From assembly GCF_000497125.1 (NCBI RefSeq), contig NC_090604.1, positions 454,651 to 518,650 of the forward strand: 64,000 nt of DNA, given 5' to 3'. Positions 1 through 64,000 of this stretch are shown in pieces (position 1 is the stretch's first letter; each line of letters starts with the position of its first letter). The notes beneath the pieces were generated by a model. That model saw only the letters and a list, made by a program, of their open reading frames with translations, had not been told where the DNA came from and did no database searches. This DNA is from Spironucleus salmonicida. Lineage: Eukaryota. Position numbers and translations under genes: made by a program.

Positions 1-468
1 AATATAAAATAAACTTAGCAAGCCAAAGATATTGAGTTATATTTACCTGAGCGCCAACACAACGCTCAGCAGCCCACAATCAAGCGTGCACCTCTCTTGC
101 CCATTTTCCAATACTTTCACTCCAAAATATATTTAATATAATATTCTCTTCCAATTCTAGAACTCTACTCCAAATTAGTAAACCACATTATTATACACTT
201 AACATCAGATTTAACCCACGTCAGCCCACCCGTGTAAATTTCGTGTGGCGTTTAGATCTCCTAAAGCCCCTTAAAAGCGAGTTGACACTATCCAAATTGC
301 GATCAATAAAATTGTCCAGCTACCTTTATCCCGGAGCGCAACCCTGTTGCACTGCCTTTCTTGGCCTCGCCCCTTGTATCGATTGCGTTCCAGCGACAGA
401 ATTTTTGGCTCCGAGTCGGGCCGAGCAGCATGCTTCTAGTGTGAGTAAGTACGGAGGGAGTGATCTTG

Positions 469-2705
469 GCCGCCTTCTGTGAGTTGGGCTTCGCGAGCTG
501 GGACGCCATCCAGAGCTGCGATGGCATGGCTTAGTACCTCCAAGGGGCCTGACGGGCCACGAGGCGCATGCCAGTGGCTTCCCTGTATTGTGCTCCTGGA
601 AAGTTCCGTATGCGAAAAATCCCATACTTTACTCATGTCCAGCACGCCAACTCGAGTGTGGGGGGGGTATTCTACGGTTTCATGGCACTAGGACGAACGC
701 GAGCGTATGGAATGGTTTTGGAGGACATGGTAGCAGGGCGTAGCGATACCTGTGGCCTATGCGTAGATAAGTGTGCTGATTCCTGTAGCGGCATACCTGA
801 GACGTCTAGGGAATTTCCACTTGGAAAGTGTACTAGTGATGAGGCTCTGCATGCCCCAGCCAGGCAGCAATATGCAGCGAGGTCTGATATTTAAAGGCCA
901 GCTACGTTCCCATGCTTCCCAGAGCCTTCCGCATGAAGTTCCAGAACATATAACATTCCAGATTAAATATAAAATCCCCTTCCATCTCAAGTTTACCTTC
1001 GCTATGGTCACTATTATGCAGAGAGCCCGCCCGCCCTGCAGGATTTGCAGGTGCAGCGCGTCTAGCACCACCAGCTGACCCATTCAGGTAAAGCAAAATT
1101 ATTAGTACTATCCATTCCCCGCTACAACTACCATCCCATCACCACTCCCGTGCTAGAGGATCGGATCACGCTACCTACGCCTTTGCTGCACGGGCGTCGG
1201 ACAGCAAGCTTTGGTACCACCTGCGGGGTACCTTCACGATGCAGTTTCGGCGAACGAGGGATAGTTGGTTGCGGGTATAACTATATAGTCGTGCACCTGG
1301 TTTCTTCCCTTCAGGCCGCACGCGAACCCTGAGCTAGTAGGGATTTGGTGGGAAAGCGCGGTGATGCCTGCACGCTCAGGCCCATGCAAAATGGTCCATC
1401 CTGCGCTGCTAGGCTTAAACTGAGTGGAGTTCCGCACTTAGGCGTTTACATTTGTAAAGGAACGCTTCACACTGGGGCGGAATGCCAAATCGATAGTGGG
1501 ATAGCACCCTCTAGCAGGGACTATGCCCAGCGCTGCAACCCACATCCCTCAAATTTCCACAGAAAACCTCACTAGGCCATCGTCTAGCACTGAATCATCA
1601 CGAATACCGGAGCCAGAGTTCACTGCCAGGAACAGCACGAAGCAGGAGAGATAGACCGCGAGGAACATCACGTAATTGTCGTAGTCGTTCTCGGTGCTCG
1701 CCATGTAGAAGCTGGACCAGCAGCCAGGATGCCGGCGATGTCCGATTGGTCTGGTACGCGAGGATCTGGATCGCCCCTTCGAGTCAATGGAGATTTGAAG
1801 GACTGCCAGAACACGACCTCTAGCCTGCTGCTAGTTATCACCAGCTACATGGTGTCGTTAATATCACTGCAAACGTCGTCGAAGGCGCTGCGGACCTGGA
1901 GGGCAATCTTGTCGCTACTTGAGACGGCAATAACGGTCAAATAGATGCAGTGTTTGACACCTTATACCCGCATGTAGAACGGCAACATATGTCCCAACTC
2001 GCGTCGCGCTAATTGCTCTAGGGGTACAGATTCATACTTTCTGGAAACACCCTGGACAGATCTCTTACGCTCGCAAAATATTACGTTTTCCCGTATGCTT
2101 CTAGCGAATACCCCGCAGTTACCAGAATAATTTGGTCCTAGTAGGTAAGCATTGAGCTGAAGTTTGCAGCAACGCTATCTGCACTAATTACACACTCCGG
2201 ATGACTGCTGAACTGATCATGGTCCAAATATACCTGTCCGGGTCAAATAGCGCGTAATGCTGGTTCTCTCGCCGCACGCCAATGAGCCGTCAGCTTACTG
2301 CCGTATTGCGTCTTAAATAACTATCGTCTCGACTCCGACAGTATCGTAAATAAGCACCACACCAAATCTGGACTACAAATTGGTAGTGATAAATCAATTA
2401 TAGTAGAGCACGTTTTCTTTTCAATCTCGTCAACAATTTCCCTACATCGCAGCTAGCAACGGGTGACACGGTTGTGAACGTACGGCTACTTGTAATCGCC
2501 AGCGTCGGTGCCTCACTCAAAGTCCCTCATGACGAGATTTGTAGTATTCTGCTAAAAGGTGATCCTGGGGTGCAATTTCGCATCCTCCGGCATCGTGCAG
2601 TCGTTCGGCGACAGCTCAAAAAATATATTTCGTCGCCTTGGATCGCGGAATAGGAGAAGGCCAGGTTGCTCCAGTAGGAGGAGACGTCCGTTTTCAGGTA
2701 CTTAA
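469..2705. repeat. Dispersed copy of the 48950-52124 block (core 533-2705 matches 49951-52124); 1216-2705 also inverted at ~33720-35207
   Basis: Near-identical sequence and shadow ORFs (MLEDRIT at 1150/50571; MVGKRGD at 1345/50766/34848; MPAMS at 1729/51150/34479). Confidence 0.92.
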
Positions 2706-3067
2706 TTTATCGGATGATTTTATGCTGATCATCCGATCTTTATATTTTGGTGAAGTATTCATTTTCTATCATAGTTATTTCACCTATAAGTTAAGCTTGA
2801 CATAGTCAGGACATAGAAAAGTCGCTTTTGACGTCATTCCCTGATAATCAAAATTCTATGATATAATAATGGAATGTATCTGATTCCATTATCGTCGTAA
2901 ATTAACTCTACGGACGCTTCAGATCAATTTAATGCTAAAACAAGAGGATCTTAACGTAATTATGGAATAAGAGAATGGGACAGACGTGCAGACTAAATAT
3001 TATCTTCAAGATTAGAGCTAGTGAAAAAGTATGTAGGTGTAGTATAAGAAATCATCAAAATCATCAT
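1549..3067 (-). pseudogene. Degenerate type-I membrane protein gene (signal-like N-terminus, C-terminal hydrophobic segment)
   Basis: ATG after TCTCCAACCC; MMILMISYTTPTYFFTSSNLEDNIQ..LIPQLRQDPLVLALN aligns with the 33353 copy; internal TGA and frameshifts; hydrophobic YVMFLAVYLSCFVLFLAV near the end. Confidence 0.6.
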
Positions 3068-3934
3068 TTAGGGTTGGAGAAATTATTTACATTATTATTA
3101 AATAAGATGTGATAAGTTAAAGATTTGTTCAATAATTTTATTATAAATAATGGAGTAAAGACTATATTTAAATATGTTAAATAAAAAATTTAAGAAATTT
3201 ATTTGTATTGAGAATACGGAACAATCCAATCAAACTTTTTCTTCCCATATTATTAATGTTGATAAGTTTCTAATATTACTGATCTAATTTATATTTTAAT
3301 ATACTATATATCTTATTTGATTAATTTAACTCGTTAGTAAAAGGTAGAGAGTTAGATACTACGCATCAATAAGTTTAAATACAATATTACACTAACGAAT
3401 CTAAGTTTAAGTATTTTATTTTCAATATATTTAACCATTATTGTATTATGACTCTACTTATATAGACAAACGAAACTAAAAAGAGAGAAAAAATGTTGAA
3501 TATATAGTTAAGCTAAGTATGACAGTATAAAAATTATATGTCGTATTTCAATAGTTTGTATAAGTATCTACTTAAATTATATATTGTAATTAGAGGGGTT
3601 ACTCATTTATAATAAGAATTTTTTATTTTTTTGGAATAACCATAGTGAACTATTATGGAAATAGCAGGTACACACATATAATTACCAACTAGAAAACAAT
3701 GAGTATAACCACCTCAAAGTTGCATGAGTAACAGGATTACTTGAAATGTTGTATTTTAACAATTATGCAAAATAATATAATATTATTAATATATAGTATT
3801 TTATTTCTTTCCGCACTTTATAAAAATTATACATATAATATTAAAAATTACATCTAATTTCTATTTACGAAATATTACATTTTGTAAAAATAAAAGACTG
3901 GCTGAACTCCTTTCCCTTTTTCACTTCTCTGTCA

Positions 3935-4210
3935 ATGAGGCGAAAAATTTTCACCCCAGAAGCCCTTTTCAAGCTTTATTGCGGGATTAAAACTTACAAT
4001 AAAAACTTTTATTCCATATAATCTGATTTTCTTCCTGAGTTAGAATTATCATAGATAGAGAATAAATATTATAATATTTTTAAGCTCGATAAGTTTGAAT
4101 TTGATTACCTGGGAGTTACTTTTAAGTTAGAGAAGGTTAATGACGTCTTAGTTCAAAGTTGCAGCAAAGAAATAGATTTAGAAGCATTAAAAGAATATTT
4201 TGACAAGTGA
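3935..4210 (+). CDS. Hypothetical protein, 91 aa (MRRKIFTPEALFK...EYFDK)
   Basis: Open in table 6, pyrimidine-rich leader, ends AAGTGA. Confidence 0.65.
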
Positions 4211-4224
4211 ATATGATACCCTTA

Positions 4225-4884
4225 TCACTTTTACATAGGCTATTAAGCCATTTGCATAGGAACAATCATAACATATCCTGGAGGGCAAGGCATATTAATT
4301 GGCATATACATTGGCATACCTTATTACAAAGGCTGCTGCATCATGTTCATGTATTACATTTGTTGCATCTGCATTTCAGGAGTGAAATTATATTAAGGCT
4401 ATTAGAATTACTAAGGTTATTATACTTATTAAACTACCTCTTCAACTTTCTCGGCTTATTTAACGTGTTCAACCTTCTTAGCTTATTCAGTTTTCTTAAC
4501 TTATTCGGTCTTCTTTTCAACCTTTTTATGCACTTAAGGCTTAGAAATAACTTCTTCGTCATCGGCAAATGGATCAACCTCAGCGTTCTCTAATGGTGCA
4601 GCTTCTTTAACTACCTTAGGCTATTCCTTTTTGAAAATCAAGGTTACTTTTTTGCCTTTATTATCTTAAGGTCTACCGTTAGTGTTCTTCTCGAATTTCT
4701 TGAAATTTTTATCAGTTACTTTTTCAATAGCCTTTTAGACGTCATTTCTGCAGATTTTAAGAGCCTACTATGCATTATAAAAATCAATTTCAACTTTTAG
4801 ATCTTTGGCACCTTTGATAACTTCGTTGATCTGCTCTTTGTTGCCATTATCTCTTTTTCTATCATTATCAGAATGCTGTGACAT
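4225..4884 (-). CDS. Hypothetical protein, 219 aa, UBA-like N-terminal motif and Q/M/P-rich C-terminus
   Basis: Open in table 6 (MSQHSDNDRK...AQQPMQK); NAQQALKICRNDVQKAIEKV resembles UBA helices; CACTCC leader; AAGTGA stop. Confidence 0.8.
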
Positions 4885-5120
4885 TTGCAAGGAGTGGTGG
4901 AATGAAAATAATTCTCCATAATTAATAATATTATATATTATATATTAATTACTAATAAATAACATTTTATTGGTTTTATTTATAATTTATATTTAGATTG
5001 AGTTTTACTGTAATTACTTCACATTTTCTATATTAAACTCCATAATAGTCACATAAATTCTACAATAGGGTAAAAATACATTGTTAATATTATGTATAAT
5101 AAAATATATATGGATAAGAA

Positions 5121-5783
5121 ATGCGAAGGTAAAAGGGGACTTGCCTGATAGAAAATCTTGTATAAGAGCCGTTTGATGAACGAATTAACGTCATAAAGCA
5201 CAACTTTTAAATAATGATGGCTTCGGATGATTTATAATCAAAATTCCTTTAGTTTTATTTGTTTAAGCCATAGTTTTAACTGCCATGCTGTTCGTGTAAT
5301 CAATCAAAAGATACTCTTCAATTCGATTGTTGTGATGTACTTGGTACATGCAATATCAACATCGACTACTAGCGAATTCTGGGTTCTGAAATGATTCAGA
5401 GTTTCATGTCGTCGTAGCACTTCAACGCTGATAACACAGAAACTCAAACAATAGAGTTCAGACAACTTATCGTTCAGAATAGCTTAGAGTCTTTGATAGC
5501 CTTCATTCCGCAGAGTAGTTTTGACGATGATGTTTAGCCCCCTCGATAACCGAAAATAGCACTCTAAATTTCACATTAATTACCGTTTTAGCCATCGACA
5601 CGAGAGGTACTTTTTACTCGATCAAGTTCTCACGAGTTAAAATTCAATGATTTGGTGCAGACATCGACTAGTGATGATACGCAGATGCTTCCATGCATTA
5701 CAACGAACAGGAAGAAGCCTTCCAGTAAATACACGGTTTTAGGGCCATTACAGCTTAGCTCTAGAAAAAACGGCAGAAAGTGA
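5121..5783 (+). CDS. Hypothetical protein, 220 aa
   Basis: Open for 221 codons in table 6 (MRRQKGTCLIENLV...RKNGRK), ends AAGTGA. Confidence 0.72.
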
Positions 5784-6030
5784 GGGATATTTTGTTTAAC
5801 GATCAGATATTTTAGGAACTTATGGTGGTGGCCGCGATAATAAAACGGCTAATGTGTATTTAAAAATATATATGTAGTGATATGCGTTATATGTTATATA
5901 GAGTGTGCCTGCATTAAATCTTGTTATAGTCTAAATTTTCATTTACGTTTTAATGATATTAATATATTATATGAATATATAATTAATATTATTTCATTCC
6001 ATATTAAAACATCAATTCCACTCCAATGGG

Positions 6031-6189
6031 ATGTCTGGCAACAACACTTTCGCCAGAAAGATGAAAATCGCCACCAAGATTAAACAAAACAAGAGAATCC
6101 CAAGATGGATACATCTTAAAGCTGATGCCAGCAAGACTAGATGGAATGCCGGTAGACATTACTGGAGAAGATCTCACCTCAAGATCTGA
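6031..6189 (+). CDS. RPL39: 60S ribosomal protein L39 (eL39)
   Basis: MSGNNTFARKMKIATKIKQNKRIPRWIHLKADASKTRWNAGRHYWRRSHLKI: KQNxxIPxW and WRR motifs of eL39. Confidence 0.95.
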   Translation: MSGNNTFARKMKIATKIKQNKRIPRWIHLKADASKTRWNAGRHYWRRSHLKI

Positions 6190-6371
6190 GTAATTAATAT
6201 TTATAGAGCTAATATCAATCATCATCTTTATCTAGTAGTAGATTTATTTACTACATCGCTAAGCTATCTATCTATACTCTGCAATTCATATTTTTTCATA
6301 TTATCGACAAATATATAAAGTTTTATTAATATCTACTAATTAGTCGTATATAAAGACCACTCCAAATAAAA

Positions 6372-7028
6372 ATGGAGCTTCCTGATGATTTCAATAACAT
6401 TGAACCATAGCAGTTAGATTAATTTCTATCAGCAGAACCTCAATAACATACCGTGAATGTACTACCCCATTAAATATAACTTATTTAGTTACCTGAACCA
6501 TAAATAAATATTGATATTGATATACATCCTCCATTTGAATATTAGTAAAGTATATTAAACACTAATAATGACGATGAAGATAAATTGACTTAATAAATAT
6601 AGGAGGAAGTATCATCATCATAATCATAATCATCGAAGTAGAATGATTAACCTTAGGAGATTTTATAAGAAGCTAAAAATAAACCACTATAACCTGTTTA
6701 AGTAGTTGAAGAAAAGAAATAAGGAGTTGAATAACATTAGATCGATAATCTGAACCCATTATTCATTGGAGATGAGGAAAAAAGACCAGAGAATCCTTCG
6801 ATGTCTTTATCTGAATAGATAAACCAGGTAGATAGCAAATTTTCAAAAAACTTTGATAAATTCGAATCTTTTGATATAATTGTTGAGAAAGAAACATAAA
6901 AAATAGCTCAGTAGCATCTATCGATAAAAGATGTTGAGAGACCAAAAATTAGCGTCGCTAAAATAATTGATGACTCAGAAGTACCTGTTACACCTAACAC
7001 CAAAAAAGGATGCTGTGCAGGAATGTGA
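6372..7028 (+). CDS. Q/E-rich hypothetical protein, 218 aa, C-terminal CaaX (KKGCCAGM)
   Basis: Open in table 6; CACTCC leader; terminal basic-CC-AGM. Confidence 0.8.
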
Positions 7029-7286
7029 TACGAATTGAAATATCATATTGTATTTCTGCTCACTTAGTATAAAATTAGTAGTTATTTTATTTTAATACCA
7101 TAATTCTTCTTACTGGCCTAATTTACCACCGTATACGCTTAGTTTATTAAAATATAGTTCAGCCTTTAACTATTACTTAAAATATTAGACGATTAATATC
7201 CTATAATTAATTTTTTTTAAACATCTAATAATATTATTATATTATATTTATATATTAATTATCCGCTCCATTTTTATTTTTAAATA

Positions 7287-7817
7287 ATGGGACGTCATAA
7301 GATAGAAATAAAGAGAATTGACAATCAAAAAACTCGCTAAATAACTTTTAACAAACGCAGATCTGGATTATTCAAAAAAGCGTATGAGTTAGCTGCATTA
7401 ACTTCCTCTTCGGTAACACTTCTGGTCCGTGGCGAAAACGGGAAGAATTACGTGTTTCAGAGCGATAATTAACCTCTCCATCAATAACTTGATTTCGAAT
7501 ATGAAACTTTATCAAAAGATTAAATTTGCGACTATTCAGACAATGATACTGTACCAGCATCTTCAGCTACTTCTTCTTATGTCAACCCTATTGAAAATTC
7601 TTAGCTTAAATTGTGTATTTCTATAGATCCACCTTAAAAACGTTAGCAACCATCTTTATAAGTAACTATCCCACCACCTATGCGGTCTAATGACTTATTT
7701 TCACCTAATTTACCAGACAAGAAGTCAAATAATTTTATGGAAATTCAAGAAAATTTATAGTCACCAATGTATTTCTCTTTGAATACACCGGTAGTGGTAG
7801 ATACACCAAATGGTCCC
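7287..7817 (+). CDS. MADS-box transcription factor (MEF2/type II-like), 176 aa
   Basis: MGRHKIEIKRIDNQKTRQITFNKRRSGLFKKAYELAALTSSSVTLLVRGENGKNYVF is a canonical MADS domain; Q of RQITF is TAA. Confidence 0.93.
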
Positions 7818-8759
7818 ATTGTTGTAAACACTCCAAAGGGTGGCATGGCAGAAAAAATGCTTTTTCCAACATAGTGATATTGCTTTTTTTTAATAATTTA
7901 CTTTTATTAGTAGTGGGGAATAATTATTTTAATGGAATAACGCATATGTAGCAGTTTTATATGAAAATCTATTTTTAGAATATATTATTTATATGATCTT
8001 AGAACTTATAAGTCTTAGTAAACATTGTTTTGATATTCCATAGTTTCTAGATTAACATATAATAATATTAACGTAATATAATAATCTATAAACGTATACA
8101 TATACCAAGGATGTCATAATCACCAAATTATTATTATTGATTATTCTAAATGTATAATTACTATATCAATAAAGCTATACTAAAGTTAAAATATTTTCTG
8201 ATATAAGTATATATAATATTCACTTATATAATACTCGTTAGTTCTGTTAAGCATTTTAAGGATATTATAATTTAGATTTACTAAACCATTAGATGATAAT
8301 TGCATTACAACATCCTAAAATAAAAACACTGATGTTAAATAAAGCTTAATTTTCAATTTTATCAATAATATAGGAGTAAAAATCTGTACTGATTGAGCAT
8401 AATTTATATTATATGGCAAATATTATCTTTATAATATACTATATATAATGGTTACCGTTTACACAGTATTTCACTGAAAGAATAAGAATTTATCTTATGA
8501 TAGAAAAATATTAACAATCTATAATAGATTTAGAATTAAAAAGGTTGCTTAAAATAGTATTATTAAGGTAGTCAAAACAGTTACCTAATATACATTATAT
8601 TCTATTTATCTTACTAATTGTATCCAATAAATTATATGTAACATAAATAAGTAAATATAATGACAGGTTTATCCAAAATACTATATTACTCTAGATTCAT
8701 TTATTTAAAATAAATTATAATATTAAATATTATATAATTAATAATTTTTACACACTTCA

Positions 8760-8766
8760 CACTCCA
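8760..8766 (+). promoter_or_regulatory. C-rich start-proximal motif CACTCCA (representative copy)
   Basis: C(A/G)CTCC or TTCCTTTCC lies within ~25 nt of most housekeeping ATGs in the window. Confidence 0.6.
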
Positions 8767-8773
8767 TTTCAAA

Positions 8774-9370
8774 ATGTCTGACGAAAAACCTAAGTTTTAA
8801 TTCTCCTTTAACTAACCTTCTACCTCTACGACCTTCAACTTTGGCACTAATGCTCCCAAACCAGCAGCTTTTTCTTTTGGTAACGTTAGTACTACAAAAT
8901 TTGAGTTCGCAGCTCCAAAGAAGGCGGATGATAAGGAAGCGGTCAAGTTTGCTGAAATAAAGTAAAAAGAACAGGAAAAAATTCAAGAGCTTGAAAAAGT
9001 TAACTATTATATATTAACAGAGACAAAACTTGAAAGCGGTGAAAAAATGTCCGAGTATGTTAAAGGTGAAGTTTGTAAACTTCAGCTTATTAAGGATGAG
9101 GAAGAAATCATGTTAGTAGCCAGAATCTCAATTGGATAGAACGCCAGTGAAGGGGACGAGTGCAAGAAAAATACATTTGACAAGATGGTTTTTCACGGCC
9201 TAGCTAAAGATTTAACTGTTACTTTTGATAAATTTTTAAAAGTCACTGGTCCAAATTTAGTTGTAAGGACTAAGGTTAATTAGCAATTAAAGCCAGTTAT
9301 CTAAACTTTTCTATTCAAGGGAGAGGGCCTGAAGGATGTTTTTGAAAAGCTGAATAAGAAGAATGAATGA
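8774..9370 (+). CDS. FxFG-repeat protein with probable divergent Ran-binding domain (Nup50/Nup2/Yrb2-like), 198 aa
   Basis: N-terminal FQFSF, FNFG, FSFG, FEFA motifs followed by a ~130-aa globular segment; CACTCC leader. Confidence 0.7.
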
Positions 9371-9382
9371 TAAAATTTCACT

Positions 9383-10117
9383 TCAGATTACGTCTTCAAC
9401 CTTTTTGCAGGTTTATTCTAATAACTAAATAAGGCCTTCCTCACAGAGCTCTCTATCTTCACGCTCTTTCTTGATAGAGTCCTGAAGCTAATTCACAACA
9501 CCAATGAGCTTGTTGTATAGGTCGTCTGTTAATTTAACCCTGTCGCTTCTTTCGGTGTCGATACTATTTTTAAGCTCGGCTGACTGCGTTTTAAGATCAT
9601 TCTCGATACGTGAAAACTCGCTATTCTTGCCGTCCCTCTCCTAATTGAGCTCCATGATGATGGTGTCAAGCTGATTTTTAACTTCTCCCTTAAGAGTCTC
9701 GTTTTATGAGCTGGTAGTAGCACTCTCGTCCTACAGATTTGATCTCAAGTCTTTCTCTCTGTCATCCAACAGTTATGTGACCTTTTGGTCAAGCTCCTTC
9801 CTGTGCTGCCTTTCGAGATTGAACTCCACAGTGACAGCGGCCTCGACGACACGGATTTCCTTCGTCTTCTTGTCGTCCTGGATTTCCCTCTGTGCCTTCT
9901 GGGTTGCTAATGCATCCTGTACTGCTGCCATTTGCTCTTTCAGGGACGAGAATTAGGAGCGGTCTGTGGAGGATATCTTTTATAGAGAATCCTCAATGCG
10001 TTTGACGGACTTCTCCACCTCAGACTTATAGCGATCACGCTCCTGCTTCTGGTTCGACTGGGATGACCTAAGGCGGTCAGCGATGTTTTGCATCTTAGCA
10101 GCGGCGGGAGATGACAT
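9383..10117 (-). CDS. SF-assemblin/beta-giardin family coiled-coil protein, 244 aa
   Basis: All-helical protein with periodic ER..R motifs; C-terminus KKEREDRELCEEGLIQLLEQTCKKVEDVI typical of striated-fibre assemblins. Confidence 0.82.
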
Positions 10118-10535
10118 TTGGTAGTAAAGTGGAGCGAAATCGGGCGGAAACAAATTTATGAAAAAATATATATAATAATTATAATTATTGAAAAACCGTA
10201 ATTAAATGTTGTATATAATTATATTTACACATATAATAATATATGAAAATCAATTAACAAGTAAGTTGGGGCAAAATAAATTTTTTAACTCCTCCTTTGA
10301 TATTAACTCTAATTTTTTCGGCTTAAGCCAAATACTAAAAAATTCCTATAGTTTAATGGCTATTACATTACTTTTTCCTAAAAATTTTTCCTAAAACTAA
10401 AACCCCCACGTACAATACTGAAATAACCTATTTCCCCTTTAGCCTTTAAAATCGTCTTAACCCATATTTACCATAGCCATTACCACCCACAATATAAAAT
10501 AAAAATCCAACCCAACCCAATCCCACCAAACACGC

Positions 10536-12116
10536 TCACTACCTGTCCATTTTAGCATTGAACAAATCATCCACCCTCATTATCATGCAAGCCTGCTCGA
10601 AGGCGGTTCTGACCATCTAAATCTTGGTTTCGTACAAATCCCAAATCCTGTAGGCGCCAAAACAGTCCACAATCTCCCCGGTCTCCCCGTTAACGCCCAT
10701 TTGCGCCTAGCCCTGACTTTATAACCCCCTCAGCTTGGTAATCTCCCTAATAACGTTTCCCCCGCAATTCATGAGCAGAGTCCTCGGAATGACCTCAAAA
10801 GCGCGGGAAACGCTCTAGAAGACCATAGCGTCATTCCCTGTCCTTTTCAGGCTCTCAATGTTCAAAAGCGCGCTGATCTGCATCTCGAAGGCGCCGCCCC
10901 CAACGGCGACGTTCGGCGCCAAAAAGAAGTTCCTGGCGACGTGCAGCGCGTCCTGCAAGTTCCTCTCGACCTCCAATAGCGCGTCTTTCGAAGCGCCCCG
11001 CAGAAGCAGCGTGCAGGCGGCGCATTTCTCGTCGCATTCGTGAACGAAAACGAAGAATTCGTCCCCGAACTTCTGGAGCTCGTAAACTCCGGCGTTTCCG
11101 ATGTCCCCAGCGCGAATGTCGTCCAGCCTGTTGACAATTCGCGCCCCGGTGGCCGCGGCGAGACGGACGTTGTCAGTTTTCCTGACGCGCCTCAGGCAGA
11201 CGATATTAAGGTCCGCGAACCGCTGCGCGACGATGTCAGAGACGCCTTTTTCGGTTATGACGATATTTGGGTTAAATTTCACGATTTTGTCTACGCAGTC
11301 GTTCAAAAAATCGTTTTCGACGTTCAAAAGTGCAGTTAAAGAGGCCTTGTCTTAAAGCTCGACGTTGAGCATTGAATTCGCTTTTTTATATTCTAAAGTA
11401 GCGTCCAGGAGGAGAATTCTGGGGTTCTGGAGCGATTTCGGCATGGATGGATGGATGATGTCTTTGTTCAAAACGCAGCCTCTGATGATCTGGCAATCGT
11501 CTACGGCGCCGCCTGGGATCTTCTCGACGCGTGCAAATCGCTTTATGTCGATGTCAGTGGCGTCGCAGAATTTCATCTAATTTTGGACAATTTTGACCGC
11601 CTGGAAGGCCATATTGACGATGAGGTCGCCCCAATTGCTAGAAAATTTGGTGTTCAGGCAGTTGTTGATGACCTGAATTGCGTTTTCTTTGGAGTTTTCC
11701 ACCTCCTTTCCGCTGATTTGAGTGTTGATGAATTCGAGGCATTCCTAGAGGTTCTGAGTCAGCACAATGGGGTGCATCTGCTTAACCAGTTTCTCGCAGG
11801 ATGCGATGATTTCGCCAGTGAGGACAACGACACCGGTGCTACCGTCGCCGCACTGCTCGTCCTGGCCCCTGGCAAGCTCGATCATGGATTTAGCTGCCGG
11901 ATGAGCTACATCTACTTCTCTTAAAATGGCGTTGCCGTCATTGGTCATGACGATGCCCCCTGCCGGGTCCAAGATCATTTTCAGCATGGAGCGGGGGCCA
12001 AGAGTAGAACGGATGATGTCAGCAACTGTTGTAGATGCCTTGATGTTATTCTAGCGGGCAGTGTCGCCGCGCTCGCGTTTGGAGTTCTCGTTGATTACGA
12101 ATACTTCTGGCTGCAT
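10536..12116 (-). CDS. CCT3: T-complex protein 1 subunit gamma, 526 aa
   Basis: STLGPRSMLKMILDPAGGIVMTNDGNAILRE, GDGSTGVV, RVEKIPGG, RRVRKTDN; three standard-code ORFs join in one frame via TAA/TAG. Confidence 0.96.
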
Positions 12117-12411
12117 TTGGTAATTAAGGAAAGGAAATTTCAAGTAAATTTAAATCAAAAACAATATAATAATTGGTTGAGTTTTATAATTTTTTGATTA
12201 TTATTAATGTTATAAGGATTTTTTTTGGAAATGGAGTACTTGAATGATTAATTAGAGGGTAATGTGTAGTGGTAAGTAATTTAAAAAATTTTATGAGTGT
12301 AAAGTGGGTCAATAACAATCGCAGTTAACTACATGAAAATTATGCAAAATATAATTGTTTTCTTTTTTATATTTATGCATAATATATGTCAAAATAAATA
12401 TATTTCACAAA

Positions 12412-12642
12412 ATGACGTCATATATTATTGGGATGGTTGTCGCTCCCCTCATTTCATTTTTTTCAACAAAATCAGTACTGTTAGATAACAATATGAAGCT
12501 TGAGAAAGCAAATGCGTACTCTGCATTAAGTTCTGTGGTAGTTATCCATATTATTTTATTTGTTGCATATAAACGTCATGTTTCTATAGTTAAATAAGTA
12601 AATGCAACATAGCTTGAGAAAACAAAGCAAATGAAAGAATGA
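12412..12642 (+). CDS. VMA21: VMA21-like V-ATPase assembly factor, 76 aa, two TM segments
   Basis: MVVAPLISFFSTKSVLL...AYSALSSVVVIHIILFVAY matches the VMA21 pattern M..vP...yF.tk / y.a..aVv.vHvvL. Confidence 0.72.
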
Positions 12643-12644
12643 TT

Positions 12645-13328
12645 TCACTTAGATCCTTTAAGTAACTATCTTACATCACTGCATTTGCTTAACTCGATCA
12701 TATAATCGATGCAGTCTCTTAAATATGTATCCGATTTGTCATCATAAAATGCACTACACATAATACCGTTTTCTGGTTATAGGCTAAAACTAATTGGTGA
12801 ATTATCTACAATAATAACATTTTCAGGTAAATATCCTAACTTATACACATTTTTAATATACATATTATTATACATCGTGCAGTGATTTCTATAAAGTCTT
12901 AGTTTTACTAGTCCATTAGGATCAATTGCATCCATAACAGCGTCGCAATAAACTTGAAGAGATGCTGTAAAGACACATAAATCGTAATGTTTTGACATCT
13001 CTAATAGATACATTTCTAAGAAAGGTCGTTTATAAACAAAAACTGTGTGTTTAGTTGTCAGCCCTGAAGGATCTAATATGTCCAAATTTAGTGTTAAATC
13101 TGCATTTTAGACAGGTTAAAAAGAGCTATGAACTAACGTTTCATCTAAGTCTAAAATTAAAAGTTTTTTGGTAGAATTTATCATTTCTGGTTAAATTAAA
13201 GATTGCTTTTAAATAATTTCTTATGGTGGAACAACATGTTAAAAAACCTATTCATCGGTCTGGAAGCATCGAGCAAATAATGACTTCTTAGACCCCAAAG
13301 GTTTTTAAACTTATGTAATGAATGACAT
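12645..13328 (-). CDS. FCP1/SCP (NLI-interacting factor-like) HAD phosphatase, 227 aa
   Basis: LLILDLDETLVHSSFQPV, VYKRPFL, VFTAS, RLYRNHC, IIVDNSP motifs. Confidence 0.93.
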
Positions 13329-13912
13329 ATTTTAAGCGGAAGTAAATATTTGCATATATTAGGATATAGTATTCAGTTATTATGTCAGATTCAACATTCA
13401 ATTATTCTAGTAAATAATTATGATATTATAATAAATTTAAGCTGTTTCTTTGAAACTGAAATTAAGTTTATGTATCCATAATAGATCTACAAACTATGAA
13501 AATAACCTCGTGTTTGATATACTACTTGTAGTAACCAGAAAATAAGTTAAAATTTTACAACAAACTGTAGATTTATGCATATAATTCAATATCTACAAAT
13601 TACAAATAAATATGATATGCAATTAAGAGTATAAACTTTTTCTGGTCATTTACTAATACTAAATGCTAATTAATAGAGAAGTAATACTATAATAATATTT
13701 AATGAATAAATCATTATTATATCTTATAAAAGATAGATATCAAATCATAAACCACAAATGCAGTGTATTAATCTAATCGATATATGTTGTAATTTCATAC
13801 CAATAAATAAAGTGGTCTCTAAAAATATAAATATATTAAAAATAACATTAAAACTGAACGGTCACTTATTCGAATTATATATAAAATAACATAGTTAGGT
13901 CCGTCAAGTAAA

Positions 13913-14383
13913 ATGGAGCGTTATATTAATAATTAATTTAACCTATCAATCAACTCTATTTAGCATAATATATAAATTTTGCACTAAATTGATACACTAT
14001 ATGCTAATTTTGCATCTAAATACGTTTTTATTCCATATTTTGCTTAACAAGTATAGCAAACATAGGTATGCCAAAAGCTACCTAATTTTTCTATGTACGA
14101 TACCATTTAACATGAGGTGTTCAAGCCATCAATGTGTAATTTAGACTGCTCGTTCTCGTATTGTGATGACAATTCTGGTACAATTGGTTTTCATAGCGAA
14201 ATAAATTTATTTCCTACTATCGAGGAAGCAAGCGATGAGGAGGGTTAAACAGAGAACTACGACAATTTTACCTTAAAAATATCTGAATATTTTACCAAGT
14301 CAGATGAATTTGCAAGTATATTTAAGTAATCTGAAGATATTGAAAAAATAAAGCCAAAAGCCCTAGGGCCTATGGCGAAGTGA
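13913..14383 (+). CDS. Hypothetical protein, 156 aa
   Basis: Open in table 6 (MERYINNQFNL...ALGPMAK), AAAATG start, AAGTGA stop. Confidence 0.65.
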
Positions 14384-14412
14384 AATCTAAATACATTATA
14401 TCACGTTAATCT

Positions 14413-15351
14413 TCACTTGACGAGGGCAGGGTTTAATCTAGCCATAGCCTTAGCACAAACGAAGGGGTTAACCTTCTTCTCGCACAAACGCTTAGTGATT
14501 CTGGGCTTAGCAGCGCAGCTTAAGGCTTAGCTCTGTTCGTATCTCTTCATATCAGTAGTCTTAACAATAGAAACAGGTAATTTATAACCAGTCTTATTGG
14601 CATAAACTTCGTTCAAACCAGCAAAGGCAGACTTGGTCCAGATAACTAAACGACCAATCTTGGCACCAGGGGCGAGCTGGAGTAAGTTGAGGCGGGAAAC
14701 GTGGCAGCAAGAAACACCGGGGATATTTCTGAAAGCCTTCTCGCAGTTCTCTTCACCGAATACAACTAAGGGACCGAGCTTCTGAGTATAACGTCTGTTT
14801 CTGAGTTTACCAGTACCAGCACGGATGGTCTTGGAAGCCTTAACAGCTTCTAAATCAGCAGAGCAACCAAGCTTAGATAAGATCATAGCAGCATCCTTGG
14901 TCTTGTTGACTTCGCCGCAGTCAACGACAACGGGGAAAGCCTTGATGGCGGCTACACGATGACCGTGAGCTTCAGCAAGCTGAGGGAGAGCGGAACCTGC
15001 AATAGCAGAGGCAACGGCGAATCTTCTCATGTTCTTATTTATCTTTCTGTGAAGACGTCTCTGGGTGGTAAGAGGGGAATACATGTGACCACCACGGACA
15101 AAATTAGCATAAGCACCGATACCACCGTGTTTACGGGGATTACGAGCGACGGCACGACCTGGACCCCATGACTCAGCAGAGCACATAACACCAGCGTAGG
15201 GGGAGACAGCGTAAGCTTAACGGTGGTTCTTGTTCATGTTGGTATGTACGAATTAAACGATATCAGCACGAATAGGAGCGTTGAAGGCAGCGGGAACGGG
15301 GAGTTCGCCAGCTTTTTCACCAGACTTGTTGAAAACTTAAACAGAAGCCAT
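14413..15351 (-). CDS. RPL4: 60S ribosomal protein L4 (uL4), 312 aa
   Basis: APIRADIVQFVHTNMNKNHRQAYAV, SAESWGPGRAVAR, RAGTGKLRNRRY, LNLLQLAPG. Confidence 0.97.
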
Positions 15352-15485
15352 CACAAAGGAAAGGAAATGTAAAATAGAAGCGGCATAAATATATATTTAT
15401 ATTACATAATAACTATAATATTTATTACTACCAAATATTCATTATTTATAATATATAATAATTTATTCCATTTTATACCAGTTTA

Positions 15486-15746
15486 ATGTCTATACCTATT
15501 GAAGACTACCTCAACTACCCCTCGTAGCCCGACTGCATGGACTTCATGTTCGAAAAGTTAACAATAAAACAGCTCATTATTTCAATAGTGCTATTTTTTA
15601 CGATTTGCCTGAACACCTTCCTGCTAGTGATTCTGCCAAAACTGGGCGTAATTGGGCTATTCGCATTGCTCATATTAGCTTTAGTCGCATTTTGCATTTC
15701 CAGCAAGAACGAAAGTACGAATTAGCTAGAAAATAAGCTGGAGTGA
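15486..15746 (+). CDS. Small two-TM hypothetical protein, 86 aa
   Basis: Open in table 6, two hydrophobic stretches, GAGTGA stop. Confidence 0.7.
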
Positions 15747-16004
15747 TATATCGTTTATTCGGCTTAAGCATGCGATTCCGCCTCTGCACTTACCTCAGCA
15801 GCCCAAAAAACATACACGCTCCAAAAATTTGTTGAAACCTATGCCATTCACGACATTACCCATTTTCGGTTTTTCCAATAAATTATATATAATATTATAC
15901 GTATTTATATATCGGATGTTAGAATAAATCTATTTTTAGATTTACTCTTAAAACTCTATTATTATATCCTATATATCATAATAACTATTTTTCAGCCACC
16001 AGCA

Positions 16005-16187
16005 ATGAAGGCCCTCTCGCTGAGCCAGCAAGGCTACCGGCAGTACCTAAAATCGGCCACAACGTCCACCATTTACACAATCAGGAGGCCGAAACCGCGC
16101 CCGATGCAGCCACAGCCTGCCTGCAGACGAGAGCCAATCTCACTCGCCAGCTCGCTCTCTGTGACGTTCTACGGCTCCAGCCAGTGA
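16005..16187 (+). CDS. Hypothetical 60-aa protein
   Basis: GC-richer ATG ORF after AT-rich spacer, ends CAGTGA. Confidence 0.45.
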   Translation: MKALSLSQQGYRQYLKSATTSTIYTIRRPKPRPMQPQPACRREPISLASSLSVTFYGSSQ

Positions 16188-16439
16188 GATGAACGCGCGA
16201 AATCGCATTCTGCGCCGCAAACTTGATCGGTGCGATTTGATAGTTGCAAAATGGAGCGAAAATGCGTCATAATGTGATATAATGGCAGGGGCGAGTAATG
16301 CGAAAATTGTTAATTTTGCGTTATATCAGCAGAATGGAGTGAAATTCTAAAATTACTCAAAATTTTCAAAATTACTCAAAATATTAATACCTCGAAATAT
16401 GATATAATATGTAATTTTTAAATATGAAAATTACTGTAA

Positions 16440-19370
16440 AACGAGTGCAAAGAACATAATAATGCGAAAAATATCAATTTTGCCTGTAAATTAAACATGG
16501 AATTAATTGTGTCGCAGTTGTAAATAATTGCGGTACAGGCGATGTACAATTATTCTGCACATTATACCGGTAAACTCAGAAGTTAAAATGTGCTAAAACT
16601 GGTTCTTTTGCGATGATAGCAATAAGGGCTCTGAATGCAGTTCTAACTGCATTTATTGTAAGATAATATAAAATTCTGGTTGGGAAATATGATATAATTT
16701 CTAGATAGGAAACTGCTGGGAAATGAACATAATAATGAACGTAATAATTGCAGAAATGATTATTTTTGCGTTAATATTTAAACCGGTAACAATTGCGTGG
16801 TGCTCCCAAATAATTGCAATAGTGTAAATATGACCAGAGAGTCTTTATCCTACGATCAAGTACAGGTGCTAAAAGCAGCAAAATGCGACCACCTGCAAAA
16901 TCTGCTAAAACGGATTCTTTTACGATGATAGCAATAAGTGCTCTAAATGCAGTTTAATTTGCATTGGGTGTAAAAGTAATACAATTCGTAAGGTGTGCAA
17001 ATTGGGATATGATCATTAGGCTGAAATTGTGTGAAAAACTGATGCAGGGAACATAATAAATGCGAAAATGGCTAATTGTACGTGTAAATTAAAAATGGGA
17101 ACAATTGCGTGGTGCTTTCAAATAATTGTGGTAGCGGTGATAGGCATTGATGGTGCGTGACATGGGTTTAAATTTTGATGATAAGATATGAAAATGCGAG
17201 GCGGGTAGAAATAGCTGCAAAGAATGCTGTAGTGACTTGGAATGTACTTTTTGCGATGATAAGTATTTCAGTAAATATGGGGTTTTGGTAAAGCGCTTAC
17301 TACCCTGGGTAAGTCTGCTAATACACATTAATTCACCAAGCGCCGAAAACATATATTTAGATTAAGCTAGTTGGCGTTAAATTGAGTAATAGGAATGCTA
17401 GGACGGCAAGTTTCTGACGTGGATAGTTTTGGTAAAACCAACTATCGCAGAATACTTGAAGAGGTTGTATTAAGAACTTTAAAAGTTCCTGAGGCCTAAA
17501 ACTTGTAGGGCTGTGTTGAAGGGGTTAGCACTATAATAAGGTCTGCTCCAGGTGATATGACGCCTACCCAACCAAATAGACTTGCCTAATATTCAACGCG
17601 GATATGTTCTCTAATGGCAAATGTGCTGCTGCAAAACAGGCAGTAACGTGATTGTGGTGACTGCAATCCGATAGCGGTTTCTGATAGTGGTGATTGTGAT
17701 GAAACTTGATCCTTGACGCTGGAAACCGCAGTTCAGATGATGCCAGTAAAGTGGATGGCAGGAATTTCTCTGCGTCCCAACCGGAAGCCCCAGTAGTTTG
17801 GACTGCCTTGCCCATAGACTACCGCTTGCTACTTCCGATTGTATCGATACAGTGCCCGCATGCAGGTGGGGGCAACTGCGAAAGATACATATAACTCTTT
17901 CCTATAGTGAGGGAAATGCACTGTTAGCGATGTTACAAAGCAGACTGCAATAGTTACTCCAATTGCGAGGGTTGTTGGAGCGATGCCACAGAAATGCGTA
18001 AAACGGGTTCCAGTTGCTGCCCGAGCATTGCAGGCACATGAACCGCAAAACAGGCGCAGCGGGTACTTTGTATTGCTAGCATCTATTTCTGGGTCTGCTG
18101 AATACGCCTTAGCTGGGTAGGAGTGCGTAAACTGCAAGACCGCTCTGCCGATGTCGAAGATTGAAATACCTGTGAATGTAATTTCACGTCTATACAAGAA
18201 ATCTCTCATTCTAAAGATTTGTGATAGACCGCAATTAAAATTTCTCTTGATGCAACAAGGAGAATCCTGTTAAATGTTAGAATCGGAAGGAAGTATTTCC
18301 GACACTAGCTGGCTCGTGCTTTGGCAGAATTAGCATAAAGCTGGGGAGTGAGTGTTTGTCACGTGCCAGCTAGACTCCCAATCGCTGGCGTAGTTGCTAT
18401 GTAACTACCTGCTAGTGCAGCTGCTCTGTATGCCCAAGCGTTGATGCAAAAATGGCATCAAAAGTGTTAAACGGCGCTTTCTCTAACCAATAATATCTTC
18501 AACTCGCATTGGTGAATTTCTTCTGGTCCTGAAATAGTGTATCTTCACAGATTATGGAAAGCATTAGCCGAAAACTGCATAATATGCAATGGAACGCTCT
18601 AAACATCATGAGTTGCATCCGGAGATAACTTTTAACTAGCATAAGGAGCGTGCATTTGTAACGATTCCTGTAACCAGTTACATTCGCTATAAAAACTGCG
18701 ATGATGAGTTTCCATCTCTGCAAGCTGCAAAACCTATTCAAATAGGCTATATCCAGCACGAAAGCTATATTTTTCTAAAGATGAACGGAAGTTAACCCAT
18801 ACAACCTGCACTTCCTATGGCGCTGCTCACCATACTAAGTACGAAGCGTGCTAAGCTAATTTATGGGGACTTGCTACATCTGCACGGAAGTTTCAGATAA
18901 CTACAATAGTCAGTCAGTGCCGCTAAATAATACACAGAACGCGATAAACCGTACGCCAAGGGCACATTATAACATACAAAATATCAGGCTGCTCCTGGAC
19001 TGCAGGGAATGCGCAGAATACCATGCTGTAATGGGAACGCTGCCCAGAAATTATATGGTCAAGGGTGCAATTCTTGAAGCAAAGTTCTGGTCAATTCTTG
19101 GTCTGGGGATCGCGAATTCATAAGATACGCATGGTGATGGTAGACGCGGAACAGCTGTCTGGAATTGATGAATTAATGGCAAATGGCAAGGTGGGATGCA
19201 GGGCTTATAGAGTCCACATTGAAAATCAGTATATGTTTGGAGGAGTCGTCGCTATATTGGTGATATCTTTAAAATCATTTCCTTGCTGCTAAAGGGGGTC
19301 TTGCATGTAAATGAATCAGAACTAGAAAATTTTAGCAGCACTTAGGCAATACGGAAATAGGAAAGGGTTA
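16440..19370 (+). pseudogene. Highly degenerate large cysteine-rich (membrane) protein relic(s)
   Basis: Broken frames give CEKYQFCLQIKHGINCV, TCKICQNGFFYDDSNKCSKCSLICIGC; hydrophobic YMFGGVVAILVISL near 19240; many TGA and frameshifts. Confidence 0.55.
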
Positions 19371-21473
19371 ATATAATATTCGTGCAACTTAATGTTACGT
19401 AAAGCACTATAAGGCGTAATGATTATCAGTACGATGGTAAATAGCAGAATTAAAGCCTGAATAATGTTAGTTTGTTGCGGTCGAATATTAACTTTAGTAG
19501 TAGTTAGACATCGCTGCCCAATAAATTTGTTATTTTTGAATTTTCGATTTTTTTTGAGTTTTGAACATTTTACTGTCCGCATCGTGAATGATAAAATATC
19601 GAAAGTTTCAAAATGATGTAAATGTATTTGACGATGCTGATTCTATATTTTAGCAGATTTATATATAGAAAAATACATGCTAGCAATACTATCATGAAAG
19701 AAGAGTAGCTATAACGAGAGGCGCTAACTCATATGTCGTGGTCCTATTTCGCATGAAATGCGCATAGTGTGCACATTAAGCCTACAAATTAGAATCTATT
19801 ACATGGTTACTTTGCATGCTATGGGTATATTAGTATCCGTATTCTACGCCAGTTGCTAGCGAAGTTATATTTGAACTTTAGTATTTGGTAGGTTTTAAAT
19901 TTGCGATTGATGACTCTAACTAATGTAAGCACGGTATAGGTAGTTTGTTAGGAAGGATATCCCCGGTAGAGCAGCCGTACTGGTAGAAGTGGCGCGCTGG
20001 AGGGAAGTTATGGCACCACCTAAAAATATCCACACTAAACCATGCAGAGCAGTAGGTACGTTAAAGTAGAAAGTCAATAGGATAGCCCCTTTGAATTGGG
20101 CCATGGGCCATGCTAGTAGGACTCCGGTGAGTCTATCTAGAACAGGCAGAATGGATCCTAATTGGTAGGACAGTATCGCATTCTTTAACCTGGTACTCCT
20201 ATTCGATATTGTAGATCGGCTAAGTCGTTATCCAACAACAGGCATGACCTCACTATCTAAGCAAGGCAGTTGCAGCTATTCTCGGTTCTCATTCACTAGC
20301 TATATTTATGACTAGTGGAAACAGGTCGAAACCAAATTTTAGAAAATAATATATGATTCGGATATTATACTTTAGCATAGCAAAAATATTAGCTTTAACT
20401 TTGTTCTCTCCTATATTTCGAATCAATACTATAATGTAATTATATTACCTTTACTTAAAAGCACGCTAACTTATATTTGTAGTATGCTAGTTTTCATGAT
20501 GTTTGTATAAACACATTTGAAGCGAATTAAGTACATTATCTAAAGTATTGCATTTAAGTCTATTACTCATCCACGACGATATATTTTATTTTTAGAATGA
20601 TTTTATTTACGTTTTTATTTATATATTAGTACATATTAAAAACTAAAAACTAAAAGGCTTACTATATTGCCTAATTTTTATAATTACGTATTAACCAAAA
20701 TGACAGATTCCGTAATATGCACCAAAACCACCCCCAACTGCGCATCCTGCGACAACGAGGTATGCACCGCCTGCACACCAGAATACAGCCTCTCCCAAGG
20801 ACTCTGCGCCCCCAACCAGCAGAACGAGAGTCCAGTCGATAAATCTGACCCAACCGATCCCGTACCTCCCGCACCAGTCGAAATGTGCACCACGAACAAG
20901 GAATGCCGTGACAAAGGCTCCGGATTCTGTGACGGCACCAGTAAAACCTGCAAGCCCTGCGCTGCGGGCTGCACGACCTGCACTTCTTTCAAATTTTGCG
21001 CGGAATGTAACAACACTACCAGCAAGCCCACGACCTTGATAGATGGTCAATGCGCGGAATTCTGCAACTAGAACAGGTCGCATGTATACTGCTCCATCTC
21101 CGGTTTAATGAACTGCAATCCGAATTCCACGTCCCCGTGCGTGTGTGATCGGCCCTAAAACTGTGCCGAGTGTTCAGATGATGCTAAAAGCTGCAAGTCC
21201 TGTCTAACAAACATGAAAATGGGCGCAGACGGGAAGTGCATAGAGTGCGCCGACGGGCTCATCAAGGTAGGTAAAATCTGCACCAAGGACGATGTGGTCG
21301 CCGGCGAGGTCCCTGTGCCGCCTGGTCCCGACCCTGTTGTTCCAGAGCCCGGTGTTAATAGCTATCGTTTGAGCGGTGGGGCAGTGGCGGGCATCGTGGT
21401 TGGTGTTTTGATAGTTATTGGGGCAGTTGGGGGCGGCCTGGCCTACTATTTTGTTAGGAGGTAGAAGAAGTGA
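17510..21473. repeat. Segmental duplication, direct copy at 35350-39300 (offset ~17824)
   Basis: Identical shadow ORFs at 18499/36323, 18863/36687, 19065/36889, 19322/37146. Confidence 0.93.
20700..21473 (+). CDS. Cysteine-rich membrane protein (CRMP1/VSP-like), Pro-linker subtype, 257 aa, tail RRQKK
   Basis: CXXC repeats, Pro-rich linkers, [31 protein letters not shown]. Confidence 0.9.
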
Positions 21474-21929
21474 TGTAAATTGTTATTTATGAGAAGAAGT
21501 TAATTAACTTTACTAGGTAAATATGGCAAGTAAAGCTCAGGCGGATACTTCCCTCATTTTATAGTATAACGTACTTGAGCGAGTTTGGGGTATGTAATAA
21601 TCACTAATTGGGGTTCTGGAGTGAGGAGTATTTTATTGGTTTCTATGGTGATGCCCTAATAGAATTAATGGGTATTACTACTATATTTATAAATTTTACG
21701 ATTTTTGCATCTTAGCTATTTATTTCTGCTAATAATACCTTTAGCAAAAAGTAAAGTTTAAGAAAACCGTTTTTGTGAAGATATATTAAATGATAATTAG
21801 AAAATGTAAGTAATTTTACGGAATATACAATTTACTATATATAAAATATAACAATATACTTTTCTTTGCAAAACAAAGAAACTTTTTATTTATCATATTA
21901 TCTATTATATTACCCATATATAGTTAAAA

Positions 21930-22784
21930 ATGAACCCGACAGGCACATGCACCAAACTTAACACAAACTGCAAAGCCGGTCACTTCTGCCCCACGAGTGG
22001 CATGGATACCGTAAATTGCATTCCATGTGAACAAGACATGAAATTCGGTCAGGGCTGCTACTGTAAGGATGATATGGTTATCACAAACTGCAAGACGTGC
22101 TCTGGAGATAATTGCGCCACCTGCCTCCCTGGATCCTATCTCAATGGAAACATCTGCTCTAGATGCTCAAAAGGTTGTGCCGAATGTAGCGGTGCTGACT
22201 CATGCTAGAAGTGTGCCGATGGTTTCATAATGGAAGGTGGTGAATGCGTCAGAGTCTGTGGTAGTAATAAAGACTGCGAGGATGAAGTTTCAAAATTCTG
22301 TGAGATATCCTCAAAGAGGTGCGTGAAGTGTGCTGATAAGTGTTCAATTTGCTCCTCAGCGACGTTCTGCAACGCGTGCGATGGGAGTACGCATATTACC
22401 ACAATTCACGGTACGTGCACTCTTTTGTGTGAGGGTATGGGCAATGGTAACTACTGCAAGGACGGTTCTCCTACAGCCTGTGTTGCAGGGCTTGATTCTG
22501 CTTGCTAATGCGGAGTTGCTTCCAATTGCGCTTCCTGCAACAGTTCTTCAAATGGTTGCGAGACGTGTTTGCCTAATGTAGTTAAGGGGGACGATGGAGC
22601 CTGCAGTGCATGTGCTGTTGGATATAAATTTATTGGCGATATGTGCTGGGCAGATTAGCAAGGTTCTGAGGCCAACAAGATAGGGACTGGGGCGATTGTG
22701 GGCATCGTGGTTGGTGTTTTAGCGGTCGTTGTGGCAGTTGGGGGCGGCCTGGCTTATTATTTCATTAGAAAGGGTAAGAAGTGA
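21930..22784 (+). CDS. CRMP1-like, 284 aa (MNPT...RKGKK)
   Basis: 855 nt open in table 6; CXXC repeats, TM, basic pentapeptide. Confidence 0.92.
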
Positions 22785-23174
22785 TCTAAATACTTCTATA
22801 TTCAGGGAATATGGTAATTTATCTAAAATACTATATTGATGAAAACATCAGTACGAATCTTCACATTAACACATAAAATCTTTGAACTGATTTGAGTTAT
22901 ACAATAATGCCCATTTCCGGTTCAGCAATCAGGATTAGCGTATCAAATGTTGATAAAGATACGCGAAATATAATTAATGGTAAGTAACATTGTATTTATA
23001 CATTTTAGGAATTTTGATTTAATGCATTCAATATACCGTCTAACATTCTTAGTAAAAGTTAAGTCAGAGAAAACAGATTCCTACAGCGTTTTTAACGATA
23101 TTTATTAGAGTGTACTCATTTTACCCAATGTATAATTTAGTATATATTAAAAAATAATATCTTGTTTTCTCCGA

Positions 23175-23187
23175 GAAACCTAGAAAC
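23175..23187 (+). promoter_or_regulatory. CRMP upstream motif GAAAC-N3-GAAAC at -60 (representative copy)
   Basis: Recurs at -60 to -62 in diverged spacers (21870, 28454, 29699, 41104, 43768). Confidence 0.6.
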
Positions 23188-23234
23188 CAGCTTATTTATC
23201 ATTTAATCGATTATCTTAACCATATAGAGTAAAA

Positions 23235-24089
23235 ATGTCCACAACAGGCACATGCACCAAACGTAACACAAACTGCAAAGCTGGCCACTTCTGCCCAGCT
23301 ACTGATAATACAACCGTAAACTGCATTCCTTGTGAACAAGACATAAAATTCGGACAGGGCTGCTACTGCGAGGATAATTCAGTTATCACAAACTGCAAAG
23401 TATGCACAGGTACTTCTTGTTCAAAATGTCTCCCTGGCGCTTTCCTGAACAACAATTTCTGCGATTCCTGCGCAAAGGGCTGTGGCGAATGCACAGCTTT
23501 TAGTTCATGTCAGAAATGCGCCGATGGGTTCACAATGGAAGGTGGCACATGCGTCAGAATCTGCAATACCAATGACGACTGCAAGGACCAAGGTTCGACA
23601 TTTTGCCAGATATCCTTAAAAAGGTGCGTGAAGTGTGGTGATAAATGTGATATTTGCTCCTCAGCGACGTTCTGCAACGCGTGCGATGGGAATACTCATA
23701 TTACCACAATTCACGGTACGTGCACTCTTTTGTGTAATCCAATTACAGATGGTAACTACTGCAAGGACGGTGCTCCTACACCCTGTGTTGCAGGGCTTGA
23801 TTCTGCCTGCAAATGCGGATTTATGTAGAATTGCGCTTCCTGCAACACTGCTACAAATGGTTGCGAAACGTGTCTCCCTAATGTTATTCTGGGAGATGAT
23901 GGTAATTGCAGAAATTGTGTTGTTGGGTTCAAACCCATTGGCAATATGTGCTGGGCAGATTAGCAAGGTTCTGAGACCAACAAGATAGGGACTGGGGCTA
24001 TTGTGGGTATCGTGGTGGGAGTTTTGGTGGTCGTGGGGGCAGTTGGGGGCGGCCTGGCCTACTATTTTGTTAGGAGGGGGAAGAAGTGA
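23235..24089 (+). CDS. CRMP1-like, 284 aa (MSTT...RRGKK)
   Basis: 855 nt open in table 6; same architecture. Confidence 0.92.
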
Positions 24090-24544
24090 TAAAATTGTTA
24101 TTTATGAGGAGAAGCTAACTAAATTAACTGGGTAAATATATTAGATAAAGCTCAGGCGGGTACTTACTTCATTTTATAGTATAACGTACTTGAGCGAGTT
24201 TGGGGTATGTAATAATCACTAATTGGGGTTCTGGAGTGAGGAGTATTTTATTGGTTTCTATGGTGATGCCCTAATAGAATTAATGGGTATTACTACTATA
24301 TTTATAAATTTTACGATTTTTGCATCTTAGCTATTTACTTCTGCTAATAATACTATTAGCAAAAACTAAAGTTTAAGAAAACCGTTTTTGTGAAGATATA
24401 TTAAATGATAATTAGAAAATTTAAGTAATTTTACGGAATATACAATTTACTATATATAAAATATAACAATATACTTTTCTTTGCAAAACAAAGAAACTTT
24501 TTATTTATCATATTATCTATTATATTACCCATATATAGTTAAAA

Positions 24545-25399
24545 ATGAACCCGACAGGCACATGCACCAAACTTAACACAAACTGCAAAGCCGGTCACTT
24601 CTGCCCCACGAGTGGCATGGATACCGTAAATTGCATTCCATGTGAACAAGACATGAAATTCGGTCAGGGCTGCTACTGTGTGGATGAAATGGTTACCACA
24701 AACTGCAAGACGTGCGCAGGAGGAACTTGTGCCACTTGTCTCCCTGGGTCCTTTCTCAATGGAAACATCTGCTCTAGATGCTCAAAAGGTTGTGCCGAAT
24801 GTAGCGGTGCTGACTCATGCTAGAAGTGTGCCGATGGTTTCATAATGGAAGGTGGTAAATGCGTCAGAGTCTGTGGTAGTAATAAAGACTGCGAGGATGA
24901 AGTTTCAAAATTCTGTGAGATATCCTCAAAGAGGTGCGTGAAGTGTGCTGATAAGTGTTCAATTTGCTCCTCAGCGACGTTCTGCAACGCGTGCGATGGG
25001 AGTACGCATATTACCACAATTCACGGTACGTGCACTCTTTTGTGTGAGGGTATGGGCAATGGTAACTACTGCAAGGACGGTTCTCCTACAGCCTGTGTTG
25101 CAGGGCTTGATTCTGCTTGCTAATGCGGAGTTGCTTCCAATTGCGCTTCCTGCAACAGTTCTTCAAATGGTTGCGAGACGTGTTTGCCTAATGTAGTTAA
25201 GGGGGACGATGGAGCCTGCAGTGCATGTGCTGTTGGATATAAATTTATTGGCGATATGTGCTGGGCAGATTAGCAAGGTTCTGAGGCCAACAAGATAGGG
25301 ACTGGGGCGATTGTGGGCATCGTGGTTGGTGTTTTAGCGGTCGTTGTGGCAGTTGGGGGCGGCCTGGCTTATTATTTCATTAGAAAGGGTAAGAAGTGA
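24545..25399 (+). CDS. CRMP1-like, 284 aa (MNPT variant...RKGKK)
   Basis: 855 nt; copy of 21930 with a divergent internal patch. Confidence 0.92.
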
Positions 25400-25849
25400 T
25401 CTAAATACTTCTATATTCAGGGAATATGGTAATTTATCTAAAATACTATATTGATGAAAACATCAGTACGAATCTTCACATTAACACATAAAATCTTTGA
25501 ACTGATTTGAGTTATACAATAATGCCCATTTCCGGTTCAGCAATCAGGATTAGCGTATCAAATGTTGATAAAGATACGCGAAATATAATTAATGGTAAGT
25601 AACATTGTATTTATACATTTTAGGAATTTTGATTTAATGCATTCAATATACCGTCTAACATTCTTAGTAAAAGTTAAGTCAGAGAAAACAGATTCCTACA
25701 GCGTTTTTAACGATATTTATTAGAGTGTACTCATTTTACCCAATGTATAATTTAGTATATATTAAAAAATAATATCTTGTTTTCTCCGAGAAACCTAGAA
25801 ACCAGCTTATTTATCATTTAATCGATTATCTTAACCATATAGAGTAAAA

Positions 25850-26704
25850 ATGTCCACAACAGGCACATGCACCAAACGTAACACAAACTGCAAAGCTGGC
25901 CACTTCTGCCCAGCTACTGATAATACAACCGTAAACTGCATTCCTTGTGAACAAGACATAAAATTCGGACAGGGCTGCTACTGCGAGGATAATTCAGTTA
26001 TCACAAACTGCAAAGTATGCACAGGTACTTCTTGTTCAAAATGTCTCCCTGGCGCTTTCCTGAACAACAATTTCTGCGATTCCTGCGCAAAGGGCTGTGG
26101 CGAATGCACAGCTTTTAGTTCATGTCAGAAATGCGCCGATGGGTTCACAATGGAAGGTGGCACATGCGTCAGAATCTGCAATACCAATGACGACTGCAAG
26201 GACCAAGGTTCGACCTTTTGCCAGATATCCTTAAAAAGGTGCGTGAAGTGTGGTGATAAATGTGATATTTGCTCCTCAGCGACGTTCTGCAACGCGTGCG
26301 ATGGGAATACTCATATTACCACAATTCACGGTACGTGCACTCTTTTGTGTAATCCAATTACAGATGGTAACTACTGCAAGGACGGTGCTCCTACACCCTG
26401 TGTTGCAGGGCTTGATTCTGCCTGCAAATGCGGATTTATGTAGAATTGCGCTTCCTGCAACACTGCTACAAATGGTTGCGAAACGTGTCTCCCTAATGTT
26501 ATTCTGGGAGATGATGGTAATTGCAGAAATTGTGTTGTTGGGTTCAAACCCATTGGCAATATGTGCTGGGCAGATTAGCAAGGTTCTGAGACCAACAAGA
26601 TAGGGACTGGGGCTATTGTGGGTATCGTGGTGGGAGTTTTGGTGGTCGTGGGGGCAGTTGGGGGCGGCCTGGCCTACTATTTTGTTAGGAGGGGGAAGAA
26701 GTGA
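25850..26704 (+). CDS. CRMP1-like, 284 aa (MSTT...RRGKK)
   Basis: 855 nt; near-identical to 23235. Confidence 0.92.
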
Positions 26705-27159
26705 TAAAATTGTTATTTATGAGGAGAAGCTAACTAAATTAACTGGGTAAATATATTAGATAAAGCTCAGGCGGGTACTTACTTCATTTTATAGTATAAC
26801 GTACTTGAGCGAGTTTGGGGTATGTAATAATCACTAATTGGGGTTCTGGAGTGAGGAGTATTTTATTGGTTTCTATGGTGATGCCCTAATAGAATTAATG
26901 GGTATTACTACTATATTTATAAATTTTACGATTTTTGCATCTTAGCTATTTATTTCTGCTAATAATACCTTTAGCAAAAAGTAAAGTTTAAGAAAACCGT
27001 TTTTGTGAAGATATATTAAATGATAATTAGAAAATTTAAGTAATTTTACGGAATATACAATTTACTATATATAAAATATAACAATATACTTTTCTTTGCA
27101 AAACAAAGAAACTTTTTATTTATCATATTATCTATTATATTACCCATATATAGTTAAAA

Positions 27160-28014
27160 ATGAACCCGACAGGCACATGCACCAAACTTAACACAAACTG
27201 CAAAGCCGGTCACTTCTGCCCCACGAGTGGCATGGATACCGTAAATTGCATTCCATGTGAACAAGACATGAAATTCGGTCAGGGCTGCTACTGTAAGGAT
27301 GATATGGTTATCACAAACTGCAAGACGTGCTCTGGAGATAATTGCGCCACCTGCCTCCCTGGATCCTATCTCAATGGAAACATCTGCTCTAGATGCTCAA
27401 AAGGTTGTGCCGAATGTAGCGGTGCTGACTCATGCTAGAAGTGTGCCGATGGTTTCATAATGGAAGGTGGTGAATGCGTCAGAGTCTGTGGTAGTAATAA
27501 AGACTGCGAGGATGAAGTTTCAAAATTCTGTGAGATATCCTCAAAGAGGTGCGTGAAGTGTGCTGATAAGTGTTCAATTTGCTCCTCAGCGACGTTCTGC
27601 AACGCGTGCGATGGGAGTACGCATATTACCACAATTCACGGTACGTGCACTCTTTTGTGTGAGGGTATGGGCAATGGTAACTACTGCAAGGACGGAGTAG
27701 CCACGGTTTGTGCTGAAGGACTTGATTCCGCCTGCAAATGCGGATTTGTGTAGAATTGCGCTTCGTGCAACACTACTAAGGATGCCTGTGCGACGTGCTT
27801 GCCTAATGTTATTCTGGGAGCTGGTAGGACGTGTACGGATTGTGCTAGTGGGTTCAAACCCATTGGCAATATGTGCTGGCCCGAGTAGCAAGGTTCTGGT
27901 GGGAATAAAATAGGGACTGGAGCGATTGTGGGCATCGTGGTTGGTGTTTTGGTGGTCGTCGGCGCAATTGGTGGCGGTCTGGCTTATTATTTCATTAGAA
28001 AGGCGAAGAAGTGA
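27160..28014 (+). CDS. CRMP1-like, 284 aa (MNPT 5' part, different 3' part, RKAKK)
   Basis: 855 nt open in table 6. Confidence 0.92.
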
Positions 28015-28514
28015 GGTAAATGATACAAGTTAAGGCAAATTAGGCGGATGGGTGCTAACTGTGTTTTTGGAGTTTGGGATTATAAGGATTGTAGGCATCA
28101 TCGTCTTAAAGCTAAAATTAAGGTGAAGCAGGTAAAGACAAGTTGAAAAACGGGGTAAGGAGATTAGACCAGTAAAAATAGATTCGGAGTAATATCGAAC
28201 TAGAATAAACTTTAGAGTTTTCATGTAGGGATACTTGGGAGTTTGCTATCGAGTATACATAATCAATTTAGATGAGTACCTCTGTTTCAAATTTGGTTTA
28301 GCTGTATATTACTTAATAGTAGTATAAATAAATAAAAAGTAACAAAAAACACTTTCTATTACTTGATATGAATACATAACTATTAAATTTTAATTATTAT
28401 ATTAATTATTATATTAAGTATTTATATGAAATAGTATCCTGTTTTTTACCTGCGAAACTGAGAAACGAATTTATGTGCTGAATTATCGATTTAATTTTAT
28501 ACTGTAACATAAAA

Positions 28515-29369
28515 ATGGACACAACAGGAACTTGTACTAGAACTGACACAAACTGCAAAGCCGGGCACTTTTGCCCAACTACTGATACTGTAACCGTAGA
28601 CTGCATTCCTTGCACCGAAAACATGAAATTCGGTCAAGGCTGCTACTGCAAAGATAAAGATGTGACTACAAATTGCAAAGTGTGTACTGGAGAAGCATGC
28701 ACCACATGCCTCCCTGGATCTTTCCTCAATAGCAATGTGTGTACAAAATGCTCAAAAGGCTGTGGGGAGTGCACGAGTTTAAATACATGTCAGAACTGTG
28801 CTGAGGGGTACACAATGGACGAAAACACGTGTGTCAGAGTCTGTAGAAGCAATGAAGACTGCGAGGACACAGGTTCAACATATTGCGAAATAGGTATTAG
28901 TAGATGTCGTGAATGTTCTCCTAATTGCACAATTTGTTAATCGCCAGATTTCTGCTACGCGTGCGATGGGACTACTCATATCACAACGATATCTGGATAA
29001 TGTACATTGAATTGTGATGGTTTAACCGATGGTAACTACTGCAAGCACGGACAAACCACACCATGCGACGAAGGGATTGACTCTGCCTGCTAATGCGGAG
29101 GTGCGTCAAATTGCGCTTCCTGCAACACCGAATTGACTGCCTGTGCGACGTGTCTCCCTAATGGTATTAAAGCAGATAATGGGAAATGTATTATGTGTGC
29201 TACTGGGTTTAAGCTAATTGGGGATATGTGCTGGGGGGAAGAAAAATCTGGAGAGGCCAACAGGATGGGTACTGGGGCGATTGTGGGCATTGTGGTTGGT
29301 GTTTTGGTGGTCGTTGGGGCAGTTGGTGGCGGTTTAGCTTATTATTTCATTAGAAAGGCTAAGAAGTGA
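28515..29369 (+). CDS. CRMP1-like, 284 aa (MDTT...RKAKK)
   Basis: 855 nt open in table 6. Confidence 0.92.
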
Positions 29370-29759
29370 TGCATAAACAATAGATGAATGAATCATAATA
29401 AATTATCCATTAATCTTAATACTTCGAAAGACATTGTAAGAAACTCTCCAGTGTTTACTTACAAATATTAATTATAAAGAGACTTGAAATTTTACTATCT
29501 AATATCAATAGTTTATTTATATTATTTTAAAATATATTAATTTGTTCGATGTAAGTTGGTAAATCGTAGTAAAAATCGTTAATATGTAAGAAAAAACGGT
29601 TTTTATATCGTGATATCATTAATTAAATTTAAACTTATACAAATCTTAAGGGAAAATACATCAATATATACTAAAAATAATAAACTATTATTATTTGTGA
29701 AACTACGAAACTAAGTAAGTTGCTGTATTATTCATAATAATTGTCATCTAAAATTAAAA

Positions 29760-30614
29760 ATGGCAGGAACAGGCACCTGTACTAAAACAGTTACAACCTG
29801 CAAAGCTGGTCATTTCTGTCCAGCTACAGACACAACTTCAGTAAGCTGTATCCCCTGCACCGAAGACATGAAGTTCGGGCAAGGCTGCTACTGTGAAGAT
29901 AACACGGTTACGACCAATTGCAAAGTATGTAATGGGACTTCTTGCCAAACCTGCCTCCCAGGCTCTTTCCTGAGCGGGAATATGTGTTAAAAATGTTTAA
30001 AAGGCTGCGGCTAATGCACCGATTCTAATACATGCCAGAAGTGCGCCGACGGGTATAAACTGGACAGTAATGAGTGCGACAGAATCTGCTCTAAAAATGA
30101 AGACTGCCAAGATGATGCTTCGACTTTTTGCGAGATATCCTTAAAAAGTTGTGTGCCGTGTGGCAATAAATGCTTAATTTGCTCCTCTGGTATTTTCTGC
30201 AACGCGTGCGATGGGTCTTCTCATGTGACCACGATCGATGGGAAGTGCACACCGAATTGTGAAAATTTGGCCGATGGAAATTACTGCAAGAACGGAGTCG
30301 CCACGGCATGCGCTGCAGGGATTGATTCTGCTTGCTAATGCGGAGTTGCGCAAAATTGTGCTTCGTGCGACACTACTTCAAATGGTTGTGAAACGTGTTT
30401 GCCTAATATTATTAAGGGAAATGATGGTAAATGTAGGGATTGTGCTGTTGGGTTCAAACCCATTGGCAATATGTGCTGGCCCGAGCAGCAAGGTTCTGGT
30501 GGGAATAAAATAGGGACTGGAGCGATTGTGGGCATCGTGGTTGGTGTTTTGGTGGTCGTTGGGGCAGTAGGTGGCGGCCTGGCTTATTATTTTGTTAGGA
30601 GGGCGAAGAAGTGA
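29760..30614 (+). CDS. CRMP1-like, 284 aa (MAGT...RRAKK)
   Basis: 855 nt open in table 6. Confidence 0.92.
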
Positions 30615-33352
30615 GAGGAGTAACAGTGATTGGTAATAGATACGTTCCTTGGCGTGCTTTCTAAGCTTTCCCCTCGGATCGTCCAAGAGTATGCAGGTCG
30701 AGAGGTGCTAAAACCGACTTGGACCATTGATATGAAATGCTACAATTTACACTGTAGACTACCTTAGTAAAGAGTACGACTCGACATGCGTGCATTTCTG
30801 CTAGGGCACGCAGTTTCAACAAAATTTAGCTGAGGACGTCATTTTGGTATTGCGGTAATTTACTATATAAATATAGATTATTTAGCGTTCAGTTTGATAA
30901 TGCAGACCTAGCAGGCTTGATGTCATCGCTAATAATATAGAACACCCCAAGACACTTATTAAGCGGTGTCAGTCTACCAGCACACTAGCTTCATACCCAT
31001 TCGGTATCCAAACAGTTCGGTACCCAGCTAATGGCCGTTTCTGGCGGAAAGCTTGTCCCCGAGCAGGTATCTTAAACTATTATAGATCAAACATCGATAA
31101 ACTACCAGCAATCGCATAAATTAGTATTAGCCGTATACAGCTGCTCACTGCTGCTATTTCGCACCTAGCGCGTACGCAGCATTTGAGCCCTACCCCTATA
31201 TTACGGTCATGCTACTTTATTATTGTTAGTGTTATCTCTGCCTAGCCCCTCCCACCTATTTTCTGCGAGCCACCATTGTAACACTTTTGATGCATTACCC
31301 TAACACGGACTTCGCTTCAACATGCTTTGGTGCGCTGGTTCAACCACTCGTGACCCAATTCCCCGTATCTCGCAATATTCCCATGAAACCTACCCATCTT
31401 TAAAACTCCACCGCGCGTGCTTCCATCCTACCCCGAACCGTTCGTATGCGCCTAACTCATCCTCCGGCCTGCCCACTCCAGATGATAGTTGAAAGCCGAC
31501 TATTTCTGCCCACCTGCACCCCAATGTGCCTCAGCATCTTAAGCCCATAATGTACATGCTACTGCCAAGCTCACGTGCAGTAAAACAATTTCGCCAGCTA
31601 TGCCCGGAATTGTACGTACTGAACACGTCACGGGAGCATTCATGCAAATGGCCAGTGCGGTCTTCCCTAGTTCCCAATGCGACCACCTACCTGCGTTTCC
31701 GCTACGATTCAGCTCTAGACCTAGAAAAGTCAGTGGCGACTACATTAGGTTGAAATCACTTTGCCACGACCCTCCATCCAAGAGGCGCCGAAAGTATGTC
31801 GGGAAATGCCCCAGAACAGACCGGATACCATCTGCCGCTGGAGATAATACAATTTATTTCATAACACCTGATGGTGTCTGCACTCCGATTTGAGATCATT
31901 TGGGGACAGCTTATGTTTCACCGCGGAACCTCTGCAGGGACTCCGCCTGCACGTACTAGGCACTGTGGACTACCTGTCTGTCCTTAACTAAACCCTGGTA
32001 TCAATGCGTGCCGAACCCCGCACTCAAATCGGCGGGCATTGCGCTCCCTGCGGAGCCGGTTGGAGACTATAGAGATTCTGGCTGCCAGAGTTAACGGGAG
32101 ATCAGGTAAGAAAATAGGAACTACGGCGATTACTGGCATCGTGACGACATGTGCTCAGTCCGAGAGTTACCATCTAACCTTGTGAAGAGAAGCAAGAAAA
32201 TGCTCTAGGATAAAATATTCTAGGTGTCCAAGAAGCTGCCGAAAAGGTCGCGGAGCGCATGCAGTGATCTTGCAAATGATGTTTGAATATGTATAAGAAT
32301 GGGATTTAGAAAATATAGGCAGCGAATGTCTGGTGCGTTAGATTTCATGAGAAATGCACACCATCAATGCCTTATTCCACGCAGCAGCTTTGGGCCTATA
32401 TTGTGGGAAAATTCTGCTCGCCGTTACGAACTCGCCTGCAGTGTTCTGTGGAGCCCCTAGTTCGGCAGCACGCGCCTGTCTGCAATTCATACTATAGTAG
32501 TATACAGTAATATCAATTACTATACCGAATTTGAACCTGCCCAAAGTGGATTAGCGACGGTCTTCCACCTCGGGTACCGGCCTTTCGCGCGGAATGCACC
32601 GAAGCCTCGCATTCAGAGCGGCTTCGAAACGGGGCCCTTTCATCTAGTTCCATATTCCATACTATATCAGTTTCGATATAGTAATGCTATTCTACGGCTT
32701 AGGTATATTTCGCTCAAGTTCAGCAGCGTGTTACCATCACCCGAACCACTTTGCGGCCTGGCTTGCTGCGCTAAGGGGCATGCATTTACGAAGTCGTGTC
32801 AGAGATTCCTCGTAAATGTGAAAAGAGGAATCCCGACCCCCGTGTTATTCGGCCTAGGCGGGGTTGTTGCTTTTTGACCGCTCTGATTAAGAGGTTGTTG
32901 GAAGGAATTGTTATCGTAAATAAGTGTATATAAATCCATATTGAAGTTGTGGTTTATTGGATTATTTGTATATTATACGCTAGAGTAAGATTTTAGTATC
33001 TTGCAGAAAGAGGACAGGTAGTTGCTCAAAGCTAGCTGGGAGTTCCTGCTAGTAGTTAATGGTGTGTTGCACTGGCGAGATGGTGCATAAACAAGTGTAA
33101 TTAAATTAATTAAAATACTACGAGGTTCGTGTTTATTAACTATAAACCGGCATGATATATAAGTACCTGTTACCAAACTGCTGTTTTGGACTATTTATGC
33201 CTAGGATACTATCTACTCCACATTATCATATTTTCCCAGAATAACACCTTGTTTCGGGTTACGCCTATTATATGAAATTCAAATAAGCGTAAAAGTAACA
33301 ACGAACATAATTACCATACTAATATAATATCATAATATTATCTTTAGCCAGA

Positions 33353-34874
33353 ATGCTCATAATTGCTCTGCGCGCATCGGCCCCAAACTGCTTCTCCACG
33401 GAATCGTACTTAGAGGGAGAAATACAGTTCAGACTATTGACTGTCTTCCTCATACCTCAGGTGCCGCTGGACCCTCTGCCTCGCGCTTGACGCTCCGACG
33501 CCGCTGCGGAGCTCATTTACGAGGGTACAACGGCCATTAGTATCCCCGTATTCACTACCCGCCCTTTCGGCTACCGCGCCAACGTCACGAACGAACGAGC
33601 TCGTATTTCCGATATCGAGCCTCACCCAGCGCTGATCACGACCCTGATCGAAATAGTCAGTGCCGAGTACGTCGTGAAAATCCAGAAGGCAGGCGACTAC
33701 CGGGGAACTCTGAACCAGATTAAGTACCCGATAGCGGACGTCTCCTCCTACTGGAGCAACCTGGCCTTCTCATATTCCGCGATCCAAGGCGACGAAATAT
33801 ATTTTTTGAGCTGTCGCCGAACGACTGCACGATGCCGGAGGATGCGAAACTGCACCCCAGGATCACCTTTTAGCAGAATACTACAAATCTCGTGATGAGG
33901 GACTTTGAGTGAGGCACCGACGCTGGCGATTACAAGCAGCCGTACGTTCACAACCGTGTCACCCGTTGCTAGCTGCGATGTAGGGAAATTGTTGACGAGA
34001 TTGAAAAGAAAACGTGCTCTACTATAATTAGCTTCATCACTACCAATTTGTAGTCCAGATTTGGCGTGGGTTATTTACGATACTGTCGGAGTCGAGACGA
34101 TAGTTATTTAAGACGCAATACGGCAGTAAGCTGACGGCTCATTGGCGTGCGGCGAGAGAACCAGCATTACGCGCTATTTGACCCGGACAGGTATATTTGG
34201 GCCATGATCAGTTCAGCAGTCATCCGGAGTGTGTAATTAGTGCAGATAGCGTTGCTGCAGACTTCATCTCAATGCTTACCTACTAGGACCAAATTATTCT
34301 GGTAACTGCGGGGTATTCGCTAGAAGCATACGGGAAAACGAATATTTTGCTAGCTCAAGAGATCGGTCCAGGGTGTTTACAGAAAGTATGAATCTGTACG
34401 CCTAGAGCAATTAGCGCGACGCGAGTTGGGACATATGTTGCCGTTCTACATGCGGGTGTAAGGTGTCAAACACTGCATCTATTTGACCGTTATTGCCGTC
34501 TCAAGTAGCGACAAGATTGCCCTCCGGGTCCGCAGCCCCTTCGACGACCTTTGCACGTACACTAGCGACACCATGTAGCTGGTGATAACTAGCAGCAGGC
34601 TAGAGGTCGTGTTCTGGCAGTCCTTCAAATCTCCATTGACTCGAAGGGACGATGCAGATCCTCGCGTACCAGACCAACCGGACATCGCCGGCATCCTGGC
34701 TGCTGGTCCAGCTTCTACATGGCGAGCACCGAGAACGACTACGACAATTACGTGATGTTCCTCGCGGCCTAGCTCTCCTATCTCGGGTTGTTCCTGGCAG
34801 TGAACTCTGGCTCCGGTATTCGTGATGATTCAGTGCCAGACGATGGCCTAGTGAGGTTTTCTGTGGAAATTTGA
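33353..34874 (+). pseudogene. Frameshifted type-I membrane protein gene (MLIIALRASAPNCFSTESYLEG...)
   Basis: Signal-like start, GC-rich coding-like fragments in changing frames (KYPIADVSSYWSNLAFSYS; ELSPNDCTMPEDAKLHPRITF), internal TGA. Confidence 0.62.
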
Positions 34875-35349
34875 GGGATGTGGGTTGCAGCGCTGGGCAT
34901 AGTCCATGCTAGAGGGTGCTATCCCACTATCGATTTGGCATTCCGCCCCAGTGTGGAGCGTTCCTTTACAAATGTAAACGCCTAAGTGCGGAACTCCACT
35001 CAGTTTAAGCCTAGCAGCGCAGGATGGACCATTTTGCATGGGCCTGAGCGTGCAGGCATCACCGCGCTTTCCCACCAAATCCCTACTAGCTCAGGGTTCG
35101 CGTGCGGCCTGAAGGGAAGAAATAAGGTGCAGGACTATATAGTTATACCCGCAACCAACTATCCCTCGTTCGCCGAAACTGCATCGTGAAGGTACCCCGC
35201 AGGTGGTCCTAAGGCTGGCGGTCAGATGGCCGTGCATCAAAGGCGCAAGTAGCGTGATCTGATGTGGAAACTACTGCTAAAACCAGATATTGCAGAATAC
35301 TTGTAACACCTTAATTAACAAGCATAATATCTACAGATGCCTAAAACGT

Positions 35350-38300
35350 GCAGGGCGTGCGCTGAAGGGGTTAGCACTATAATAAGGTCTGCTCCATGTG
35401 ATATGACGCCTACCCAACCAAATAGACTTGCTTAATATTCAACGCGGATATGTTCTCTAATGGCAAATGTGCTGCTGCAAAACAGGCAGTAACGTGATTG
35501 TGGTGACCGCAATCCGATAGCGGTTTCTGATAGTGGTGACTGTGATGAAACTTGATCCTTGACGCTGGAAAGCGAATTCCAGGAATTCCTCTGCGTCCCA
35601 ACCGGAAACCGCAGGTACTTGAACTGCCGATTGTATCAGCATGGTTCCTGCAGGCAGGTGGGAGAAACTGCGAAACCTGCAATTAACTCTTTCCTATAGT
35701 GAGGGAAATGCGCTGTGAGCGATGTTACAAAGCAGAGGACAACAGTGACTCCAATTGCGAGGGTTGTTGGGGCGATGAGCCAGAAATGCGTAAAACAGGT
35801 TCCAGTTGCTGCCCGAGCATTGCAGGCACATGAACCGCAAAACAGGCGCAGCGGGGACTCCGACCTGCTAGCATCTATTTCTGAGTCTACTAAATAAGCC
35901 CTTGCTGAATAGGAGTGTGTAAACTGCAATACCGCTCTGCCCAGGCTGAACATTGAAATACCTGTGATAGTAAGTCTACTCTGCTGCTAACTACCTGTGA
36001 ATGTAATTTCACATGTATACAAGAAATCTCTCATTCTAAAGGTTTAGATAGGTCCTGATGAAAATTTCTCTTGCTGCGAGGTGTGGACTCCTGTTAAGTG
36101 CTAAAACTGGAGGGAAGTGGTTCTAACACTAGTTGGCTCGTGCTTTGGCAGAATTAGCATAAAGCTGGGGAGTGAGTGTTTGTCACGTGCCAGCTAGACT
36201 CCCAATCGCTGGCGTAGTTGCTATGTAACTACCTGCTAGTGCAGCTGCTCTGTATGCCCAAGCGTTGATGCAAAAATGGCATCAAAAGTGTTAAACGGCG
36301 CTTTCTCTAACCAATAATATCTTCAACTCGCATTGGTGAATTTCTTCTGGTCCTGAAATAGTGTATCTTCACAGATTATGGAAAGCATTAGCCGAAAACT
36401 GCATAATATGCAATGGAACGCTCTAAACATCATGAGTTGCATCCGGAGATAACTTTTAACTAGCATAAGGAGCGTGCATTTGTAACGATTCCTGTAACCA
36501 GTTACATTCGCTATAAAAACTGCGATGATGAGTTTCCATCTCTGCAAGCTGCAAAACCTATTCAAATAGGCTATATCCAGCACGAAAGCTATATTTTTCT
36601 AAAGATGAACGGAAGTTAACCCATACAACCTGCACTTCCTATGGCGCTGCTCACCATACTAAGTACGAAGCGTGCTAAGCTAATTTATGGGGACTTGCTA
36701 CATCTGCACGGAAGTTTCAGATAACTACAATAGTCAGTCAGTGCCGCTAAATAATACACAGAACGCGATAAACCGTACGCCAAGGGCACATTATAACATA
36801 CAAAATATCAGGCTGCTCCTGGACTGCAGGGAATGCGCAGAATACCATGCTGTAATGGGAACGCTGCCCAGAAATTATATGGTCAAGGGTGCAATTCTTG
36901 AAGCAAAGTTCTGGTCAATTCTTGGTCTGGGGATCGCGAATTCATAAGATACGCATGGTGATGGTAGACGCGGAACAGCTGTCTGGAATTGATGAATTAA
37001 TGGCAAATGGCAAGGTGGGATGCAGGGCTTATAGAGTCCACATTGAAAATCAGTATATGTTTGGAGGAGTCGTCGCTATATTGGTGATATCTTTAAAATC
37101 ATTTCCTTGCTGCTAAAGGGGGTCTTGCATGTAAATGAATCAGAACTAGAAAATTTTAGCAGCACTTAGGCAATACGGAAATAGGAAAGGGTTAATATAA
37201 TATTCGTGCAACTTAATGTTACGTAAAGCACTATAAGGCGTAATGATTATCAGTACGATGGTAAATAGCAGAATTAAAGCCTGAATAATGTTAGTTTGTT
37301 GCGGTCGAATATTAACTTTAGTAGTAGTTAGACATCGCTGCCCAATAAATTTGTTATTTTTGAATTTTCGATTTTTTTTGAGTTTTGAACATTTTACTGT
37401 CCGCATCGTGAATGATAAAATATCGAAAGTTTCAAAATGATGTAAATGTATTTGACGATGCTGATTCTATATTTTAGCAGATTTATATATAGAGAAATAC
37501 ATGCTAGCAATACTATCATGAAAGAAGAGTAGCTAGAACGAGAGGCGCTAACTCATATGTCGTGGTCCTATTTCGCATGAAATGCGCATAGTGTGCACAT
37601 TAAGCCTACAAATTAGAATCTATTACATGGTTACTTTGCATGCTATGGGTATATTAGTATCCGTATTCTACGCCAGTTGCTAGCGAAGTTATATTTGAAC
37701 TTTAGTATTTGGTAGGTTTTAAATTTGCGATTGATGACTCTAACTAATGTAAGCACGGTATAGGTAGTTTGTTAGGAAGGATATCCCCGGTAGAGCAGCC
37801 GTACTGGTAGAAGTGGCGCGCTGGAGGGAAGTTATGGCACCACCTAAAAGTAGCCACACTAAACCATGCAGAGCAGTAGGTACGTTAAAGTAGAAAGTCA
37901 ATAGGATAGCCCCTTTGAATTGGGCCATGGGCCATGCTAGTAGGACTCCGGTGAGTCTATCTAGAACAGGCAGAATGGATCCTAATTGGTAGGACAGTAT
38001 CGCATTCTTTAACCTGGTACTCCTATTCGATGTTGTAGATCGGCTAAGTCGTTATCCAACAACAGGCATGACCTCACTATCTAAGCAAGGCAGTTGCAGC
38101 TATTCTCGGTTCTCATTCACTAGCTATATTTATGACTAGTGGAAACAGGTCGAAACCAAATTTTAGAAAATAATATATGATTCGGATATTATACTTTAGC
38201 ATAGCAAAAATATTAGCTTTAACTTTGTTCTCTCCTATATTTCGAATCAATACTATAATGTAATTATATTACCTTTACTTAAAAGCACGCTAACTTATTT

Positions 38301-39300
38301 TTGCAGTATACTAGTTTTCATAATGTTTATATAAACACATTTGAAGCGAATTAAGTACATTATCCAAATTATTGCATTTAAGGCTATTACTCATCCACGA
38401 CGATATATTTTATTTTTAGAATGATTTTATTTACGTTTTTATTTATATATTATCACATATTAAAAACTAAAAACTAAAAGGCTTACTATATTGCCTAATT
38501 TTTATAATTACGTATTAACCAAAATGACAGATTCCGTAATATGCACCAAAACCACCCCCAACTGCGCATCCTGCGACAACGAGGTATGCACCGCCTGCAC
38601 ACCCGGATACCACCTCTCCCAAGGACTCTGCGCCCCCCACCAGCAGAGCGAGAGTCCAGCCGATAAATATGACCCAAGCGATCCCGTACCTTCGGAGCCG
38701 GCAGAAGATACGTGCACCACGAACAAGGAGTGCCGTGACAAAGGCTCCGGGTTCTGTGACGGCACCAGTAAAACCTGCAAGCGCTGCGCCAAGGGCTGTA
38801 ACACCTGCACCTCTTTCAAATTTTGTGCGGCTTGCGATGACTCTAGCGACAAGCCCACAACCTTGATAGATGGCCAGTGCGCGTAGCGTTGCAACACGAA
38901 TATGAATTATTACTACTGCTCAATCTCCGATACATAGCAATGCAATCGGAATTCCACTTCCTAGTGCGTGTGTGAGGGGCCTAAAAACTGTGCTCAGTGT
39001 TCCAATGATGCGAAAAGCTGCAGCTTGTGCCTGAAAAACATGAAAATTGGCGCAGACGGGAAGTGTTCGGAGTGCGCAGATGGCCTCGTCATGGTAGGAA
39101 AAATCTGCACTAAGGACGAGGTGGTAGCAGGTGAGGTACCTGTACCACCTGCTCCCGAGCCGGTAGTTCCCGAACCGGAAGTTAATACCCAGAATTTGAG
39201 CGGCGGGGCAGTGACGGGAATCGTTATTGGGGTGTTGCTGGTTGTTGGGGCAGTTGGGGGCGGATTGGCTTACTATTTTGTTAGGAAGGGGAAGAAGTGA
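35350..39300. repeat. Second copy of 17510-21473 duplication, including cysteine-rich relic sequence
   Basis: Near-identical over 36130-38590, more diverged at both ends. Confidence 0.93.
38524..39300 (+). CDS. CRMP1-like, Pro-linker subtype, 258 aa, tail RKGKK
   Basis: Paralog of 20700; 777 nt open in table 6. Confidence 0.9.
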
Positions 39301-39756
39301 TAAAATTGTAACTGATGAGGAGAAGTTAAATAATTTTGCTAGGTAAATATGGTGGGTAAAGCTCAGGCGGGTACTTACTTCATTTTATAGTATAAACTAC
39401 ATGAACGGATTTGAGTTATATAGTTATAACTAATTGGGGTTCTGCAGCAAGAAGGATTTGTTGATTTCTATGAAGATGCTTGAGATAGAATTAATGGGTA
39501 TTACTAATATATTTATAAATTTTACGATTTTTGCATCTTAGTTATTTATTTCTGCTAATAATACTATTAACAAAAACTAAAGTCTCATAATACTATTTTT
39601 ATGAACCTATATTAAATGATAATTAACAAATTTAAGTAACATTTCCAAATATATGTTTGAGTATATATAAAATATAACAAGATACTTTTCCTTGCAAAAC
39701 AAAGAAACTATCCTATTTATCATCTTATCTATTCCCTGGACCTGTAAAATAGCAAA

Positions 39757-40609
39757 ATATCCACGACAGGCACATGCACCAAACTTAACACAAAGTGCAA
39801 AGCCGGTCACTTCTGCCCAACTACTGATACTGTAACCGTAAATTGCACTCCTTGCTAAGAAAACATGAAATTCGACCAAGGCTGCTACTGCAAGAATGGC
39901 TCTGTTACCACAAATTCCAAGGAATGCAACGGATAAAATTGCGCCACCTGCCTCCCGGGCTCCTATCTCATTACAAACGTCTGCTCTAACTGCTCAAAAG
40001 GTCGCGCCGAATGTACCGATAAAAACTCCTGCTAGAAGTGCGCCGCTGGGTCCACAATGCATAATAAGGATTGCGTCAAGACATGTGGTTGCAATAAAAA
40101 TGACGACGATGAAGTTTCTAAATACTGTGATATTTCCTAAAATAAATATGAAAATGTGCTGATAATTGCTAAATTTGCTCCTCAGCGACGTTCTGCAACG
40201 GCTACGAGGAGTTAATTATACTACAACAATTTATGGAACTTGCACTGGAATTTGTAAGAATGTGAATGACGGAAATTACTGCAAGGACTGTGTAGCCACG
40301 CCCTGCGCTGAAGGCCTTGATTCTGCCTGCAAATGCGGATTTGCTCGAAACTGTGCTTCTTGCAATACTGCAAAGAATAGCTGTGATGCATGTTTGCCAA
40401 ATGTTATGGAGGACAATAATGGAAAATGCAGAAACTGTGCAGTTGGATATAAAGCTATAGGTAACATGTGCTGGTCAGAAGAAAAATCTGCAGATGTGAA
40501 CAAAATTGGTAGAGGAGCCATTGCAGGAATTGGGGCAGGCGTTTTGGTAGTTGGTGGGGCTGTTGGCAGCGGATTGGTATATTACTTTGTAAAGAAGGCT
40601 AGGACGTGA
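39757..40609 (+). pseudogene. CRMP1 pseudogene
   Basis: AAAATATCCACG in place of AAAATGTCCACA (start lost), frameshifts in 5' half, degenerate tail KKART. Confidence 0.85.
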
Positions 40610-41165
40610 GCCTGAACTATTCATCAAATTTTAGTGCTTGTATTACGTATTTTGGTAACTAAAATATTCGGTATAACAGCGTGGGAGGCTTGTTTGCCAC
40701 GTCAATAATAGCTACAATTAGTTAGATTATGTCAGTTTCCTGGCTTCGCATGTAGTTTTACCTTAGTTAAGTCAATCAAGAATAACAGATAAATAAGTCA
40801 CAATAAATCATGAATCAACCTTAATACTTAAAATAACGTAGTGATAAACTCGTCAGGGCTTACCTCCTAATTTTAGTTGTAAAGAGACCTCACATTTCAC
40901 TATATAATATCAATATTCTATTTACATTATTTTAAAAGCTTTTAATCTGTTGGCTATACGATGATTAATCGCCGTAAAAATGCGAAATATGCAAGAAAAA
41001 ACTGTTTTTCTACTGAGAAATAATTAGATAAGTTTTACTATATACAATTTTTACTGGGGAGATAATTAAATATATATTAAAAATAATTAATATTGTTATT
41101 AGTGAAACTAATAAACTAAACAATGTGCTGCATTATTCATAATACTTTCAATCTTTAAATTAAAA

Positions 41166-42020
41166 ATGGCAGCCACAGGCACCTGTACAAGAACAGATGT
41201 AACCTGTAAAGCTGGTAATTTCTGTCCAGCTACAGATACTGCTTCAGTTAGCTGTATTCCCTGTACCGCAGATATGAAATTCGGCTAAGGCTGCTACTGC
41301 GAGGATAATTCAGTTATCACAAACTGCAAAGTATGCACAGGTACTTCTTGTTCAAAATGTCTCCCTGGCGCTTTCCTGAACAACAATTTCTGCACTAACT
41401 GCCCAAAGGGCTGTGGCGAATGCACAGCTTTTAGTTCATGTCAGAAATGCGCCGATGGGTTCACAATGGAAGGTGGCACATGCGTCAGAATCTGCAATAC
41501 CAATGACGACTGCAAGGACCAAGGTTCGACATTTTGCCAGATATCCTTAAAAAGGTGCGTGAAGTGTGGTGATAAATGTGATATTTGCTCATCGGCGACG
41601 TTCTGCAACGCGTGCGATGGGAGTACGCATATTACTACAATTCACGGTACGTGCACTCTTTTGTGTAATCCAATTACAGATGGTAACTACTGCAAGGACG
41701 GTTCTCCTACGGCCTGTGCTGAAGGGATTGATTCCGCCTGCAAATGCGGATTTGCTGAGAATTGCGCTTCGTGCAACACTGCTAAGGATGCCTGTGCGAC
41801 GTGCTTGCCTAATGTTATTCTGGGAGCTGGTAGGACGTGTACGGATTGTGCTAGTGGGTTCAAACCAATTGGCAATATGTGCTGGCCCGAGCAGCAAGAG
41901 ACTGGAGCCAATAATATAGGGACTGGGGCGATTGTGGGCATCGTGGTGGGAGTTTTGGTGGTCGTTGGGGCAGTTGGGAGTGGTCTGGCTTATTATTTCA
42001 TTAGAAAGGCTAAGAAGTGA
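41166..42020 (+). CDS. CRMP1-like, 284 aa (MAAT...RKAKK)
   Basis: 855 nt open in table 6. Confidence 0.92.
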
Positions 42021-42522
42021 GGTGCATGATACAATTTAAGGCAAATTAGGCGGATGGGTGCTAACTGTGCTTTTGGAGTTTGGGATTATAAGGATTGTAG
42101 GCATCATCGTCTTAAAGCTAAAATTAAGGTGAAGCAGGTAAAGACAAGTTGAAAAACGGGGTAAGGAGATTAGACCAGTAAAAATAGATTCGGAGTAATA
42201 TCGAACTACAATAAACTTTAGAGTTTTCATGTAGGGATACTTGGGAGTTTGCTATCGAGTATACATAATCAATTTAGATGAGTACCTCTGTTTCAAATTT
42301 GGTTTAGCTGTATATTACTTAATAGTAGTATAAATAAATAAAAAGTAACAAAAAACACTTTCTATTACTTGATATTAATACATAATTATTAAATTTTAAT
42401 CATTATATTAAATATAATATTAAGTATTTATATGAAATAGTATCCTGTTTTTTACCTGCGAAACTGAGAAACGAAGTTATGTGCTGAATTATCGATTTAA
42501 TTTGATACTGTAAAACTGCAAA

Positions 42523-43377
42523 ATGTCCACAACAGGCACATGTTCGAAAGGTAACACAAACTGCAAATCTGACCACTTCTGCCCAACTACAGATACTGCT
42601 TCAGTTATCTGTATTCCCTGTACCGAAAACATGAAATTCGGCTAAGGCTGCTATTGTGTGGATGATACAGTTATCACAAACTGCAAGACGTGCTCTGGAG
42701 ATAATTGCTCAAAATGTCTCCCTGGCGCTTTCCTGAGCAACAATTTCTGCGATTCCTGCGCAAAAGGCTGCAGCGAGTGCACTGGCGCAAATACCTGCCA
42801 GAAGTGTGCCGACGGGTTCACAATGGAAGGTGGCACATGCGTCAGAATCTGCGATAACAATTAAGACTGCGAGGATGAAGCTTTGACATTTTGCCAGATA
42901 TCCTCAAAGAGGTGCGTAAGGTGCTCTGCTCACTGCGACATTTGCTCTTCGGCGACGTTCTGCAACGCGTGCGATGGGAGTACGCATATTACCACAATTC
43001 ACGGTACGTGCACAGTATTGTGTATGGGAATGAACGATGGTAACTACTGCAAGGACGGTTCTCCTACGGCCTGCGCTGAAGGGATTGATTCCGCTTGCTA
43101 ATGCGGAGTTGCGGGAAATTGTGCTTCGTGCGACACTGCTTCAAATGGTTGCGAGACGTGTCTCCCTAATGTTATTAAGGGAAATGATGGTAGGTGTAAG
43201 GATTGTGCTGTTGGGTTCAAACCCATTGGCAATATGTGCTGGCCCGACTAACAAGGTTCTGAGGCCAACAAGATCGGGACTGGGGCGATTGTTGGTATAG
43301 TGGTTGGTGTTTTGGTGGTCGTTGGGGCAGTTGGGGGCGGTTTAGCTTATTATTTCATTAGAAAGGGTAAGAAGTGA
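42523..43377 (+). CDS. CRMP1-like, 284 aa ([10 protein letters not shown]...RKGKK)
   Basis: 855 nt open in table 6. Confidence 0.92.
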
Positions 43378-43828
43378 TCTAAATACTTCTAGATTCTGGA
43401 AATGTAGTAATTTATCTAAAATAATATATTGACGAAAACATCAGTACGAATCTTTAAATTACCACATAAAATCTTTGATCTGATTTGAGTTATATAATAA
43501 TGACTATTTGAGGTTCAGCAATCATGATTAGCGTAACAAATATTGATAAAGATACGCGAAATATAATTAATGGTAAGTAACATTGTATTTATACATTTTA
43601 GGAATTTTGATTTAATGCATTCAATATACCGTCTAACATTCTTAGTAAAAGTTAAGTCAGAGAAAACAGATTCCCACTGCGTTTTTAACGATATTTATTA
43701 GAGTGCACTCATTTTACCCAATGTATAATTTAGTATATATTAAAAAATAATATCTTGTTTTCCTTGCGAAACCTAGAAACCATCTTATTTGTAATTTTAT
43801 CCACCATCTTAACCTTATAGAGTAAAAA

Positions 43829-44683
43829 ATGGACAAGACAGGTACATGCACCAAACGTAACACAAACTGCAAAGCTGGCCACTTCTGCCCAACTACTGAT
43901 ACTGTAACCGTAAACTGCATTCCTTGTGAACAAGACATGAAATTTGGCCAGGGCTGCTACTGCAAAGATAATTCAGTTATCACAAACTGCAAGACGTGCT
44001 CTGGAGATAATTGCTCAAAATGTCTCCCTGGCGCTTTCCTGAACAACAATTTCTGCACTAACTGCCCAAAGGGCTGTGGCGAATGCACAGCTTTTAGTTC
44101 ATGTCAGAAATGCGCCGATGGGTTCACAATGGAAGGTGGCACATGCGTCAGAATCTGCAATACCAATGACGACTGCAAGGACCAAGGTTCGACATTTTGC
44201 CAGATATCCTTAAAAAGGTGCGTGAAGTGTGGTGATAAATGTGATATTTGCTCATCGGCGACGTTCTGCAACGCGTGCGATGGGAGTACGCATATTACTA
44301 CAATTCACGGTACGTGCACTCTTTTGTGTAATCCAATTACAGATGGTAACTACTGCAAGGACGGTGCTCCTACACCCTGTGTTGCAGGGCTTGATTCTGC
44401 CTGCAAATGCGGATTTGCTGAGAATTGCGCTTCGTGCAACACTGCTAAGGATGCCTGTGCGACGTGCTTGCCTAATGTTATTCTGGGAGCTGGTAGGACG
44501 TGTACGGATTGTGCTAGTGGGTTCAAACCAATTGGCAATATGTGCTGGCCCGAGCAGCAAGAGACTGGAGCCAATAATATAGGGACTGGGGCGATTGTGG
44601 GCATCGTGGTGGGAGTTTTGGTGGTCGTTGGGGCAGTTGGGAGTGGTCTGGCTTATTATTTCATTAGAAAGGCTAAGAAGTGA
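43829..44683 (+). CDS. CRMP1-like, 284 aa (MDKT...RKAKK)
   Basis: Complete even in the standard code, which confirms the family frame and length. Confidence 0.95.
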   Translation: MDKTGTCTKRNTNCKAGHFCPTTDTVTVNCIPCEQDMKFGQGCYCKDNSVITNCKTCSGDNCSKCLPGAFLNNNFCTNCPKGCGECTAFSSCQKCADGFTMEGGTCVRICNTNDDCKDQGSTFCQISLKRCVKCGDKCDICSSATFCNACDGSTHITTIHGTCTLLCNPITDGNYCKDGAPTPCVAGLDSACKCGFAENCASCNTAKDACATCLPNVILGAGRTCTDCASGFKPIGNMCWPEQQETGANNIGTGAIVGIVVGVLVVVGAVGSGLAYYFIRKAKK

Positions 44684-45185
44684 GGTGCATGATACAATTT
44701 AAGGCAAATTAGGCGGATGGGTGCTAACTGTGCTTTTGGAGTTTGGGATTATAAGGATTGTAGGCATCATCGTCTTAAAGCTAAAATTAAGGTGAAGCAG
44801 GTAAAGACAAGTTGAAAAACGGGGTAAGGAGATTAGACCAGTAAAAATAGATTCGGAGTAATATCGAACTACAATAAACTTTAGAGTTTTCATGTAGGAA
44901 TACTTGGGAGTTTGCTATCGAGTATACATAATCAATTTAGATGAGTACCTCTGTTTCAAATTTGGTTTAGCTGTATATTACTTAATAGTAGTATAAATAA
45001 ATAAAAAGTAACAAAAAACACTTTCTATTACTTGATATTAATACATAATTATTAAATTTTAATCATTATATTAAATATAATATTAAGTATTTATATGAAA
45101 TAGTATCCTGTTTTTTACCTGCGAAACTGAGAAACGAAGTTATGTGCTGAATTATCGATTTAATTTGATACTGTAAAACTGCAAA

Positions 45186-46055
45186 ATGTCCACAACAGGC
45201 ACATGTTCGAAAGGTAACACAAACTGCAAATCTGACCACTTCTGCCCAACTACAGATACTGCTTCAGTTATCTGTATTCCCTGTACCGAAAACATGAAAT
45301 TCGGCTAAGGCTGCTATTGTGTGGATGATACAGTTATCACAAACTGCAAGACGTGCTCTGGAGATAATTGCTCAAAATGTCTCCCTGGCGCTTTCCTGAG
45401 CAACAATTTCTGCGATTCCTGCGCAAAAGGCTGCAGCGAGTGCACTGATGTAAATACCTGCCAGATGTGTGCCGACGGGTTCACAATGGAAGGTGGCACA
45501 TGTGCCAGAATCTGCGATAACAATTAAGACTGCGGTGATTAAGCTACTACCTTCTGCGATGCGTCAAAATAAAGGTGTGTTTAATGCTCTACAAACTGCA
45601 CACTTTGCTAATCAGCGACTTTCTGCAACGCGTGCGATGGGACTACTCATATAACAACGATAGCTGGATAATGTACATTGAATTGTGCAGATATTGAAGA
45701 CGGAAAATATTGCAAAAACGGAACGGCCACGGCCTGTGCTGAAGGGATTGATTCTGCTTGCTAATGCGGAGTTGCGGGAAATTGCGCTTCTTGCAACACC
45801 GAATTGAATGCCTGTGATACGTGTTTGCCTAATGTAGTTAAGGGGGACGATGGAACCTGTAATACATGTGCTGTTGGATATAAATTTATTGGCGATATGT
45901 GCTGGCCGGAAGAAAACTCTGGAGAGGGCAACAGAATTGGTACTGGAGCGATTGTGGGCATCGTGGTTGGTGTTTTGGTGGTCGTCGGCGCGGTGGCGGG
46001 AGGTCTGGCCTACTATTTTGTTAGGAGGGCGAAGAAGAGAGTGGAGTAACAGTGA
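45186..46055 (+). CDS. CRMP1-like, 289 aa, extended tail RRAKKRVEQQ
   Basis: Family stop TGA changed to AGA; next in-frame TGA at 46053. Confidence 0.87.
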
Positions 46056-46671
46056 TTGGTAATAGATATGTGCCTGCACGTAAGTGCTAAGCTTTCCACT
46101 CGGATATTCCAATAGTATGCAGGTCTAACAGTGTTAATGCTGACTTGGAGCAATGATATGATACGTTGGAAATTTACATTATAGACTACCTTAGTAAAGA
46201 CTACGACTCGACATGCGTGCATTTCTGCTAGGGCACGCAGTTTCAACAAGATTTAGCTGAGGACGTCATTTTGGTATTGCGGTAATTTACTATATAAATA
46301 TAGATTATTTAGCGTTCAGTTTGATAATGCAGACCTAGCAGGATTGATGTCATCGCTAACATTATAAAATACCTCAGGACCCTATTAAGTGATCTCAGTC
46401 TACCAGCACACTAGCTTCATACCAATTCGGTATCCAGAAAGTTCGGCACCAGCTAATGGCCGTTTCTGGCGCGCTTCCTTTGCCTGTTCGGCTGCTTATT
46501 GTCATGGCCGTCGGCGCCAGATTAGCATAAAACGAGTGAAAATTCGATTTTCCACTCCTTTCAAATTCTTAAATTTCTGTACACTTCTCTATTCTCTACC
46601 TGAGCAATTAACAAAACATTCAAATTCAAATTCGATTTTCCACTCCTTTTTTCTATTTTCCCTAAAATCGC

Positions 46672-49191
46672 TCACTTGAACCTCCCGCTTTAGCGCCCCA
46701 AATCGACCACAACGCTCACCCCCCTCTCAACGAGCCCGTAGCCCACATTGTAGCTCAGATCGTTGACCGCAATATTCTTGTTATTGCGCTTGCTCTGCTG
46801 CTCGAATCCGATGATTTCGCAGTGTTTTTTCTGCATTTTTGCGTCGTAAATCGCGTCGACGCCACTCCTTATATCACTTTGGCAAGTTTTGCTGAAGTCG
46901 TTTCGGTCCTAAACGGCCAAATCCTTCACCAGCTGGCCCTTGCTGTGCAGCTTTTTGTAGATTTCGCCGCTATCGATGAAATTCGCGTAGTCATCGAATT
47001 TGCAGCTCTTCAGAATCGACGCTGAGCCGATCGTCAGGTTCGTTTGGTTATTGTTGATTTTTCCGTGCATTACGTCGCGCGAAATTGTGCTCATCGTTGC
47101 TATTACGGGATTTTTGTTACCCGATTTGGCGTAGTGGGCGTGGCGTTAATTTTTGACTTGATCCTCGAGTTCAACTCTGGGTTCAGTGATTTTTTTATCA
47201 GTTTGTGGGATGTACTTGAACCCATCGAGATCTCCTCCTTATTATAAAATAATAGCCATTTAATCGATTTTTTCGGTACTCATTTTCTGGCCATTTTCGC
47301 GTGGAATTTGCTTAGAAAACGTCAAATTCGCCTTATTTTTCGGCTTCAAGTCGTTAATTGACTTATAGCCTTAAACTTGATTTTCGACCATCAGAATCTG
47401 GTCGTTTTTGACAGTTTTGAGCCGGTTTCCGACCTACTCCAACAGCATTTAATTCGCCAAAATGGACAGATTCTGGCCCTTCGCGTCGCGGATTACGTCC
47501 CTGATTTCGTTAGCAAAAGCGAACTTTTGGGCCTCCGCGGACTCGATATCCCGGTCTCGAACCGCATACTGCTGGGAATTTCGATCGACGCCCTGCCGAC
47601 TACGCGGTGGACTCGTGCGAGAAACTTACGCAGCGAAAGGACTTTTCTACTGGAAAGGAGTGGAAATATTTTATTGCTAATTTTATATAATATTGATATT
47701 TGCGAATTCGCTCCTTTTCACGTTTTTGAGGTTTTCCTGATTCTGCTTCAGCTGGTCCGCGTTGTGCTTCGTGAGCGTCGTCTGGTTGTAGGACTGCGAA
47801 TTGCGCATTTGCGCGATCAATTTCCGATCCAGCGGCCGCTAAACGTGCTGGTTCAAGTACTTGTTCTCCTCTAAAAGGTCGAATTTCTTGACTTTTTCCA
47901 TCGAAAACGGCGCCTTTCCACTCCTTTTCCGCTCCTTTTCGTCCAGTTGAACTGTGAAAGGGCTCTTTTTCGCAAGAAACTGGCGCTCAGTTTCTTGTTT
48001 TTCGAAATATTGTTATTATTATCGTTCAATAATAGCATTTTTCGCTCCTTTTAGAATCTGTTGTTTCTGTTTTTCGCGCGCTGCGTCAAGCGAATTCGGG
48101 CTCCCTTTCGCACTCCTTTCCGGCATTTTCCACTCCTTCCAGGGCGATCCTGAATTTTCGCGCAGAATTCGGTCCGTTTCGACTTTTTCTGTCAGATTTT
48201 GACGGATTTCGCGATAATTTGTGGCCTTTTCGGGCTCGAATTCTTCGATTTTGCGCGAATTTCGGCCCATTTCCCTCCGCCTCGCGTCGTATTTTTTGAG
48301 TATTTTGACGCTTTTCTCGTCAAGAAACCAAGTTTCTGCAGTTTTTTCGTTATTGTCTTATATATGATTTTAATATATTTTCCCTTTCAAAACGGTCGGT
48401 TTTTGGTTCAGCGTCATTTTGCAGAAATTGGCTGATTTTTGCTGGTCGATATTGTACTTGTGCTCGTCTTTGCGCGAATTTTGAGCCGAAACGCGCCGCG
48501 GGGACGTGAAATTCGGCGTTCTATAGAGGAAATTCGCCTCTTCGTTTTGCGTCGTTCTGGCGATGTTCGGGGGGTAATTATTGCGGGCTGGCGATAAGAA
48601 TGCCGGGGAGGCGTTAGAATTCGTTTTGCAGGCCTGCACGACCGACTTGTGGAGGAGCGTTCTGTCGACGATTTGGTTGTAGGAGGCTAAATTAATTGTG
48701 GCGTTTTAAGTGTTCTAAATGCTATAAGTACCCTCATCAGCTAGGTTTCTGGCTAACTTTGTGGCCGGCGCGGCCGGTTCCGTGAGGCGGCGGTTTGGCG
48801 TGGGGCCGATTTCGTAGATTTGGGGCTTCGCGGCGCCCGGCGTCAGCTCCCGGCCGTAGGTGCGGAACGCGCGCTGCGGGGTCAACGGGTGCTCGAGCCT
48901 GTGCAGCTGCAGCGCCACGGCGCCGCGCGCAGAAATCGCAGCGGCGGGGGTGATCTTGGCCGTCTTCTGCGAGTTTGGCTTCGTGGAAGCTGGCGTGGGG
49001 GCTGCTGGTGGCTGGTAGTATGTGCGCTGCTCCTCGGGGGGCGTGTGCGGCTCTGGGTTCAGCTTCGCGAGCTGGGACGCCATCCAGAGTTGCGAGGGCA
49101 CGGTGACCGTCTGCGCCGTAGGGGACTGCGCGGGAGGCTGCAGCGGTGTGTCCGGCTGAATTTCGGTCGTCGAGGTGTGAATTTGCAACAT
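46672..49191 (-). CDS. Hypothetical low-complexity protein, 839 aa, Pro/Thr/Ala-rich N-terminus
   Basis: Four minus-strand ORFs (48715, 48370, 48019, 46909) share one frame joined by TAA/TAG; CGCTCC leader; AAGTGA stop; spot-checked, not every codon. Confidence 0.8.
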
Positions 49192-50969
49192 TTCTGGGTT
49201 GGAGCGGAGCGGGGAATATACATTATTATAAGTTAGACTGAATTGTTTTGCTGAATGGAGGGGCGATGTGGAGGCTGGTCAGGGGCAGGATGGGGCAGGA
49301 TGGGGCGATTCGCTGTGTTTAGAGGCTGATGGCATAGCTTTTAATTGTACTGGGAGTATGAGGATGGCTAGGATCTCACTGCGGGGCGTGCGCTGCTGGT
49401 GCCCGCTCGGTGTTTCCGCTGCGCAGGCTATTCAAGGCTCGACTCACCATGTACCCTGCATGCGCCCTGTTGTGTACCATCATTTCTATATGGGACGCGA
49501 AAATTCAGCTAACACCTGTCAGACCCCAAGTCCCACTACCCGCCGCAAAGCAGCATGGGTTCCTAGAGTTAGTACATGCCAATTTCGTATCCGCAGCTCC
49601 TCTGGGGCGTTAGGTCCACCGCATGCACGAGGTGGTGGCAAGTTCATCAAAACTTTTCGGACTCACCCAACGTGCGAGCTGGTACTCCCAATACTGCGCC
49701 GCTGCGTTCTCAAAAAGTATGAAATTAATTTTTGTCCACATCACGCCCGCAACCCTGGAGTTATATGGGATATGGAGTTCTCCGCCGCCAGTTGCCACAT
49801 TCGCTCCCATTTCCATCCTGCCCGTGATGCTAGGACTGTAACAAGTTTGGAACATTTTTTGCCAATGACATTGGCACAGCGACGCGCGGTACCATTTAAT
49901 AGCCGGCCTCCTGTATTCGTTTCGGGATCCATACACCAGGGGCGTTGCCGAGTACCTCCAAGGGGCCTGACGGGCTACGAGATGCATACCAGTGGCTTCC
50001 CTGTATTGTGCTCCTGGAAAGTTCCGTATGCGAAAAATCCCATACTTTACTCATATCCAGCACGCCAAATCGAGTGGGAGGTATTCTACGGTTTCATGAC
50101 ACGAGGACGAACACGAGCGTATGGAATGGTTTTGAAGGACATGGTAACAGGGCGTAGCGATACCGGTGGCCTATGTGTAGATAAGTGTACTGACTCCTGT
50201 AGCGGCATATCAGCGACGCTCACGGTATTCCCACTCGGAAAGTGTACTAGTGATGAGGCTCTGCATGCCCCAGCCAGGCAGCAATATGCAGCGAGGTCTG
50301 ATATTTAAAGGCCAGCTACGTCCCCATGTTTCCCAGAGCCTTCCGCATGAAGTTCCAGAACATATAACATTCCAGATTAAATATAAAATCCCCTTCCATC
50401 TCAAGTTTACCTTCGCTATGGTCACTATTATGCAGAGAGCCCGCCCGCACGATAGTATTTGCCGGTGCAGCGTGTCTACTGCCCCCAGCTGACCCATTCA
50501 GTGTAAAGCAAAAATAAAATTATTAGTACTATCCATTCCCCGCTACAACTACCATCCCACCACCACTCCCGTGCTAGAGGATCGGATCACGCTACCTACG
50601 CCTTTGCTGCACGGGCGTCGGACAGCAAGCTTTGGTACCACCTGCGGGGTACCTTCACGATGCAGTTTCGGCGAACGAGGGATAGTTGGTTGCGGGTATA
50701 ACTATATAGTCCTGCACCTGGTTTCTTCCCTTCAGGCCGCACGCGAACCCTGAGCTAGTAGGGATTTGGTGGGAAAGCGCGGTGATGCCTGCACGCTCAG
50801 GCCCATGCAAAATGGTCCATCCTGCGCTGCTAGGCTTAAACTGAGTGGAGTTCCGCACTTAGGCGTTTACATTTGTAAAGGAACGCTCCACACTGGGGCG
50901 GAATGCCAAATCGATAGTGGGATAGCACCCTCTAGCATGGACTATGCCCAGCGCTGCAACCCACATCCC

Positions 50970-52490
50970 TCAAATTTCCACAGAAAACCTCACTAGGCCA
51001 TCGTCTGGCACTGAATCATCACGAATACCGGAGCCAGAGTTCACTGCCAGGAACAACCCGAGATAGGAGAGCTAGGCCGCGAGGAACATCACGTAATTGT
51101 CGTAGTCGTTCTCGGTGCTCGCCATGTAGAAGCTGGACCAGCAGCCAGGATGCCGGCGATGTCCGGTTGGTCTGGTACGCGAGGATCTGGATCGCCCCTT
51201 CGAGTCAATGGAGATTTGAAGGACTGCCAGAACACGACCTCTAGCCTGCTGCTAGTTATCACCAGCTACATGGTGTCGCTAGTGTACGTGCAAAGGTCGT
51301 CGAAGGGGCTGCGGACCCGGAGGGCAATCTTGTCGCTACTTGAGACGGCAATAACGGTCAAATAGATGCAGTGTTTGACACCTTACACCCGCATGTAGAA
51401 CGGCAACATATGTCCCAACTCGCGTCGCGCTAATTGCTCTAGGCGTACAGATTCATACTTTCTGTAAACACCCTGATATATCGCTTGCGCTCGCAAAATA
51501 TTCGTTTTCCCGTATGCTTCTAGCGAATACCCCGCAGTTACCAGAATAATTTGGTCCTAGTAGGTAAGCATTGAGATGAAGTCTGCAGCAACGCTATCTG
51601 CACTAATTACACACTTCGGATGACTGCTGAACTGATCATGGTCCAAATATACCTGTCCGGATCAAATAGCGCGTAATGCTGGTTCTCTCGCCGCACGCCA
51701 ATGAGCCGTCAGCTTACTGCCGTATTGCGTCTTAAATAACTATCGTCTCGACTCCGACAGTATCGTAAATAACCCACGCCAAATCTGGACTACAAATTGG
51801 TAGTGATGAAGCTAATTATAGTAGAGCACGTTTTCTTTTCAATCTCGTCAACAATTTCCCTACATCGCAGCTAGCAACGGGTGACACGGTTGTGAACGCA
51901 CGGATGCTTGTATTCGCCAGCGTCGGTGCCTCACTCAAAGTCCCTCATCACGAGATTTGTAGTATTCTGCTAAAAGGTGATCCTGGGGTGCAGTTTCGCA
52001 TCCTCCGGCATCGTGCAGTCGTTCGGCGACAGCTCAAAAAATATATTTCGTCGCCTTGGATCGCGGAATATGAGAAGGCCAGGTTGCTCCAGTAGGAGGA
52101 GACGTCCGCTATCGGGTACTTAATCTGGTTCAGAGTTCCCCGGTAGTCGCCTGCCTTCTGGATTTTCACGACGTACTCGGCACTGACTATTTCGATCAGG
52201 GTCGTGATCAGCGCTGGGTGAGGCTCGATATCGGAAATACGAGCTCGTTCGTTCGTGACGTTGGCGCGGTAGCCGAAAGGGCGGGCAGTGAATACTGGGA
52301 TACTAATGGCCGTTGTACCCTCGTAAATGAGCTCCGCAGCGGCGTCGGAGCGTCAAGCGCGAGGCAGAGGGTCCAGCGGCACCTGAGGTATGAGGAAGAC
52401 AGTCAATAGTCTGAACTGTATTTCTCCCTCTAAGTACGATTCCGTGGAGAAGCAGTTTGGGGCCGATGCGCGCAGAGCAATTATGAGCAT
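50970..52490 (-). pseudogene. Inverted copy of the 33353 membrane-protein pseudogene
   Basis: Reverse complement of 33353-34874. Confidence 0.62.
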
Positions 52491-55226
52491 TCTGGCTAAA
52501 GATAATATTATGATATTATATTAGTATGGTAATTATGTTCGTTGTTACTTTTACGCATATTTGGATTTCATATAATAGGCGTAACCCGAAACAAGGTGTT
52601 ATTCTGGGAAAATATGATAATGTGGAGTAGATAGTATCCTAGGCATAAATAGTCCAAAACAGCAGTTTGGTAACAGGTACTTATATATCATGCCGGTTTA
52701 TAGTTAATAAACACGAACCTCGTAGTATTTTAATTAATTTAATTACACTTGTTTATGCACCATCTCGCCAGTGCAACACACCATTAACTACTAGCAGGAA
52801 CTCCAGCTAGCTTTGAGCAACTACCTGTCCTCTTTCTGCAAGAAACTAAAATATTACTATAGCATATAATATACAAATAATCCAATAAACCACAACTTCA
52901 ATATGCTCTTATATACACTTATTTACGATAACAATTCCTTCCAACAACCTCTTAATCAGAGCGGTCAAAAAGCAACAAACCCGCCTAGGCCGAATAACAC
53001 GGGGGTCGGGATTCCTCTTTTCACATTTACGATGCATTCTCTGACACGACTTCGTAAATGCATCCCTCTTAGCGCAGCAAGCCAGGCCGCAAAGTGGTTC
53101 GGGTGATGGTAACACGCTGCTGACCTTGAGCGACATTTGCCTAAGCCGTAGAATAGCATTACTATATCGAAACTGATATAGTATGGAATATGGAACTAGA
53201 TGAAAGGGCCCCGTTTCGAATCCGCTCTGAATGCGAGGATTCGGTGCATTCCGCGCGAAATTCCGGTACCCGAGGTGGAAGACCGTCGCTAATCCACTTT
53301 GGGCAGGTTCAAATTCGGTATAGTAATTGATATTACTGTATACTAGTATAGTATGAATTGCAGACAGGCGCGTGCTGCCGAACTAGGGGCTCCACAGAAC
53401 ACTGCAGGCGAGTTCGTAACGGCGAGCAGAATTTTCCCACAATATAGGCCCAAAGTTGCTGCGTGGAATAGGGCATTGATGGTGTGCATTTCTCATGAAA
53501 TCTAACGCACCAGACATTCGCTGCCTATATTTTCTAAATCCCATTCTTATACATATTCAAACATCATTTGCAAGATCTCTGCATGCGCTCCGCGACCTTT
53601 TCGGCAGCTTCTTGGACACCTAGAATATTTTATCCTAGAGAATTTTCTTGCTTCTCTTCACAAGGTTAGATGGTAACTCTCGGACTGAGCACATGTCGTC
53701 ACGATGCCAGTAATCGCCGTAGTTCCTATTTTCTTACCTGATCTCCCGTTAACTCTGGCAGCCAGAATCTCTATAGTCTCCAACCGGCTCCGCAGGGAGC
53801 GCAATGCCCGCCGATTTGAGTGCGGCATTCGGCACGCATTGATACCAGGTTTAGTTAAGGACAGACAGGTAGTCCACAGTGCCTAGTACGTGCAGGCGGA
53901 GTCCCTGCAGATGTTCCGCGGTGAAACATAAGCTGTCCCCAAATGATCTCAAATCGGAGTGCAGACACCATCAGGTGTTATGAAATAAATTGTATTATCT
54001 CCAGCGGCAGATGGTATCCGGTCTGTTCTGGGGCATTTCCCGACATACTTTCGGCGCCTCTTGGATGGAGGGTCGTGGCAAAGTGATTTCAATCTAATGT
54101 AGTCGCGCTGAGTTCTCTAGCTCCAGAGCGGAATCGTAGCGGAAACGCAGGTAGGTGGTCGCATTGGGAACTAGGGAAGACCGCACTGGCCATTTGCATG
54201 AATGCTCCCGTGACGTGTTCAGTACGTACAATTCCGGGCATAGCTGGCGAAATTGTTTTACTGCACGTGAGCTTGGCAGTAGCATGTACATTATGGGCTT
54301 AAGATGCTGAGGCACATTGGGGTGCAGGTGGGCAGAAATAGTCGGCTTTCAACTATCATCTGGAGTGGGCAGGCCGGAGGATGAGTTAGGCGCATACGAA
54401 CGGTTCGGGGTAGGATGGAAGCACGCGCGGTGGAGTTTTAAAGATGGGTAGGTTTCATGGGAATATTGCGAGATACGGGGAATTGGGTCACGAGTGGTTG
54501 AACCAGCGCACCAAAGCATGTTGAAGCGAAGTCCGTGTTAGGGTAATGCATCAAAAGTGTTACAATGGTGGCTCGCAGAAAATAGGTGGGAGGGGCTAGG
54601 CAGAGATAACACTAACAATAATAAAGTAGCATGACCGTAATATAGGGGTAGGGCTCAAATGCTGCGTACGCGCTAGGTGCGAAATAGCAGCAGTGAGCAG
54701 CTGTATACGGCTAATACTAATTTATGCGATTGCTGGTAGTTTATCGATGTTTGATCTATAATAGTTTAAGATACCTGCTCGGGGACAAGCTTTCCGCCAG
54801 AAACGGCCATTAGCTGGGTACCGAACTTTCTGGATACCGAATGGGTATGAAGCTAGTGTGCTGGTAGACTGACACCGCTTAATAAGTGTCTTGGGGTGTT
54901 CTATATTATTAGCGATGACATCAAGCCTGCTAGGTATGCATTATGAAACCGAACGCTAAATAATCTATATTTATATAGTAAATTACCGCAATACCAAAAT
55001 GACGTCCTCAGCTAAATCTTGTTGAAACTGCGTGCCCTAGCAGAAATGCACGCATGTCGAGTCGTACTCTTTACTAAGGTAGTCTACAGTGTAAATTGTA
55101 GCATTTCATATCAATGGTCCAAGTCGGTTTTAGCACCTCTCGACCTGCATACTCTTGGACGATCCGAGGAGAAAGCTTAGAAAGCACGCCAAGTAACGTA
55201 TCTATTACCAATCACTGTTACTCCAC

Positions 55227-56081
55227 TCACTTCTTCGCCCTCCTAACAAAATAATAAGCCAGGCCGCCACCTACTGCCCCAACGACCACCAAAACACCAA
55301 CCACGATGCCCACAATCGCCCCAGTCCCTATTTTATTCCCACCAGAACCTTGCTGCTCGGGCCAGCACATATTGCCAATGGGTTTGAACCCAACAGCACA
55401 ATCCCTACATTTACCATCATTTCCCTTAATAATATTAGGCAAACACGTTTCACAACCATTTGAAGTAGTGTCGCACGAAGCACAATTTTGCGCAACTCCG
55501 CATTAGCAAGCAGAATCAATCCCTGCAGCGCATGCCGTGGCGACTCCGTTCTTGCAGTAATTTCCATCGGCCAAATTTTCACAATTCGGTGTGCACTTCC
55601 CATCGATCGTGGTCACATGAGAAGACCCATCGCACGCGTTGCAGAAAATACCAGAGGAGCAAATTAAGCATTTATTGCCACACGGCACACAACTTTTTAA
55701 GGATATCTCGCAAAAAGTCGAAGCATCATCTTGGCAGTCTTCATTTTTAGAGCAGATTCTGTCGCACTCATTACTGTCCAGTTTATACCCGTCGGCGCAC
55801 TTCTGGCATGTATTAGAATCGGTGCATTAGCCGCAGCCTTTTAAACATTTTTAACACATATTCCCGCTCAGGAAAGAGCCTGGGAGGCAGGTTTGGCAAG
55901 AAGTCCCATTACATACTTTGCAATTGGTCGTAACCGTGTTATCTTCACAGTAGCAGCCTTGCCCGAACTTCATGTCTTCGGTGCAGGGGATACAGCTTAC
56001 TGAAGTTGTGTCTGTAGCTGGACAGAAATGACCAGCTTTGCAGGTTGTAACTGTTTTAGTACAGGTGCCTGTTCCTGCCAT
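55227..56081 (-). CDS. CRMP1-like, 284 aa (MAGT...RRAKK)
   Basis: Inverted copy of 29760; 855 nt. Confidence 0.92.
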
Positions 56082-56471
56082 TTTTAATTTTAGATGACAA
56101 TTATTATGAATAATACAGCAACTTACTTAGTTTCGTAGTTTCACAAATAATAATAGTTTATTATTTTTAGTATATATTGATGTATTTTCCCTTAAGATTT
56201 GTATAAGTTTAAATTTAATTAATGATATCACGATATAAAAACCGTTTTTTCTTACATATTAACGATTTTTACTACGATTTACCAACTTACATCGAACAAA
56301 TTAATATATTTTAAAATAATATAAATAAACTATTGATATTTGATAGTAAAATTTCAAGTCTCTTTATAATTAATATTTGTAAGTAAACACTGGAGAGTTT
56401 CTTATAATACTTTTTTAAGTATTAAGATTAATGGATAATTTATTATGATTCATTCATTTATTGTTTATGCA

Positions 56472-57326
56472 TCACTTATTACCCTTTCTAATGAAGTAAT
56501 AAGCTAAACCGCCACCAACTGCCCCAACGACCACCAAAACACCAACCACAATGCCCACAATCGCCCCAGTACCCATCCTGTTGGCCTCTCCAGATTTTTC
56601 TTCCCCCCAGCACATATCCCCAATTAGCTTAAACCCAGTAGCACACATAATACATTTCCCATTATCTGCTTTAATACCATTAGGGAGACACGTCGCACAG
56701 GCAGTCAATTCGGTGTTGCAGGAAGCGCAATTTGACGCACCTCCGCATTAGCAGGCAGAGTCAATCCCTTCGTCGCATGGTGTGGTTTGTCCGTGCTTGC
56801 AGTAGTTACCATCGGTTAAACCATCACAATTCAATGTACATTATCCAGATATCGTTGTGATATGAGTAGTCCCATCGCACGCGTAGCAGAAATCTGGCGA
56901 TTAACAAATTGTGCAATTAGGAGAACATTCACGACATCTACTAATACCTATTTCGCAATATGTTGAACCTGTGTCCTCGCAGTCTTCATTGCTTCTACAG
57001 ACTCTGACACACGTGTTTTCGTCCATTGTGTACCCCTCAGCACAGTTCTGACATGTATTTAAACTCGTGCACTCCCCACAGCCTTTTGAGCATTTTGTAC
57101 ACACATTGCTATTGAGGAAAGATCCAGGGAGGCATGTGGTGCATGCTTCTCCAGTACACACTTTGCAATTTGTAGTCACATCTTTATCTTTGCAGTAGCA
57201 GCCTTGACCGAATTTCATGTTTTCGGTGCAAGGAATGCAGTCTACGGTTACAGTATCAGTAGTTGGGCAAAAGTGCCCGGCTTTGCAGTTTGTGTCAGTT
57301 CTAGTACAAGTTCCTGTTGTGTCCAT
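56472..57326 (-). CDS. CRMP1-like, 284 aa (MDTT...RKGNK)
   Basis: Inverted copy of 28515 with altered tail; 855 nt. Confidence 0.92.
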
Positions 57327-57702
57327 TTTTATGTTACAGTATAAAATTAAATCGATAATTCAGCACATAAATTCGTTTCTCAGTTTCGCAGGTAAAAAAC
57401 AGGATACTATTTCATATAAATACTTAATATAATAATTAAAATTTAATAGTTATGTATTAATATCAAGTAATAGAAAGTGTTTTTTGTTACTTTTTATTTA
57501 TTTATACTACTATTAAGTAATATACAGCTAAACCAAATTTGAAACAGAGGTACTCATCTAAATTGATTATGTATACTCGATAGCAAACTCCCAAGTATCC
57601 CTACATGAAAACTCTAAAGTTTATTCTAGTTCGATATTACTCCGAATCTATTTTTACTGGTCTAATCTCCTTACCCCGTTTTTCAACTTGTCTTTACCTG
57701 CT

Positions 57703-58671
57703 TCACTTTAATTTTAGCTTTAAGATGATGATACCTACAATCCTTATAATCCCAAACTCCAAAAACACAGTTAGCACCCATCCGCCTAATTTACCTTAAA
57801 TTGTATCATGCACCTCACTTCTTCGCCCTCCTAACAAAATAGTAGGCCAGGCCGCCCCCCCCACTGCCCCAACGACCACCAAAACACCAACCACGATGCC
57901 CACAATCGCCCCAGTCCCTATATTATTGGCTCCAGTCTCTTGCTGCTCGGGCCAGCACATATTGCCAATTGGTTTGAACCCACTAGCACAATCCGTACAC
58001 GTCCTACCAGCTCCCAGAATAACATTAGGCAAGCACGTCGCACAGGCATCCTTAGCAGTGTTGCACGAAGCGCAATTCTCAGCAAATCCGCATTTGCAGG
58101 CGGAATCAATCCCTTCAGCACAGGCCGTAGGAGAACCGTCCTTGCAGTAGTTACCATCTGTAATTGGATTACACAAAAGAGTGCACGTACCGTGAATTGT
58201 AGTAATATGCGTACTCCCATCGCACGCGTTGCAGAACGTCGCTGAGGAGCAAATTGAACACTTATCAGCACACTTCACGCACCTCTTTGAGGATATCTCA
58301 CAGAATTTTGAAACTTCATTCTCGCAGTCTTTATTACTACCACAGACTCTGACGCATTTACCACCTTCTATTATGAAACCATCGGCACACTTCTAGCATG
58401 AGTCAGCACCGCTACATTCGGCACAACCTTTTGAGCATCTAGAGCAGATGTTTCCATTGAGATAGGATCCAGGGAGGCAGGTGGCGCAATTATCTCCAGA
58501 GCACGTCTTGCAGTTTGTGATAACCATATCATCCTTACAGTAGCAGCCCTGACCGAATTTCATGTCTTGTTCACATGGAATGCAATTTACGGTATCCATG
58601 CCACTCGTGGGGCAGAAGTGACCGGCTTTGCAGTTTGTGTTAAGTTTGGTGCATGTGCCTGTCGGGTTCAT
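57703..58671 (-). CDS. CRMP1-like (MNPT 5' part) with +2 frameshift in G8 run; 322 aa as assembled (family stop would be 57815)
   Basis: 857 nt to the family stop; shifted frame stays open in table 6 to AAGTGA at 57703. Confidence 0.6.
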
Positions 58672-59125
58672 TTTTAACTATATATGGGTAATATAATAGA
58701 TAATATGATAAATAAAAAGTTTCTTTGTTTTGCAAAGAAAAGTATATTGTTATATTTTATATATAGTAAATTGTATATTCCGTAAAATTACTTAAATTTT
58801 CTAATTATCATTTAATATATCTTCACAAAAACGGTTTTCTTAAACTTTAGTTTTTGCTAATAGTATTATTAGCAGAAGTAAATAGCTAAGATGCAAAAAT
58901 CGTAAAATTTATAAATATAGTAGTAATACCCATTAATTCTATTAGGGCATCACCATAGAAACCAATAAAATACTCCTCACTCCAGAACCCAATTAGTGAT
59001 TATTACATACCCCAAACTCGCTCAAGTACGTTATACTATAAAATGAAGTAAGTACCCGCCTGAGCTTTATCTAATATATTTACCCAGTTAATTTAGTTAG
59101 CTTCTCCTCATAAATAACAATTTTA

Positions 59126-59980
59126 TCACTTCTTCCCCCTCCTAACAAAATAGTAGGCCAGGCCGCCCCCAACTGCCCCCACGACCACCAAAACTCCCAC
59201 CACGATACCCACAATAGCCCCAGTCCCTATCTTGTTGGTCTCAGAACCTTGCTAATCTGCCCAGCACATATTGCCAATGGGTTTGAACCCAACAACACAA
59301 TTTCTGCAATTACCATCATCTCCCAGAATAACATTAAGGAGACACGTTTCGCAACCATTTGTAGCAGTGTTGCAGGAAGCGCAATTCTACATAAATCCGC
59401 ATTTGCAGGCAGAATCAAGCCCTGCAACACAGGGTGTAGGAGCACCGTCCTTGCAGTAGTTACCATCTGTAATTGGATTACACAAAAGAGTGCACGTACC
59501 GTGAATTGTAGTAATATGCGTACTCCCATCGCACGCGTTGCAGAACGTCGCCGATGAGCAAATATCACATTTATCACCACACTTCACGCACCTTTTTAAG
59601 GATATCTGGCAAAAGGTCGAACCTTGGTCCTTGCAGTCGTCATTGGTATTGCAGATTCTGACGCATGTGCCACCTTCCATTGTGAACCCATCGGCGCATT
59701 TCTGACATGAACTAAAAGCTGTGCATTCGCCACAGCCCTTTGGGCAGTTAGTGCAGAAATTGTTGTTCAGGAAAGCGCCAGGGAGACATTTTGAGCAATT
59801 ATCTCCAGAGCACGTCTTGCAGTTTGTGATAACTGAATTATCTTTGCAGTAGCAGCCCTGGCCAAATTTCATGTCTTGTTCACAAGGAATGCAGTTTACG
59901 GTTACAGTATCAGTAGTTGGGCAGAAGTGGCCAGCTTTGCAGTTTGTGTTACGTTTGGTGCATGTACCTGTCTTGTCCAT
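59126..59980 (-). CDS. CRMP1-like, 284 aa (MDKT...RRGKK)
   Basis: 855 nt open in table 6. Confidence 0.92.
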
Positions 59981-60431
59981 TTTTTACTCTATAAGGTTAA
60001 GATGGTGGATAAAATTACAAATAAGATGGTTTCTAGGTTTCGCAAGGAAAACAAGATATTATTTTTTAATATATACTAAATTATACATTGGGTAAAATGA
60101 GTGCACTCTAATAAATATCGTTAAAAACGCAGTGGGAATCTGTTTTCTCTGACTTAACTTTTACTAAGAATGTTAGACGGTATATTGAATGCATTAAATC
60201 AAAATTCCTAAAATGTATAAATACAATGTTACTTACCATTAATTATATTTCGCGTATCTTTATCAATATTTGTTACGCTAATCATGATTGCTGAACCTCA
60301 AATAGTCATTATTATATAACTCAAATCAGATCAAAGATTTTATGTGGTAATTTAAAGATTCGTACTGATGTTTTCGTCAATATATTATTTTAGATAAATT
60401 ACCATATTCCCTGAATCTAGAAGTATTTAGA

Positions 60432-61286
60432 TCACTTCTTACCCTTTCTAATGAAATAATAAGCCAGGCCGCCCCCAACTGCCACAACGACCGCTAAAAC
60501 ACCAACCACGATGCCCACAATCGCCCCAGTCCCTATCTTGTTGGCCTCAGAACCTTGTTAGTCGGGCCAGCACATATTGCCAATGGGTTTGAACCCAACA
60601 GCACAATCCTTACACCTACCATCATTTCCCTTAATAACATTAGGGAGACACGTCTCGCAACCATTTGAAGCAGTGTCGCACGAAGCACAATTTCCCGCAA
60701 CTCCGCATTAGCAAGCGGAATCAATCCCTTCAGCGCAGGCCGTAGGAGAACCGTCCTTGCAGTAGTTACCATCGTTCATTCCCATACACAATACTGTGCA
60801 CGTACCGTGAATTGTGGTAATATGCGTACTCCCATCGCACGCGTTGCAGAACGTCGCCGAAGAGCAAATGTCGCAGTGAGCAGAGCACCTTACGCACCTC
60901 TTTGAGGATATCTGGCAAAATGTCAAAGCTTCATCCTCGCAGTCTTAATTGTTATCGCAGATTCTGACGCATGTGCCACCTTCCATTGTGAACCCGTCGG
61001 CACACTTCTGGCAGGTATTTGCGCCAGTGCACTCGCTGCAGCCTTTTGCGCAGGAATCGCAGAAATTGTTGCTCAGGAAAGCGCCAGGGAGACATTTTGA
61101 GCAATTATCTCCAGAGCACGTCTTGCAGTTTGTGATAACTGTATCATCCACACAATAGCAGCCTTAGCTGAATTTCATGTTTTCGGTACAGGGAATACAG
61201 ATAACTGAAGCAGTATCTGTAGTTGGGCAGAAGTGGTCAGATTTGCAGTTTGTGTTACCTTTCGAACATGTGCCTGTTGTGGACAT
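60432..61286 (-). CDS. CRMP1-like, 284 aa ([10 protein letters not shown]...RKGKK)
   Basis: Inverted copy of 42523 with a different TM segment; 855 nt. Confidence 0.92.
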
Positions 61287-61775
61287 TTTGCAGTTTTACA
61301 GTATCAAATTAAATCGATAATTCAGCACATAACTTCGTTTCTCAGTTTCGCAGGTAAAAAACAGGATACTATTTCATATAAATACTTAATATAATAATTA
61401 AAATTTAATAGTTATGTATTAATATCAAGTAATAGAAAGTGTTTTTTGTTACTTTTTATTTATTTATACTACTATTAAGTAATATACAGCTAAACCAAAT
61501 TTGAAACAGAGGTACTCATCTAAATTGATTATGTATACTCGATAGCAAACTCCCAAGTATCCCTACATGAAAACTCTAAAGTTTATTCTAGTTCGATATT
61601 ACTCCGAATCTATTTTTACTGGTCTAATCTCCTTACCCCGTTTTTCAACTTGTCTTTACCTGCTTCACTTTAATTTTAGCTTTAAGATGATGATACCTAC
61701 AATCCTTATAATCCCAAACTCCAAAACACAGTTAGCACCCATCCGCCTAATTTGCCTTAAATTGTATCATGCACC

Positions 61776-62630
61776 TCACTTCTTAGCCTTTCTAATGAAA
61801 TAATAAGCCAGACCACTCCCAACTGCCCCAACGACCACCAAAACTCCCACCACGATGCCCACAATCGCTCCAGTCCCTATTTTATTCCCACCAGAACCTT
61901 GCTACTCGGGCCAGCACATATTGCCAATGGGTTTGAACCCACTAGCACAATCCGTACACGTCCTACCAGCTCCCAGAATAACATTAGGCAAGCACGTCGC
62001 ACAGGCATCCTTAGCAGTGTTGCACGAAGCGCAATTCTACACAAATCCGCATTTGCAGGCGGAATCAAGTCCTTCAGCACAAACCGTGGCTACTCCGTCC
62101 TTGCAGTAGTTACCATCGGCCATACCCTCACATAGTACTGTGCATGTACCGTGAATTGTAGTAATATGCGTACTCCCATCGCACGCGTTGCAGAACGTCG
62201 CCGATGAGCAAATATCACATTTATCACCACACTTCACGCACCTTTTTAAGGATATCTGGCAAAATGTCGAACCTTGGTCCTTGCAGTCGTCATTGGTATT
62301 GCAGATTCTGACGCATGTGCCACCTTCCATTGTGAACCCATCGGCGCATTTCTGACATGAACTAAAAGCTGTGCATTCGCCACAGCCCTTTGCGCAGGAA
62401 TCGCAGAAATTGTTGTTCAGGAAAGCGCCAGGGAGACATTTTGAACAAGAAGTACCTGTGCATACTTTGCAGTTTGTGATAACTGAATTATCCTCGCAGT
62501 AGCAGCCTTAGCCGAATTTCATATCTGCGGTACAGGGAATACAGCTAACTGAAGCAGTATCTGTAGCTGGACAGAAATTACCAGCTTTACAGGTTACATC
62601 TGTTCTTGTACAGGTGCCTGTGGCTGCCAT
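61776..62630 (-). CDS. CRMP1-like, 284 aa (MAAT...RKAKK)
   Basis: 855 nt open in table 6. Confidence 0.92.
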
Positions 62631-63186
62631 TTTTAATTTAAAGATTGAAAGTATTATGAATAATGCAGCACATTGTTTAGTTTATTAGTTTCACTAATAA
62701 CAATATTAATTATTTTTAATATATATTTAATTATCTCCCCAGTAAAAATTGTATATAGTAAAACTTATCTAATTATTTCTCAGTAGAAAAACAGTTTTTT
62801 CTTGCATATTTCGCATTTTTACGGCGATTAATCATCGTATAGCCAACAGATTAAAAGCTTTTAAAATAATGTAAATAGAATATTGATATTATATAGTGAA
62901 ATGTGAGGTCTCTTTACAACTAAAATTAGGAGGTAAGCCCTGACGAGTTTATCACTACGTTATTTTAAGTATTAAGGTTGATTCATGATTTATTGTGACT
63001 TATTTATCTGTTATTCTTGATTGACTTAACTAAGGTAAAACTACATGCGAAGCCAGGAAACTGACATAATCTAACTAATTGTAGCTATTATTGACGTGGT
63101 AAACAAGCCTCCCACGCTGTTATACCGAATATTTTAGTTACCAAAATACGTAATACAAGCACTAAAATTTGATGAATAGTTCAGGC

Positions 63187-64000
63187 TCACGTCCTAGCCT
63201 TCTTTACAAAGTAATATACCAATCCGCTGCCAACAGCCCCACCAACTACCAAAACGCCTGCCCCAATTCCTGCAATGGCTCCTCTACCAATTTTGTTCAC
63301 ATCTGCAGATTTTTCTTCTGACCAGCACATGTTACCTATAGCTTTATATCCAACTGCACAGTTTCTGCATTTTCCATTATTGTCCTCCATAACATTTGGC
63401 AAACATGCATCACAGCTATTCTTTGCAGTATTGCAAGAAGCACAGTTTCGAGCAAATCCGCATTTGCAGGCAGAATCAAGGCCTTCAGCGCAGGGCGTGG
63501 CTACACAGTCCTTGCAGTAATTTCCGTCATTCACATTCTTACAAATTCCAGTGCAAGTTCCATAAATTGTTGTAGTATAATTAACTCCTCGTAGCCGTTG
63601 CAGAACGTCGCTGAGGAGCAAATTGAACAATTATCAGCACATTTTCATATTTATTTTAGGAAATATCACAGTATTTAGAAACTTCGTCGTCGTAATTTTT
63701 ATTGCAACCACATGTCTTGACGCAATCCTTATTATGCATTGTGGACCCAGCGGCGCACTTCTAGCAGGAGTTTTTATCGGTACATTCGGCGCGACCTTTT
63801 GAGCAGTTAGAGCAGACGTTTGTAATGAGATAGGAGCCCGGGAGGCAGGTGGTGCAATTTTATCCGTTGCATTCCTTGGAATTTGTGGTAACAGAGCCAT
63901 TCTTGCAGTAGCAGCCTTGGTCGAATTTCATGTTTTCTTAGCAAGGAGTGCAATTTACGGTTACAGTATCAGTAGCTGGGCAGAAGTGACCGGCTTTGCA
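63187..64000 (-). pseudogene. CRMP1 pseudogene (copy of 39757-40609), cut by window edge
   Basis: Same lesions and KKART tail as the 39757 copy. Confidence 0.85.

Follow-up and report, generated by a model that had tools for sequence, protein, structure and literature searches.

Tandem CRMP1 genes of Spironucleus salmonicida are mosaics of one another, most likely formed by recombination between repeat units

We analyzed a window of DNA from the salmon parasite Spironucleus salmonicida, meaning the whole stretch of 64 kb, and read its genes under NCBI table 6, in which TAA and TAG encode glutamine. The window holds 17 genes of one CRMP1 subfamily, laid out in three arrays with a repeat unit of about 1.3 kb per gene; arrays A and B lie on the forward strand and array C is inverted. 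An ORF count and an alignment agree with the earlier note that 15 genes are exactly 855 nt long (284 aa, 15/17), and 15 of the 17 copies are full-length and intact. Genes are named below by the position at which they start, with (-) marking the reverse strand.

21930..22784 (+): array A gene 1, MNPT 5' type with the 21930-type 3' end, 855 nt
23235..24089 (+): array A gene 2, MSTT-a type, 855 nt, differing from g25850 by 1 nt
24545..25399 (+): array A gene 3, equal to gene 1 except for a 74-nt patch and 1 single site
25850..26704 (+): array A gene 4, duplicate of gene 2
27160..28014 (+): array A gene 5, hybrid of a g21930-type 5' part and a 3' part as in g62630(-)
28515..29369 (+): array A gene 6, MDTT type, differing from g57326(-) by 3 nt
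29760..30614 (+): array A gene 7, MAGT type, differing from g56081(-) by 1 nt
41166..42020 (+): array B gene 1, MAAT 5' type with the GFAENC...ETGANNIG 3' part
42523..43377 (+): array B gene 2, MSTT-b type
43829..44683 (+): array B gene 3, MDKT 5' type with a g41166-type 3' part
45186..46055 (+): array B gene 4, 870 nt, columns 1-262 equal to g42523
61776..62630 (-): array C gene 1, MAAT 5' type with the g27160-type block 532-782
60432..61286 (-): array C gene 2, equal to g42523 outside a 3' patch
59126..59980 (-): array C gene 3, MDKT 5' part with a g23235-type 3' end
57703..58671 (-): array C gene 4, MNPT 5' part with the g41166-type block 471-782
56472..57326 (-): array C gene 5, MDTT type, tail RKGNK
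55227..56081 (-): array C gene 6, MAGT type

Every one of the 17 proteins has 40 cysteines, 12 CXXC and 2 CXC motifs, against the minimum of three CXXC/CXC motifs by which Xu et al. 2014 (PMC3916229) define CRMP-1 in their text. The C-terminal hydrophobic stretch taken as a transmembrane segment is likewise present in 17/17, shortened by a frameshift in g58671(-), and an AF2 model predicts a helix at 258-283 with pLDDT below 50. The motif [KR][KR]X[KR][KR] is present at the C-terminus of 15/17 proteins, as RKGKK, RRGKK, RKAKK or RRAKK; it is absent from g57326(-) and the frameshifted g58671(-), and in g45186, where AGA replaces the TGA stop, it is followed by five extra codons that give the tail RVEQQ. 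Neither the C-terminal pentapeptide CRGKA nor an N-terminal signal-like segment was seen in the window's CRMP1 proteins. Three family proteins that we scanned against the Pfam VSP model (PF03302) scored 16.1, 27.5 and 19.2 bits, below its gathering cut-off of 31.4; precomputed PF03302 matches exist for some relatives.

Among 27 relatives, 22 carry a name in their source, in each case CRMP1 or CRMP2 of S. salmonicida, and four of the five unnamed ones are the window's own proteins. The named matches lie on the same 623,396-bp contig. Within the window, 132 of 284 amino acid columns are invariant, including 40/40 cysteine columns. The 284-aa length itself is an old trait of the scaffold, because 11 of 23 clusters from outside the window share it, at identities as low as 51%, as do relatives at 51-55% identity on another contig.

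Recombination among the 17 genes is strongly supported. The PHI statistic gave z = -31.5 for all 17 sequences and z = -38.2 for 14 representatives, with 0/500 permutations as low in either case. Identical runs are longer than expected in 49 of 91 pairs (p at the floor of 1000 permutations) and reach 631 nt between genes that differ by 20-30% elsewhere. The comparison of segment trees, which the earlier note had set as its own touchstone, came out incongruent: with the gene cut into three segments, AU tests rejected the trees of the other segments in 6/6 cases (p <= 4e-4; delta lnL 202-702). Its claim that the genes swap 5', middle and 3' segments in register is thus upheld by PHI, run lengths and trees alike. 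Across six inter-array positional pairs, 162 of 165 differing sites fall into 9 clusters and only 3 are singletons, so patch replacement outruns point mutation; in most of the clusters, a third gene matches one of the two partners exactly. The usual marks of recombination in a multigene family, namely incongruence, over-long tracts and junctions within shared identity, are all present, and family members outside the window are likewise mosaic relative to the window types. We conclude that the CRMP1 arrays are true mosaics of one another.

Individual genes make this structure plain, and each of the hybrids described in the earlier note holds up. The gene g27160 equals g21930 over columns 1-536, all 78 of its differences from that gene lie within 537-846, and its 3' part is identical to g62630(-) over 537-615 and 617-782, just as had been proposed; the junction falls in the interval 515-536, ATGGTAACTACTGCAAGGACGG. 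Similarly, g59980(-), described as MDKT with a 23235-type end, is identical to g43829 over 1-365 and to the end of g23235 over 589-855, with 1 mismatch. The motifs GFAENC and ETGANNIG occur together in exactly the three genes said to share that end (g41166, g43829 and g58671(-); 3/17). The 3' patch of g61286(-), columns 753-822, is identical to g21930 and g24545. One description needs correction: g45186 does switch away from g42523, but the two agree over a third of its length (1-262) rather than a half, and 149 differing sites follow. For most of its columns 263-853 the window offered no close donor, and we found none among the window genes for the patch in g24545 (columns 136-209, 14 differences from g21930) or for cluster 486-531 of g62630(-); we assume that donors for these three lie outside the window. 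In g58671(-), a G run close to the 3' end is longer by 2 bases, which shifts the frame before the tail and lengthens the gene to 969 nt; this probably reflects a homopolymer error or marks a pseudogene. Between array C genes 1 and 4 there is an exchange with a reciprocal look, contrary to what simple non-reciprocal conversion predicts.

The fourteen spacers between the genes sort into four classes, with 92-100% identity within a class; between classes identity is 56-69%, and the longest exact match is 9-11 nt. Two inverted segmental duplications span both genes and flanks.

22785..23234 (+), 25400-25849, 43378-43828 and 59981-60431(-): spacer class S1, 450/451 nt
24090..24544 (+), 26705-27159 and 58672-59125(-): spacer class S2, 454/455 nt
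28015..28514 (+), 42021-42522, 44684-45185, 61287-61775(-) and 57327-57816(-): spacer class S3, 489-502 nt
29370..29759 (+) and 56082-56471(-): spacer class S4, 390 nt
24554..35263 (+) with 61277-50581: inverted segmental duplication, 96.3% over 10.7 kb, taking in distal array A and 4.6 kb of flank
39796..44683 (+) with 64000-59126: inverted segmental duplication, 97.2%, taking in the upstream flank and array B genes 1-3

Spacer classes stay intact as classes. The type of a gene's 5' block tracks the class of the spacer that leads up to it, whereas its 3' block tracks, in most cases, that of the one beyond. Exact tracts run to 1020 nt and cross CDS/spacer borders at both start and stop codons: 63099-62403 equals 40697-41393, and 59392-58537, which covers a gene 3' end, a spacer and the next gene's 5' end, equals 23823-24679. 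Their edges are clean, with 0 mismatches across hundreds of nucleotides, and a greedy parse placed 9 of 48 switches in spacer parts. Within the genes, nine junction intervals consist of 12-212 nt of three-way identity. They map to the conserved blocks that had been named as switch points, a pattern that is partly a resolution limit because a junction can be placed only where the donors are identical; on average, the blocks that hold the nine junctions exceed in length those hit by random placement (mean upper-tail fraction 0.27).

We consider it likely that the mosaics arose by non-allelic homologous recombination between the 1.3-kb repeat units, with new protein combinations as a by-product. 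Of 136 CDS pairs, even the 68 with the greatest divergence (69.5-76.6% identity) have exact matches of 20-73 nt in register (median 32), and CDS types share such blocks of at least 20 nt because the same 40-cysteine scaffold is kept without indels. The spacer classes cannot be aligned with one another and all CDS types can, so junctions are forced into the CDS; between unlike units, an exchange could start and resolve only there. Unequal crossovers and segmental duplications would juxtapose unlike spacer classes and leave a hybrid gene between them, and short-tract gene conversion would overwrite internal patches of 10-310 nt. Homologous pairing would keep every product in frame at 855 nt, and since alignment is homologous, junctions fall in register whatever the total length. 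The earlier suggestion that constant length keeps crossovers in frame is therefore not supported in that form: the homology contrast between spacer and CDS suffices, and 284 aa is also kept in distant relatives. What is exchanged is thus the repeat unit and not a coding cassette: the tracts take in spacers, and the outer blocks of the genes go with particular spacer classes. We infer these recombination mechanisms from the mosaic genes, and the new combinations would then be a by-product that selection may or may not exploit.

The strongest competing reading, that of the earlier note, gives the arrays a purpose: they would be a selected diversification device, in which fixed-length cassettes shuffled in register yield new surface antigens during systemic infection, with the conserved blocks as preferred switch sites. 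The 17 genes encode 15 distinct proteins, with 7-9 types per block, types with deep divergence (dS 0.32-1.57) are maintained alongside identical tracts, and the clustered differences and the mosaic relatives outside the window also count in its favor. Nucleotides 436-465, a junction-rich stretch that encodes the FCNACDG..H block, are invariant at synonymous sites in 17/17 genes (permutation P = 0.011 in a single, post hoc test), and this could reflect a nucleotide-level function beyond the needs of plain recombination. In the text of PMC3916229, one of three tagged CRMP1 proteins localizes to the cell surface and flagella, and the RNAi genes of Giardia VSP control are absent from S. salmonicida.

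Against this stand the spacer-crossing tracts and the binding of outer blocks to spacer classes, as well as a homology contrast that alone accounts for in-register junctions within the CDS and a 284-aa length common to relatives at 51-55% identity on another contig. Each of the 17 copies has an AAAATG start and its own upstream region, and therefore there are no silent cassettes; among the window genes we met no silent or truncated donors feeding one expressed copy, and a comparison of upstream regions showed no expression-site layout. The claim that the array works as a segment library or shuffling system is thus not supported as it stands by its tracts and its layout. Ectodomain dN/dS is 0.17-0.36 in 21/21 pairs, with no sign of diversifying selection among them. 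The other tagged CRMP1 proteins were reported at the cell body (one) and in ER-like structures (one), and the antigenic role and antigenic variation are put forward as proposals in the texts of PMC3916229 and PMC6397501. We therefore regard a selected device as unlikely. A more specific version is that S. salmonicida, without Giardia-type RNAi control, diversifies its coat at the DNA level, with indel-free, individually expressible 284-aa genes undergoing frequent segmental conversion via nucleotide-invariant blocks (nt 436-465) to give new ectodomain combinations within the timescale of an infection; this we hold to be a doubtful but conceivable extension.

It is very improbable that the chimeras were created by the assembly of a repeat array or by its polishing with short reads. 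The reference was Illumina-polished and repeats are described as hard to place (PMC9509377), the 2-base change in the G run of g58671(-) looks like a typical homopolymer error, the clusters of the window proteins each occur on one contig only, and none of the 32 listed pieces (short Logan contigs) could be shown to bridge a junction between diagnostic sites. Neighboring types, however, differ by 14-50% inside the clusters, far above what read mis-mapping tolerates, tract edges are free of mismatches over hundreds of nucleotides, and many clusters are far shorter than long reads. The same paper describes PacBio data, optical maps and read pile-ups that fit correctly resolved duplications. Contigs from DNA runs match at 99% likeness or more, with depth in 30/30 and 29/30 bins of 43001-63000, although they possibly come from the assembly's own sample and are then not independent. 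In addition, P0004, a mosaic member outside the window, comes from sources with both older and newer annotation.

A reading without any recent exchange, in which the shared segments go back to ancestral polymorphism that was kept or to convergence imposed by structural constraint, is scarcely credible: the 132 invariant columns make some nucleotide identity expected, but the identity extends to synonymous sites, in tracts that reach 631 nt of CDS and 1020 nt with spacer, in genes that stand at dS 0.3-1.6 elsewhere, and non-coding spacers are shared as well, so the synonymous identity and the dS contrast contradict it.

Recombination between repeat units, our preferred explanation, has familiar parallels. 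Lepore-type hybrids of opsin or globin genes arise by unequal crossover in tandem arrays, and mosaic VSG genes reportedly form in Trypanosoma brucei. In the CRMP1 arrays, as in these systems, homology-guided exchange inside the CDS yields in-frame hybrids between unlike intergenic flanks. No counterpart of the expression site or damage-triggered repair of the T. brucei mosaic VSG system was seen in the window's arrays.

The window genes belong to the CRMP1/CRMP2 family, and the organism, of the genome papers PMC3916229 and PMC9509377. The 2022 paper (PMC9509377) describes CRMP arrays on chromosomes 2 and 9 and suggests recombination in CRMP regions in one sentence; supplements aside, in the literature on S. 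salmonicida CRMPs, these two papers included, we found neither a map of breakpoints nor a test for recombination, no analysis of spacer classes and no reference to mosaic genes. In Giardia muris, arrays of VSP and pseudo-VSP genes undergo segmental gene conversion, according to Xu et al. 2020 (PMC7641422). Both organisms have tandem surface-protein gene arrays that exchange segments, but in G. muris, as described there, a small number of intact central genes draw on non-transcribed pseudogenes in telomeric arrays, whereas 15/17 window genes are intact, each with its own start context and upstream region.

The closest comparison is with the vsp genes of Giardia intestinalis. As reported by Adam et al. 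2010 (PMC2996952), more than half lie in linear arrays, identical inverted pairs occur and members recombine. Both families encode diplomonad cysteine-rich type I membrane proteins with CXXC motifs, a transmembrane segment and a short basic tail, although the tail is CRGKA in Giardia VSPs and [KR][KR]X[KR]K in the window CRMP1s. In that account vsp lengths run from 222 to 6777 bp, in contrast to the fixed 855 nt here, and the RNAi genes linked to VSP control are missing from S. salmonicida (PMC3916229). The window mosaic is also far cleaner than vsp as published, with 0-mismatch tracts beside 20-30% divergence. The CRMP1 mosaics are nonetheless most likely the product of the same kind of process as is known in Giardia VSPs.

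Read with the diplomonad code (TAA and TAG as glutamine, NCBI table 6), the window contains 17 genes of one family in three runs:

21930-30614, plus strand: array A, 7 genes
41166-46055, plus strand: array B, 4 genes
62630-55227, minus strand: array C, 6 genes

[quoted passage not shown] The coding sequence is exactly 855 nt in 15 of the 17 genes, which are named here by start position. In g45186 the TGA stop is replaced by AGA, which adds five codons, and in g58671(-), on the minus strand, a G run with two extra bases gives an out-of-frame reading to 969 nt. All 17 align over 855 columns without any internal gap, and each encodes 40 cysteines, 12 CXXC and 2 CXC motifs and a C-terminal hydrophobic segment; the C-terminal tail is [KR][KR]X[KR]K in 15. 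An AlphaFold2 model of a CRMP protein (mean pLDDT 79.8, ectodomain blocks roughly 77-93) consists of a chain of short beta-hairpins and then a helix. Searching the PDB with this model using Foldseek returned nothing at E <= 0.001, the best matches being weak ones to the furin-like cysteine-rich repeats of R-spondin (E 4.9e-3) and to the Cys-rich domains of the EGFR family. Pfam VSP scores were below the gathering cut-off for the three family proteins scanned.

Two shorter CRMP genes lie upstream of arrays A and B, within a duplication of 18164-22540 and 35989-40365 (90.6% identity):

20700-21473, plus strand: shorter CRMP gene, 257 aa, 28 Cys, tail RRQKK
38524-39300, plus strand: shorter CRMP gene, 258 aa, 28 Cys, tail RKGKK

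Tail motifs also bear on naming. The array C gene g57326(-) (56472-57326) differs from g28515 at 3 nt, one of which turns the tail RKAKK into RKGNK, so that it fails the CRMP-1 motif rule, and P0004, a relative from the protein search with the tail RMGKK, carries the name CRMP2. A CRMP1/CRMP2 split by tail motif thus divides near-identical genes and calls for caution.

The earlier note had described these genes as mosaics, and the support for this is statistically overwhelming. In window-by-window painting, stretches with no mismatch to one gene switch abruptly to stretches with no mismatch to another, and genes that share such stretches diverge by 20-30% elsewhere. The pairwise homoplasy index was far below its permutation null for all 17 sequences (z = -31.5) and for 14 representatives (z = -38.2; g25850, g56081(-) and g57326(-), each at most 3 nt from another copy, removed), with none of 500 permutations as low in either case. 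A GENECONV-style test found that the longest identical run in 49 of 91 pairs was unmatched by any of 1000 site permutations. Maximum likelihood trees of columns 1-230, 231-490 and 491-855, limits that were chosen after inspecting the data, rejected one another in all six AU tests (p = 3.9e-4 to 6.6e-103), and all three segments rejected the whole-gene tree. Every chimera that had been named individually was confirmed by direct sequence comparison; for g45186 the sharing of 5' sequence with g42523 stands but is less extensive than the half gene proposed, covering only the first 262 nt. We do not read the Hudson-Kaplan Rmin of 73 as the number of events, since the four-gamete rule is also violated by recurrent mutation when dS is close to 1. 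Protein-level painting of five relatives outside the window (P0003, P0004, P0007, P0008 and P0024) indicated that P0004, P0007 and P0008 are mosaics of the window types too.

Large duplications compose much of the window, and because of them the head of array C resembles array B and its tail resembles array A:

24554-35263 and 61277-50581: inverted duplication, 96.3% identity
39796-44683 and 64000-59126: inverted duplication, 97.2% identity
21377-25406 and 23993-28021: two-gene tandem unit

Six positional pairs between arrays differ at 165 sites, 162 of which fall in 9 clusters of 10-258 nt, leaving 3 singletons. Divergence within the clusters is 14-50% in eight and 6% in the ninth (3 differences in 50 nt), and in most of them a third gene carries exactly the sequence of one partner. 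Within the window no donor was seen for columns 136-209 of g24545, columns 486-531 of g62630(-) or most of columns 263-853 of g45186. Comparisons within arrays contain more clusters, of up to 310 nt. Such clustering bears the signature of short-tract gene conversion after duplication, and it implies that patch replacement contributed far more differences than point mutation.

Could the chimeras instead have been created during assembly? This is unlikely, since reads would hardly mis-map between sequences as divergent as those in the clusters, tracts end cleanly, and a long read far exceeds a cluster in length; the assembly, as described in PMC9509377, used PacBio reads, optical maps and checked pile-ups. 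Eight sequencing runs from two studies contain the sequence, none listed as RNA, although four are presumed to be. We compared Logan contigs from four runs (X1, X3, X5 and X6), mostly 200-600 nt long inside the arrays, with 43001-63000. At a likeness of at least 99%, X1 had depth in 30 of 30 bins and X3 in 29 of 30, possibly from the assembly's own sample, and contigs of paralogues beyond this interval also match there (for example, G at 59337 matches the g23235-type copy). Among the 32 contig pieces listed, with 710 more beyond the listing, none demonstrably bridged a junction between diagnostic sites.

Exchange is not confined to coding sequence. An exact tract runs across a start codon from spacer into gene (63099-62403 = 40697-41393), and 59392-58537, which covers the 3' end of one gene, a spacer and the 5' end of the next, equals 23823-24679 bar one mismatch and one single-base indel. 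The 14 spacers fall into four classes, S1-S4 (450, 455, 489-502 and 390 nt). Members of one class are 92-100% identical; identity across classes is 56-69%, with exact matches of 9-11 nt at most. By comparison, even the 68 most divergent of the 136 pairs of coding sequences (69.5-76.6% identity) still match exactly and in register over 20-73 nt (median 32). Genes (g) and spacers follow one another in this order:

Array A: g S1 g S2 g S1 g S2 g S3 g S4 g
Array B: g S3 g S1 g S3 g
Array C: g S3 g S1 g S2 g S3 g S4 g

A gene's opening block tracks the class of the preceding spacer. Its closing block tracks that of the next spacer, except in g42523. Genes that sit between unusual spacer pairs are hybrids: g27160 and g58671(-) lie between S2 and S3, and the hybrid g59980(-) lies between S1 and S2 yet has an MDKT head (gene types are named by their first residues).

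Together, the duplications, clustered differences, border-crossing tracts and spacer classes favour recombination between entire repeat units over the shuffling of coding cassettes. We consider it probable, with good confidence, that the mechanism is non-allelic homologous recombination of the ordinary kind, acting on tandem and inverted arrays. Between unlike units, homologous exchange would be initiated or resolved only within the coding sequence, and homology-guided pairing would leave every product in frame and 855 nt long because homology exists only there. Unequal crossover would bring spacers into new neighbourhoods, separated by a hybrid gene, and gene conversion would add internal patches.

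Two 5' types (MAAT and MNPT) and two internal 3' blocks (of the g27160 and g41166 types, about columns 471/532-782) occur in all four combinations:

61776-62630, minus strand: MAAT with g27160-type block, array C
57703-58671, minus strand: MNPT with g41166-type block, array C
41166-42020, plus strand: MAAT with g41166-type block, array B
27160-28014, plus strand: MNPT with g27160-type block, array A

Compared with the genes at the matching positions of arrays B and A, the two array C genes have exchanged their 3' blocks, and both swaps have the right-hand limit 763-782. To us this looks like reciprocal exchange rather than one-way conversion.

With flanks of 60 nt, a minimum of 6 diagnostic sites and no more than 1 mismatch, we localized nine junction intervals (430-470, 430-485, 430-537, 515-536, 571-588, 571-782, 690-701, 730-752 and 763-782); an earlier filter with exact 80-nt flanks gave three and was replaced as too strict. 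The three conserved blocks in which switch points had been placed are among the nine, but this placement is partly built in because a junction can be localized only where the target and both donors agree. Identity blocks at the junctions are longer on average than expected from uniform breakpoints (mean upper-tail fraction 0.27 over nine intervals, which have donors in common and are not independent). Homology-dependent recombination predicts this, and a special signal is unneeded. One feature exceeds that prediction: within the FCNACDG..H block (codons 146-155, nt 436-465), a run of seven conserved-residue codons has no synonymous change in any gene of the 17 (post hoc permutation P = 0.011), and nt 443-456 is the sole stretch of at least 12 nt that is invariant in all copies. 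The 21-nt FCNACDG block occurs in all 17, twice with one mismatch, and was not found, at up to 3 mismatches, in the two shorter genes (20700 and 38524). The invariance would be accounted for by repeated micro-conversion; a nucleotide-level role is possible.

Constant length had been proposed to keep crossovers in frame and so make the array a segment library, which is not supported in that form: the length permits in-frame exchange but is no evidence of design. The 284-aa length recurs in 11 of 23 clusters found outside the window, including P0015 (55% identity) and P0018 (51%) on a 1.88-Mb contig. Among the window genes 132 of the 284 columns are invariant, as is every one of the 40 Cys columns, so length is an old trait of a constrained scaffold. 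Ectodomain dN/dS was 0.17-0.36 and dS 0.32-1.57 in 21 of 21 deep-type pairs. The types are old and, on average, under purifying selection; next to them the identical tracts are very recent. These dN/dS values led us to reject gene-wide positive selection; site-wise tests are invalidated by recombination.

Other features of the window are:

10536-12116, minus strand: CCT/TCP-1 chaperonin subunit (Pfam E 4e-134)
14413-15351, minus strand: ribosomal protein L4 (Pfam E 9e-33)
46672-49191, minus strand: 839-aa ORF with 22 in-frame TAA/TAG
533-2706, 49951-52124 and 35263-33719 (reverse complement): GC-rich element (about 50% GC), 95-96% identity

The first two are housekeeping genes adjoining the CRMP1 arrays (GC/GC3 in the two window housekeeping genes, 0.516/0.681 and 0.481/0.454). 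GC-biased conversion was rejected, as CRMP coding sequences (GC 0.474, GC3 0.473) have no excess over them. The 839-aa ORF matched no Pfam family; 2.2-kb contigs cover it in the two presumed RNA runs, and a 3.6-kb contig does so in the DNA runs. Two copies of the GC-rich element are about 2.2 kb long, and the third is 1.5 kb. Rfam gave no match over the whole window, this element included, and Pfam found no family in 10 flank ORFs and none in the ORFs tried from the element and its surroundings.

An expression site surrounded by silent cassettes is not the layout of these 17 copies, all of which have AAAATG and, upstream, a conserved region that contains GAAAC-like repeats. A doubled GAAAC-like element about 45-60 nt upstream of the genes (for example, gaaactgagaaac and gaaacctagaaacc) could be a promoter motif of the subfamily. 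That the arrays are a selected or programmed diversification device seems improbable to us. According to passages of PMC3916229, one of three tagged CRMP1 proteins localized to the surface and flagella, another to the cell body and the third to ER-like structures, and S. salmonicida is without RNAi genes. PMC6397501 reports that oxygen or antioxidant conditions alter the expression of 189 of 385 cysteine-rich protein genes, and states that a role in antigenic variation still requires experiments.

CRMP1 proteins are the only candidate variable surface antigens of this systemic salmon pathogen. The locus is a clean natural record, in which nearly all differences between recent duplicates come from patch replacement rather than point mutation, and homology confined to coding sequence is a simple rule that accounts for hybrids always being in frame. 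Given this record and this rule, CRMP1 variation is directly testable by long-read comparison. Our literature search, which covered main texts, found no description of mosaic CRMP genes, breakpoints or spacer classes; a possible involvement of gene conversion around CRMP arrays was already suggested in a passage of PMC9509377. For Giardia vsp arrays, recombination or segmental conversion is documented in the portions of PMC2996952 and PMC7641422 that deal with them. The CRMP1 locus reveals no new kind of mechanism; its mosaic is an unusually clean case of a kind known from Giardia and partly anticipated for S. salmonicida.
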